The notes beneath the pieces are model-generated. The model was not told the origin of the DNA, ran no database searches, and saw only the letters and a list, made by a program, of their open reading frames with translations. Positions 1-42,254 of a DNA stretch of 42,254 bases are shown piece by piece. Numbering within the stretch: the first letter of the stretch is position 1; each line of letters starts with the position of its first letter. The translations under genes were made by a program, and so were the position numbers. The DNA is from Acidimicrobiales bacterium (GTDB lineage Bacteria > Actinomycetota > Acidimicrobiia > Acidimicrobiales > VFJN01). The stretch spans positions 1 through 42,254 of the forward strand of contig DASSUD010000322.1 in the NCBI GenBank assembly GCA_035707385.1. Reading direction: 5' to 3'.

Positions 1-313
1 CCGCGGCGAGCAGCACGGCGGACGCGCCCGCGGCCCCGGCGGCGGCGACGTGGCGGCGCGAGGTCACGAAGTCCTTGACCAGGACGGGCAAGGACGTCGC
101 CTCGACCACCTCGGCCAGCAGCTCCGCGCTCCCCCCGAACCAGCGGCCCGTCACCACCGAGAGGCAGGCGGCCCCCGCCCGCTCGTAGGCGGCCGCCACG
201 GCGGCCGGCGAGCGATCGGCGAGCAGGTCGGCGCCGGCGCCGGACCGGCGCTTCACCTCCATGATGAGCGCCGGCCGGGCGGCCGCGACCGCGGCGACGA
301 AGGGAGCGGTCAC
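1..313 (-). CDS. trpC: Indole-3-glycerol-phosphate synthase (TrpC)-like; only the N-terminal part, ORF runs off the left window edge
   Basis: Not in the ORF track because it is open at the edge. Hand translation of the minus strand from GTG 313..311 gives VTAPFVAAVAAARPALIMEVKRRSGAGADLLADRSPAAVAAAYERAGAACLSVVTGRWFGGSAELLAEVVEATSLPVLVKDFVTSRRHVAAAGAAGASAVLLAA... IGPS hallmarks are present: E-x-K (EVKRRS), Y..GA..lSVvT, PVLvKDF, GA.AVLL. The GTG overlaps the trpF-like stop (GTGA at 310-313). Confidence 0.75.
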   Translation of the reverse strand, partial: MTAPFVAAVAAARPALIMEVKRRSGAGADLLADRSPAAVAAAYERAGAACLSVVTGRWFGGSAELLAEVVEATSLPVLVKDFVTSRRHVAAAGAAGASAVLLAA

Positions 314-990
314 CGGTCCCGGCCCCCGGGCGACCAGGCGGCCCGGACGGCCGCCACCCGCGCCGGGCACAGGCTCCCGCCGGCCCCGCGCGCCGCGGTG
401 TCCACGTCGATCCCGGCGAAGCCGGGCCGGGCCAGCGTGCCGGGGAACGGCCCCCCGCCCGCGGCCGACACGCCGCCGGCCCGCAGGAACGGCCGGTCCA
501 GGCCGGCGGCCGCCCCGGCGGCCACCGCGTCCGGCACCGGCAGCCCCGTGCTGCCCACCCGGCCGCCCGGCCCGACGCGATCGAGGAGGAACAGGTCGGT
601 CCCGGCCCGCCCGTAGGCGGCCGCCAGGCCCGCCTCCACGCACCCGTCGCCCGTCAGGTGGAGGACCTTGACGAGGGCCACCCCCGGCCCGAGCGCGTCC
701 CGCAGGCGCCGGACCGACACCGGCCGGCCGTAGCCGTGGAGCTGGACCCACCGGACACCGGTGGCCCGCACCGCGGCGGCCACCGCCCCGGGGTCCTCGC
801 GGAGGGTGACGAGCACGGGCTCGGGACCACCCTCGTCGCGGGCGGCCGCCGCCAGGCGTGCCGCGGTGGCGAGGTCCAGGTCCGCGTGCCCACCCGGCAC
901 GCCGTGCCACAGGCCGGCGAGGTCGACGCCGGCCGCCCGCAGTACCTCCAGGTCGGCCTCCGTGCGGGCGCCGCACACCTTCACCAGCAC
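310..990 (-). CDS. trpF: Phosphoribosylanthranilate isomerase (TrpF)-like
   Basis: ORF 310..990, 226 aa. The N-terminus MLVKVCGARTEADL matches the PRAI 'vKiCG' start (catalytic Cys). VQLHG and FLLD (catalytic Asp region) are present, and GGRVGSTG resembles the GGtG phosphate loop. It starts 8 nt after the ACAD stop. Confidence 0.85.
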   Translation of the reverse strand: MLVKVCGARTEADLEVLRAAGVDLAGLWHGVPGGHADLDLATAARLAAAARDEGGPEPVLVTLREDPGAVAAAVRATGVRWVQLHGYGRPVSVRRLRDALGPGVALVKVLHLTGDGCVEAGLAAAYGRAGTDLFLLDRVGPGGRVGSTGLPVPDAVAAGAAAGLDRPFLRAGGVSAAGGGPFPGTLARPGFAGIDVDTAARGAGGSLCPARVAAVRAAWSPGGRDR

Positions 991-997
991 CGGGACC

Positions 998-2149
998 TCA
1001 CAGCCGCAGGAGGGACGCGATCCGGTTCTGCTGGATCTCGGACGTCCCCGAGTAGATCGTTCCGGCCACGGCGTCGCGCAGGTCCTTCTCGATGCCGTGG
1101 CCCGCCAGGTAGCCGGCTCCCCCGAAGATCTGCACCGCGGCCAGGGCCGAGGCCACGTTGCTCTCGCTGGTGACCAGCTTGGCGATGGCGATGTCCTCGG
1201 TGGCGACCTCGCCGGCCACCAGGCGGGCGGCGGCGTCGTAGAGCCACTTGCGCGACGTCTCGGTGTCGATGCGCATGCGCACGACCTTGTTGGCGATCGC
1301 CTGGAACGAGCCGATCCGCTGGCCGAACTGGCGGCGGGCCCGCGCGTGGTCGATGCAGCGCTCGAGCCGGTGCTGCATGTCGCCGACGTTCACCACGAAC
1401 GACAGGAGGACCTCCCACGCCATGACCCGCTCGAGCACCCGGTAGCCGCCGCCCTCCCGCCCGATGCGGTGGGCGACGGGGACGGCGCAGCCCTCGAAGC
1501 GCAGCTCGCCGAGGGGCGCCGTCCGCAGGCCCATCGTCTGCAGGGGCGGTCCCACCTCCACCCCGGCCCGGGCCCGCTCCACCAGGAAGGCCGAGATGCC
1601 GAGCGGGCCGCCGTCGGGGTGGGTGCGGGCGTACACCGTGAACAGGTCGGCGACGGGCGCATTGGTGACGAGCGTCTTGCCGCCGTCGAGGACGTAGCAG
1701 TCCCGCTGGCGGGTGGCCGTGGTCTGCATCCGCAGGGCGTCGGACCCGCCGGAGGGCTCGGTGATGGCGTGCGCGCCGACGGCCTCGCCCGAGCAGATCC
1801 GGGGCAGGAACCGCCGCCGCAGCTCCTCGCTCCCGAACATGTGCAGCGGGGCGCCGACGCCCACGATCTGGGTGGTGGCCGCGAACTTGAGACCGCCGTC
1901 GCGGCACGCGTAGCCCAGTGCCTCGAGCACGAACATGGTGCTCAGCAGGTCGTGCTCCTCGCCGCCGCAGTCCCGGCCGAACGGGAGGCGGAACAGGCCG
2001 GTGGCGCGCAGCAGGTCCCACGCGGCCCGGGGGAACGCGGCGGCGCCGTCGCGCTCGACGTGCCCGTCGGTGAGTGCGCCGAAGCAGGGCAGGAAGCGAT
2101 CGCGCAGGGCGCGCTGCTCCTCGGTGGCGGTGGCGGTCAGCGGTCCCAC
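998..2149 (-). CDS. Acyl-CoA/acyl-carrier-protein dehydrogenase family flavoprotein
   Basis: ORF 998..2149, 383 aa. ACAD signatures: AHAITEPSGGSDA, RRQFGQRIGSFQAI, C-terminal TIYSGTSEIQQNRIA. Ser occupies the position of the MCAD/SCAD catalytic Glu (IYEGT). A Glu in MAWEVLL sits 30 residues before the FG motif, as in IVD-type enzymes (by-eye alignment). Confidence 0.9.
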   Translation of the reverse strand: MGPLTATATEEQRALRDRFLPCFGALTDGHVERDGAAAFPRAAWDLLRATGLFRLPFGRDCGGEEHDLLSTMFVLEALGYACRDGGLKFAATTQIVGVGAPLHMFGSEELRRRFLPRICSGEAVGAHAITEPSGGSDALRMQTTATRQRDCYVLDGGKTLVTNAPVADLFTVYARTHPDGGPLGISAFLVERARAGVEVGPPLQTMGLRTAPLGELRFEGCAVPVAHRIGREGGGYRVLERVMAWEVLLSFVVNVGDMQHRLERCIDHARARRQFGQRIGSFQAIANKVVRMRIDTETSRKWLYDAAARLVAGEVATEDIAIAKLVTSESNVASALAAVQIFGGAGYLAGHGIEKDLRDAVAGTIYSGTSEIQQNRIASLLRL

Positions 2150-2150
2150 C

Positions 2151-2549
2151 TCAGTAGCAGGAGGCCTCGGCCCCGTCCCAGCGGTGGACCTCGGCGCCCT
2201 GCAGGGCGGGGCTGAACACGCAGACGAGCCGCAGGTCGACCCCCGGATCGGCCGCGAGCACGTGGCGGTCGTGCTGGTCGAGGGCGTAGAGCGTGCCGGG
2301 GACGATGCGGTGGACGTTGCCGTGGTCGTCGGTCACCGTGCCGGTGCCCTCGACGCAGTAGCAGGCCTCCAGGTGGTGGCGGTACTCGAGCAGCGACGCG
2401 GTGCCGGCCGACACGATGGTGTCGGTGACCGTGTAGCCCATGGCGTCCGAGGCCAGCAGCAGGCGGCGGCTCAGGCCGTTGCCCCACTCGACGGTCGTCG
2501 CGGTACTGATGTGTCGCACGATCACGACGGTTCCTCTCTCCTTCTTCAT
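2151..2549 (-). CDS. ectC: Ectoine synthase (EctC)-family cupin, solitary
   Basis: Last 132 aa of track ORF 2151..3725, from ATG 2549..2547: MKKERGTVVIVRHIS...RRLLLASDAMGYTVTDTIVSAGTASLLEYRHHLEACYCVEGTGTV...GTLYALDQHDRHVLAA...VCVFSPALQGAEVHRWDG. This is colinear with canonical EctC (IVRnl, YkhHfEAvYCieGeG, YiLDqHDeHlL, CVFtPgLtGnEVH). The ATG overlaps the trpA-like stop (ATGA at 2546-2549). An earlier alternative start is not excluded. Confidence 0.85.
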   Translation of the reverse strand: MKKERGTVVIVRHISTATTVEWGNGLSRRLLLASDAMGYTVTDTIVSAGTASLLEYRHHLEACYCVEGTGTVTDDHGNVHRIVPGTLYALDQHDRHVLAADPGVDLRLVCVFSPALQGAEVHRWDGAEASCY

Positions 2550-3325
2550 CCGACGAGCTCGACCGCGAGGGCCGCCAGGGCCGCGGCGACGTCGCGACCC
2601 CGGGCCGCCGCCTCCTCCGCCCGGGCGACCGCCGCGCTGCCGACGATCACGCCGTCGGCCCCGGTGGACCGGACTGCGGCCACGTCGGCCCGGGTGCGGA
2701 CCCCGAACCCCACCGCCACCGGCGCCCGGGCCCGGGCCCGGCGGACGGCTGGGGCCAGCGCCGCGTACCCGGCGGGCGGCCGCTCCCCGGTCCGGCCCCG
2801 GTGGGCCGCCAGGTAGAGGTAGGCGGTGGCGGCCGCCGCGGCGCGTCCCGCCACCTCGGGGCTCGACGTCGGGTAGCAGGTCGTCACGACGGGCAGGCCC
2901 GCGGCACCGGCCGCGTCCAGGTAGGCGGGGGCCAGGCGGGGCGGCAGGCCGTGGACCAGGGTCGCGTCGACGGCGCCGGCCACGCGCTCCACCCACCGGC
3001 CGACAGGGGCCGGCGCGATGCTGTGGCGCCAGTCGGCCAGCAGCACGAGGCGCAGGTGGCGCAGCTGCGGGCGCAGCGCCGCCGCGGCCTCGGTCACCGC
3101 CTCCAGGTCGACACCGGCGGCCAGCGCCCGGGCGAGCGACCGGCGCACGACGGGGCCGTCGGTCACCGATTCCGGGAACGGCACGGCCAGCTCCAGGCAG
3201 TCGACGCCGCTCTCGTCGAGGGCGCCGGCGACCTCCGGGAGGGCGGCGAGCGGCGGGTCGCCCGCCGTCAGGAACAGCACCAGGCCCGAGCCCCTGCCCG
3301 GTGGGCGCAGGAAGCCGGTGCTCAC
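2546..3325 (-). CDS. trpA: Tryptophan synthase alpha chain (TrpA)-like
   Basis: C-terminal 259 aa of track ORF 2546..3712, from GTG 3325..3323 (GTGA overlap with the trpD-like stop). Motifs: LTAGDPPL, DCLELAVPFPESVTDGPVV (the Glu and Asp of the ELG.PFSDP.ADGP motif are retained), VAVGFGVRT, GVIVGSA. Confidence 0.85.
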   Translation of the reverse strand: MSTGFLRPPGRGSGLVLFLTAGDPPLAALPEVAGALDESGVDCLELAVPFPESVTDGPVVRRSLARALAAGVDLEAVTEAAAALRPQLRHLRLVLLADWRHSIAPAPVGRWVERVAGAVDATLVHGLPPRLAPAYLDAAGAAGLPVVTTCYPTSSPEVAGRAAAAATAYLYLAAHRGRTGERPPAGYAALAPAVRRARARAPVAVGFGVRTRADVAAVRSTGADGVIVGSAAVARAEEAAARGRDVAAALAALAVELVG

Positions 3326-4362
3326 GGCGCCACCGCGACCGTGTGCTCCCGACCGGCACGCAACCGCTCGACCAGCCCCACGGCCGCGCCCCGGTCGAGG
3401 GCCGAGCGGGCCGCGGCCTCGGCGTCGTCCCAGTCGTCGGTGTGCCCCGCGGCCACGACCGCCGCCGCGGCGTTGAGGCAGACCGTGCGCAGTGCCGCCT
3501 CCGGCCCGACCCCGGCCAGGATGTCGAGGAAGTGGCCGGCGACCGCGGACACCCGCGGTGCGGGTGCCAGGTCGGCGAGCGACGGCTCGGGCTCGCCCGC
3601 GGCCGAGGGCCGGGCGGCCAGTGCGACGGCGCCGGACCGCCGGTTCCGCAGGATGACGTTGGGGACGAAGCTGACCAGCTCGTCGATCCCGAGGGCGTTG
3701 GTGCACAGCCACACGTCCCGGTCACGGCACCGCTCCGCCAGGTACCGCAGCTGGGGGAGCGGTGCGGCCCCGGAGGCGCCGACCACCTGGACCGACACCG
3801 GCAGCACCGCCAGGAAGGGGCCCACGCTGTTCACGAAGCGTCCCAGCCGCCGCAGGTCGAGGGGGTGGAGGCTGCGCGCCAGGTCCGCCAGCTCGGGCGG
3901 GTAGACGGCGCCGCCGGCGAAGGCGACCCCGTGGCGGTCGAGCATGTCCGCCACCGCCTCGTGCGAGAGCGCGAGGGGGATGCCGAGCAGCCCCAGCAGC
4001 TCGAGCGATCCGCACCGGCTGGCGAACCCACCCGACCCGGACTTGGCCACGGGCACGCCGAGGGTGGCGGCCACCAGCGCGGCGGCCGTCGACACGTTGA
4101 ACGTCGGCGGGCCGCCCCCCGTCCCGACCAGGTTGACCGCGCCGTCGAGCCGGTCCGCCGGAGCCGGGACCCGCTCCCGCAGCGACTCGACGAACGCCGC
4201 CACGGTGGGACCGGCCGGCGCCCTGGCCGCCAGCGAGGCCAGCAGGGCTACCGTCTCCCCGGCGGCCAGGCGCCCGGCGGCCAGGTCGTCCCAGAAGGTC
4301 CGCCAGGTACCGGCGTCGACGACGCCGTTGCCGTCGACGACGGACTGGACCGCGGTGTGCAC
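3322..4362 (-). CDS. Glycosyltransferase family 3 protein, divergent anthranilate phosphoribosyltransferase (TrpD)-like
   Basis: ORF 3322..4362, 346 aa, GTG start. LVGTGGGPPTFNVSTAAALVAATLGVPVAKSGSGGFASRCGSLELLGLLG is colinear with TrpD GTGGDG..t.N.ST...v.A..G..V.KHGNR..SS..G.aD.LEaLG. However, GTGGD is GTGGG here and KHGNR is KSGSG. The GIDEL (DE) motif is retained. Confidence 0.75.
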   Translation of the reverse strand: MHTAVQSVVDGNGVVDAGTWRTFWDDLAAGRLAAGETVALLASLAARAPAGPTVAAFVESLRERVPAPADRLDGAVNLVGTGGGPPTFNVSTAAALVAATLGVPVAKSGSGGFASRCGSLELLGLLGIPLALSHEAVADMLDRHGVAFAGGAVYPPELADLARSLHPLDLRRLGRFVNSVGPFLAVLPVSVQVVGASGAAPLPQLRYLAERCRDRDVWLCTNALGIDELVSFVPNVILRNRRSGAVALAARPSAAGEPEPSLADLAPAPRVSAVAGHFLDILAGVGPEAALRTVCLNAAAAVVAAGHTDDWDDAEAAARSALDRGAAVGLVERLRAGREHTVAVAP

Positions 4363-4383
4363 GATCGGGCCCGGCTGGGTGGG

Positions 4384-4656
4384 TCAGGGCGCGTCGGCGG
4401 TCGCGGGCTGGGGCCGCGCCCCGGCGAGCAGCCGCGCCATGGCGGCCACGGTGGCCAGGTCGTCGGGGCCGACGTCGACCTCGTCGGTCGGGAAGTCGTA
4501 GGTGGCCTCGAGCCACGCCAGGACCTTGAGCAGCCCGAGGCTGTCGATGACGCCGCCCGCGACCAGGTCGTAGTCGGGATCGAGCCCGCCGTGGCCGACG
4601 TCGGGCAGGAACTCGTCGAGTACGAAGGCCGTGATGGCGGCGATCGGGGTCTCCAT
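4384..4656 (-). CDS. Acyl/peptidyl carrier protein
   Basis: Last 90 aa of track ORF 4384..5151, from ATG 4656..4654, preceded by AGGAAGG (reverse complement of 4663-4669). METPIAAITAFVLDEFLP...LVAGGVIDSLGLLKVLAWLE contains the DSL phosphopantetheinyl-Ser motif. Confidence 0.85.
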   Translation of the reverse strand: METPIAAITAFVLDEFLPDVGHGGLDPDYDLVAGGVIDSLGLLKVLAWLEATYDFPTDEVDVGPDDLATVAAMARLLAGARPQPATADAP

Positions 4657-4679
4657 GGATCTGACCTTCCTGTCCCGCA

Positions 4680-6173
4680 TCAGGACGTCGCGAGGGCGGC
4701 GGCGATGGACCGCCGGTCGGGCTTGCCGGTCGAGGTCCGGGGCAGGGGAAGGTCCCCCAGCCGGATGGACGAGGGGATGGCGGCAGCGGCCAGGCGGCCG
4801 GCGCAGTAGGACCGCAGCGCCAGGCTGTCGAGCCCGCTGCCGGCCGCCCGCTGGACCACGGCATGGAGCGCGTGCCCGCCCACGGGGTCCGGGGCCGCCA
4901 CGACGGCGGCGTCGACCACGTGGGGATGGGTGCGCAGCAACTGCTCCACCTGGGCGGTGTCGACCCGGACGCCGCGCACCTTCACCTGGTGGTCGCGGCG
5001 GCCGGTGAGGACGATGCGCCCGGTGGCGTCGCGGGCCACCAGGTCCCCGGTGCGGAACCAGGGACGCTCGGGCGTCTCGGGGCGGGGCGCGAACGGCTGG
5101 GGCCCGCCGCCGCCGGCGTAGCCGGTCGTCTGGAACGGGGTCGACACCCACAGCTCGCCCTCGCCGGCCCCGCCGACCTCGGCACCGTCCGGGCCGACGA
5201 TGACCGCCGACACGCCCGGGAGGGGGCGCCCGATGGGCAGCACGCCGCCGCGGGCGCCGTCGAACGGGTCGTCACCGAGCTCATGGGCGAAGCTGTCGTT
5301 GGTCTCGGTGCAGCCGTAGACGTTGTGGAGCCGGGCCGCCGGCGCCAGGTCGCGCAGCCGCAGGGCGTCGGCGGGGGAGAGGTGGTCCCCGGTGAAGATC
5401 ACGTGCCGCAGGTGGCCCAGCGGGGCGCCCGCCGTCGCCGGGCTGCCGAGCAGCAGGCGGTAGACCATGGGCACGGCCTGCACGACCTCGACCCGGTGCA
5501 CCGACAGCAGCCGGTGGAGGTGGTCCGGCCGGACCTCGCGCCCGGGTTCGACCAGGACGACCTGCCCGCCGGCGGACAGCGTCGCCCACACGTCGAGCAG
5601 GCTGAGGTCGAAGTGCAGGGGAGCGTGGCTGAGCACCGCCGTGCCCGGGGCCAGGCCGAAGCGGTCGATGGCCCAGGCCACGAAGCGGCCGACGGCCCCC
5701 CCGCCGAGCGGGACGACCTTCGGTACCCCGGTGGTGCCCGACGTCGTCAGCAGGAGCGCCGGGTGGTCGCCCGCGCCGCCGGCGGGGCTCGCGGCGGTGG
5801 CCGGCCCCGCGGGGTGGGGGACGGCCTCGGGCGCGCGGGGGTCGCCGTGGGGGAGCCCGTAGCGGCAACCGGCCCGGGCCCACAGGGCGGTGCGGGTGGC
5901 CGGCGCCAGGTCCGGCGGGACGAGCAGGACGGGCCGGCGCTCACGCAGGCAGGCGAGCACCAGCGCCACCGCGGCCGGGCCCTTGGTGAGCGCGGCACCG
6001 AGCGGCTCGCCGGGAGCGCGGCCCAGGTCGCGGAGGCCGGCTCCGGCGTCGGCGGCCAGCTCGTCGAGCCCGCGGTAGGTCACGGCGCCGCCCTGCCATG
6101 CCAGGGCGGTCGCAGCGGGCCTGCGGGCGACGTGGGTCGCGACGGCGGCGGCGATGTCGAGCGGCTCAACCAC
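4680..6173 (-). CDS. Stand-alone adenylate-forming (A-domain / AMP-binding) enzyme
   Basis: ORF 4680..6173, 497 aa, GTG start. Core motifs: LLLTTSGTTGVPKVV (A3), HFDLSLLDVW (A4), NVYGCTETN (A5), WFRTGDL (A7), GRRDHQVKVRGVRV (A8), TSTGKPDRR (A10 Lys). Hand-read 10-residue code: D-L-L-Q-I-T-V-D-S-K. Confidence 0.9.
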   Translation of the reverse strand: MVEPLDIAAAVATHVARRPAATALAWQGGAVTYRGLDELAADAGAGLRDLGRAPGEPLGAALTKGPAAVALVLACLRERRPVLLVPPDLAPATRTALWARAGCRYGLPHGDPRAPEAVPHPAGPATAASPAGGAGDHPALLLTTSGTTGVPKVVPLGGGAVGRFVAWAIDRFGLAPGTAVLSHAPLHFDLSLLDVWATLSAGGQVVLVEPGREVRPDHLHRLLSVHRVEVVQAVPMVYRLLLGSPATAGAPLGHLRHVIFTGDHLSPADALRLRDLAPAARLHNVYGCTETNDSFAHELGDDPFDGARGGVLPIGRPLPGVSAVIVGPDGAEVGGAGEGELWVSTPFQTTGYAGGGGPQPFAPRPETPERPWFRTGDLVARDATGRIVLTGRRDHQVKVRGVRVDTAQVEQLLRTHPHVVDAAVVAAPDPVGGHALHAVVQRAAGSGLDSLALRSYCAGRLAAAAIPSSIRLGDLPLPRTSTGKPDRRSIAAALATS

Positions 6174-7029
6174 GGTCCGGGCGAACCTCGACCCAGCCGT
6201 TCTTGAGGGCGGTGCGGCCCCCGGCGGAGACGGTGAACGGCACGCGGTCCCCGGCCGGCTCGTGAACGGAGACGACCACGACCTCCCCCACGGGGACGGG
6301 GTGGGCGAAGCGGGCGCCGGCCCCGCGGACGAGGCCGGCGTCCCCGGCGGCGCACGTGTCGACGACGACCTCGCAGGCGAGCGCCAGCAGGTGCATGCCG
6401 TGCGTGACGGTTCCCTCGAACCCGGCCGCCCGGGCCTGGGCCGCGTCGAGGTGCACGGGGTTGCGGTCGCCGGACACCTCGGCGTAGCGCTCGGTCGCGC
6501 CGGGCGGGAGCTGCACCACCACCGGCGCCACCGGGTCGCTGGTGCGGCCGCTCCAGGGGCGGGGCCAGTCGCCGAAGGGCTCGGGCCAGCGGGCGGCCGG
6601 CAGCAGCGCCCCCGTTGACAGCTCGGCCACCGTGGCTCCGCCCTCGCCCACCAGGCGGGCGCGCAGGGCCAGGGAGACCCCGGCCCGGTGGCGGCGGGCC
6701 CCCACCAGCTCGGCCCGGGCCGACAGGAGCTCGCCGGCCCGCGGGGAGCGGAGCAGCCGCACGTCCTGGCTGAGGTGCACCGGGGTCGGCGTCACGCCGG
6801 GATTGGCGGCCAGCACGCCGGCCAGCACCTCGACGACCGCGTCCCACGCCAGCACGAAGGGGTACACGGGCGACGGCGCAGGCCCGGCGGCCGGCCCGCC
6901 GATCTCGCGCCGCACGGCGGCGCGGTAGGCCGCGGCGGCCCGAGCCTCCAGCGGGCGGGCAGGCGTGGCCGCGGCGGCCGGCGGCGCGGCCACGGGCGCG
7001 GCCACGGGCGTGCCGGCGGGGCTGCTCAC
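6166..7029 (-). CDS. Double hot-dog MaoC-type (R)-specific enoyl hydratase / 3-hydroxyacyl dehydratase
   Basis: C-terminal 287 aa of track ORF 6166..8313, from GTG 7029..7027 (GTGA overlap with the KS stop). The C-terminal half carries the hydratase-2 motif YAEVSGDRNPVHLDAAQARAAGF. The N-terminal half resembles the non-catalytic MaoC_N hot-dog (PVHLSQDVRLLRSP). Confidence 0.8.
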   Translation of the reverse strand: MSSPAGTPVAAPVAAPPAAAATPARPLEARAAAAYRAAVRREIGGPAAGPAPSPVYPFVLAWDAVVEVLAGVLAANPGVTPTPVHLSQDVRLLRSPRAGELLSARAELVGARRHRAGVSLALRARLVGEGGATVAELSTGALLPAARWPEPFGDWPRPWSGRTSDPVAPVVVQLPPGATERYAEVSGDRNPVHLDAAQARAAGFEGTVTHGMHLLALACEVVVDTCAAGDAGLVRGAGARFAHPVPVGEVVVVSVHEPAGDRVPFTVSAGGRTALKNGWVEVRPDRG

Positions 7030-8255
7030 ACGGGCTCCACGATCAGCGACGCGTTGTGCCCGCCGAAGCCGAAGGAGTTGGACATCACGGCGCCGGCGGG
7101 CAGCGCCCGCGGCTCGCCGTGCACGACGTCGATGTCGATCTGCGGCTCGGACCGCTCGTAGTTGGCCGTCGGCGGGGCCTCGCGGTGGTGCATGGCGAGC
7201 ACCGCGGCGACGAGCTCGACGGCCCCCGCGCCGGCGATCAGGTGCCCGGTGACGCCCTTGGTGGAGGTCACCGGCGGGGCCGCGTCGCCGAAGACCTTGC
7301 GGATCGCGATCGCCTCGACCCTGTCGTTGAGCCTGGTCGAGGTGCCGTGGGCGTTGATGTGGGTGATGTCGGCGGGACGCAGCCCGGCCGCGGCGATGGC
7401 GCCTTCCATGCACGACACGGCGCCGGCGCCGTCGGCTACGGGCATCACCAGGTGGTGGGCGTCGGTGCTGGCGGCGTAGCCGGAGAGCCGGGCGTAGGGT
7501 CGGGCGCCCCTGGCCCGGGCGTCGCCCAGGCGTTCGAGCATCACGAACGCCGCGCCCTCCCCCATGACGAAGCCGTCGCGTTCGACGTCGAAAGGCCGCG
7601 AGGCGCGGCCCGGGTCCTCGAGGCGCCGGCTCGTGGCCTGGAGGTTGGTGAAGGCGGTGAGCGCGTAGGGCGTCATCGTGGCCTCGGTCCCGCCGGCCAG
7701 CGCCGCCCGGGCCCGCCCCGAGCGGATCATCTCGTAGGCCTCGCCGATGGCGTGGGCGCCGCTGGCGCAGGCTGTCGATATGGAGAGCGACGGGCCCCGC
7801 CAGCCGAGCCTGATCGCCACCAGGCCGGCTGCGGCGTTGGGCATGGTCGTGGGCACCACCAGGGGGCTGACCCGGGTTGGGCCACCCTCGAGGTACTGGC
7901 GGCCCTGCGTCTCGGCCGTGCGCTGCCCGCCGATGCCGTTGCCGACGACGACTGCGGCGCCGGCCGCGTCGGGCACCGGGCTGCCCGCGTCCTCGTACGC
8001 GGTCATGGCGGCCGTGAGGGCGTACTGCGCGAACGGGTCGAGCCGCCGGGCCTCCTTGGTGGTGACCACGGTGCAGTCCTCGAAGCCCTGCACCGGGCAC
8101 CCCATCGGCACGCTCAGCCCGGCGTACTGCGGTTCGTCGAGCACGCGGGCGGCGGAGGCGCCCACGCACAGGCCGGACCAGAAGTCGTCCAGCGTGCAGC
8201 CGACGGGGGACACCACGCCCATTCCCGTAACCACGATCGCATCGTCTGGTTCCAT
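7026..8255 (-). CDS. fabF: Beta-ketoacyl-ACP synthase II (FabF/KAS II-type elongating KS)
   Basis: Track ORF 7026..8360; likely start is ATG 8255..8253 (MEPDDAIVVTGMGVVSPVG). Cys-His-His triad motifs are present: ISTACASGAHA, NAHGTSTRLND, STKGVTGHLIAGAG, plus NSFGFGGHNASL. No obvious SD upstream, so the start is uncertain. Confidence 0.9.
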   Translation of the reverse strand: MEPDDAIVVTGMGVVSPVGCTLDDFWSGLCVGASAARVLDEPQYAGLSVPMGCPVQGFEDCTVVTTKEARRLDPFAQYALTAAMTAYEDAGSPVPDAAGAAVVVGNGIGGQRTAETQGRQYLEGGPTRVSPLVVPTTMPNAAAGLVAIRLGWRGPSLSISTACASGAHAIGEAYEMIRSGRARAALAGGTEATMTPYALTAFTNLQATSRRLEDPGRASRPFDVERDGFVMGEGAAFVMLERLGDARARGARPYARLSGYAASTDAHHLVMPVADGAGAVSCMEGAIAAAGLRPADITHINAHGTSTRLNDRVEAIAIRKVFGDAAPPVTSTKGVTGHLIAGAGAVELVAAVLAMHHREAPPTANYERSEPQIDIDVVHGEPRALPAGAVMSNSFGFGGHNASLIVEPV

Positions 8256-8499
8256 CGGATGGCGAGTGTGGGGCGTAATTGTGTTGAAGTCCAGAAATGC
8301 ATACAGCGTGCAAATAGCCGTGCGACGGGCCTGCGACCGAACCGGCTCATGGACAGCCACCCTGCTCTACACGCAGATGTGCTGGTAGACGCCGTCTGTT
8401 GCGCGCTCGTTGCGCGTGATGACGCACCCTTGCCGCCGCATCGCCGACGTCATACGGCGATCAGGTCGTGGGCAGAGGATCTTCTATCGGGAGGGTGCA
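8256..8499. promoter_or_regulatory. Divergent intergenic/promoter region between the fabF operon (-) and the ACP-fabH operon (+)
   Basis: This is the longest non-coding gap in the cluster and is visibly less GC-rich (e.g. taattgtgttgaagtccagaaatgcatacagcgtgcaaatag). It contains direct repeats at 8398-8416 and a perfect 7-bp inverted repeat, ATCGCCG-N8-CGGCGAT, at 8440-8461. GGGAGGG (8489-8495) sits before the ACP ATG. Confidence 0.6.
8398..8416 (+). promoter_or_regulatory. Two perfect 8-bp direct repeats GTTGCGCG with 11-bp periodicity (candidate SARP-type activator site)
   Basis: The sequence reads ctGTTGCGCGctcGTTGCGCGtga, with repeats at 8398-8405 and 8409-8416. It lies about 85-100 nt upstream of the ACP start at 8500. 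Confidence 0.35.
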
Positions 8500-8763
8500 A
8501 TGACGAACATGCCGACATTGGACGAGGTGCTCGACCAGCTCAAGCAAATCGCCGACGTCGACGATATCGACCCCGACCGACCGGTGATCGAGCTGGAGGA
8601 GGTCGACTCACTGGACCTCATGGAGTGGCTCTACAGCGCCCGCGAGGACTACGGGCTCGAGGTCGACGAGGCCATCTTCGACGACCTGCAGGAGACCTCG
8701 ACCCTGCGGGACGTCTACAGCATGATCAGCGGCTCGGCCGGGGCCGCAGCCGCCGGCGCCTGA
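8500..8763 (+). CDS. Acyl carrier protein
   Basis: In frame within track ORF 8410..8763; ATG 8500 follows GGGAGGG. MTNMPTLDEVLDQLKQIADVDDIDPDRPVIELEEVDSLDLMEWLYS carries a DSLD Ser motif and is acidic, as ACPs are. Confidence 0.85.
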   Translation: MTNMPTLDEVLDQLKQIADVDDIDPDRPVIELEEVDSLDLMEWLYSAREDYGLEVDEAIFDDLQETSTLRDVYSMISGSAGAAAAGA

Positions 8764-8775
8764 GCGCCGAGCCGC

Positions 8776-9774
8776 GTGGTCGGGATGGGGAGCGGCTTCG
8801 GGGTCACCGGCTGGGGCCACGCCACGCCGGCGGGCCGGGTGACCAACGCCGAGCTGGCGAGCCGGTTCGGCATCGAGGAGCGCTGGATCGTCCGCCGCAC
8901 CGGCATCCACGAGCGCCGCGTGGTCGGGCCCGGCGAGACGACCGCCTCGCTGGCGGTGGCCGCCGGCAGGCAGGCCCTCGAGCGCGCCGGGCTGGACGGC
9001 GCCGACATCGCCCACCTCGTCCTGGCCACCGCCACTCCCGAGCAGCCGTGCCCGGCGACGTCCGCGCTGGTGCAGCACGAGCTGGGGGTGGCGGGCAGCG
9101 CCCACGACGTCAACGCCGAGTGCTCCGGGTCGGTCTACGGGCTCGTCACCGCGGCCGGGCTGATGGCCCTGCGACCCGGCCCGGTCCTGCTCATCGGGTC
9201 CGACACCCACTCGCCGCTGGTCCACCCCGACGACCGCGACCTGTCGGTGCTCATCGGCGACGGGGCGGGGGCAGTCGTGCTCGAGCCCCGCGACCCGGGC
9301 TGGATGCTGGCCTGGGACCTGGGCAGCAACGGCGCGGCCTACCACAGCCTGGAGGTGCGCGCCGGTGGCAGCCGCCTGCCCACCACCGTGGCCACCGCCG
9401 AGGCCGGCCTGCACTTCGCGCGGATGAACGGCAACGACATCTACCTCAAGGCGGTCACCTACAGCGTGCGGTCGGTGCGGGCGACGCTGGCCGCCGCCGG
9501 TGTCAAGGCCGCCGACGTCGACCTGGTGGTGCCCCACCAGGCCAACGCCCGCATCGTGCGATCGATCGCCGAGCACACGGGCCTCGACCAGGACCGGGTG
9601 GTCGACACGCTGGCCCGCTTCGGCAACACCGGCGCGGCCTCGGTCCTGTTGAGCCTGGCGGTGGCCCTCGACGACGGCCGCGTGCGCGCGGGCGACGTCG
9701 TGCTGCTGGCGGCGTTCGGCGCAGGCATGAGCTGGGGCAGCGCCCTGCTCGAGTGGGACCGGAAGGAACTGTGA
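8776..9774 (+). CDS. fabH: Beta-ketoacyl-ACP synthase III (FabH/KAS III)
   Basis: ORF 8776..9774, 332 aa (GTG start; alternative ATG at 8785). Motifs: VTNAELASRFGIEERWIVRRTGIHERR, NAECSGSVYG (active Cys), VVPHQANARI (His), FGNTGAASV (Asn). Confidence 0.9.
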   Translation: MVGMGSGFGVTGWGHATPAGRVTNAELASRFGIEERWIVRRTGIHERRVVGPGETTASLAVAAGRQALERAGLDGADIAHLVLATATPEQPCPATSALVQHELGVAGSAHDVNAECSGSVYGLVTAAGLMALRPGPVLLIGSDTHSPLVHPDDRDLSVLIGDGAGAVVLEPRDPGWMLAWDLGSNGAAYHSLEVRAGGSRLPTTVATAEAGLHFARMNGNDIYLKAVTYSVRSVRATLAAAGVKAADVDLVVPHQANARIVRSIAEHTGLDQDRVVDTLARFGNTGAASVLLSLAVALDDGRVRAGDVVLLAAFGAGMSWGSALLEWDRKEL

Positions 9775-9776
9775 CC

Positions 9777-10541
9777 ATGGGACGACAGACCGACACCGGC
9801 CCCGGCAGCCGCCGCCCCGACGAGCCGCTCGCGCTCGTCGTCGGCGCCTCCGGTGCCCTCGGGCGGGAGATCGCCCTCGAGCTCGACCGCCTCGGCTGTG
9901 CGCTCGCCCTCCACTACAACGCCGGGCCCGAGGCGGTGAAGGAGCTCGACGGCGTGCTGCGGCGGCCACCGCTCCTGGTCCAGGCCGACATCTGCTCGTG
10001 GGACGAGGTGCGGGACATGCACGCCACGGTGGTGGCCGAGCGCGGCCACCCCGCGGTTCTCGTCAACTGCTCGGGCATCCGCCGCGACACGCTGATGGCG
10101 GTGCAGGCGCCCGACCAGTGGCGCCGGGTCATCGACGTCAACCTGATCGGCACCTTCCACACCTGCAAGGCCGTGCTGCCGCGCATGCTGAAGGAGCGGT
10201 GGGGCCGCATCGTCAACGTCGTCTCGCCCTCGGGGCTCATCGCCAGCCCCGGCCAGACCGCGTACTCCGCCTCCAAGGCGGGGGTGATCGGGCTGACCCG
10301 CTCGCTGGCGGCCGAGTGCGGCCGCCGGGGCGTCACGGTCAACGCCCTGTCGCCCGGGTTCATGGAGACCGCCATGACGGCGGACGTCCCCGAGGGGGTC
10401 AAGGACATGATGAGGCAGCGGCTGCCGATCCCGAGGTTCGGGTCGCCCGCCGAGGTCGCCGCCGGCATGCGGCTGTTCCTCGACGGCGACTACATGACCG
10501 GCCAGGTCGTCAGCATCGACGGGGGGATCTCGATCACATGA
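9777..10541 (+). CDS. fabG: 3-oxoacyl-ACP reductase (FabG-type SDR)
   Basis: C-terminal part of the chimeric track ORF 7056..10541. ATG 9777 lies 2 nt after the fabH stop. Motifs: VVGASGALGREIA (Rossmann), YSASKAG (Y-x3-K), PGFMETAM. Confidence 0.9.
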   Translation: MGRQTDTGPGSRRPDEPLALVVGASGALGREIALELDRLGCALALHYNAGPEAVKELDGVLRRPPLLVQADICSWDEVRDMHATVVAERGHPAVLVNCSGIRRDTLMAVQAPDQWRRVIDVNLIGTFHTCKAVLPRMLKERWGRIVNVVSPSGLIASPGQTAYSASKAGVIGLTRSLAAECGRRGVTVNALSPGFMETAMTADVPEGVKDMMRQRLPIPRFGSPAEVAAGMRLFLDGDYMTGQVVSIDGGISIT

Positions 10542-11383
10542 CCGCGCACGGCAGCAACGGGCAGGCCCGGGCGGGGCTCCTCGCCGGCCGCCACATCCTC
10601 GTCACCGGGGTCCTCACCCCCCACAGCCTCGCCTTCGCCGCGGCCCGCGAGGCGATCCACGAGGGCGCGGAGGTGGTGCTGACGTCCTACGGCAAGGCCC
10701 GGCGGCTGGCCGAGCGGGCGGCCCGCACGCTCGACCCCGCCCCCGACGTGCTGGAGCTCGACGTCACCGACCCCGACCACTGGGCGGCGCTCACCGCCGA
10801 CCTCGGGGACCGCTGGCCCCGCCTCGACGGGGCGTTGCACGCCGTCGCGTACGCGCCGCCGAGCTGCCTGGGCAAGGGGATGCTGGGCGTCCCCTGGGAC
10901 GACGTGGCGCTCACCCTGCGGATCTCGACTTTCTCGCTGGCGTCGCTCGCCGAGCTGGCCGTCGCCCTGTCCGACGATGGCCGTGGCTGCTCGATCGTCG
11001 GCCTCGACTTCGACAACCGCCAGGCCTGGCCGAACTACGACTGGATGGGCGTGGCCAAGTCCGGCCTCGAGTCCACGAGCCGGTACCTGGCCCGGGACCT
11101 GGGGCCCCGGGGGATCCGGGTGAACCTCGTCGCCGCCGGCCCGCTCCGCAGCACGGCCGCCCGGTCGATCCCGGCGTTCGCCACCAACGCGCCCCGGTGG
11201 GTCGAGCAGGCGCCCCTCGGCTGGGACCCGGACGACCCCGCGCCCGTCGGGCGGGCCTGCGTCGCCCTGTGGTCGGACCTGCTGCCCGCCACCACCGGCG
11301 AGATCGTCCATGTCGACGGCGGCTGCCATGCCGTGGGCGCTCCGTCCGAGCCCGGCCGGGCCTACGCCGCGGAGGCGTCGTGA
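10538..11383 (+). CDS. fabI: Enoyl-ACP reductase, FabI/InhA type
   Basis: In frame within track ORF 9998..11383; ATG 10538 overlaps the fabG stop (ATGA). Motifs: ILVTGVLTPHSLAF, YDWMGVAKSGLES (Tyr-x6-Lys dyad as in InhA), IRVNLVAAGPLRS, GEIVHVDGG. Confidence 0.85.
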   Translation: MTAHGSNGQARAGLLAGRHILVTGVLTPHSLAFAAAREAIHEGAEVVLTSYGKARRLAERAARTLDPAPDVLELDVTDPDHWAALTADLGDRWPRLDGALHAVAYAPPSCLGKGMLGVPWDDVALTLRISTFSLASLAELAVALSDDGRGCSIVGLDFDNRQAWPNYDWMGVAKSGLESTSRYLARDLGPRGIRVNLVAAGPLRSTAARSIPAFATNAPRWVEQAPLGWDPDDPAPVGRACVALWSDLLPATTGEIVHVDGGCHAVGAPSEPGRAYAAEAS

Positions 11384-12741
11384 GCGCGCCGCGGCGCGCC
11401 GCCCTGGGCGCGGCGCTCCTGCTGGCCGCGGCCTCCTGCGGCGGCGGCGACTCCGGCGACGCGGGCAGCGAGCCCGCCGCCGCCCAGGAGACCGCCGCGT
11501 GGCGCCACGCGGGCTACGACCTGGGCAACTCCCGGGCGGCGGCCGGCGAGACCGCGATCGGGCCGGACACGGCCGCCGACCTGTCGCCGCGCTGGGAGCT
11601 GTCCGACGTCCTCGGCGTGTCCGGCACCCCGGTGGTGGTCGACGGGATCCTCTACGTCGGCGACTGGACGGGTCACGTGCGCGCCCTCGACGCGGGCGAC
11701 GGCACCGAGGTGTGGGACCACGCCTTCGGGGACCAGCCGGTCCCGGGGGCCGTGGCCCTCGACGGCGAGCGGGTGTTCGCGGCCTCGGCATCCGGCGAGC
11801 TGCGCGCCCTCGATCGCGCCAGCGGCGACGAGCAGTGGACGGTCCGGGTCGACGAGGACCCCAGCGCCATGGTCTACGGGTCGCCCGTCCACGTCGGCGG
11901 GCGCGTCGTGGTCGGGGTCGCGAGCGACCAGGAGCTGACCGGCGAGCCCCCCACGTTCCGGGGCAGCGTGGTGGCCTACGACGCTGCCAGCGGGGACGAG
12001 GTGTGGCGCTACCGGACCTCGGACGCCGCCGCCGGCGAGGGCCCGGGCGTCGGCGTGTGGTCCTCGCCCGCGGTCGACGAGGAGGCGGGCCGCCTGTACA
12101 TCGGGACGGCAAACAACACCGCCCCGCCCGCGTCGCCGCGCAGCGACTCGGTGATCGCCCTCGACGCCGGCACCGGCGAGCAGGTGTGGGCGGTCCAGCT
12201 GACGGCCGGCGACGTGGCCACGACGGGCGACGTGGGGGCCACGCCCAACCTGCTCACCGTGGGCGGCGTTCCGGCCGTGGGCGTGGGCGACAAGAACGGC
12301 GTGTACCACGTGCTCGACCGCGCCAGCGGCGCCGAGCTGTGGGCGGCCCAGCTGACCGAGGGCAGCCTGCTCGGTGGCGTGACGGGATCGGCCGCGGTGG
12401 CCGGCGACACGATCTTCGTGGCCTCCAACCGGGGCGGCACGACGGCCGACCTGTTCGCCCTCGGGCTGGACGACGGCGCGCTGCGGTGGCAGGTGCCGGT
12501 GGGCGGGGCCGTCAGCGGCTCGGTGAGCTGGGCCAACGGGGTCGTCTACGTGTCCGACAGCAGCGGCCGGGTCCACGGCTTCGACGCCCGCTCCGGCGAC
12601 GAGGTGTGGTCGCACGAGCTGCCGGCCACGGCGGCCGGGGGCATCTCGGTCGTCGACGGCATGGTCTACGCCGGTGCCGGCTGGTGGTTCGGCAGCGAGA
12701 CGCCCGACATCGCGGGGGGCCTGGTCGCCTTCGGCCTGTAG
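11380..12741 (+). CDS. Secreted PQQ-like (BamB-type) beta-propeller lipoprotein
   Basis: In frame within track ORF 11197..12741; GTG 11380 overlaps the fabI stop (GTGA). Signal/lipobox: VSAPRRAALGAALLLAAASCGGGD. Repeated propeller blades are visible: G.V.ALDA.DG.EVW, LRALDRASGDEQW, VVAYDAASGDEVW, VIALDAGTGEQVW, VHGFDARSGDEVW. Confidence 0.8.
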   Translation: MSAPRRAALGAALLLAAASCGGGDSGDAGSEPAAAQETAAWRHAGYDLGNSRAAAGETAIGPDTAADLSPRWELSDVLGVSGTPVVVDGILYVGDWTGHVRALDAGDGTEVWDHAFGDQPVPGAVALDGERVFAASASGELRALDRASGDEQWTVRVDEDPSAMVYGSPVHVGGRVVVGVASDQELTGEPPTFRGSVVAYDAASGDEVWRYRTSDAAAGEGPGVGVWSSPAVDEEAGRLYIGTANNTAPPASPRSDSVIALDAGTGEQVWAVQLTAGDVATTGDVGATPNLLTVGGVPAVGVGDKNGVYHVLDRASGAELWAAQLTEGSLLGGVTGSAAVAGDTIFVASNRGGTTADLFALGLDDGALRWQVPVGGAVSGSVSWANGVVYVSDSSGRVHGFDARSGDEVWSHELPATAAGGISVVDGMVYAGAGWWFGSETPDIAGGLVAFGL

Positions 12742-12742
12742 C

Positions 12743-12773
12743 GAGGTCGCGGGGCCTCGGGTGGGCGACCCTC
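12743..12773. terminator. Imperfect GC-rich hairpin between convergent genes (candidate bidirectional terminator)
   Basis: GAGGTCGC-ggggcctcgggtgg-GCGACCCTC; the arms pair with one bulged base. It lies between the PQQ-like stop (12741) and the NRPS stop (12806). There is no T-tract. Confidence 0.25.
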
Positions 12774-12805
12774 CAACGCCCGCCCGGGCCCCGCTCCGCG
12801 TCCGC

Positions 12806-15800
12806 TCAGCGGTGGTGCCGGCCGAGGTGGCGCAGGCGGTCGGCCATGGCCCCGGCCAGGGCCTCGACCGTGCCCGCCCGGTGCCGGTGGCGGCCGTGGG
12901 CCCACTCCAGGTGGAGCCGGTGGTCGAGGACGAAGCTGTTGATCTCCAGCAGATGCGCACGGCGGGCGGCCGGAGCCTGCAGCCAGGCCGGCGGGTACGG
13001 GCACTGGCGGAACGGCGCCCCCGGGGCCAGGTGGTCGAAGCGGCCGGCGTAGTTGAACGCCAGCTCCGGGGCGGGAACCGCCACCGCCGCCCGGACGCCC
13101 GGGTCGGGGTGGGCATGGCGGAGCCAGCCGTACGAGGCGCCCCGGTGGGGGACGGACGCGAGCGTTGCGCCGACGGACCGCAGCGTGGCCGCTTCGCCGA
13201 AGCGCACCGGGAACAGGCTGGCGAACCAGCCGACCGTGTAGCTGAGGTCGACGTCGTCGCCGGGCACCTCGCCCCGGCCGTGACCCTCCAGCTCCACCAC
13301 GGCCCCGGGCTCGCCCCGCCAGTCCTCCAGCGCGCCCAGCAGCCCCGTCAGCAGCACCGCGCCGACCGGCACGCCCGCCTCCCGGGGTACGGCGCGCACG
13401 ACGCGGTCCGTGTCCTCGGGCCCGAGGCTCAGCCGGGTCAGCACGATGTCCCGCACCGTGTTCCCGCCGTGGCCGTCGACCGGCAGCGGCGCCCCCGCCT
13501 GGGTGGACCAGAACGCGACGTCGGGGTCGAGCGCCCCGCGGGCGACCGCGGCACCCACTGTCCCGACCCAGCGCGACAGCGGCGCCGAGCGCCGGGCCGG
13601 TCCGCCGGGGCCGGCCGCGTGGGCGTGCCGCAGCTCCTCGAGCAGCACCCGCCACGACACCGCGTCCACGACCAGGTGATGGAGCACCACGAGGAGATCG
13701 CGCCGGTGCCCGTGATCGAACAGGGCTGCGGCACCCAGGGCGCCGGCGCCCGGGTCGAGCGACCGGTGGGCCGCGACGGACGCGTCGGTGCGGACCCGCT
13801 CGACGTCGTCCGCGGCCAGGCCGCGCAGGTCGACGTGCGCGACCGGCACGACCGGCGGCCCGTCGGCGTAGCTCTGGGTCCACTCGCCGCCGGGGTCCCG
13901 GGCGAAGCGGAGGCCGAGCTCGGGATGGCGGGCCACCACCGCGGCGAGCGCGGCGAGCAGCCGGTCCGGGACGCAGGCCGGGGCGAGCTCCAGCAGCACG
14001 GCGTCGTTGAAGTACGCCGGCTCGGCGAAGTCCTGGGCCCAGAACCAGCTCTGCGCCGGGGTCAGGGCGAAGGCGCCCGGGCCAGCCGGCTCCGGGCCGC
14101 CGCCGGCGGCCGCGACCGGGCCCGGGGCTGCCGCGAGGTGGGCCGCCAGCTCGGCCACGGTCTGGTGCTCGAACAGGTCGCGGGGCGCGAGCCGCAGGCC
14201 ACGGGTCTCGGCGTGCACCACGACCTGCATGGCCAGGATCGAGTCGCCGCCGAGCTGGAAGAAGTTGTCGGTGACGCCCACCGGCCCCCCGGCCAGCACC
14301 TCCTGCCAGAGGGCGGCGATGCGGGCCTCCAGCGGAGTGCGGGGCGCCACCGCGCCGTCGCCGGCGGGACGGGCGGGGAGGCGCCCGGCCTCCGCGGCCA
14401 GCACCTGCCGGTCGACCTTCCCGTTGCCGTTGACGGGCAGCGCGTCGCGGGCCACGAACGACGAGGGCACGAGCCCGGGGGGCAGGAGCCCCGCCAGGTG
14501 GGCGCGCAGGTCCGCCGCCCCCGGGACCCCGGGGCCGACCACGAAGGCGATGAGCCGCCGGCCGCCGTGGCCGCCCGCCTCGGAGGCGACGACGGCGGCG
14601 TCGACGACCGCCGGGTGGCGGCGCAGGGCGTCCTCGATCTCGCCCGGCTCGACCCGGACGCCGTTGACCTTGACCTGGTCGTCGATCCGCCCCCGGAACT
14701 CGAGCCGGCCGTCCGGCCGGCGGAGGCCGAGGTCGCCGGTCCGGTACAGCCGGCCCCGGCCGGACGGGTCGAACGGGTCGGGCACGAAGCGCGCCGCCGT
14801 CTCCTCGGGCCGGTTGAGGTAGCCGCGGGCCACGCCGACGCCCCCGATGGCGATCTCGCCGGGCACGCCCGGCGGGACGGCGCGGCCCCGGCGGTCGAGG
14901 ACGTGCACGGTCGTGTTGGCGATCGGCACCCCCAGGGGCACGGGCCCGGATCCGCCCGGGACGCCGGGGCCCGGCCGCTCGCACAGCCAGTACAGCGAGT
15001 CGATGGCGGTCTCGGTCGGGCCGTACACGTTGTACAGGTCGGCGCCGAGGCGGTCGTGGAACACGGCGGGGAGCGTGACCGGCATCGCCTCGCTCCCGCA
15101 CAGGACGAAGCGCAGGGCCCCGCAGCCGGCGATCCCCGGCTCCTCCAGGCACAGGGTCAGCAGCGACGGCACGAACTCCGTGCCGGTGATGCGGTGGGCC
15201 GCCAGCGCAGCCACCACCGCCGCGGGCGAGGCGAGCTCCGCATCGGTGGCGATGATCGCCCGACCGCCCGCGAACAGCGGGGCGAACAGCTCCCACACGA
15301 CGACGTCGAAGGTGAAGGGCGAGTTGACCAGGATGCGGTCGCCGGCGCCGATCCCGTAGGCCTCGACGGCCCAGCGCACCCGGTTGACGATGCTGCGGTG
15401 CTCGACGGCGACACCCTTGGGCCGGCCGGTCGAGCCCGAGGTGTAGAAGACATGTGCCAGGTCCCGCGTCGTCGCCGGGCAGGCCACGGCGGGGGGAGGT
15501 CCGTCGGCCGCGGGTTCGTCGAGCCAGACGACGGCACCGCCGGGGACCGACGGCGCCCACGCCGGGGCCGTCACGACTCCGGCCGCGCCGGTGTCGTCCA
15601 GCACCATCGCCACCCGGGACGCGGGCCAGGCCGGATCGAGCGGGACGAACGCCCCGCCGGCTTTGGCCACGCCCAGCATCCCCACGGCCATCGTCAGCGA
15701 GCGCCCGCACAGCACCCCGACCGCCTGCCCCGGCCCCACCCCGGCTGCCCGGAGCCGGGCCGCCAGGCGGCACGCCCGGGCGTCGAGCTCGGCGTAGGTG

Positions 15801-17290
15801 AGCCGCTCGTCGCCGCAGACGACCGCCACGGCGCCGGGCGTGCGGGCCACCTGGGCCTCCACCAGGTCGTGGAGCCGCAGGCCGGCGTGGAGCTCCGGCC
15901 GGTCGGCGAGGTCCCCGGCGCCGAGGCGGGCGGCGTCGCCCGCCTCCACCAGCGGCAGCTCCGACAGGCGGGCGCCCGGGTCCGTGGCCACCGCGTCCAG
16001 CAGGCGGACGAAGTGGTCGAGCACCTGGGTGGCCAGGGCGCGGTCGTAGAGATCGGTGGCGTGCTCCAGGGCCAGCAGCAGGCCGCCGTCGCGCGGGTGC
16101 ACGTCGAGCGACAGGTCGAACTGGGACGTGCCGGTGTCCACGGGCAGGGGCTCGACCTCGAGGCCGGGTAGCGACAGGACCCGGTCGGGCACGTTCATGA
16201 GCACGAGCATGTGCTGGAACAGCGGGTTGCGGCCGGGCGACCGGTCGGGCCGCAGCGCCTGGACGACCTGGCCGAACGGGGCGCCCTGGTGGGGGAGGCC
16301 GGCCAGCACCTCGGACCGGATCCGGGCCAGCGCCTCCGCGAAGGTGGGGTCGCCGGCCAGGTCGCAGCGCAGGGCGACCGTGTTGGTGAACAGGCCGACC
16401 GCGTCGCGCGCGCCTGGCGCGTCGCGATCGGCCACGGGGACGCCCACGGTGACGGTGTCGCCCGCGCCGTAGCGGGACAGCAGCGCCGCCCACTGCGTGA
16501 GCAGGACCATGAACAGCGAGGCCCGCTCCCGGCGGGCCAGCGCGGCGAGGGCGGCTGTGCGGTCCGGGTCGATGCGGGCGCGCACGACGCCGCCGGCGAA
16601 GCTCTGGGTGGCGGGGCGGGGCTCGGCGGTGGGCAGCCCCTCGTCCGGGGCGTCGAGGAGCCGCCGGCACCAGTGGGCCACCGCCGGGTCGAACGCGCCC
16701 TCGTCGGCCCGGCGTCGCTGGTCGTCCGCCCAATCGTTGTAGGACCGGGGCGCCGGGACCACGTCGGCCGGCCCCCGGCCGAGCTCCTGGCCGTACAGCT
16801 CCCGCAGCTCGGCGAACACGACACCGCTCGACCACCCGTCGCACACCGTGTGGTGGGCGGTCAGCACGAAGACGTGGTCGTCCGGCCCGACGCGCAGCAG
16901 GGTGGTGCGGACGAGCGGACCGCGCGCCAGGTCGAAGGGCTCGCGGGCCAGCGCGTCGACGGCCTGCGCCAGTCCGCCCGCCGTCACCTCGCCGCGGGCG
17001 AGAGCGGCGGCCGCGCCGGGCGGCGCCACCTCGACGTCGGGGACGCCGCCCACGTCCACGAAGCGAGAGCGGAGGGCGTCGTGGCGGGAGATCACCCCGC
17101 CCACGGCCCGCTCCAGCGCCCCGGCGTCGAGCGGCCCGCGGAGCCGGTGGGCCCAGCACAGGTTGTAGAAGGCGCTGCCCGGCGCCAGGCGTTGCAGCAG
17201 CCACAGCCGCTCCTGGGCGAGCGAGGCGCGCGGCCGGGTGCGGCGACCGGCCCCGGCCTCCGGGCAGGCCGCGGCGTCGAGGTCGGTCAC
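12806..17290 (-). CDS. NRPS module C-A-T-E (condensation, adenylation, thiolation, epimerisation)
   Basis: Track ORF 12806..17473; likely start is GTG 17290..17288, overlapping the upstream A-T stop (GTGA). Approximate domain coordinates: C ~15974-17224 (AHHTVCDGWS); A ~14369-15886 (YTSGSTGRPKG, FTFDVVVWE, NVYGPTE, NGNGKVDR); T ~14129-14347 (FFQLGGDSIL); E ~12809-14077, with all E motifs (LTPAQSWFW, HHLVVDAVSWRVL, ELEGHGRGE, YTVGWFASLFP, AFNYAGRF). Hand-read A code: D-V-W-E-V-C-V-I-D-K. Confidence 0.95.
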   Translation of the reverse strand: MTDLDAAACPEAGAGRRTRPRASLAQERLWLLQRLAPGSAFYNLCWAHRLRGPLDAGALERAVGGVISRHDALRSRFVDVGGVPDVEVAPPGAAAALARGEVTAGGLAQAVDALAREPFDLARGPLVRTTLLRVGPDDHVFVLTAHHTVCDGWSSGVVFAELRELYGQELGRGPADVVPAPRSYNDWADDQRRRADEGAFDPAVAHWCRRLLDAPDEGLPTAEPRPATQSFAGGVVRARIDPDRTAALAALARRERASLFMVLLTQWAALLSRYGAGDTVTVGVPVADRDAPGARDAVGLFTNTVALRCDLAGDPTFAEALARIRSEVLAGLPHQGAPFGQVVQALRPDRSPGRNPLFQHMLVLMNVPDRVLSLPGLEVEPLPVDTGTSQFDLSLDVHPRDGGLLLALEHATDLYDRALATQVLDHFVRLLDAVATDPGARLSELPLVEAGDAARLGAGDLADRPELHAGLRLHDLVEAQVARTPGAVAVVCGDERLTYAELDARACRLAARLRAAGVGPGQAVGVLCGRSLTMAVGMLGVAKAGGAFVPLDPAWPASRVAMVLDDTGAAGVVTAPAWAPSVPGGAVVWLDEPAADGPPPAVACPATTRDLAHVFYTSGSTGRPKGVAVEHRSIVNRVRWAVEAYGIGAGDRILVNSPFTFDVVVWELFAPLFAGGRAIIATDAELASPAAVVAALAAHRITGTEFVPSLLTLCLEEPGIAGCGALRFVLCGSEAMPVTLPAVFHDRLGADLYNVYGPTETAIDSLYWLCERPGPGVPGGSGPVPLGVPIANTTVHVLDRRGRAVPPGVPGEIAIGGVGVARGYLNRPEETAARFVPDPFDPSGRGRLYRTGDLGLRRPDGRLEFRGRIDDQVKVNGVRVEPGEIEDALRRHPAVVDAAVVASEAGGHGGRRLIAFVVGPGVPGAADLRAHLAGLLPPGLVPSSFVARDALPVNGNGKVDRQVLAAEAGRLPARPAGDGAVAPRTPLEARIAALWQEVLAGGPVGVTDNFFQLGGDSILAMQVVVHAETRGLRLAPRDLFEHQTVAELAAHLAAAPGPVAAAGGGPEPAGPGAFALTPAQSWFWAQDFAEPAYFNDAVLLELAPACVPDRLLAALAAVVARHPELGLRFARDPGGEWTQSYADGPPVVPVAHVDLRGLAADDVERVRTDASVAAHRSLDPGAGALGAAALFDHGHRRDLLVVLHHLVVDAVSWRVLLEELRHAHAAGPGGPARRSAPLSRWVGTVGAAVARGALDPDVAFWSTQAGAPLPVDGHGGNTVRDIVLTRLSLGPEDTDRVVRAVPREAGVPVGAVLLTGLLGALEDWRGEPGAVVELEGHGRGEVPGDDVDLSYTVGWFASLFPVRFGEAATLRSVGATLASVPHRGASYGWLRHAHPDPGVRAAVAVPAPELAFNYAGRFDHLAPGAPFRQCPYPPAWLQAPAARRAHLLEINSFVLDHRLHLEWAHGRHRHRAGTVEALAGAMADRLRHLGRHHR

Positions 17291-19098
17291 GTCGCCGCGC
17301 CGCCCAGCACGCCCCGGACGGACGGCCGGTCGAAGAGGTCCTCGAGGGCCAGCTCCATCCCCAGGTCGGACTCGGCCCGCGCCACCAGCTCGACCGCCAG
17401 CAGCGAGTCGCCGCCGAGGTCGAAGAAGTCGTCGAGGACGCCGACCGCATCGAGCTCGAGCACCTCGGCCCACAGCCCCGCCAGGGCCGCCTCCCGGGGC
17501 TGGGCCGGTGGCTCGTAGGCGACGGACAGCACGGGCCGCTCCCGGCTCGCGGGGGGCAGCACCCGCCGGTCGACCTTGCCGTTGCGGGTGAGCGGCAGCT
17601 CGGGGAGGTGCACGACCTGGGACGGGACCATGTGCTCGGGGAGCCGGGCCGCCACGTGCCGCCGCAGCTCCTCCACCGCCGGCGGCGTGCTGCCGTCGCC
17701 CACCACGAAGGCGACGATGTGGTTGTCACCGCGGCGGCGCGTGCGCACGGCCGCCGCCGCCGCCCGCACGCCGGCGTGGGCAGCCAGCGCGGCCTCGACC
17801 TCGCCCAGCTCGACACGGTGGCCCCGCACCTTGACCTGGGTGTCCTGCCGGCCCAGGTAGACGAGGTCGCCGCCGTCGCCGACCCGGGCCAGGTCGCCGG
17901 TGCGGTACGTGCGCTCGCCGCACCCCGTCTCGCCGAAGCCACCACCGCCGGGTGGCTTCGCGCCGACGTAGCCGCGGGCCACGCACGTGCCCGCGATGTG
18001 GATCTCGCCCACGTCGCCGGCCGGCACCGGGCGCCCCGAGTCGTCCAGGAGGACCAGGCGCGTCCCCGGGATCGGGCGGCCGATCGGCACGGGCCCGTCG
18101 GGGACGGCGGCGCCGGCGGGGATGTCGTAGACACAGCAGCCGACCGTGGCTTCGGTCGGTCCATACTCGTTGGCGAAGGTGGTGGCGGGGTCGGCCGCCC
18201 GCCAGGCCCGCAGGTGCGCGCCGTGCAGTGCCTCGCCGCCGACCACCACGGTCCGGGCCAGGCCCCGCAGCGCCTCCGGCGGCAGCCCCGCGCCCAGCAG
18301 CTCCAGGTGCGACGGCGTGAGCTTGAGGACGCCGTAGCGGGGCCGCCGGCCGAGCCTCGCCAGCAGGGCGGCGGGACCGTCGGCGGCGAGCAGCTCGACG
18401 CAGCCGCCGCTGACGAGCGGGGCCAGCAGGCAGGTCAGCGTGAAGTCGAAGGTCACGGGGCTGTGCACCAGCGCCCGCTCGCCGGGCGCGAACCCGTAGT
18501 GGGCCACGGCCCAGTCGACGTAGGCCGCCAGGTTGCCGTGGGTCACCATCACCCCCTTGGGGGTGCCGGTCGAGCCCGACGTGTACAGGACGTAGGCGAC
18601 GTCGTCGGGGCCCACGGGAGCCGGCCGCGGCGGCAACGGGCCGTACCCGCCGGAGCGGGCCACGATCCCGACCCGGTGGCGTGTCCAGGGCCCCACCGGG
18701 AACCGGTCGCCCCCGTCCCCGCTCGTGTCGAGGACCAGGCGGACCCCGGCCCGGGCCGCCATGTCGGCCAGGCGGGACGGAGGCTCGTCCGGGTCGAGGG
18801 GAACGTAGGCGGCCCCGGCCCGCATCACGCCCAGCACCGCGGCCACCATCTCCGGGGTCCGCCGGGCCGACACCCCCACCGCGCCGCCGGGGCCGGCTCC
18901 GGCCCGCTCGAGGGCGGTGGCCACGTCGGCCGCGCAGCGGTCGAGCTGCGCGTAGGTCCAGGCCGTGCCCGCGTCGGGCGCGACGGCCTGCGCCTCCGGG
19001 TGCGCCGCGACCCGGTGCTCGAACCCGGCCAGGACGGAGCGCCAGGGGACGGCGGCCGCTCCGCGGCCCGCGGGGGCGTCAGCGGTCATCGATTCCAT
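17287..19098 (-). CDS. NRPS A-T didomain protein (adenylation plus thiolation)
   Basis: C-terminal 603 aa of track ORF 17287..20052, from ATG 19098 (MESMTADAP). An alternative ATG at 19089 overlaps the dioxygenase stop (ATGA). Motifs: YTSGSTGTPKG, VTFDFTLTC, NEYGPTEAT, YRTGDL, TRNGKVDRR, FFDLGGDSLL. Hand-read code D-F-T-K-V-V-E-V-G-K matches the Asn code DATKVGEVGK at 8 of 10 positions. Confidence 0.9.
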   Translation of the reverse strand: MESMTADAPAGRGAAAVPWRSVLAGFEHRVAAHPEAQAVAPDAGTAWTYAQLDRCAADVATALERAGAGPGGAVGVSARRTPEMVAAVLGVMRAGAAYVPLDPDEPPSRLADMAARAGVRLVLDTSGDGGDRFPVGPWTRHRVGIVARSGGYGPLPPRPAPVGPDDVAYVLYTSGSTGTPKGVMVTHGNLAAYVDWAVAHYGFAPGERALVHSPVTFDFTLTCLLAPLVSGGCVELLAADGPAALLARLGRRPRYGVLKLTPSHLELLGAGLPPEALRGLARTVVVGGEALHGAHLRAWRAADPATTFANEYGPTEATVGCCVYDIPAGAAVPDGPVPIGRPIPGTRLVLLDDSGRPVPAGDVGEIHIAGTCVARGYVGAKPPGGGGFGETGCGERTYRTGDLARVGDGGDLVYLGRQDTQVKVRGHRVELGEVEAALAAHAGVRAAAAAVRTRRRGDNHIVAFVVGDGSTPPAVEELRRHVAARLPEHMVPSQVVHLPELPLTRNGKVDRRVLPPASRERPVLSVAYEPPAQPREAALAGLWAEVLELDAVGVLDDFFDLGGDSLLAVELVARAESDLGMELALEDLFDRPSVRGVLGGAAT

Positions 19099-20054
19099 CC
19101 GGGCTCCTCCGGGACCTCGCGACCGCGCCCGTCGGCGCGGTGCCACTCGTCGACCATCGCCACCACCACCTCGCGCGGCCCGGCGTAGGGGGCCCGGGCG
19201 TGCGCGCATAGCATGTTGTCCACCACCAGCACGTCCCCGGCCCGCCAGGCGCCGGCCACCGTCTCGGCGGCGTAGGCGTCCCGCACCTCGTCGAGGTGGC
19301 CGGCCGGGATGTCGTCCCCGTCGCCGAAGTACGAGTTGGAGGCCCGGGCGCCGGGCGGCACCCGCTCCATCGACCGCCGCAGCCAGTCCGGTTCGAGGCC
19401 CCGCACGTGGAACAGCAGGGCGTGGTTGAACCACACCTCCTGGCCCGACACCGGGTGGGTCTCGACCGCGGGCGCCGCCTGCCGGGTCGAGAGCTCGTCG
19501 CCGCGCCAGCGCCACGCCATCCCCCGCGACCGGCAGTGGGCCTCGACGGCGCCGGGATCGCCGGTGCCGAACGCGTCCTGCCAACCGACGCCGGAACGGC
19601 CCGAGTAGTTGCGCTCGTAGAGGAGTCCACGGGCGGTGAACTCCGCCCGCGTGGCCGGGCTCAGCCGGGCCAGCACGGCCCCCGAGTCGGCCAGCAGGGT
19701 CTCGCCGCCCTCGCCGGGCGGCCGCAGGCAGGCGAACAGCACCAGCCGCGGCCAGCAGGCCGCGTAGGAGAACTCGTTGTGGAACTGGATCGGGAAGCGG
19801 GCGGGGTAGTCGGTCGAGGTCCACACCCCGTCGTCCAGGCGGGTCCGGGGCGACGACTCCTCGGGCAGGGCGGGCACCACGCGGCCGAGCGCGGACGCGG
19901 CCCGCCGCAGGTCGGCGGCGGACGCCACGCCGGTGCCCCGCACCCGGACGGCGCCGTGGCGGGCCACCAGGTCCGCCAGGTGGCCCACCACACCGGTGTC
20001 CGGCACCGCGTCGCGCCCGCCGAAGCCACCCAGCTCCGAGGCGGGGAGGCACAT
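19086..20054 (-). CDS. Fe(II)/2-oxoglutarate-dependent dioxygenase, TauD/TfdA (SyrP/AsnO-like) family
   Basis: C-terminal 322 aa of track ORF 19086..21125, from ATG 20054 (alternative ATG at 20126). FPIQFHNEFSY provides an H-x-E facial-triad motif; also GGETLLAD and VVDNMLCAHARAPY (distal His/Arg). It is immediately upstream of, and overlaps, the A-T gene. Confidence 0.8.
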   Translation of the reverse strand: MCLPASELGGFGGRDAVPDTGVVGHLADLVARHGAVRVRGTGVASAADLRRAASALGRVVPALPEESSPRTRLDDGVWTSTDYPARFPIQFHNEFSYAACWPRLVLFACLRPPGEGGETLLADSGAVLARLSPATRAEFTARGLLYERNYSGRSGVGWQDAFGTGDPGAVEAHCRSRGMAWRWRGDELSTRQAAPAVETHPVSGQEVWFNHALLFHVRGLEPDWLRRSMERVPPGARASNSYFGDGDDIPAGHLDEVRDAYAAETVAGAWRAGDVLVVDNMLCAHARAPYAGPREVVVAMVDEWHRADGRGREVPEEPGWNR

Positions 20055-20144
20055 GAGGTCCCTGGGCTCTGCTCGCACGTGCCTGACCGGTGCCTCTCGT
20101 GTCGGGGCCTTACCGGGGTCGAGCATGGTGGTCACACTGCGGGC
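20055..20144. promoter_or_regulatory. Divergent promoter region between the dioxygenase-NRPS operon (-) and the sbnB-like gene (+)
   Basis: A 90-bp gap if the 20054 start is used. It contains the hexamer GTGCCT twice with 11-bp spacing (20079-20084 and 20090-20095). Confidence 0.4.
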
Positions 20145-21200
20145 ATGGGATCCCCCTCCGGTCGAGCGCCCGCCGACGATCACGTTCTCTACCTGGACAA
20201 CGAGGCGGTGCTGGCGCACCTGGCCGGCGTCGACGTCGTGGAGGTCGTGGCCGCCGTGCTCGCGGCCCACCGTGACGGCCGGACCGTGCTGCCCGAGGAG
20301 GCCGCGCTGTACTGGCCGACGCCGGCCGGGGCGACGGCGCGGAGCCTGGCGCTGCCCGCGCTCGTCGAGGGACCGGGTGGCCCGGTCGCCGGCCTCAAGG
20401 TCATCAACGCCAACCCCGCCAACGTGGCCCGCGGTCTGCCGCGGGCGAGCGGGATCCTGGTCCTGTTCGACCCGGAGACCGCCCGGGTCACCGCCGTCCT
20501 CCAGGCCGAGCACATCTCGAGCCGGCGCACCGCCGCGGTCACGGCGGTGGCGGTGCGCCACCTCGCTCCCGGGGCCCGTTCGCTCGCCCTCATCGGCTGC
20601 GGCGCCCTCGCCCGCGCCCACCTCGACGTGTGCCCGGCCGAGCTGGCGGACCTCACCACCCTGACGCTGTTCGACCTCGACCGGGGTCGGGCCGAGGCCC
20701 TGGCCGCCGAGGCCCGCCGCCGGCCGGAGCTGGCCAGGGTCGAGGTCGCCGTCGCGCCCGGCGCCCGAGCCGCTGTCGAGGGCAGCGAGGTGGTGGTCCC
20801 GGTCACGACCGTGACCGAGCCCTACATCACCGCCGACTGGCTCGCCGGCACCCGCATGGTGGTGAACGTGTCGCTCGACGACTGCGCCCGGGACGTCTTC
20901 CAGGACTGCGACGTGCTGGTCGTCGACGACTGGGATCTGGTGGCGGCGGACACGCGCCGCCTGCTCGGCGTCCTGGCGGCCGAGGGCGCCGTCACCCCGC
21001 CCGGGAGCCCGGCGGGCGGGGGCGGGCGCCCCGTCGACGCGACCCTCGGCGACGTGATGGCGTCGGGCCCGGGCCGGTCGAACGGTGAGCTGGTGGTCGT
21101 CAACCCCTTCGGCATGGGCGTCCACGACGTCGCCCTGGGCGGCGAGGTCCTCGCCCGGGCCACCCGCGGCGGCCGGGGCGGCCTACGCCTGTCCCGCTGA
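20145..21200 (+). CDS. sbnB: Ornithine cyclodeaminase/mu-crystallin family dehydrogenase, SbnB/VioK-like
   Basis: In frame within track ORF 19296..21200, from ATG 20145 (MGSPSGRAPADDHVLYLDNEAV). OCD-family features: GLKVINANP, SSRRTAAVTAVAVRHLA, LALIGCGALARAHL (Rossmann), VVNPFGMGVHDVAL. A SbnA-like partner lies at 24948. Confidence 0.8.
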   Translation: MGSPSGRAPADDHVLYLDNEAVLAHLAGVDVVEVVAAVLAAHRDGRTVLPEEAALYWPTPAGATARSLALPALVEGPGGPVAGLKVINANPANVARGLPRASGILVLFDPETARVTAVLQAEHISSRRTAAVTAVAVRHLAPGARSLALIGCGALARAHLDVCPAELADLTTLTLFDLDRGRAEALAAEARRRPELARVEVAVAPGARAAVEGSEVVVPVTTVTEPYITADWLAGTRMVVNVSLDDCARDVFQDCDVLVVDDWDLVAADTRRLLGVLAAEGAVTPPGSPAGGGGRPVDATLGDVMASGPGRSNGELVVVNPFGMGVHDVALGGEVLARATRGGRGGLRLSR

Positions 21201-23111
21201 GCCGCCGGGCCCGGCGTCGATCTCCACCGCCCGCTCCAGCGTGGGGCCGAGGGCCGCCCACGCCGCGGCGACGGCCTCCGGCCCGTGCTCGGACACCACC
21301 ACCAGGTAGGGCGGTAGCTCGTAGCGGCGGGCCCGCTCCCCGAGCGCCGGCACGTCGTAGAGCACCGACGGCATCCATCGCCCACCGAAGCGCGTCTCGG
21401 CGGCGCCCGGGAAGACGAGGCCGGCCGTCAGGTCACCGGCCGTGAACGCGGTCCACGGTGCCGGGCCGGGCGGGATCGGCGAGCGGAGGAACTCGAAGTT
21501 GGGGGACCCGTAGGGGAGCGGGCCGGCGGGGGCCGGGCCGCCGCCCGGTGCCGGAAGGGACAGCGCGGGCGCCCGGAGGCACACCCGCGGCCAGGTCCGC
21601 AGCCACCGGGCGCCCCCGGAGGACGCACCCTCCAGCTCGACCGTGGTCTCCACCCGCAGCACGCCGTCCGCCACGACCGCGAAGGACCGTCGCACCAGCA
21701 GGCGGCGCAGGCCGCGCTCGTCGGCCCGCTCGGCCAGGCTCTCGTGCAACTCGATCCACCGGTTGGCGGAGCTCCGCAGCTCCAGCCCGCCGACCGCCGG
21801 CCGGGTCACGTCCTCGATCCGGCGGGCCACCGGCGCCTTGTGGCCGCCGGGGAACGGGGGACCGACGTCGGGCCACAGCTCGCGGACGGCGACCTCGCCG
21901 CCCACGGTCGCCCCCAGCTCACCCGTGGTGCCGTCGAGCCGGAACGTCACCGGCCCGCTCGCCGCCTCCCAACCGCCGGGCCGGGGCACGAAGGCGGGCG
22001 CTGCCGGGCCGCCGGCGGCCCGCACGTCGAACCACGTGGACGTCCGCCAGGTCCGGGACCGCCCCGGGGCCTCCGGCTCGTCGATCTCGACCGCCAGGTG
22101 GACCTCCCGGCGCCCTGGCCCCGGGGCCGGCACCGTGAGCCGGCACCGCAGCTCCTCCCGCGACGCCAGGGTGCCGGCGAACAGGGTTCGGTGCCCGACG
22201 TCGTCGCGCACCACGGCCCGCGCCGGCGCGTCGGCCCGGTTGACCACGCGGAAGTGGACCGTCACGTCCTGGCCGGCCGGCATCGACCGGCCGCCCTCGG
22301 GCCAGCAGGCCACCTCCTGGCTGCGGCCGCCGACGGCGGCCACGCGGTCGGTCTCCCGGTCGACGAGCAGCACCACGTGTTCGTCGCCGGGCAGGCGCAG
22401 CTCGTAGGCGAGCACCTCGACGCCGTGCCAGTCGAGGACGTCGACACCGGACCGCCGGGCCCGCCGCGGGAACAGCTTGACGATGTCGCGGCGGCCGGCC
22501 AGCCAGCTCGCCGGCACGGTGCTGGACGCCCGCAGGGCGGTGACCAGGTAGCGCACGATCATCGGCATGTGCGTCTCGAACAGCACGCACCCGTCCTCGC
22601 ACGGCTCGCCCGTGATCTGCTGGAAGCCCATGCGGCGGTACAGGCGCTGGGGCCGGTCGTTGCCCACTTCGACGTGGCCGTCGACCCGGTCGTAGCCGCG
22701 GCTGACGGCGTCGACGGCGACGGTCATCATCAGGTGGGCGGCCAGGCCGGTCGACACGTAGGCGGGGTGGACCACGACGTGCTCGCCGAAGACGCTGTTG
22801 GCGCGGCTGCCCCGCTGCACCGACGTGGGTGTGACCGCGATGCAGCCGACCACGCCGCGCTCGGCCACCGCCACCATCACCTCGACGGCGCCCCACTCGT
22901 CGAGCCCGCGGCGCAGGTCATCGGGGGTGAAGGAGTGGCCGTCGCGGAACGGCCCCCAGCCCCGCAGCTCGAACAGCGCGCACAGCGACTCGATGTCCCC
23001 CGGCTCCAGGGCCCGGATCGTGTAGCCGCCGCGCGCGCCCGGCCGGACGTCACGCGTGTCCTCGATCACGTCGCCGACCATCCCCCCCGGCTCCGTCACG
23101 TCGCCGACCAT
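21183..23111 (-). CDS. GNAT N-acetyltransferase fused to a ~450-aa uncharacterised C-terminal domain
   Basis: ORF 21183..23111, 642 aa (alternative start ATG 23081). The N-terminal ~170 aa are GNAT-like (YTIRALEPGDIESL..., VVGCIAV..., RLYRRMGFQ). I cannot assign the remaining beta-rich sequence to any family by eye. Confidence 0.75.
   Translation of the reverse strand: MVGDVTEPGGMVGDVIEDTRDVRPGARGGYTIRALEPGDIESLCALFELRGWGPFRDGHSFTPDDLRRGLDEWGAVEVMVAVAERGVVGCIAVTPTSVQRGSRANSVFGEHVVVHPAYVSTGLAAHLMMTVAVDAVSRGYDRVDGHVEVGNDRPQRLYRRMGFQQITGEPCEDGCVLFETHMPMIVRYLVTALRASSTVPASWLAGRRDIVKLFPRRARRSGVDVLDWHGVEVLAYELRLPGDEHVVLLVDRETDRVAAVGGRSQEVACWPEGGRSMPAGQDVTVHFRVVNRADAPARAVVRDDVGHRTLFAGTLASREELRCRLTVPAPGPGRREVHLAVEIDEPEAPGRSRTWRTSTWFDVRAAGGPAAPAFVPRPGGWEAASGPVTFRLDGTTGELGATVGGEVAVRELWPDVGPPFPGGHKAPVARRIEDVTRPAVGGLELRSSANRWIELHESLAERADERGLRRLLVRRSFAVVADGVLRVETTVELEGASSGGARWLRTWPRVCLRAPALSLPAPGGGPAPAGPLPYGSPNFEFLRSPIPPGPAPWTAFTAGDLTAGLVFPGAAETRFGGRWMPSVLYDVPALGERARRYELPPYLVVVSEHGPEAVAAAWAALGPTLERAVEIDAGPGGSAGQA
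23066..23111. repeat. Perfect 16-nt direct repeat TCACGTCGCCGACCAT, two copies 30 nt apart
   Basis: Copies at 23066-23081 and 23096-23111. Each contains a reverse-strand ATG and a reverse-strand TGA. This encodes the duplicated MVGDV at the N-terminus of the GNAT ORF; the upstream copy carries the StrR-like stop codon. Confidence 0.9.
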
Positions 23112-24043
23112 GCCCCGGTGCCGCTACGCCGCTCGAGCTCCGCGGCCAGCCGGGCCCACAGCTTCGACTGGCGGTTGGCCTCGTCGGCCACGGCGTAGAT
23201 CCGGCCCCGCGGCACCAGCGCGGCCCTGTCCAGCGCGTCCTCGCCGATGCGGTGGCGCTCGAACCAGTCGAGGAACGAGCGCCCGTCGTCGCTGCCGGTC
23301 AGGGCCGCGTCGGACGCCAGGTCGTCGCAGGCGGGGGGCGCCGGTGCCGTGCGCCCGACCTGCAGGCGGGGCGGCAGGGGGCCCGCGCCGCTCGCGACCC
23401 GCCGCCGCACGTCGAGAGCGGTCGCCTGGGACGTCCCCGCCTCGGCCGCCAGCCGCCGCAGGGACAGGTCCGGCCGGCCGGCGAGGAGCTCGGCCACCCG
23501 TAGACGCCCCGCGGCCGGGTCGACCGGGCGGGCCCGGCCGTCGGCGCCCACGCGCACACCCGCGACGGGGGACCGGGACCGCTGCCGCTCCTCGGCGACG
23601 GTGTGGCCGGCCAGCCCGCACACCCGGGCGACCCGCCGGTCGGACCAGTCGGGATGGGTGCCGAGGATGCGCCGCACGGCCGCCCGCCGCTCCTCCAGGG
23701 TCAGGGCCTTGCCGTGGGTGACGTTGGCCCGCACGGCCTCTACGTACGCGTCCTCGGCCGTCCCGGTGAACGCGACGCCGTCGATCGTCTCCCGCCCGAG
23801 CTGGCGGGCCGCCATGACCCGGTGCAGGCCGTCGACCACGACCCGGCCGGGCTCCAGCACCACGATGGGGGGCAGGTCGTCGAAGCAGGCGGCCAGCGCG
23901 GCGATGTGGTCGCGGTCGCGGGGTGTCAGGCGGGCCGACAGCGTGAGGCGCAGCCGGGCCACCGCGTAGGCCCGTCGCCGCCCGATCCGGGGGGCGGCGA
24001 CGCGGTCGCGGCCGCCCGAGGTCGCCGGATGGGCGGCGCTCAC
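23096..24043 (-). CDS. StrR-family pathway-specific regulator (ParB-like nuclease domain plus HTH)
   Basis: C-terminal 315 aa of track ORF 23096..25234, from GTG 24043 (GTGA overlap with the upstream ORF stop). LPPIVVLEPGRVVVDGLHRVMAARQLGRETIDGVAFTGTAEDAYVEAVRANVTHGKALTLEERRAAVRRILGTHPDWSDRRVARVCGLAGHTVAEER is colinear with the StrR/Bbr-type ParB-like core. Confidence 0.8.
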   Translation of the reverse strand: MSAAHPATSGGRDRVAAPRIGRRRAYAVARLRLTLSARLTPRDRDHIAALAACFDDLPPIVVLEPGRVVVDGLHRVMAARQLGRETIDGVAFTGTAEDAYVEAVRANVTHGKALTLEERRAAVRRILGTHPDWSDRRVARVCGLAGHTVAEERQRSRSPVAGVRVGADGRARPVDPAAGRLRVAELLAGRPDLSLRRLAAEAGTSQATALDVRRRVASGAGPLPPRLQVGRTAPAPPACDDLASDAALTGSDDGRSFLDWFERHRIGEDALDRAALVPRGRIYAVADEANRQSKLWARLAAELERRSGTGAWSAT

Positions 24044-24801
24044 CGGCCGGCCCCGGACGCGGACGCCGCCGGCAGTCCGCCCGCCCGCAGCAGTGCGCGA
24101 ACCAGCTCGATCCAGAGCCCGGGGTCGGGCACGACGGATGTCTCGAAGCGCCGGCGGCGCGGGTTGCCCAGCCACCGGTCGACGGCGAAGTGGGCGACCT
24201 GGGGCGAGATCCGGTCCAGGACGAGGTGGATGCGCTCGGTCCCGGGGACATGCCAGTCGAGCCGGCGGAGGAAGGCGAGGTAGTCGTTGTGGGTGCGGCA
24301 CAGCGGAGCGTGGATCGGTTGCTCGCGGGGCCCGTCGCGCAGCGCGACCGCGCGCTGCGCCGCACCCAGGTAGAGGCCGGCCATCCCCAGCGGCCGGCCG
24401 GCCTCCCGCCCGAGGGTGCGGGCGAGGGAGCGGAGCAGCGCGGTACCGGGCGCGGTCCCCGGGGACGGCGCGGCCGCGGACGGCACCAGCAGGGCGCGCA
24501 CCGCGGCCGGGGACAGGACCGTGGGCGGGCCCAGTCCCCGGCCGGCCTGGTGCACGGTGCTGGTGCCCTCCTCCACGAAGCGGGCCCGCCACGCGGCCAC
24601 CGTGCGCGGGGTGACGCCGCAGCGCTGCGCGATCTCGGTGTTGCTCGCGCCCTGGGCCGCCATCAGCAGCGCCCGGGCCCTGCGCACGGCCTGGGTGGGG
24701 GAGTGGGGCGAGCGTGCCAGCGCCTCGAGCTCGCGCATCTGGCCGGGCGACGCCTTCAGGGGTGGAGCGGTCACGGGCATTGCCAGCGCCTCCGCGTGCA
24801 T
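24040..24801 (-). mobile_element. Decayed IS630-family transposase-derived ORF (probable relic or pseudogene)
   Basis: Track ORF 24040..24966; plausible starts are ATG 24801 or 24780. The N-terminus resembles the IS630 HTH (MRELEALARSPHSPTQAVRRARALLMAAQGASNTEIAQRCGVTPRTVAAWRARFVEEG). The C-terminus keeps recognisable but degraded equivalents of the DDE_3 region (IHLVLDRISPQVAHFAVDRWLGNPRRRRFETSVVPDPGLWIELV). The central catalytic part is much shorter than in intact elements. No terminal inverted repeats were identified. Confidence 0.55.
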
Positions 24802-24865
24802 GGCGACTGCAGGACGGGGCGATCGTGGGCGCGCGGGCGCAACGGTCGCGCAACAGGCCGGCGGG

Positions 24866-24898
24866 GCGCTCGACCGAGCATCCCGCGCGGTCGAGCGC
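24866..24898. promoter_or_regulatory. Perfect palindrome GCGCTCGACCG-N11-CGGTCGAGCGC (StrR-operator-like)
   Basis: Read directly: arms at 24866-24876 and 24888-24898, with an 11-nt spacer. It lies in the divergent gap between the IS630-like/strR-like operon and the sbnA-like gene, about 50 nt upstream of the sbnA-like start. A further CGGTCGACG half-site is at 24911-24919. Confidence 0.55.
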
Positions 24899-24947
24899 GC
24901 ACGGGCGGGGCGGTCGACGGCGGCGGGACCTGTGCAGATGATCACGG

Positions 24948-26018
24948 GTGATGCCCACCGCGCCACCCGCCACCGACAATCCCACCGCCACCGCCGGGGA
25001 CTGGGCGCTCGCCTCCCGGTCGCCGCTGACGCTGCGGACCCTGGTCGAGACGCTGGGGGCCACCCCGCTGGAGCCGATCACGATCCTGGCGGGGGGCCGC
25101 CACCACCGCGTGCACCTCAAGCTGGAGGCCCACAACCCTGCGGGCTCGATCAAGGACCGCACCGCGCTGGCACTGGTCCAGGACCTCGAGCGGCGGGGGG
25201 CGCTGCGCCCCGCGGGCCACCTGATCGAGTCCACCTCCGGGAACCTGGGGGTGGCGCTGGCCCTGGTGTGCCGGGCGTACGGCTACCGGTTCACCGCGGT
25301 GGTGGACGGCAGGGCCACCGCGGAGAACGTGAGCCGCATGGCCGCGTTGGGCGCCATCATCGAGGTGGTGGACGACACGGGGCCGGGCCAGAACCACCTG
25401 GCGGCCCGCCTGGACCGGGTGGCCGCGCTGTGCCGGGCCGACCCCGACCTGGTGTGGGTCAACCAGTACGGCAACCCGGCGAACCCGGAGGTCCACGAGC
25501 GCACGACGGCGCCGGAGATCCTGCGGCAGGCGGGCGGTCGCCTGGACGCGGTGTTCGTGGCCGTGTCGACCTGCGGGACGCTGGCCGGCCTCGGCCGGCA
25601 CCTGCGCCGGGCCAGCCCGTCGACCCGCATCGTGGCCGTCGACGCCGCGGGCTCCGAGATCTTCGGTGGGCCGCCGGGCCCGCGGCGCCTGGTCGGCATC
25701 GGCGCGGGCCGCCGGCCCGACTTCGCCATCGACGGGCTCTACGACGAGGTTGTGACCGTCGACGACGAGACGGCCCTCGCCGTGTGCCGGGACCTCGAGG
25801 CGGGCTGCGGGCTGCGGGTCGGCGGGTCGAGCGGCGCCGCGGTGGCCGCCTGCGCCCGCCACGTGGCCGCCGTCCCGGACGCCGGCCGGGTGGTGTGCGT
25901 CTGCCCGGACGGCGGGGACAACTACGCGTCGACGATCGGCTGCGACGACTGGATCCACGCCCAGGGCCTGGACCTCGACCGGGCGCGGGCCCGGCTCGGC
26001 GCCGTGTTCGCCCCCTGA
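24948..26018 (+). CDS. sbnA: PLP-dependent cysteine-synthase-fold enzyme, SbnA/VioB-like (2,3-diaminopropionate pathway)
   Basis: ORF 24948..26018, 356 aa (GTG 24948 or ATG 24951). Motifs: KLEAHNPAGSIKDRTA (PLP Lys), ESTSGNLGVALA, AVSTCGTLAG, GGSSGAAV. Confidence 0.8.
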   Translation: MMPTAPPATDNPTATAGDWALASRSPLTLRTLVETLGATPLEPITILAGGRHHRVHLKLEAHNPAGSIKDRTALALVQDLERRGALRPAGHLIESTSGNLGVALALVCRAYGYRFTAVVDGRATAENVSRMAALGAIIEVVDDTGPGQNHLAARLDRVAALCRADPDLVWVNQYGNPANPEVHERTTAPEILRQAGGRLDAVFVAVSTCGTLAGLGRHLRRASPSTRIVAVDAAGSEIFGGPPGPRRLVGIGAGRRPDFAIDGLYDEVVTVDDETALAVCRDLEAGCGLRVGGSSGAAVAACARHVAAVPDAGRVVCVCPDGGDNYASTIGCDDWIHAQGLDLDRARARLGAVFAP

Positions 26019-26026
26019 TCGGGCGA

Positions 26027-26048
26027 GGGAGCTAGCCGCGCAGCTCCC
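26027..26048. terminator. 7-bp perfect stem hairpin between convergent genes
   Basis: GGGAGCT-agccgcgc-AGCTCCC. It starts 9 nt after the sbnA-like stop and spans the stop codon of the minus-strand membrane-protein gene. There is no U-tract. Confidence 0.3.
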
Positions 26049-26709
26049 GCAGGACCTTCGACCAGTCACCGGAGCGGGTCGAGAACGCCAGGTCCACCGC
26101 CAGCTGCCCGATGCCGACGACCAGCAGCACGGTGCGGACCGCCGGGGCCGCGTCGACGGCGACCGCCACGCCCAGCACGGCGAAGGGGACGACCTTGCTG
26201 ACCACCGGCGCCGCCGCGTGCATGAGGGCGCGGGCCCGGGGGCTGGCCCGCAGGTAGGTGGCGTAGTCGATCTTGACCCCGGGGAAGGGGTCGTGGAGCG
26301 AGGCCACGAAGTAGCCGGTGAACGCGATGCCGACCAGCCGGCCGGCGATCCAGTGGGCGGGCGCGTGGGTCGACAGCAACAGCAGCAGGCCCCCGCCGAG
26401 GAGGGCGGCCGCCTGGCCCGAGCCGTCGAGGCCGCCGGCGGCCGCCAGGGCCGCCGCCCCGAGCACCAGGCCGGCGGCCACGAGGGCGTGGCCCGTGAGT
26501 GGGGGGACGCGCACGAGCGCCCAGGTGCTCGCCGCCCGCCGGTCGACGGCGGCGATGCGGTCGGCGTGGGGTCCGGCCACCGCCGGGTCGCGCCGGGCGG
26601 CCGCCACCGCCGGCCAGAACCCGGTGCCGGCGAGACCCTCGCCGCGGGCGACGGCCTCCTCGGCCCGCTGCAGGGCGGCGTCGATCGCCGCCTGGCTGAG
26701 CTCGGTCAT
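26032..26709 (-). CDS. Integral membrane protein of unknown function
   Basis: Track ORF 26032..26799; likely start is ATG 26709 (MTELSQAAIDAAL). A soluble N-terminal ~60 aa is followed by several hydrophobic segments (LVAAGLVLGAAALAAAGG, AALLGGGLLLLLSTHA, VVPFAVLGVAVAV, VLLVVGIGQLAV). Confidence 0.65.
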   Translation of the reverse strand: MTELSQAAIDAALQRAEEAVARGEGLAGTGFWPAVAAARRDPAVAGPHADRIAAVDRRAASTWALVRVPPLTGHALVAAGLVLGAAALAAAGGLDGSGQAAALLGGGLLLLLSTHAPAHWIAGRLVGIAFTGYFVASLHDPFPGVKIDYATYLRASPRARALMHAAAPVVSKVVPFAVLGVAVAVDAAPAVRTVLLVVGIGQLAVDLAFSTRSGDWSKVLRELRG

Positions 26710-26891
26710 GCGGTCCCCTTCGCGTCCGTGTCTCCGGAGGGCACCGTAACGGCGCCCCGGTCGAGCGGTCACCGGGCCGCCGGCGGTTTCGCCTGCCACC
26801 CGGGGATGAGGGCACCTTCGTCCGGGGGAGGGCCCGGGACGCGACCGGCGACCGATATACAGGGCTGACGAGTCCGGGGTTCAATCGCCTC

Positions 26892-27707
26892 ATGGACGCG
26901 AAGCTCGAAGAGGCCACGGCCGCGCCGGAGCCCGGGGGGCGCTCCGGTGGCGGCGCCGCCGCCGTGCCGGCGCTGGCCTGCCGTGACCTCGTGTACGCGT
27001 TCGGCGACCGCACGGCCGTTGACCACCTGTCGTTCGAGGTGCGCCCGGGCGAGGCGTACGGGCTGCTCGGCCCCAACGGGGCCGGCAAGACCACCACGAT
27101 CCGGCTCGTGTGCGGGATGCTCGATCCCGACGACGGCGGGGTCGAGGTGTGCGGCCGGTCGCTGCGCGGACGCGGCGGGCGGGCCGCCCGGGGCCTGCTG
27201 CGCTACGTGCCCCAGGGTCTGGCTCTGTTCCCCACGCTGACACTGGCCGAGAACCTCGACTTCTGGGCCAGGATGTACGGGATCGACCGCCGCACCCGGG
27301 CCGGCGCGGTCCGCCGCGCCCTGGAGCTGGTCGAGCTGACCGGCCGGGCCGACGACCGGGCGGAGCGCACCTCGGGCGGCATGCAGCGGCGGCTCAACCT
27401 GGCGGTGGCGCTCCTCGACGAGGGAGCCGCACTGCTCGTCCTCGACGAGCCCACGGTGGGGGTCGACGCCCAGAGCCGGGCCGCGCTGATCGAGACCATC
27501 GGCGGCCTGCGGGACAAGGGGATGGCCGTGCTCTACACCAGCCACTACTTCGACGAGGTGGAGCGGCTGTGCGACCGCGTGGGGATCATCGACCACGGGC
27601 GCCTCGTGCTGGAAGGGTCGCCGGCCGAGGTGGTGGCCGGGGGCGACGGCACCGCCGACCTGCAGGACCTGTTCCTGGCGGTGACCGGCCGGGACCTACG
27701 TGAGTGA
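26892..27707 (+). CDS. ABC transporter ATP-binding protein (DrrA/ABC-2 type)
   Basis: ORF 26892..27707, 271 aa. Walker A GPNGAGKTT, signature SGGMQRRL, Walker B LLVLDEPTVGVD, H-loop TSHY. Confidence 0.9.
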   Translation: MDAKLEEATAAPEPGGRSGGGAAAVPALACRDLVYAFGDRTAVDHLSFEVRPGEAYGLLGPNGAGKTTTIRLVCGMLDPDDGGVEVCGRSLRGRGGRAARGLLRYVPQGLALFPTLTLAENLDFWARMYGIDRRTRAGAVRRALELVELTGRADDRAERTSGGMQRRLNLAVALLDEGAALLVLDEPTVGVDAQSRAALIETIGGLRDKGMAVLYTSHYFDEVERLCDRVGIIDHGRLVLEGSPAEVVAGGDGTADLQDLFLAVTGRDLRE

Positions 27708-28836
27708 CATGTCCCGCTGGGCCGGACCGCTGCTCGCCACGCTCCGTCTCGACCTGCGCCGCTGGCGCCGGCAGCGGCTGGCGGCCCTGACCGCGCTGGT
27801 GGCGCCGGCGGCGGTGGCGGTGATCGTGACCGGCGCCCTCGGGGGCGAGCCGCGGGTCGACACCACCTGGGCGGTCGTCGACGAGGACGGCGGCCCGGCC
27901 GCGTCGGCCTTCTTCGACCGGGCGCTCACCCATCCGGCGGTCGCCGAGGTCGCGACCGCCCGCCGGCTCGACCGGGACGCCGCCGTCCGGGCGCTGGACG
28001 GCAACGAGGTGTCGGCCGCCATCGTGCTGCCGTCCGGCCTGTCGGAGGCCCTGGCCGCGGGAGACGCGCCCGCCATCGAGGTGATGGCGCCGCGCACCGA
28101 CTCCGTCGGCACCGACGTCGCGCGGCTCGTGGTCGACCAGTTCCGGGTGCGGGCCTGGGCCGAGTCGACCGCGGTCGGGGCCGGTGCCGAGCCGCCGGAC
28201 GACGAGACCTGGCCGCTGACCGTGGCGGTGCGCTCGGCCACGGGGCGCGACCTCGACGCGGCGGCCCACTACGGCCCTGCCATCGGCATGTTCTTCGTGC
28301 TGCTCGCCCTCGGCTTCGCCATCCACAACCACGTGGCCGACCGGGAGAGCGACGTCCTCGACCGCCTGACGACCGCGGGTGTGCCGGCCTGGACCGTGGT
28401 CGCCGGCCGGGTGCTCGCCGCGGTCACCGTCGGCGGGCTGTCGCTGGCGGTGACGGCGGCGACGATGGGCGTGGTGTTCGGCCGGTCGTGGGGGCCGCCG
28501 ATCCCGGTCGTGGCGCTCGTGCTGGCGGTGCTGGTCTGCTACGCCGGGATGGCGGCGGTCCTGGCGGCCGTGCTGCGCACCTCGGCCCAGGCGCAGGTCG
28601 CCACCGCCGCGGTCGGGTTCGTGCTGGCGCTGGGCAGCGGCTCGCTGGGACCCCCCGGCACGGAGCGGCCGCCGGTGGCCGTGCTCGTGCCGACGACGTA
28701 CGCCCTCGACGCCTTCGCCGAGCTGGGGGTCGCGGGGGCCGGGATCGGCGCGGTGGCCGGCTACGTCGTGCTGCTGGTCCTGGTGGGCCTGGGGCTGCTC
28801 GCCGTGTCGGCGCCCCTGGCGAGGACCATGCGATGA
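27700..28836 (+). CDS. ABC-2 type transporter permease
   Basis: ORF 27700..28836, 378 aa (GTG 27700 overlaps the ATPase end; alternative ATG 27709). It has an N-terminal TM, a large extracytoplasmic loop and a C-terminal cluster of TM helices, typical of ABC-2 permeases. Confidence 0.8.
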   Translation: MSDMSRWAGPLLATLRLDLRRWRRQRLAALTALVAPAAVAVIVTGALGGEPRVDTTWAVVDEDGGPAASAFFDRALTHPAVAEVATARRLDRDAAVRALDGNEVSAAIVLPSGLSEALAAGDAPAIEVMAPRTDSVGTDVARLVVDQFRVRAWAESTAVGAGAEPPDDETWPLTVAVRSATGRDLDAAAHYGPAIGMFFVLLALGFAIHNHVADRESDVLDRLTTAGVPAWTVVAGRVLAAVTVGGLSLAVTAATMGVVFGRSWGPPIPVVALVLAVLVCYAGMAAVLAAVLRTSAQAQVATAAVGFVLALGSGSLGPPGTERPPVAVLVPTTYALDAFAELGVAGAGIGAVAGYVVLLVLVGLGLLAVSAPLARTMR

Positions 28837-29978
28837 GGCAGGTGCTGGGGATGATGTGGGTCGATCGCCGCCTCCTGCGGCGCGACCACGTCGGGCTGTT
28901 CTTCACCTTCCTCCTGCCACTCGCCGTCGCCGCCGTGCTGGCCCCGATCTACATCGCCGAGGGAGGGACCCGGGCATCGGTGGCGCTCGTCGCCGAGGGT
29001 CCGGGCCCGGTGACCGAGCTGTTCTCCGACCGGCTGGGCCGCAGCCCGGGCCTGGAGCTCCGGCGCTACGCCGATCGGGAGGCCGCCGAGCTCGCGGTCC
29101 GGCGGCGTGACGTCAGCGCAGCGGTCGTCCTGCCGGCCGGGCTCGGCGAAGGGGGCACCGCGCCGGACCGCGTGGAGCTGGTCGGTCCACCCGAGGTCGC
29201 GGCGCCGGACGGCGTGCGCGCCGCGGTGGAGTCCGCGGCGGCGGAGACGGCGGCCCTGGTGGTGGCCGCCCGGGCGCTGGAGCCCGGCGCCGCGCTGGAG
29301 GACGGGCTCGAGGTCGCGGCCGGCCGGGCCGGCGGGGCGCTCGACGGGGCCGCCGCCGCGGCGCAGCCGGCGGAGCGGCGCAACGCCAACGCGGCCAGCG
29401 CCGTGATCGGCGTGGTGGTGCTGTTCGCCTTCGTGAACACGATGGCCAAGTCGTCGCAGCTCGCCTCGTACCGGGAGCTCGGGGTGCTCGGCCGGTTGCG
29501 GGCCATGCCGGTGACGTCGACCCAGGTGGCCCTCGGGTTCGCGCTGGGGCTCGCCGGCTACGCCGCGGCGCAGGGCCTGCTGGTGGTGGCCGGTGCCACG
29601 CTGTTCCTCGGCGTGTCGTGGCCCCAGCCGCTCCTCGTCGTCGCCTTCGTCCTCGTCGTCGGGCTGGTGGCGGGGGGGCTGAGCGCGCTGGTCGGCTGTG
29701 TGCTGCCGTCCTCGTCGGCCGGTGTGACGATCGCGGGCCCGGTGGGCTTCGTGCTCGCCATGCTGGGCGGTTGCCTGTGGCCGCTCGGGCTGGTCGGCCC
29801 GGCGATGCGGGCCGTCGGGCACCTGACGCCCCACGCCTGGGCGGTGGACGGGCTCAACGCCGTCGTGTTCGGCTGGCCCACCGGCGACTGGGTGGTGCCG
29901 CTCCTGGTGCTGGCGGGCTTCGCCGTGGCCCTCGCCGCGCTGGCCGGTCGCGCCCTGCGGCTGGCCGTGACGGCCTGA
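28833..29978 (+). CDS. Second ABC-2 type transporter permease
   Basis: In frame within track ORF 28488..29978; ATG 28833 overlaps the preceding stop (ATGA). MRQVLGMMWVDRRLLRRDHVGLFFTFLLPLAVAAVL..., with the same architecture as the preceding permease. Confidence 0.8.
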   Translation: MRQVLGMMWVDRRLLRRDHVGLFFTFLLPLAVAAVLAPIYIAEGGTRASVALVAEGPGPVTELFSDRLGRSPGLELRRYADREAAELAVRRRDVSAAVVLPAGLGEGGTAPDRVELVGPPEVAAPDGVRAAVESAAAETAALVVAARALEPGAALEDGLEVAAGRAGGALDGAAAAAQPAERRNANAASAVIGVVVLFAFVNTMAKSSQLASYRELGVLGRLRAMPVTSTQVALGFALGLAGYAAAQGLLVVAGATLFLGVSWPQPLLVVAFVLVVGLVAGGLSALVGCVLPSSSAGVTIAGPVGFVLAMLGGCLWPLGLVGPAMRAVGHLTPHAWAVDGLNAVVFGWPTGDWVVPLLVLAGFAVALAALAGRALRLAVTA

Positions 29979-30018
29979 CGATGCGCCCGCCCCTGCGGCG
30001 CCGCGCGCGGGCTCCGGC

Positions 30019-33000
30019 GTGACGGTGGAGATCCGCCTCCTCGGGCAGGTCGCCATGTGCCGGGACGGCCGGGAGGTGGTGGTCACCAGTCCGCAGGCCC
30101 AGGTGGCGCTGGCCCGCCTGACCATCGAGCGGGGCAGTGGCACGACCCGCTACTCGCTGGCGGACACCCTGTGGCCCGGCGGTGTGCCGGCCACCTGGAC
30201 CTCGGCGCTGCGAGGTGTGGTCAGCCGCGTGCGGGCGGCGCTGGCCGCTGTCGTGCCGGACGGCCCCGGCTCCCTCCTGTCCGTGGGCGGGACCTACCGG
30301 CTGCGGCTCCCGGCCGACGTCGAGGTCGACGTCGAGCGGGCCGAGGGCGCGCTGGCGGCGGCGCAGCGGCTGCTGGCGGACGGCGAGCCGGGCCCCGCGG
30401 CCCGCCGGGCCAGGGACGCCGCCGCGCTGCTGGCCCTGCCGTTCCTGCCCCACCACGACAGCGACTGGGCACGGGAGGTTCGTGACCGCCTGGCCGAGGG
30501 GACGGTCACGGCCTATGAGACGGCCAGCCGGGCGGCGCTGGGCTCGGATCCCGCGGAGGCCCTGGTGTTCGCCAACCAGGCCGTCGCGGCGGCGCCGCTG
30601 CGGGAGAGCGCGCACCGGTGTCGCATCGCGGCCCACGCCGCGGCGGGCAACCGGGCCGACGCGCTGCGTGCCTACCAGGACCTGCGACGGGTGCTCGCCG
30701 AGGAGCTGGGCGTCGACCCGTCGGAGGAGTCCGAGGCCGCGTACCTCGGCCTCCTGGTCACCGCCCGCGGTGACCCCGCGGGGGCCGGACCGCTGCGGGG
30801 CGGGCGGCCGCTGCCGTTCGTCGGCCGGCGCGCCGAGCTGGCGACGATCAGCGGCCGGTGGGCGGCCGCCGGGGGAGCGCGCGGTGCGTCCCACATGGTC
30901 GTCGTGACCGGCGGGCCGGGTGCGGGCAAGACCCGGCTGGCGGCAGAGGCGGGCGCGCTCATCGCCGCCGGCGGCGGCATGGTCCTACAGGGCCGGGCAC
31001 AACCCGCGCCGGGCGATCCGTGCGGCGTGCTGGTCGAGGCGTTCGACGGCTATCTCGGGTCGACGCCCGCCGACGAGCGCCCGGTGCTCAGTGCCGCCGC
31101 CCGCGGCGAGCTGGCGGCGGTCATGCCGTCCCTGCGCACGCCATCGAGCCCCCGCCGGCGGCCGACGTCCGGGGCGGCCGTCTCCGGCGCGCTCACCGAG
31201 CTGGCACAGGCGGCGGGGCGCGACCGGCCGCTGTGCCTGGTGCTGGACGACCTCGCCGGGGCCGACCGGCACACGTTCCGGTGCCTGTGGCGGCTACTCA
31301 CGGGAGGCGGCACCCGCCTGCTCGTCGTCGCCACCGCCCGCGGGGCCAGCGGGCGGCCGAACGCCTACGCCGCCCTCGTCGACGGCCTGGTCGCGGACTC
31401 CCGCCTGACCGAGGTCGGCCTGGCCGGCCTGGCCGCGGCCGAGGTCCAGGAGCTGGTCGACGCCGTTCTCGACGAGCCCCGGGCCGCCCGCCGGGCGGTG
31501 GCGCGCACGCTGGTCGACGACACGGCGGGCAACCCGTACCTGCTGACCGCTCTGCTCGAGGCCCGGTCGGGGCCGGCAGCCCCGTCGCCGGTCACCGGTC
31601 CCGTGCCGCCCAGGGTGGCCTCGTGGGTGGAGGCCCGGCTGGCCGGACTGGACGAGCCGGCGTGGGCGCTGGCCCGATCGGCCGCGGTGGCCGGCCAGGG
31701 GTGCGAGGTCGACCTGGTGGTGCGGGCGTCGGGCCTCGGCCCGGCGGCGGCGCTGCGCGGCCTGGAGCAGCTGATCGACGCCGGCCTGGCCGCCGAGGTC
31801 GCTCCCGATGCGGAGTTCCCGACCCGGCTGCGCTTCGTGCACGACGTCACCCGCCGGGTCGTCCTCGACGGGCTGTCCGGGATACGGCGCCACCGGCTCC
31901 ACCTGGCTCTGGCCGACGCCATCGAGCAGCTCCCGCCTGGCGCCGCGGACCGCTTCGTGGCGCGGCTGGCGTACCACCGGGCCGCCGGGTCCGATCCTCC
32001 CGACGACCGGGTGTCCGCCTCCCTCCGCGACGCCGGCCGGGCGTTCGGAGGCCGGTCGGCCCACCAGGCCGTCCGGCTGCTCCGCCAGGCGTACGAGTAC
32101 GCGCCCCCCTCGGACCAGCCGCTCCGCGCCGGCACCCTCGCCGACCTCGGGCTCGCCCTCGTCGCCGTCGACCCCCGCGACGCGGCCCAGACCTTGATGC
32201 AGGCGGCCATCGAGGCCCGGGGTTGCCGGCGGGGCGACATCGCGGCCCGGGCTCTCGTCGGGCTGATCGACGCGGCCCGGCGCAGCGGGACGCTGGGCGG
32301 CGAGGCCGGCGCCCTGATCGACGGCCTGCTGCGCTGGTCAGGGGAGTCGGCGGTGGCGATGGACCCGCTGGACAGGGCGCGCCTGGTCGCCGCGCACGTC
32401 GCCCGCGGCGGCCGCGTGCCGGGAGACGCCCCTGCACTGCTGGCGCAGGCGGCGCGTGACCTGGCGGTGGAGCTGGAGCGGTCCGGGGGCTTCGAGCGCC
32501 TCGACGAGCGCCGCCTGCTGGCCGCCGACCTGGCGGCCGTGGCCGCGGCGGCGGGCGACACCCGCGCCCTGGTCGACGCCGCGCACCACCAGGCGACGGC
32601 GGCCGGCCTGGCGGGCGACCGCGCCGCGGTGCGGCAGGTGCTCGCCGGGCTGGGCACGGGACCCGCGGGCGACGAACCGGCCACGACCCGGATGCTGGTC
32701 GGCTACCACCTGGCCGTGGCGGTCACGGAGGGGCGCGTGACCGACGCCTACGCGCTGGCGCCGCTCGCCGGGCGGGAGGCCGGAGCCGAGCTGGCGGTGG
32801 CGCGCTGGTTGGAGGAGGGGCGCCTGCAGCCCGCCGGCGCCGACCCCGAGGCCAAGGCGGCCCCGCTGTGGCGGGCGGTGGCCGCGCTGGCCGCCGGCGA
32901 CCGGGGCGAGGCGCACGTGGTGGCGCGGGCTCTCGCCACCGGGATCGAACCGCTGGCCCCCGGCGACGCCTGGCCACACGCGGTGGGTCTGCTGGCGGTG

Positions 33001-33345
33001 CTCGCGGTCGAGCTGGGCGACGCCACGACGGCCGCCGCGGTCCGGTCGCTCCTCGCCCCGTTCGCCGGCCTCGACTGCTCGCTGGGCTACACCGGCCACG
33101 TCGGTCCCGTCGAGCTGCACCTGGCGCGGCTCGCCCTGGTGACCGGGGAGTGGTCCGAGGCCGAGCGGCAGAGCACCGCGGCCCTCCACCGCCTGACCGG
33201 GCTGCGGGCCCTGCCGTGGATGGGCCTCGCCCGCACCGCCCTCGCCGACGCGCTGGAGGGACGCGGCCGCCTGCACGACCGCGACTGGATCGACGAGCTC
33301 CGGGCGGAGGCCCTCCGATCGGCGCCTCGCAGGTCCCCCGTGTAG
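30019..33345 (+). CDS. Large SARP/AfsR-type regulator (OmpR-like DNA-binding plus BTAD, P-loop NTPase, TPR-like C-terminus)
   Basis: ORF 30019..33345, 1108 aa, GTG start. The N-terminus VEIRLLGQVAMCRDGREVVV... and LRAYQDLRRVLAEELGVDPSEESEAAYLGLL are typical BTAD. Walker A: VVTGGPGAGKTRLA. Walker B-like: LCLVLDDL. The C-terminus is long and Ala/Leu-rich helical. Confidence 0.85.
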   Translation: MTVEIRLLGQVAMCRDGREVVVTSPQAQVALARLTIERGSGTTRYSLADTLWPGGVPATWTSALRGVVSRVRAALAAVVPDGPGSLLSVGGTYRLRLPADVEVDVERAEGALAAAQRLLADGEPGPAARRARDAAALLALPFLPHHDSDWAREVRDRLAEGTVTAYETASRAALGSDPAEALVFANQAVAAAPLRESAHRCRIAAHAAAGNRADALRAYQDLRRVLAEELGVDPSEESEAAYLGLLVTARGDPAGAGPLRGGRPLPFVGRRAELATISGRWAAAGGARGASHMVVVTGGPGAGKTRLAAEAGALIAAGGGMVLQGRAQPAPGDPCGVLVEAFDGYLGSTPADERPVLSAAARGELAAVMPSLRTPSSPRRRPTSGAAVSGALTELAQAAGRDRPLCLVLDDLAGADRHTFRCLWRLLTGGGTRLLVVATARGASGRPNAYAALVDGLVADSRLTEVGLAGLAAAEVQELVDAVLDEPRAARRAVARTLVDDTAGNPYLLTALLEARSGPAAPSPVTGPVPPRVASWVEARLAGLDEPAWALARSAAVAGQGCEVDLVVRASGLGPAAALRGLEQLIDAGLAAEVAPDAEFPTRLRFVHDVTRRVVLDGLSGIRRHRLHLALADAIEQLPPGAADRFVARLAYHRAAGSDPPDDRVSASLRDAGRAFGGRSAHQAVRLLRQAYEYAPPSDQPLRAGTLADLGLALVAVDPRDAAQTLMQAAIEARGCRRGDIAARALVGLIDAARRSGTLGGEAGALIDGLLRWSGESAVAMDPLDRARLVAAHVARGGRVPGDAPALLAQAARDLAVELERSGGFERLDERRLLAADLAAVAAAAGDTRALVDAAHHQATAAGLAGDRAAVRQVLAGLGTGPAGDEPATTRMLVGYHLAVAVTEGRVTDAYALAPLAGREAGAELAVARWLEEGRLQPAGADPEAKAAPLWRAVAALAAGDRGEAHVVARALATGIEPLAPGDAWPHAVGLLAVLAVELGDATTAAAVRSLLAPFAGLDCSLGYTGHVGPVELHLARLALVTGEWSEAERQSTAALHRLTGLRALPWMGLARTALADALEGRGRLHDRDWIDELRAEALRSAPRRSPV

Positions 33346-33377
33346 GAGCTACCAGCCCGAGGTCGGCGCGCAGCCTG

Positions 33378-35093
33378 CTAGGTCGGCACCGGGGGCGAGT
33401 AGCCGCGGGGCGGCTGGCTGGTCGCCACGTCGCCGTCCTGGAGGGCCCGGACCACCAGGGCGTGTGTGAACCGGTATCCGGCGGGCGCGGGCCCGGCCCG
33501 GAGGAGCCCGGCCCGGACGACCTCGTCGAGGGGCCCCCGCAGCATCGCCGGGGGTGCCCCGGTGGCGGCGGCGAGGTCGTCGAGCTCGAACGTGGCCCCC
33601 AATGCACCGGCGGCGATCGCCACCTCGCGGGCACGCACGGGGAGTTGGTTGAGGCGCCAGCGGACGACGTGCACGAGCTCCGCCGGGGCGGTGTGCTGCG
33701 CGGCCCGCAGGCCCTCGACGAGGTCGGCGCGGGTCCGGGCACCACCGGCGACCGCCCGTACGAGCGCCGGGTTGCCGGCGGCGGCGTCGCCCAGCCAGGC
33801 CACGAGCGGCACCGCCGCGGGCGGCAGGTCGCCGCCGGCTGCGTGCGACACCAGCCGGCACACGTCCTCGCGGGCGAGCCCCCCGACGTCGACGCGGGCG
33901 GTGGCCCAGCCGTCCGGGCCCGCATCGCCGGCAGCGAGCGCCTCGCGCACGTCGTCCAGCTCGGTCTCGTCGCCGCGGCCGGTGACCACCACCATGAGCG
34001 GGCGGTCCGCCAGCGCCTGGCGCACGTGGTCGAGCATGTGGATGGTCGGCCGGTCTGCCCACTGGAAGTCCTCGAGCACCAGCAGCGTGGCGTGCCGGCC
34101 GGTGAGCGCGACGAGCCAGCCGGCGACCGCGTCGAAGACCCGGCCCTCGTCGAAGGCCTCGCGGGGCCGGGCCAGCACCGACCGCCCGCGGCCGGTGAGC
34201 TCGGACAGCAGGCGCCCGCCGTCCTCGCCCAGGCCGGCGAGGTCGTCCTGCAGGACGGCGGGCGGGCACACCGACGCGTAGGTGGCCAGGGCCTCCCGCA
34301 CCGGCTGGTAGCTGGCAGTGCCGGTCGGGTCCCAGCGGCCGTAGAGGACCAGGGCGCCGGCGGCGTGGGCCCGGATGGCGAGGTCGGCCGCCAGCATGGT
34401 CTTGCCGGCACCGGCCTCGCCGGACACGATCACGAGGTGGGGGCGCCCGTCCCGGGTGGCAGCCCACGCCCGGTCGAGCGTCGACGCCTCCCGGTCCCGG
34501 CCGATCAGCGGGCCGCGGGTGGCCCGCCGGGCCCAGTCCAGGGCCGACGCGACCAGCGCGGGACCGCCCGGGCCGTCCGGGTCGACCCGGCGCAAGAGGT
34601 AGCTGCGCTCGGCCGGGGCCGCACTGGCGGCCCGCCCGGCGCTGCGGTCGGTGAGCACGACCGTCGCGGGGAGCGTCGGGCCGGCCATCACCGCGGCGGA
34701 GGCCGCGGCGACGATCTCGCCCGGCCCGGCCTCACCGGCGAGGGCCAGTGCCCGGTCCAGCGCGCCCGGGCCGCCGTTCCCCTCGGCGGCGGCCCGCCCG
34801 GTGCACAGCGCGGCCCGTCGCGGGCCGCCCGGGGGCACGAGATCGAGGGCGGCTCGGGCCGCATCCGCAGCGAGATAGAAGGCAGCGGCGAACGGAGGGG
34901 GGTCGCCACCGCAGAGAGCCGGGTCGAGGGCCTGGCCGCCCGCCTCGGCCACGGTGCCGGCCGTGCGGTGGGCAGGACCGGCCTCGGGGCCGTGCACCAC
35001 GAGGAAGGTGAGGATGCCGCGCCCGGGCGCGGGACGCAGGAGGCTCGGGTCGCGCGCGGGCGGCGCCGCCTCAGCCGCGCCCATCGGCTCCAC
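33378..35093 (-). CDS. AAA_16-type ATPase regulator with degenerate cyclase-homology-like N-terminus; no recognisable C-terminal HTH
   Basis: ORF 33378..35093, 571 aa. Walker A: VIVSGEAGAGKTMLA. Walker B-like: TLLVLEDFQWAD. The N-terminal ~150 aa loosely resemble class III cyclase-homology domains found on LuxR/AAA regulators. The protein ends without a LuxR-type HTH. Confidence 0.7.
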   Translation of the reverse strand: MEPMGAAEAAPPARDPSLLRPAPGRGILTFLVVHGPEAGPAHRTAGTVAEAGGQALDPALCGGDPPPFAAAFYLAADAARAALDLVPPGGPRRAALCTGRAAAEGNGGPGALDRALALAGEAGPGEIVAAASAAVMAGPTLPATVVLTDRSAGRAASAAPAERSYLLRRVDPDGPGGPALVASALDWARRATRGPLIGRDREASTLDRAWAATRDGRPHLVIVSGEAGAGKTMLAADLAIRAHAAGALVLYGRWDPTGTASYQPVREALATYASVCPPAVLQDDLAGLGEDGGRLLSELTGRGRSVLARPREAFDEGRVFDAVAGWLVALTGRHATLLVLEDFQWADRPTIHMLDHVRQALADRPLMVVVTGRGDETELDDVREALAAGDAGPDGWATARVDVGGLAREDVCRLVSHAAGGDLPPAAVPLVAWLGDAAAGNPALVRAVAGGARTRADLVEGLRAAQHTAPAELVHVVRWRLNQLPVRAREVAIAAGALGATFELDDLAAATGAPPAMLRGPLDEVVRAGLLRAGPAPAGYRFTHALVVRALQDGDVATSQPPRGYSPPVPT

Positions 35094-35223
35094 CAGCCCC
35101 TCCGGCGACCACCGGGTCGCCGTCTCCCTCGATCACCGTCCCCCTCTCGTCGCCGACCCAGCGCTGAGCGACCGGCCCTCCCCCCGGCACCGGGTCGACG
35201 GAGCGGATGATGGCAGGCGGGCG

Positions 35224-35640
35224 TTAGCCCAGCGTGCTCCGGCCCCGCTCCGCGCTCAGGATGTCGACGTAGTGCGGGTTGTACATGACGCCCAGGATGT
35301 TGTGGAAGGGGTCGATCACCGTGGCGGTCACGAAGCCCGCGCCCCGGTCCTGGGGGGCCTCGTGGAGGGTGGCGCCCAGAGCCAGCAGCCGGTCGACGGC
35401 GGCCTGCACGTCGTCGACGTGCCAGTAGGCGACGGTCCCGCCCGGGCCGCCCGCCACGCCGTCCGGCTGGTAGCGCCGGTCGATCAGCCCCAGCTCGTGC
35501 TGGTAGTCGCCCACCCGGAACTCGTAGTAGGCGTCGCCTCGGCTGAAGTAGGGCTCGATGCCCAGGACCTGGGTGTACCAGGCCCTGGCGGCCGCCATGT
35601 CGTCGGCCCAGTAGCTCACGGTGGCGAGTCCTCGCAGCAT
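35224..35640 (-). CDS. VOC/glyoxalase-bleomycin-resistance family protein
   Basis: Track ORF 35224..35694; likely start is ATG 35640 (MLRGLATVSYWADDMAAARAWYTQVLG...). VIDPFHNILGV is typical of the VOC fold. Confidence 0.75.
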   Translation of the reverse strand: MLRGLATVSYWADDMAAARAWYTQVLGIEPYFSRGDAYYEFRVGDYQHELGLIDRRYQPDGVAGGPGGTVAYWHVDDVQAAVDRLLALGATLHEAPQDRGAGFVTATVIDPFHNILGVMYNPHYVDILSAERGRSTLG

Positions 35641-35683
35641 GGTCTGCTCCTGTCGTCGGTGTCTGGCACGAGTGTCCGCGCCG

Positions 35684-35708
35684 AAAGTGCTCACGTTGTG
35701 ACCACTTT
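35684..35708. promoter_or_regulatory. Near-perfect palindrome AAAGTGCTCAC-gtt-GTGACCACTTT (candidate operator)
   Basis: 11-nt arms with one mismatch. It ends 19 nt upstream of the YafY/WYL-type regulator ATG (35727), in the divergent gap shared with the VOC gene. Confidence 0.45.
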
Positions 35709-35726
35709 GCGAGCGAGACTGCGGGC

Positions 35727-36670
35727 ATGCGTGCCGACCGGCTCGTCGCCGCCCTCCTGGAGCTGCAGGCCCGGGGCCGCGTCACCGCGGCCGAGCTGGC
35801 CGCCGAGCTGGAGGTGTCGGTGGCCACGGCGCGCCGCGACCTGGAGGCGCTGTCGGCCGCGGGCGTGCCCGTGTACCCCCAGCCGGGCCGGGGTGGGGGC
35901 TGGTCGCTGCTCGGCGGGGCCCGCACCGACCTGACCGGCCTCACGGCCGGCGAGGCCCGGGCGCTGTTCGCCCTCGTCGGGCCGCCGTCCGGCGCGGCGC
36001 CGGCGGCGCGCTCGGCGCTGCGCAAGCTGGTGCAGGCCCTGCCCGGGCCGTTCCGGGACGAGGCCGAGGCCGCGTCCCGGGCGGTGGTCGTCGACCCGGC
36101 CGGTTGGGGGGACCGGGGCCGGCCGCGGCCGCCGCTGGTCGACGTTCTGCAGGAGGCCATCGTCCGGCGGCGCCGGGTGCGGCTGGACTACGCCGGGCGG
36201 GGCCGCGACCCGTCCCGCCGGCTGGTCGACCCCTGGGGGCTCGCCGACAAGGACGGCTTTTGGTACCTGGTGGCGGGCACCGACCGGGCCGGCGCACGTT
36301 CCGTCTCGACCGGGTGGTGGCGGCCGAGGTCACGGCGGAGGCCGCCGCCCGTCCCGCCGGCGCCCAGCTCGACGGGCTGTGGCGCGAGGTCGTCGACGAG
36401 GTGGAGCAGCGCCGGTCACGGGTGTCCGCCACGGTCCTGGCGCCGGCGTGGCTGGTGCCCGTCCTGGCCGACCGATTCGGGCGCCACTGCCACGTCGAGG
36501 AGCCGGCCGGCCCGGGCTCGACCCGGCTACGGGTGGCGGCCCACACCGCCACCGGCCTGGCCGAGCAGCTCGCCGGCTTCGGCGGGTCCGTCGAGGTCAC
36601 GGGGCCCGCGGAGGTCCGGGCCGAACTGGCCCGGATCGGCGCCGAGCTCGCGGCGCGCTACGGGCCCTGA
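35727..36670 (+). pseudogene. YafY/WYL-family HTH transcriptional regulator, apparent single frameshift
   Basis: The N-terminal frame (track ORF 35727..) reads MRADRLVAALLELQARGRVTAAELAAELEVSVATARRDLEALSAAGVPVY...DKDGFWYLVAGTDRAG. The family-typical continuation RTFRLDRVVAAEVTAE...VEVTGPAEVRAELARIG is in another frame (track ORF 36104..36670). The frame switch is around 36288-36296. The span is 944 nt, which is not a multiple of 3. Confidence 0.7.
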
Positions 36671-36717
36671 CCGGCCGGGCTGGGCGCCGCAGGTGGCGCC
36701 GCCTACGCTGGCGGACC

Positions 36718-37134
36718 GTGCTGGGACGCCTGCCCTACCGGGGGATCGCCGTCGCGCTGGCCCTGGCGGTCGCCGCCTGCGGGGACGACGCGGGCGACGA
36801 GGCCTCGCTCACGGGCGAGCCCGCCCCGGAGACCGGGGCCCCGGCCGACCTGGAGGAGGGCGCCGACCTCTACGCCGGTGCCTGCTCCGCCTGCCACGGC
36901 ACCGACCTCCGGGGCACCGACCGGGGCCCGTCGCACCTCTCGGTGGTCTACGAGCCCGGCCACCACCCCGACGACGCCTTCCGCGCCGCCATCCTCGAGG
37001 GCTCGCCCCAGCACCACTGGAACTTCGGCGACATGCCGCCGGTGACGGGGCTCGACGAGGCCCAGATCGAGGCCGTGATCGCGTACGTCCGCCACGTCCA
37101 GGAGCGGGAGGGCTTCGAGCCCTACCCTCCGTGA
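36718..37134 (+). CDS. Class I c-type cytochrome, lipoprotein
   Basis: In frame within track ORF 36379..37134; GTG 36718 gives VLGRLPYRGIAVALALAVAACGDD (lipobox). Haem motif: CSACH. A distal Met lies in GDMPPV. Confidence 0.75.
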   Translation: MLGRLPYRGIAVALALAVAACGDDAGDEASLTGEPAPETGAPADLEEGADLYAGACSACHGTDLRGTDRGPSHLSVVYEPGHHPDDAFRAAILEGSPQHHWNFGDMPPVTGLDEAQIEAVIAYVRHVQEREGFEPYPP

Positions 37135-37211
37135 GGTAGAACAGAGCTCGAACAGGGGTCAGTGGGCGGGCCCCCGACGCCGGCTCCCCCGGCAGGAGGT
37201 TCCCAGCAGCC

Positions 37212-37394
37212 ATGGGACTCATGGACAAGGTCAAGGGCATGCTCGGCCAGAACCGGGACAAGATCGACGACGGGATCGACAAGGGCGGTGACTTCGTCGA
37301 CGACAAGACCGGCGGCAAGTACGCCGACCACGTCGACAAGGGCCAGGACGCCGCCAAGGACGCCCTCCGCAGGCTCGACGACGATCCGAAGTAA
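37212..37394 (+). CDS. MT0933/Rv0909-like small protein ('antitoxin-like' family)
   Basis: ORF 37212..37394, 60 aa, with GGAGG 14 nt upstream. MGLMDKVKGMLGQNRDKIDDGIDKGGDFVDDKTGGKYADHVDKGQDAAKDAL is colinear with the mycobacterial Rv0909-type sequence as I remember it. Confidence 0.7.
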   Translation: MGLMDKVKGMLGQNRDKIDDGIDKGGDFVDDKTGGKYADHVDKGQDAAKDALRRLDDDPK

Positions 37395-37445
37395 GCGGAC
37401 CGACCCGCTGGACAGACATTGAACGGCGGTTCAGAATCGCCGGGC

Positions 37446-38621
37446 ATGTCGATCGCCAGCGGGGACTTCTGGGGTGGCAACCCCCACGCGGAGCTGGCCC
37501 GGCTGCGTTCCCAGGACCCCGTGCACTGGGACGAGGCCGGCCAGGTGTGGGGCGTCACCCGCTACGCGGACGTCCGGGCCGTCTCGACCGACCCGGGCAC
37601 GTTCAGCAGCGCCGGGGGCATCCGCCCCGACTCGGGGCCCACGCCGATGATGATCGACATGGACGACCCGGACCACCTGCGGCGGCGCAAGCTGGTCAAC
37701 CGCGGCTTCACGCCCCGGCGGGTCCGCGACCAGGCGGCCCGCATCGGCGAGGTGGTCGACCGGCTGGTCGACGGCTTCTGCGAGGCCGGCGCCTGCGACG
37801 TGGTCGCCGACTTCGCCGCCTGGCTGCCGCTGGTCATGATCGGTGACGCGCTCGGCGTCGCGCACGACGACCATCCGACGCTGCTGCGCTGGTCCGACGA
37901 CCTGATGCGGGGCCAGGGCTCGGCCGACCCCGACCGGGTGGCGGCCATGATCGGGGCCTTCGAGGGCTACACGTCCTACATCGGCGACGTCATCGAGGAC
38001 CGGGCCCGGTGCCCGCGCGACGACCTCATGAGCGCACTGGTCCACGCCGAGGTGGACGGCGACCGGCTGGCGCACGACGAGGTGGTGTTCGAGTCCCTGC
38101 TGATCCTCATCGGCGGCGACGAGACCACCCGCCACGTCATCACCGGCGGCCTGTACCAGCTGCTGTGCGACCCGGACCGCTGGGCGCGGCTGCAGGCCGA
38201 CCGGAGCCTGGTGCCGTCCGCCGTCGAGGAGTCGCTGCGCTGGGTGTCGCCCATCAAGAACATGGCCCGCACCGCCGCCCGCGACGTCGAGCTGGGGGGC
38301 CGCACGATCGCCGCCGGCCAGAAGCTGCTGCTGCTCTACCCGTCGGCCAACCGGGACGGCGACCAGTTCCCCGAGCCGGACACCTTCGACGTCGGCCGCG
38401 AGCCGAACGAACATGTGGCCTTCGGCTTCGGCCCCCACTTCTGCCTGGGGGCGTCGCTGGCCCGGCTGGAGGTGCGGGTCGCCTTCGAGCGGCTGCTGGA
38501 CCGGCTGCCCGACCTGCACCTGGTCGAGGCGGACGAGCCGGCCCGCCGGCCCGCCAACTTCGTCAGCGGCTACGAGACCATGCCCGTGGCCTTCAGCCCG
38601 ACGGCCCGGATCGGAGCCTGA
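37446..38621 (+). CDS. Cytochrome P450
   Basis: Track ORF 37419..38621; ATG 37446. Haem-binding loop FGFGPHFCLGASLA, EESLR (ExxR), I-helix GGDETTRH. Confidence 0.9.
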   Translation: MSIASGDFWGGNPHAELARLRSQDPVHWDEAGQVWGVTRYADVRAVSTDPGTFSSAGGIRPDSGPTPMMIDMDDPDHLRRRKLVNRGFTPRRVRDQAARIGEVVDRLVDGFCEAGACDVVADFAAWLPLVMIGDALGVAHDDHPTLLRWSDDLMRGQGSADPDRVAAMIGAFEGYTSYIGDVIEDRARCPRDDLMSALVHAEVDGDRLAHDEVVFESLLILIGGDETTRHVITGGLYQLLCDPDRWARLQADRSLVPSAVEESLRWVSPIKNMARTAARDVELGGRTIAAGQKLLLLYPSANRDGDQFPEPDTFDVGREPNEHVAFGFGPHFCLGASLARLEVRVAFERLLDRLPDLHLVEADEPARRPANFVSGYETMPVAFSPTARIGA

Positions 38622-38623
38622 CC

Positions 38624-39418
38624 ATGTCGACCATCACCGGTCGCACCGCTCTCGTCACGGGCGGGGGCAGCGGCATCGGGCTCGGCACGGCCACTCGGCT
38701 GGCGTCCGACGGCGCCCACGTCGCCATCTGCGGCCGCACCGGGGACAAGCTGGCCCGGGCGGTCGACGCCATCGGTCCCCGGGTGGGGGAGGGCGGCTCG
38801 ATCCGCCACGTCGTCGCCGACGTCACCGTCGAGGACCAGGTGGCGGCGGCCGTGGCCTTCGCCGCCGAACCCACCGGCGGGCTGGACATCCTGTTCGCCA
38901 ACGCCGGTGGCTCGCACCACGTGGGCGCCTTCGAGGGCGCGGACGCCGACGCGGTCCGGGCCACCGTCGACCTCAACCTGGTCGGCACCATGCTGTGCAT
39001 CAAGCACGCGGTCCCGGCGATGAAGGCGGCGGGAGGCGGGTCGATCATCGGCATGTCGTCGGGCGCCGGCCACTTCCCCCACCGCTGGCTGTGGGCCTAC
39101 GGGGCGGCCAAGGCCGGCATCGACATGGTGTGCCGGAGCGCGGCGGAGGAGCTGGGCGCGGCGGGCATCCGGGTCAACAGCGTGCAGCCGGGCATCGTCG
39201 ACGACGAGCTGATGTCGCTCATCACCGCCGGCGGGCCGCTGCTCGACGACTACATCGCCGGGATGCCGCTCGGCCGGGTCGGGACGGTCGAGGACATCGC
39301 CGAGGCCGTCCGGTTCCTGGCGGGGCCCGAGTCGTCGTGGATCACCGGCGTCAACCTGCCCATCGACGGCGGGCATCACCTGCGGGGTGGCGCGGACTAC
39401 TCGTTGCTTTTCGGCTAG
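38624..39418 (+). CDS. Short-chain dehydrogenase/reductase
   Basis: In frame within track ORF 38009..39418; ATG 38624 lies 3 nt after the P450 stop. Motifs: TALVTGGGSGIGLG, NAGG, YGAAKAG (Y-x3-K). Confidence 0.9.
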   Translation: MSTITGRTALVTGGGSGIGLGTATRLASDGAHVAICGRTGDKLARAVDAIGPRVGEGGSIRHVVADVTVEDQVAAAVAFAAEPTGGLDILFANAGGSHHVGAFEGADADAVRATVDLNLVGTMLCIKHAVPAMKAAGGGSIIGMSSGAGHFPHRWLWAYGAAKAGIDMVCRSAAEELGAAGIRVNSVQPGIVDDELMSLITAGGPLLDDYIAGMPLGRVGTVEDIAEAVRFLAGPESSWITGVNLPIDGGHHLRGGADYSLLFG

Positions 39419-39428
39419 CGGGGTGGAG

Positions 39429-40168
39429 ATGGGGACCCTCCCCGGCCAGGCGCGCCGGATCGTCGACCGCTACGTGCGCCACCTGGACCGGCGGCTGCCG
39501 GGCCGCGTGCTCGGCCTCTACGTGGTGGGGTCGACGGCCCTCGGGGCCTACCGCCCCGGGCGCAGCGACATCGACGTGGTCGGGGTGACCGACGGCCGCT
39601 TCGGGCCCGACGACCTGCGGTGCCTGCGGATGGTCCACGTGGGAGCCGGGGCGGGGTCGGTGGCGCGGGCGCTGGCCCGGGGGCGCCTGGCGATCCCGGG
39701 CACGGTGAACGGGGTGTTCGTGGCGGCCGAGGACGTGGCCCGCCCGGTGACGGCGATCGTGCCGGTGGCGTCGCACGTCGGCCACGAGTTCCACGCGGGC
39801 CAGGGCTTCGACGTCAACCCCGTCGTGTGGAAGACCCTGGCCGAGAGCGGCATCGCCGTGCGGGGCCCCGAGCCCGCCGACCTGGGCCTCGACTCCGAGC
39901 CGGGCAAGCTGCGCGCCTGGAACCTCGCCAACCTCGACCGCTACTGGGCGGGCTGGGCGGCCGGCGTGCTGGCGGCCTCCGGCCGGGCGCGGCGGCGGGC
40001 GGGCTCCCGCTGGGCGGTGTCCTGGGGCACGCTCGGCGCCCCCCGGAGGAGGCCGTCGCCTACCGCCTCGACCACCCGTCGCCGGGGCACCTGCGGGATC
40101 CCGCCACCCGCGCCCGGGAGACGGGCAGGTTCGTCCGGGAGGTCGTGCGCCGGGCGCGCGAGCTCTGA
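39429..40168 (+). pseudogene. Nucleotidyltransferase-domain protein (aminoglycoside-adenylyltransferase-like), apparently disrupted
   Basis: From ATG 39429: LGLYVVGSTALGAYRPGRSDIDVVGV (the NTase G-S...D-x-D motif). After ...AVSWGTLGAPR (about 40040-40050) the sensible continuation EEAVAYRLDH...VVRRAREL* is in another frame, ending at 40168. The span is 740 nt, not a multiple of 3. Confidence 0.5.
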
Positions 40169-40186
40169 CCGTTACCCGCGGCCCGC

Positions 40187-40492
40187 TCACCCGGCCAGGA
40201 AGGCGTGGGCCTCGGCCACCAGGGCGGGGAGGCCGGGACCGCCGGGGACCTGCACCCACTCCCGCATGACCCGCGGGCCCGACGTGAACTCGGCGCCCTC
40301 GCCCGTGTCGACCAGGGCCCGGACCCGGGCCTCGGGCAGCTTGAGGACGATGCCGTCGTCGTTGGCGAAGGCGAAGTATCGCCCGCCCACCTTGAACCCG
40401 GTGGAGCGGAAGATACGGCCCCGCTCGACGCCCGGGTGCTCGCCGGCCAGGTCGTGGCCGATCGCGTCGAGGATCTCGCGGGGGTCCGTCAT
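40187..40492 (-). CDS. Small TfoX-N/YjbR-like protein (family assignment tentative)
   Basis: ORF 40187..40492, 101 aa. The codon usage looks clean, and ...RIFRSTGFKVGGRYFAFANDDGIVLKLPE... resembles the mFGg.g..v.gk.fa.v.dd.l.lKl pattern. Confidence 0.5.
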   Translation of the reverse strand: MTDPREILDAIGHDLAGEHPGVERGRIFRSTGFKVGGRYFAFANDDGIVLKLPEARVRALVDTGEGAEFTSGPRVMREWVQVPGGPGLPALVAEAHAFLAG

Positions 40493-40548
40493 GGTGCCCG
40501 CAGCTTCCCGCCCGGCGACGTCGCCGTCCAGGGCCGGGCAGACTGGCG

Positions 40549-42114
40549 GTGATGCGTGACCGCTACGACGCCGTGATCGTGGGCGGGGGCCACAACGCCC
40601 TGGTGGCCGCGGCCTACCTCGGCCGGGCCGGGCGCTCGGTCTGCGTCCTGGAGCGGGCCGGCCACCTGGGCGGGGCGACGGTGAGCGGGCGGCCCTTCGC
40701 CGGGGTGGACGCCCGCCTGTCCCGCTACTCGTACCTGGTCAGCCTGCTCCCGGACCGCATCGTGGCCGACCTCGGCCTGCGCCTGTCGCTGGCGTCGCGG
40801 CCGGTGGCGTCGTTCACGCCGGTGCGCCGGGACGGCCGGGACGGCGGCCTGCTGGTCGAGCGCGACCCGGGCCCCGCCACCGCGACGTCGTTCCGGGACC
40901 TGACCGGGTCGGACGACGAGTACCGCGCCTGGCGCGCCTTCTACGACGACGCCGCCCGGCTGGCCGCCGCGGTGGCCCCCACGCTGCTGGATCCCCTGCG
41001 GCCGGAGGCGGAGGTGCGGGACCGGGTCGGCGGCCGGGTGTGGGACGACCTCGTGGCCCGGCCCCTGGGCGAGGCGGTCGAGGCCCGGTTCCGGGACGAC
41101 GCCGTGCGGGGCGTGGTCCTGACCGACGCCCTGATCGGCACCTTCGCCTCGGCCCACGACCCGGGCCGGGTCCAGAACCGCTGCTTCCTGTACCACGTGG
41201 TGGGCAACGGGACGGGGGAGTGGCGGGTCCCCGTCGGGGGCATGGGCGCGGTGACCGGCGCGCTGGAGGCGGCCGCCCGGGAGGCGGGCGCGGAGCTGGT
41301 CACGGGGGCCGAGGCCACGGCCGTGGCGGCCGACGGCCGGACCGGGGAGGTGACCTTCCGGCACGGCGACGCCGAGCGGAGCGTGGCCGGCGACTTCGTG
41401 CTCGCCGGCGTGGCCCCCGCCGTCCTCGACCGCCTGCGGGGCCGGCCGGTGGCCGGGCCGGAGGGCGCCCAGATGAAGATCAACATGGTGCTCGACCGCC
41501 TGCCCCGGCTGCGCAGCGGCCACGACCCGGCGGCCGCGTTCGCCGGGACGTTCCACGTCGACGAGGGCTACGCGGCGCTGGAGGCCGCCCACGCCGCCGC
41601 GGCCGAGGGCACCCTGCCCGACCCGCCGCCGGGCGAGGTCTACTGCCACACGCTCACCGACCCGTCCATCCTGGCGCCCGACCTGGCCGCCCGGGGCGTG
41701 CACACCCTGACCCTGTTCGGCCTGCACGCCCCGGCCCGGCTGTTCGCCGGCGAGGACGCCGCCGCGGTGCGGGACGAGGCGGCCCGGCGCCACGTGGCGG
41801 GCCTCGACGCCTATCTGGCCGAGCCGCTGGCGGGATGCCTGGCCCGCGACGCGGACGGCCGCCCGTGCCTCGAAGCGGTCAGCCCGCCGGAGCTGGAGGC
41901 GAGCCTCGGCATGCCGGGCGGCCACATCTTCCACGGCGACCTGGCCTGGCCGTGGGCGGGCGACGACGGCGGCCCCGGCGCCCGCCCGGGGGAGTGGGGC
42001 GTCGAGACCGACGTCGCCAACCTGTTCGTGTGCGGCGCGGGTGCCCGCCGCGGCGGTGGTGTGAGCGGCATCGGCGGCCACAACGCGGCCATGGCCGTGC
42101 TTGCCGCCCGCTGA
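40549..42114 (+). CDS. FAD-dependent oxidoreductase, phytoene-desaturase (CrtI)-like family
   Basis: ORF 40549..42114, 521 aa (GTG 40549 or ATG 40552). The dinucleotide-binding N-terminus is YDAVIVGGGHNALVAAAYLGRAGRSVCVLERAGHLGG. The C-terminus FVCGAGARRGGGVSG is typical of the family. Confidence 0.85.
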   Translation: MMRDRYDAVIVGGGHNALVAAAYLGRAGRSVCVLERAGHLGGATVSGRPFAGVDARLSRYSYLVSLLPDRIVADLGLRLSLASRPVASFTPVRRDGRDGGLLVERDPGPATATSFRDLTGSDDEYRAWRAFYDDAARLAAAVAPTLLDPLRPEAEVRDRVGGRVWDDLVARPLGEAVEARFRDDAVRGVVLTDALIGTFASAHDPGRVQNRCFLYHVVGNGTGEWRVPVGGMGAVTGALEAAAREAGAELVTGAEATAVAADGRTGEVTFRHGDAERSVAGDFVLAGVAPAVLDRLRGRPVAGPEGAQMKINMVLDRLPRLRSGHDPAAAFAGTFHVDEGYAALEAAHAAAAEGTLPDPPPGEVYCHTLTDPSILAPDLAARGVHTLTLFGLHAPARLFAGEDAAAVRDEAARRHVAGLDAYLAEPLAGCLARDADGRPCLEAVSPPELEASLGMPGGHIFHGDLAWPWAGDDGGPGARPGEWGVETDVANLFVCGAGARRGGGVSGIGGHNAAMAVLAAR

Positions 42115-42254
42115 GGGGTCAGGGCCCGGTCAGGACGTACGGCACGTGCCGCGGGGACTCCCGGTCCACCGGCTCCGGGAGGGCCACCGCGCCGGCGCCC
42201 GAGTGCGGGCGTGGCCGCCGCGGGCCGGCGATGCCCGCACTGCCGCCCCGCCCG

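Follow-up and report, generated by a model that had tools for sequence, protein, structure and literature searches.

A kosinostatin-type bicyclic-amidine cassette beside fatty-acid-type and diaminopropionate-peptide genes in a GC-rich actinobacterial gene cluster

Positions 1 to 35093 of the window (the whole 42,254-nucleotide stretch of DNA analysed) are a real, uncharacterised antibiotic-type gene cluster of a very GC-rich actinobacterium. Its tryptophan-like enzymes, EctC look-alike and proline-type loading set are the known kosinostatin cassette for the bicyclic-amidine ring. In kosinostatin, the cassette is tied to an anthracycline pathway, whereas here it is tied to fatty-acid and 2,3-diaminopropionate (Dap)-peptide genes. 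We lean toward a single hybrid biosynthetic gene cluster made of two conserved units, A (1-12741) and B (12806-29978), and no characterised cluster was found to carry the whole gene combination, as originally claimed.

Because GC content in the window is ~77%, genes were called by third-position GC and then scanned against Pfam and NCBIfam (Table 1). HMM searches upheld the family calls of 29 genes in 1-35093, including the NRPS, FAS, EctC and SbnA/SbnB-like families of the original prediction, and with the CmnB/CmnK-type pair they support a secondary-metabolite cluster of hybrid FAS/NRPS type that has its own Dap supply. The genes had been described as co-oriented, but the calls resolve into nine strand blocks, with tight gene coupling inside each. 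The beta-propeller lipoprotein and the membrane protein had been overlooked; the latter gave no family match in Pfam or NCBIfam. Truncation at the left edge proved only nominal: the TrpC-like gene is indeed cut, with its N-terminal ~104 aa inside the window, but just ~450 bp of it are missing. The proposed leftward extension was provided by a contig 98.9% identical to the window, which completes this gene and then, beyond those ~450 bp, starts a two-component system (histidine kinase and response regulator). The complete gene, as present in L001, encodes 253 aa.

Table 1. Features called in and just beside the cluster, with strand and supporting evidence
Feature	Position	Strand	Evidence
TrpC-like indole-3-glycerol-phosphate synthase homologue	1-313	-	Pfam IGPS 7.6e-22; 62% identical to L092 IGPS gene
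Divergent TrpF-like phosphoribosylanthranilate isomerase (PRAI) homologue, KsnC3-type	310-990	-	NCBIfam PRAI 3.9e-11, below cut-off
ACAD, prolyl-carrier-protein dehydrogenase type	998-2149	-	Pfam ACAD N/M/C domains; 58% identical to L092
EctC-like cupin, 124 aa	2151-2525	-	Pfam Ectoine_synth 2e-38; 62% identical to L092
TrpA-like, tryptophan synthase alpha homologue	2546-3325	-	Pfam Trp_syntA 1.6e-39; 59% identical to L092
TrpD-like phosphoribosyltransferase homologue	3322-4362	-	Pfam Glycos_transf_3 2.8e-30; 48% identical to L092
Peptidyl carrier protein (PCP) of cassette	4384-4680	-	Weak Pfam PP-binding match; DSL serine motif; 57% identical to L092
Stand-alone adenylating (A) enzyme, KstB1/Ksn-type	4680-6173	-	Pfam AMP-binding 2e-53; 48% identical to L092
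MaoC-type dehydratase	6166-7029	-	Pfam MaoC_dehydratas 6e-20
FabF-type ketosynthase (KS)	7026-8255	-	Pfam ketoacyl-synt; Cys-His-His triad intact
Acyl carrier protein (ACP)	8500-8763	+	Pfam PP-binding 3.8e-6; DSL motif
KASIII (FabH-type)	8776-9774	+	Pfam ACP_syn_III, ACP_syn_III_C; Cys-His-Asn active site
FabG-type ketoreductase (KR)	9771-10541	+	Pfam adh_short 2e-48
FabI-type enoyl reductase (ER)	10538-11383	+	Pfam adh_short_C2 2e-59
PQQ-type beta-propeller protein	11380-12741	+	Pfam PQQ_2, PQQ; lipoprotein signal peptide LAAASC (N-terminus read directly)
NRPS module C-A-T-E	12806-17290	-	Pfam Condensation x2, AMP-binding, PP-binding
NRPS loading module A-T	17287-19098	-	Pfam AMP-binding, PP-binding
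TauD/TfdA-family Fe(II)/2-oxoglutarate dioxygenase	19086-20135	-	Pfam TauD 4e-43; HxE motif
SbnB/CmnK-like dehydrogenase (Dap synthesis)	20208-21200	+	Pfam OCD_Mu_crystall; CmnK 3e-54
GNAT fusion, 642 aa	21183-23111	-	Pfam Acetyltransf_1; GNAT ~residues 30-180 plus ~460-aa beta-rich region
315-aa protein	23096-24043	-	ParB/StrR-like DGLHR motif by eye; adjoins GNAT fusion
HTH_23-type DNA-binding protein	24040-24801	-	Pfam HTH_23 2.6e-13
SbnA/CmnB-like PLP enzyme (Dap synthesis)	24948-26018	+	Pfam PALP; CmnB 2.4e-75; SbnA 1.9e-56
Hydrophobic (membrane) protein	26032-26799	-	Sequence read directly
ABC exporter	26892-29978	+	ATPase 26892-27707; ABC-2 permeases 27700-28836, 28833-29978; Pfam ABC_tran, ABC2_membrane_3
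Large SARP-type regulator	30019-33345	+	Pfam BTAD and AAA_16
AAA_16 (STAND-type) NTPase, putative regulator	33378-35093	-	Pfam AAA_16 1.9e-22
Glyoxalase/bleomycin-resistance family protein	35224-35694	-	Pfam Glyoxalase 4.9e-10; just outside 1-35093

The genes for A, PCP, TrpD, TrpA, EctC, ACAD, TrpF and TrpC make up a single colinear cassette that shares gene order and 48-63% identity with the kosinostatin (ksn) pyrrolopyrrole (bicyclic amidine) genes. The matching ksn block adjoins SnoaL, aromatase, KS-alpha, CLF and ACP genes in the S. albidoflavus-group loci L091 and L092 and in L051. In S. albidoflavus and S. spiroverticillatus, a cluster of this type is the kosinostatin BGC, whose antiSMASH type includes "ectoine" and in which deletion of the PRAI gene ksnC3 abolished kosinostatin (PMC13099267). 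The EctC homologue, previously taken for an unprecedented add-on, is thus a cassette member already held by a characterised cluster (PMC7918784; PMC13099267). In the kosinostatin pathway, the cassette is reported to load a small heterocyclic acid, given as nicotinic acid, onto the PCP, after which PRPP and tryptophan-pathway-like chemistry are said to give the pyrrolopyrrole bicyclic amidine.

The specificity code of the window's stand-alone A enzyme, DLLAITVDSK, is shared by the ksn enzyme and by a further seven cassettes, and because of this conservation the window and ksn enzymes are expected to use the same substrate. The enzyme resembles PltF and retains Asp235, and the top PDB match of the ACAD is a prolyl-ACP dehydrogenase (4irn, 5e-83). 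As a side observation, nicotinic acid as the reported precursor is hard to reconcile with an ACAD nearest prolyl-carrier-protein dehydrogenases and with Asp235 in the A domain. The EctC-like gene, which starts at GTG 2525 behind the ribosome-binding site AAGGAGA, reaches 142 bits with the ectoine-synthase model of NCBIfam, above its cut-off of 128; the Glu/Tyr/His metal ligands of P. lautus EctC align in its product, and members of this family are 124-aa proteins. The four tryptophan-branch paralogues originally announced were confirmed by Pfam for TrpD, TrpA and TrpC, while the TrpF-like gene is divergent: the Pfam scan gave no match, its family is visible via NCBIfam only (E = 4e-11, below cut-off), and it shares 52% identity with its PRAI counterparts in L092 and L051.

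The cassette EctC-like gene is present in at least 587 species genomes, and across the 80 loci examined the eight cassette genes all turn up almost without exception; in 46 of these loci the same FAS-like genes (KS/KASIII set) lie beside the EctC-like gene. Orthologues of the FabF-type KS (~58%) and of the MaoC protein (~42%) adjoin the cassette in 42 and 29 of these loci; those of the KR (~57% identical) and KASIII (~60%) occur in 21 and 14, and the FabI-type ER is absent from all 80. No FabD or PPTase genes were found in the cluster.

The genes of the right half, for Dap synthase, the GNAT fusion, TauD, the dimodular NRPS and ABC-2, constitute a rare second unit; outside the window it was encountered independently in just two metagenome contigs. 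Its A-T protein has an Asn-like code (DFTKVGEVGK) and is encoded in translational coupling with TauD; together these make hydroxy-Asn in the product plausible, as had been suggested. The accompanying AsnO analogy fared worse: the top PDB match of TauD is At3g21360, and among solved structures there was no AsnO or VioC match and no characterised Asn/Asp hydroxylase close to it. The C-A-T-E protein combines a Ser-like code with Glu at position 278 (DVWEVCVIDK) and carries the E-domain motifs HHLVVDAVSW and FNYAGR. Its C domain is nearest Txo2, Txo1 and TycC and is of the ordinary peptide-bond type rather than a lipo-initiating starter C domain. No thioesterase was found in the cluster.

The PALP/OCD pair has CmnB and CmnK as its closest solved relatives, followed by SbnA/SbnB, and both stay under their NCBIfam cut-offs (TIGR03945, 330 bits where 350 are required; TIGR03944, 207 bits). 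The rare signature gene of unit B is the GNAT fusion, which has only 6 relatives among 5.8 billion proteins and whose C-terminal part showed no assignable fold in the Pfam/NCBIfam scan or in a low-confidence structure model. Its homologues always lie beside Dap-synthase genes with NRPS or PKS genes, in two of three contexts near a TauD gene, and they adjoin a different lipid or polyketide set, which suggests that unit B needs an acyl supply, here from unit A. The neighbouring 315-aa protein gave no Pfam or NCBIfam match; a 60% identical copy occurs in L088, and its place next to the GNAT fusion is conserved. Of the regulators first named, SARP and AAA were confirmed by Pfam, whereas StrR found no HMM support, the motif having been seen by eye in the 315-aa protein and the adjacent gene being of the HTH_23 type. 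Elsewhere, the cassette/FAS unit of other genomes is flanked by SARP relatives with ~40% identity. The AAA_16 ORF has third-position GC above 0.9 over almost its whole length, and the exporter shares 56-66% identity with the transporter that accompanies the GNAT fusion of L088. The glyoxalase family protein is a possible resistance gene of uncertain cluster membership.

Since each unit occurs alone elsewhere, it is only their adjacency that points to co-function. Two independent neighbouring clusters, with unit A making a small lipid-linked or alkylated bicyclic-amidine metabolite and unit B a small Dap-containing dipeptide, would account for several observations: in L043 and L066 (synteny identical to the window's) and many other loci, unit A stands by itself as a syntenic block of 13 genes that has its own SARP and no unit B genes, the unit B core stands without the cassette in L088 and L089, unit B genes lie within 10 kb of the cassette in none of the 80 cassette loci, and the two genes at the junction of the units (12741/12806) converge. 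We nevertheless regard this as rather unlikely, as only 65 bp and no unrelated gene separate the units, and unit B is followed by SARP and AAA genes characteristic of unit A, a position that places unit B inside the cluster. Moreover, unit B in other contexts is always beside acyl-chain machinery, which only unit A offers here, and its NRPS brings no release domain. The junction region has just one other copy, in a 93%-identical relative (L090), and that copy ends inside the NRPS gene.

The cda cluster holds trp paralogues together with a fabH/fabF/ACP set, as does the window, and the ACAD and PltF-like A enzyme recall proline-type loading. A CDA-like lipopeptide, with the Trp paralogues supplying Trp or indole, a red-type A/PCP/ACAD set making pyrrole-2-carboxyl and EctC as an independent accessory, starts from correct family calls. 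It is nonetheless very unlikely, being largely refuted by the conservation of the eight genes as one colinear cassette in nearly all 80 loci and in the kosinostatin cluster, and the cda tryptophan-supply and red M/O/W analogies lapse with it. TrpE, TrpG and TrpB are missing from the window, all Trp-like genes fall under their NCBIfam equivalog cut-offs (TrpD at 133 bits against 199 for TIGR01245), and the NRPS codes are Asn-like and Ser-like rather than Trp-like; Trp or indole in the product is accordingly not supported. The non-starter C domain and the TauD unlike AsnO also speak against a CDA-like product. Cyclic amidines are known products of EctC enzymes acting on N-acyl diamino acids and on glutamine, and the cluster has a GNAT, genes that supply a diamino acid and an EctC homologue whose metal ligands are intact. 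Ectoine-like logic on Dap, in which the GNAT would N-acylate Dap (as EctA does diaminobutyrate) and the EctC-like protein cyclise it to a 2-substituted imidazoline carboxylate for the NRPS, is still less probable: the EctC-like gene belongs to the operon of the cassette and lies 19 kb away from the GNAT gene, it recurs in all 80 related loci with no Dap-synthase or GNAT-fusion gene nearby, and L088 and L089, which carry the GNAT fusion, lack an EctC-like gene.

Under the favored reading of one cluster, the kosinostatin-type cassette of unit A would load a small heterocyclic acid onto the PCP and build a bicyclic amidine with PRPP, the EctC-like cupin presumably closing the amidine as a cyclodehydratase. 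The cassette shares an operon with the FabF-type KS and the dehydratase, divergent to the ACP, KASIII, KR and ER genes, which would make or extend an acyl chain. In unit B, the CmnB/CmnK (SbnA/SbnB)-type pair would provide L-2,3-diaminopropionate, the A-T protein would load the Asn-like residue, and TauD probably hydroxylates it on the carrier. The C-A-T-E protein would then condense it with a second small residue and epimerise; this residue may be Dap, judging from a code that is Ser-like and has Glu at position 278. The GNAT fusion, a constant neighbour of Dap-synthase genes, is the best candidate for joining the acyl group to the Dap-peptide amine, although it might instead acetylate the product for self-protection. 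The ABC-2 pump would export the product under regulation by the SARP- and AAA-type proteins. The organism would thus probably make an acyl/bicyclic-amidine-bearing (hydroxy)Asn-D-Dap-type peptide.

At a GC content of about 77% throughout the window, raw ORF lists were uninformative, so genes were called from third-position GC together with a GC1 > GC2 rule, with Pfam searches on every candidate and NCBIfam searches on the key ones. The 29 genes called in 1-35093 include nearly all the families named in the original prediction, as borne out by the HMM matches: the A-T and C-A-T-E NRPS proteins, the type II FAS set, the stand-alone A enzyme with its PCP, the ACAD, the EctC-like cupin, the TauD-family oxygenase, the PALP/OCD pair, the GNAT fusion, the ABC exporter (an ATPase and two ABC-2 permeases), and the SARP-AAA_16 and AAA_16 regulators. 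Three of the four proposed tryptophan-pathway paralogues were recovered as TrpD-, TrpA- and TrpC-like genes, but the fourth had no Pfam match and is a divergent PRAI (TrpF-type) gene, with an NCBIfam PRAI hit of E = 4e-11 that lies under the cut-off and 52% identity to its PRAI counterparts in related loci. The genes had been described as co-oriented; they fall into nine strand blocks, inside each of which they overlap or abut. A StrR-type regulator is not supported by any model either, as the gene in question (23096-24043) had no Pfam or NCBIfam match even at E <= 10 and its DGLHR-type motif was seen by eye only; searches of this gene and of 26032-26799 against Pfam (E <= 10), NCBIfam and PDB sequences gave nothing usable. 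Scans of the window for Rfam families, tRNAs, promoters and terminators also returned nothing.

Coordinates and observed properties of the main features in the window
Feature	Coordinates	Observation
Unit A	1-12741	Kosinostatin-type cassette (1-6173) and FAS-like genes
PRAI-like gene	310-990	
ACAD	998-2149	
EctC-like cupin	2151-2525	124 aa
Cassette A enzyme	4680-6173	
PQQ-type beta-propeller	11380-12741	Lipoprotein signal peptide (…LLLAAASCGGG); probably extracytoplasmic
Unit B	12806-29978	Dap-synthase pair, GNAT fusion, TauD, NRPS, ABC-2 exporter
NRPS C-A-T-E	12806-17290	Code DVWEVCVIDK, Ser-like with Glu at position 278
NRPS A-T	17287-19098	Code DFTKVGEVGK, Asn-like
GNAT fusion	21183-23111	642 aa
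SARP activator (predicted)	30019-33345	
Right flank	35224-42114	
HTH_11-WYL-WCX regulator	35727-36670	Split over two frames

At the left edge, the expected truncation is real in that the TrpC-like gene runs off the contig, but little is missing: a Logan contig that matches window 1-3621 at 98.9% identity extends 3.1 kb further left, where the gene ends about 450 bp past the edge and is followed by a histidine kinase and then a response regulator. The right flank, outside the region, encodes a glyoxalase/bleomycin-resistance-type protein, a cytochrome c, an MT0933-like antitoxin-family protein, a P450, an SDR, a nucleotidyltransferase-domain protein, a YjbR-like protein and an FAD oxidoreductase. 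In the split regulator located there, WYL ends near 36293 and WCX lies in the next frame up to the stop at 36670, which points either to a pseudogene with a frameshift or to an error of assembly around 36290-36320.

The eight genes at the left of the region, listed earlier among the accessory genes, form one kosinostatin-type cassette. They are colinear with a locus of the Streptomyces albidoflavus group (L092), with 48 to 63% protein identity across all eight. The order A, PCP, TrpD-, TrpA-, EctC-like, ACAD, PRAI- and IGPS-like (TrpC-type) is common to the window, L092 and two other kosinostatin-type loci (L091, of the same group, and L051), and the EctC-like and ACAD genes sit between the TrpA-like and TrpF-like genes in the same operon, as in L092. 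Furthermore, the A-domain code DLL(A/G/S)xTxDSK of the window enzyme recurs in that of ksn and in seven further cassettes. Colinearity, identity and common code together indicate that the eight genes are one building-block unit, predicted to make a PCP-linked bicyclic-amidine (pyrrolopyrrole) block with a small heterocyclic acid and PRPP as precursors. A combination of tryptophan supply, a red-type pyrrole set and a stray EctC was rejected in favor of this single cassette.

The link from the cassette to kosinostatin is drawn from matches in S. albidoflavus and S. spiroverticillatus and from a published study of the kosinostatin cluster (ksn), which is carried by S. albidoflavus FXJ6.189 and S. 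spiroverticillatus (PMC13099267). The A enzymes of the S. albidoflavus group and S. spiroverticillatus are 82 to 84% identical to that of L051, and in L051, L091 and L092 the cassette comes directly after genes for a SnoaL cyclase, an aromatase, KS-alpha, CLF and ACP; a protein search with the L051 A enzyme returned generic names only and no Kst name. According to the same study, deletion of ksnC3, a putative PRAI gene, abolished kosinostatin production, antiSMASH typed the region as 'T2PKS, ectoine, NRPS', and the full cluster occurred in just 18 of 34,389 genomes (PMC13099267).

By these sequence comparisons, the window cassette is a member of the kstB/kstC type, the pyrrolopyrrole sub-cluster that it shares with the kosinostatin/quinocycline BGC (kst, Micromonospora sp. 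TP-A0468; ksn, S. albidoflavus FXJ6.189). In contrast to that BGC, the window has no type II aromatic PKS, no sugar genes and no Transglut_core gene between ACAD and PRAI, the last being present in L051, L091 and L092. No CLF, cyclase or branched-octose sugar genes were found in the window, and its only KS is of FabF type with Cys-His-His. The cassette is instead fused to this KS and a MaoC dehydratase, paired with ACP, KASIII, KR and ER, and followed by a Dap (L-2,3-diaminopropionate)/NRPS unit. Since both the Transglut_core gene and an aromatic PKS partner are missing, this is not a kosinostatin cluster, and the FAS and Dap/NRPS genes in place of aromatic PKS and sugar genes rule out an anthracycline as its end product.

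The EctC-like protein belongs with a large actinobacterial clade of 124-aa 'ectoine synthases' (63 to 72% identity), scores above the NCBIfam ectoine-synthase subfamily cut-off and, in alignment, has the Glu/Tyr/His metal ligands that are seen in P. lautus EctC. It shares the EctC-type cupin with the ectoine EctABC system, but its clade is distinct and always inside the cassette, and its identity to bona fide EctC is about 45%. No EctA or EctB gene lies beside it, the window has no aminotransferase, and the only GNAT is the fusion 19 kb off. Ectoine synthesis was thus rejected because EctA and EctB are missing, and an EctA/EctC-like cyclization of Dap because the EctC-like gene is embedded in the cassette, far from the GNAT fusion. 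EctC enzymes form cyclic amidines, and the EctC-like cupin would therefore be the candidate to close the amidine. As no EctC-like gene in GTDB species genomes is more than 71% identical to that of the window, reference genomes seem to lack the source organism.

The pyrrolopyrrole of kosinostatin is reported to come from nicotinic acid together with ribose. In the cassette A enzyme, Asp235 is retained and code position 8 is also an Asp, and the closest relatives of the ACAD are prolyl-carrier-protein dehydrogenases (AnaB, 5e-83); these features would suit a proline-like amino acid better than nicotinic acid. As a speculation, 2-amino-1-pyrroline-5-carboxylate made by EctC is conceivable as an alternative substrate of the A enzyme. 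The sequences consequently raise a question about the published kosinostatin precursor.

The EctC-like gene of the cassette is carried by at least 587 GTDB species genomes, and every opened context of its clade shows the same string (AMP-binding, PCP, TrpD-, TrpA-, EctC-like, ACAD, then PRAI and IGPS), with Transglut_core and a TrpB-like PALP (after ACAD) and UbiD/UbiX (after IGPS) as optional members. In the best 80 loci from these genomes, tblastn with the window proteins found all eight cassette genes in nearly every one, at 40 to 70% identity. Orthologues of the window KS and/or KASIII (56 to 61% identity) were present in 46 of these loci; a type II aromatic PKS was seen in only two, about 18 have UbiD, TrpB-like or Transglut_core genes instead, and Transglut_core genes as such occur in 22 of the 80. 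An Acidimicrobiales MAG (L043) and Streptomyces cirratus JCM 4738 (L066) keep the synteny of window 1-10541, with ACP-KASIII-KR divergent from KS-MaoC-A-PCP-TrpD-TrpA-EctC-ACAD-TrpF-TrpC and a SARP gene nearby. Comparative gene content hence places the FAS-like genes with the cassette, to which they are predicted to belong. No product assigned to this cassette-plus-FAS class was found in the literature searched (EctC with trp paralogues, EctC-like enzymes, bicyclic amidine clusters).

The type II FAS set comprises a KASIII with Cys-His-Asn, the FabF-type KS, an ACP, a FabG-type KR, the MaoC dehydratase and a FabI-type ER. The window has no Acyl_transf_1 or ACPS match for a malonyl-CoA:ACP transacylase or a PPTase, which are presumably supplied by primary metabolism. 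The ER and the PQQ-propeller lipoprotein occur in none of the 80 loci; the propeller gene is translationally coupled to the ER gene, which is odd given its probable location. A third cassette variant was seen in Alloactinosynnema sp. L-07 (L004, LN850107.1) and Actinocrispum sp. (L005/L008), where a 454-aa TrpB-like PALP, UbiD/UbiX and Transglut_core adjoin a LanM-type lanthipeptide synthetase; this variant might make a free tryptophan-analogue amino acid.

In unit B, the NRPS A, T, C and E domains carry their core motifs (HHLVVDAVSW and FNYAGR for E), and the C-A-T-E code may be read as Dap. The C domain is nearest to those of Txo2, Txo1, TycC and fuscachelin (1e-78 to 1e-59) and far from the starter C domains of RzmA and CDA-C1 (about 1e-15), so lipid attachment would not proceed by classical lipo-initiation. 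Initiation of the CDA/daptomycin type was rejected, the C domain being of the ordinary peptide-forming type and a starter C being absent. As for release, no Thioesterase or NAD_binding_4 match and no terminal C were found anywhere in the window. The TauD and A-T genes overlap, and the TauD product has the HxE motif; in a PDB sequence comparison, neither AsnO nor VioC matched it at E <= 1e-5, and the best matches were At3g21360 and an unnamed TauD/TfdA protein. The enzyme may be a SyrP-like beta-hydroxylase that acts on the carrier-bound residue.

Protein similarity gives good support to a dedicated supply of L-2,3-diaminopropionate. The best solved relatives are CmnB (2.4e-75) and SbnA (1.9e-56) for the PALP, and CmnK (3.1e-54) and the SbnB-type 4m54 (1.8e-34) for the OCD; among NCBIfam models, those for the SbnA and SbnB families score best, both under the equivalog cut-off (330 bits versus 350 and 207 versus 327, respectively). 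The pair is of the same type as CmnB-CmnK (VioB-VioK) of capreomycin/viomycin and SbnA-SbnB of staphyloferrin B. Unlike in those systems, the two genes are non-adjacent and divergent, with the GNAT fusion and two other genes between them, and lack the context of a tuberactinomycin pentapeptide NRPS or an NIS siderophore synthetase. Likeness to the cda and red clusters of S. coelicolor proved superficial. Both share a KASIII/ACP/KS acyl set with the window, cda also Trp-pathway paralogues and a 2-oxoglutarate oxygenase, and red a stand-alone A enzyme, PCP and ACAD (redM/O/W). However, the window lacks a starter C, a large multimodular NRPS, TrpE, TrpG and an AsnO-type hydroxylase, and its A, PCP and ACAD genes are part of a kst-type cassette, not of a pyrrole-only pathway. 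The literature searched, including that on Dap/SbnA/SbnB lipopeptides, gave no characterized match to the whole cluster.

The GNAT fusion has six relatives among 5.8 billion proteins. In all three contexts it occurs with an SbnA-like gene and NRPS or PKS genes, and the OCD gene, the TauD gene and the same ABC-2 pump are each found in two of the three. One context (L090, ENA ERZ23476923) is a 93%-identical relative of window 16679-34178; in the two independent ones, unit B genes stand beside an aryl-polyene-like FAS (L088) and a trans-AT PKS (L089). L088 (ENA ERZ25039531 contig_110006) contains SbnA-like, TauD, AsnB-like amidotransferase and Asp/Glu racemase genes with A-T-C and A-T-TE NRPS proteins, and is reminiscent of the dapdiamide pathway in its Dap-synthase-like, oxygenase and amidotransferase genes. 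An exact-sequence look-up of the fusion gave no record, and a JGI metagenome scan with its alignment gave 600 pattern matches and no relatives. Its C-terminal 460 residues had nothing usable in Pfam (E <= 10), in NCBIfam (whole protein) or in the PDB sequence search. An AlphaFold2 model from a seven-sequence alignment had a mean pLDDT of 53, and its only Foldseek matches were to LacZ beta-sandwiches at low TM (0.2), from which no function was inferred.

Each unit is found alone elsewhere, so their co-function is inferential, and the region may be viewed as two separate clusters that happen to be neighbors. We regard this as unlikely: the units lie just 65 bp apart and no foreign genes separate them, and SARP and AAA genes like those flanking unit A elsewhere stand here on the far side of unit B. 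Moreover, relatives of unit B always adjoin an acyl supply, which in the window only unit A offers, and the NRPS has no release domain of its own. A single pathway formed by units A and B is therefore the reading that we consider reasonably likely. The cluster, or a relative 93 to 99% identical to it, is present in public runs (Logan SRR30610596, SRR26663017 and SRR33145331, besides L090).

The cluster is predicted to make an acyl/bicyclic-amidine-bearing (hydroxy)Asn-D-Dap-type peptide and not a Trp-containing lipopeptide. In line with the novelty suggested originally, no characterized cluster with the same combination was found within the literature and the loci compared, and the region is considered an orphan hybrid BGC. 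More tentatively, since its EctC-like marker is so widespread, the bicyclic-amidine cassette may be mainly the core of a large FAS-linked cluster family, which in the window has been drawn into an NRPS pathway for a Dap dipeptide. In that case the product would be a new scaffold, an acyl/lipid-linked pyrrolopyrrole amidine attached to (hydroxy)Asn-D-Dap via the GNAT fusion, a full scheme that we hold as possible rather than probable.

As most of the 'unusual accessory' genes are one known cassette, the structure now predicted has a bicyclic amidine in place of Trp, indole or pyrrole. As an example of such a cluster the window is compact and nearly complete, and it includes a predicted SARP activator and a very rare Dap-linked GNAT fusion. 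The cassette has been characterized in kosinostatin only, yet hundreds of actinobacterial species have its EctC-like gene, for the most part next to FAS-like genes. Thus, the most interesting by-product of the analysis is that the cassette of one rare antibiotic is widespread and mostly tied to FAS-like clusters without an assigned product.

Follow-up and report, generated by a model that had tools for sequence, protein, structure and literature searches.

In the stretch of 42,254 nt of Acidimicrobiales DNA analysed here (the window), a perfect palindrome lies between two divergently oriented transcription units, one of which encodes a StrR-like regulator. This arrangement raises the question of whether the palindrome is an operator and, if so, which protein binds it and what it controls. 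We examined it in the draft genome that contains the window, an uncultured soil Acidimicrobiales MAG (4.42 Mb in 521 contigs, 74% complete), and in assemblies of relatives that are likewise labelled uncultured Acidimicrobiales MAGs. The analysis indicates that the palindrome is probably the operator of the StrR-family regulator encoded within the same cluster (23096-24043, minus strand), which is predicted to bind it.

A palindrome in the divergent gap of a biosynthetic gene cluster

Re-reading of the sequence recovered the arms, spacer and coordinates of the palindrome as they were given in the initial annotation.

24866..24898, no strand: palindrome GCGCTCGACCG-N11-CGGTCGAGCGC, read from the sequence

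The left arm GCGCTCGACCG (24866-24876) and the right arm CGGTCGAGCGC (24888-24898) enclose the spacer agcatcccgcg (24877-24887); within them, a 29-bp core of the StrR type, GCTCGACCG-N11-CGGTCGAGC, spans 24868-24896, and the centre of the palindrome is at 24882. In a repeat search the arms could be extended to 14 nt with one mismatch, leaving a 5-nt loop. Position 24877 is A in the window and C in all four soil-metagenome strains examined, and with C the palindrome becomes a perfect 14-N5-14 repeat; the A may be a strain variant or an error of the MAG consensus. Another variant among the soil-metagenome strains, T to C at 24870, alters one arm position.

The palindrome sits in a 167-bp gap (24781-24947) that separates an SbnA-like PLP enzyme gene on the plus strand from an HTH_23/StrR-like/GNAT operon on the minus strand. 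Genes were mapped by GC3 frame analysis together with Pfam and NCBIfam searches:

24040..24780, minus: HTH_23 protein, 246 aa; IS630-transposase-like at the N-terminus, decayed in the core; opens the leftward operon (domain matches)
23096..24043, minus: StrR-family regulator, 315 aa, with a ParB-like N-domain, an HTH and a helical C-terminal domain; the proposed binder (homology and fold)
21183..23111, minus: 642-aa protein, GNAT domain at the N-terminus; closes the leftward operon (domain match)
24948..26018, plus: SbnA-family PLP enzyme gene; the proposed rightward target (PF00291, 2e-66; TIGR03945, 330 bits against a cut-off of 350)
about 20145-21200, plus: SbnB-like OCD/mu-crystallin gene (gene map)
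about 19086-20050, minus: TauD dioxygenase gene (gene map)

The HTH_23 and StrR-like genes overlap by GTGA, the GTG start of the latter overlapping the preceding TGA, and the GNAT gene also follows the StrR-like gene in the orthologous locus L001. In the list of open reading frames two genes overlap at 19086-21200, where a 679-aa minus-strand frame is an over-extension. A 255-aa open reading frame with coding-type GC3 (26032-26799, minus strand) lies between the SbnA-like gene and the ABC operon and has no Pfam or NCBIfam match. It is absent from loci L037 and L001, in which the PLP gene is directly followed by the ABC exporter genes as one operon, and judging from this comparison of sequences it is a lineage-specific insertion. 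The contiguity of the PLP and ABC genes in L037 and L001 suggests that the rightward promoter there would drive precursor supply and export together.

The StrR-like gene forms part of a biosynthetic gene cluster: among the genes of the window are those for NRPS C-A-T modules, a stand-alone A-T didomain, KS, KAS III, ACP and reductases, along with the TauD, SbnA-like and SbnB-like genes and ABC exporters that include an ABC-2 exporter. With an SbnB-like OCD gene (at about 20145-21200) as partner of the SbnA-like gene, diaminopropionate synthesis is plausible, and so is the earlier suggestion that the palindrome governs Dap supply.

By itself the inverted repeat is not significant, since shuffled sequence yields comparable perfect 11-nt repeats: the window, at 77% GC, has five perfect inverted repeats whose 11-nt arms stand 0-20 nt apart, and dinucleotide shuffles have 3.2. 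When the spacer is fixed at 11 nt, the shuffles give 0.165 per window, which corresponds to ~6.5e-4 expected per 167-bp gap. The case for the palindrome is carried by its position, its uniqueness, its match to StrR operators and its conservation rather than by the repeat. The 29-bp site (18 specified bases) has one exact occurrence in the 4.42-Mb draft genome, and among the 30 genome sites with two or fewer mismatches the palindrome alone is non-coding by a GC3 frame test and inspection. These counts answer the concern, raised when the palindrome was first described, that it might be common throughout the genome, and they rule out a dispersed repeat.

Resemblance to StrR-family operators

For the streptomycin clusters, in Streptomyces griseus and S. 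glaucescens, PMC8306873 gives the StrR operator as GTTCGActG(N)11CagTcGAAc, citing Retzlaff & Distler 1995, and the consensus stated in the initial annotation was correct. Set against this consensus, the palindrome core GCTCGACCG(N)11CGGTCGAGC matches at 7/9 positions in one half-site and 7/9 in the other, the TCGAC core included, and has the identical 11-nt spacer, so that the degree of match claimed earlier holds against the published form; 5/6 positions of the outer hexamer GTTCGA are matched. Both sites are 29-bp inverted repeats with 9-nt half-sites 11 nt apart, and both occur in a promoter region within a biosynthetic cluster whose genes include one for a ParB-like/HTH protein of the StrR family. 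The half-site here, GCTCGACCG, differs from the published one by C for T at positions 2 and 8, and its arms reach 11-14 nt. There are also differences of setting. We find just one convincing site in the cluster, against multiple sites for StrR, and it stands immediately in front of the operon that contains the regulator gene. The bacterium is an uncultured member of the Acidimicrobiales rather than a streptomycete, and the cluster is of the NRPS/fatty-acyl type, not an aminoglycoside cluster.

The sites of Bbr, Dbv4 and Tei15* in glycopeptide clusters follow the pattern GTCCAR(N)17TTGGAC, and Bbr and Dbv4 bind upstream of bbr itself (PMC6022936). They share with the palindrome the regulator family, the 29-bp span and outer hexamers 17 bp apart, but their hexamer is GTCCAR and the one here is GCTCGA.

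GC-rich palindromes of the TCGAC type form easily in the DNA of the window, and the likeness to a StrR operator could be a coincidence, the palindrome then being the operator of some other regulator, of the cluster or global. Candidates are encoded in the window itself, namely a 1124-aa SARP/BTAD-AAA protein (29971-33345), an AAA_16 protein and a WYL/HTH_11 protein. We consider this explanation unlikely. Sequences within four mismatches of the StrR consensus occur at only 33 positions in the 4.4-Mb draft genome, which puts the number of matches of such quality expected in the 167-bp gap at 0.00125. The site also travels with the StrR-like gene across loci, as described below. SARPs, for their part, bind direct repeats, not palindromes, and a separate direct repeat is present in the gap for such a protein.

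The neighbouring regulator belongs to the StrR family by homology and predicted fold

Pfam and NCBIfam models gave no direct match to the 315-aa protein, PF02195 being recorded for several of its homologues only. Full-length homologues (35-45% identity, E 1e-37 to 1e-48) are present in Streptomyces, Amycolatopsis, Actinomadura and others, where they are named streptomycin biosynthesis regulator or protein, transcriptional regulator, or ParB N-terminal domain-containing protein. Their alignment contains an invariant DGxHR motif and two HTH regions.

The AlphaFold2 model (pLDDT 80) predicts a ParB-like N-domain, two strands (residues 163-165 and 171-173), a tri-helical HTH at 176-218 (helices 176-189, 195-202 and 206-218) and a helical C-terminal domain from 246 to 308. 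The modelled HTH, strands and helical C-terminus correspond to the architecture described for StrR, whose ParB-like N-domain leads into a pair of short antiparallel beta-strands, followed by a tri-helical HTH and then a helical C-terminal domain (PMC10886168). When the model was compared with the PDB using Foldseek, the top matches were the pNOB8 ParB-N domain, KorB, Noc and ParB (E 1e-5 to 1e-3, probability 1.0), consistent with an N-terminal domain of the ParB/Srx fold, and a weak AsnC-type HTH match covers residues 186-210. Full-length homology to actinomycete proteins that carry the name of a streptomycin biosynthesis regulator, together with the predicted fold, supports the earlier assignment, and on this basis we accept the protein as a StrR-family member.

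The proposed binder shares its N-domain fold and adjoining HTH with the proteins of the ParB-parS, Noc-NBS and KorB-OB systems, which also recognize palindromic sites as dimers. Their sites are 16-bp palindromes, contiguous over 13-16 bp, whereas the half-sites here are 11 bp apart. ParB, Noc and KorB are in addition CTP-dependent clamps, and their GERR CTP-binding box is replaced in the StrR-like protein by DGLHR, within residues 69-78, where the invariant DGxHR resembles sulfiredoxin and the ParB-like nucleases. We know of no nucleotide switch in the StrR family. All orthologues with the same half-site have the same putative recognition helix, TSQATALDV(R/K)RR, from which other StrR-like proteins depart.

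Arms and spacer length are conserved in orthologous loci

The divergent gap was recovered from five other assemblies (L041, L040, L037, L001/L013 and L012). In the orientation of the lines below, the window spacer reads cgcgggatgct.

L041: HTH_23 protein 97% identical to that of the window; GCGCTCGACCG cgcgggacacg CGGTCGAGCGC
L040: HTH_23 protein 69% identical to that of the window; GCGCTCGACCG cgcaggacacg CGGTCGAGCGC
L037: HTH_23 protein 57% and regulator 67% identical to those of the window; GCGCTCGACCG cgccccgcacg CGGTCGAGCGC
L001/L013 and L012: regulator 59% identical, no HTH_23 gene in the locus; GCTCGACCG-N11-CRGTTGAGT

Both arms are invariant (22/22 positions) in the window, L041, L040 and L037, down to a regulator identity of 67%; these loci represent few lineages, L041 and L040 being close relatives. 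Alignment and direct reading of the same four loci show that the spacer varies at 7 of its 11 positions and the intergenic region at 66 of 167, and the spacer is 11 nt long in all six loci. L001 and L012 keep the left half-site intact, 6-7 of the 9 positions of the right half-site and the 11-nt spacer in the same divergent gap. A scan of metagenome contigs added one short contig only. Invariant arms around a free spacer of fixed length are the signature of a dimeric DNA-binding protein, and on this comparative evidence the palindrome is a conserved cis element. Taken with the operator match and the protein family, the conservation supports the core of the initial annotation, a StrR-type operator beside its regulator; the two accessory half-sites that it added, at 24911 and 26758, were not supported as operator sites, as detailed in the following sections.

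L001 and L012, both of which have no HTH_23 gene in the locus, carry a second 9-N11-9 inverted repeat, GGTCGACGC-N11-GCGTCGGCR (L001 9856-9884, L012 3817-3845). At a distance of 51-58 bp from the main site, this repeat overlaps the PLP promoter's -35-like element.

The same loci bear on which of the two co-transcribed HTH proteins is the binder. The HTH_23 protein (24040-24780) has a strong HTH (HTH_23 match, 2e-13) as well as GerE-like and sigma-70 region-4-like matches. It retains a remnant of the IS630 DDE C-terminal region in a frame that has been kept open, and its orthologues (P0123-P0125, 57-97% identity) occur in at least four other assemblies and are absent from the otherwise orthologous L001 and L012. 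Its open frame, its conservation and, in at least four loci, its translational coupling to the regulator make the gene look domesticated rather than fossil. It is conceivable that this IS630-derived protein binds the palindrome, alone or jointly with the StrR-like regulator, as might a domesticated transposase able to recognize a relic of its inverted repeat; perfect arms of 11-14 nt occur only in loci with the gene, and the right half-site falls to 6-7/9 in those without it. We nevertheless judge such binding improbable. L001 and L012 keep the core of the site and its 11-nt spacing with no HTH_23 gene in the locus, the StrR-like gene there being directly divergent from the PLP gene; genome G005 has no homologue and genome G007 has a weak HTH match on another contig, in genomes that are 63-67% complete. 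The sequence, moreover, resembles a StrR-family operator, not a transposon end, and its uniqueness in the genome leaves the would-be terminal repeat without a further copy. The persistence of the site in L001 and L012, together with the shared recognition helix, favours the StrR-like protein as the binder. We give a similarly low probability to a two-protein unit, in which a domesticated HTH_23 co-regulator would contact the extended arms (GCGC...GCGC, 13-14 nt) or the adjacent direct repeats; such a unit would account for the restriction of the perfect palindrome to loci with the HTH_23 gene.

The conservation pattern also speaks to whether the palindrome acts as a nucleic acid structure, a 5'-UTR stem-loop, a stabiliser or a cruciform, instead of a protein site. 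The hairpin predicted for the window and for L037 is very stable (-36 kcal/mol, z about -3.3 to -3.6). On one strand, G-U pairs could still form despite the C-to-T substitutions in L012's right arm, and Logan contigs frequently break at the palindrome. In L001, however, the fold is no better than shuffled (z = -0.2) although the half-site sequence is kept, and there are no compensatory changes across loci, the arms being conserved as sequence. The palindrome also lies upstream of both predicted promoters and is probably not transcribed. A hairpin function is accordingly the least probable of the explanations considered here, and we regard it as very unlikely. A terminator or known RNA at the palindrome was rejected, as there is no T-tract and no Rfam family scores above noise.

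Putative promoters on both sides of the palindrome

We infer two divergent promoters within the gap from the following elements.

24911..24919, plus: CGGTCGACG, the third half-site of the initial annotation; contains a -35-like TCGACG at 24914-24919 and is invariant in the window, L041, L040 and L037
24937..24942, plus: -10-like GATGAT of the SbnA-like gene promoter; conserved in six loci, promoter role predicted
24837..24854, minus: direct repeat GTTGCGC-N4-GTTGCGC with an 11-nt period, SARP-box-like; conserved, SARP assignment putative
24822-24827, minus: putative -10-like CACGAT of the regulator operon

On the strand of the PLP gene, the arrangement TCGAC(G/C)-N17/18-GATGAT is found in 6/6 loci, and the third half-site is therefore most simply explained as part of the PLP promoter: its presence at 24911-24919 and its conservation are confirmed, but the role of an operator half-site is not, since it coincides with the -35-like TCGACG. 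A distance of 5 nt separates the end of GATGAT from the GTG at 24948, and this suggests that the SbnA-like mRNA is leaderless. The edge of the palindrome is 15 bp from the -35 element and its centre ~66 bp upstream of the predicted SbnA-like start, a spacing that would be an activator-type position if the predicted starts are right; the centre is ~67 bp upstream of the predicted leftward start, near 24815.

On the leftward side, a GGAGG ribosome-binding site precedes the ATG at 24780, and the direct repeat at 24837-24854 lies 9 nt upstream of CACGAT, before the regulator operon. The repeat is conserved in the window, L041, L037, L001 and L012, and in L040 a 1-nt insertion places the copies 12 nt apart. 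SARP sites typically consist of heptamer repeats of 11-bp period that lie ~8 bp from the -10 element. This geometry, together with the SARP encoded in the cluster (29971-33345), suggests a cascade from the SARP to the StrR-like regulator. Across loci the conserved repeat reads GTTGCGy-N4-rTTGCGC; in L037 it lies at 5925-5946 and in L001 at 9961-9980.

Measured from the palindrome centre, the PLP-side -10 is 59-61 nt away in four loci and 88-95 nt away in L001 and L012; the regulator-side -10 lies 49-61 nt from the palindrome across loci. As these distances are not constant, we hold the geometric argument loosely. No RNA run contained the locus.

Other sites in the cluster and in other StrR-like loci

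The initial annotation also pointed to an exact CGGTCGAGC half-site at 26758-26766, upstream of the ABC operon. The copy is there, but this 9-mer has 17 exact copies in the window, mostly coding, which reflects the favoured codon pairs CTC-GAC and GTC-GAG, so that a single copy carries no weight by itself; the adjacent gene (26032-26799) is moreover absent from the orthologous loci. A second operator at 26758 is unsupported, the best full-site match there having four mismatches. Another exact CGGTCGAGC, at 20159-20167 near the SbnB-like start, belongs to the same 9-mer and is too common to interpret.

Searches with up to two mismatches found no site besides the palindrome in the window, and likewise one site in the 21-kb locus L001; every other match in the window and L001 departs from the degenerate pattern by 3-4 mismatches and falls outside the promoter gaps. 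The several promoter sites across the cluster that characterize StrR and Bbr were thus not found.

Twenty-five other StrR-like loci were surveyed with a generalised StrR pattern. Most had no upstream palindrome; besides the orthologous L012 and L013, only L024 and L028 did, the former with GTTCAGGTG-N11-CAGTTGAAC and the latter with GTCCAACTG-N11-CAGTTGGAC, each upstream of its StrR-like gene. Both of these unrelated StrR-like genes have a palindrome of the family-type 9-N11-9 form, and the small number of loci with such a palindrome indicates that autoregulatory sites are not universal in the StrR family. L007, which has a 46% identical StrR-like gene with GCTCGACCC-N11-CGGTCGTTC at its 5' end, was set aside: the locus is non-syntenic, its neighbour is a sigma factor, and the motif lies inside a probable reading frame.

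A model for the operator and its significance

We propose that a dimer of the ParB-like/HTH StrR-family protein would bind the two GCTCGACCG half-sites, 11 bp apart, of an operator centred ~66-67 bp upstream of two predicted divergent transcription starts. The rightward output, through TCGACG, GATGAT and the leaderless GTG at 24948, would be the SbnA-like gene, which in relatives heads one operon with the ABC exporter genes. The leftward output would be the HTH_23/StrR-like/GNAT operon, through CACGAT preceded by the SARP-box-like repeat. The upstream position of the site and the precedent of StrR, NovG, Bbr and Dbv4 make activation the most likely effect of the regulator, which would in this way switch on the supply of diaminopropionate precursor and export and reinforce its own expression.

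If this model is correct, the palindrome is an ordinary, well-supported example of a known regulatory design, of modest conceptual novelty and involving no new kind of mechanism. Its interest lies in carrying the 9-N11-9, 29-bp architecture of StrR operators outside the streptomycetes and the remaining cultured Actinomycetes, and in providing a candidate control point for a silent NRPS/lipopeptide-like cluster, widespread in soil metagenomes, from uncultured Acidimicrobiales. The regulator gene, the 33-bp operator and the two compact promoters could be used to switch on the refactored cluster in a surrogate host, and the pairing of the half-site GCTCGACCG with the recognition helix TSQATALDVRRR could help to decode how the StrR family reads DNA. 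Should the two-protein unit prove true, it would represent the domestication of a transposase into antibiotic-cluster regulation in an uncultured actinobacterial class.
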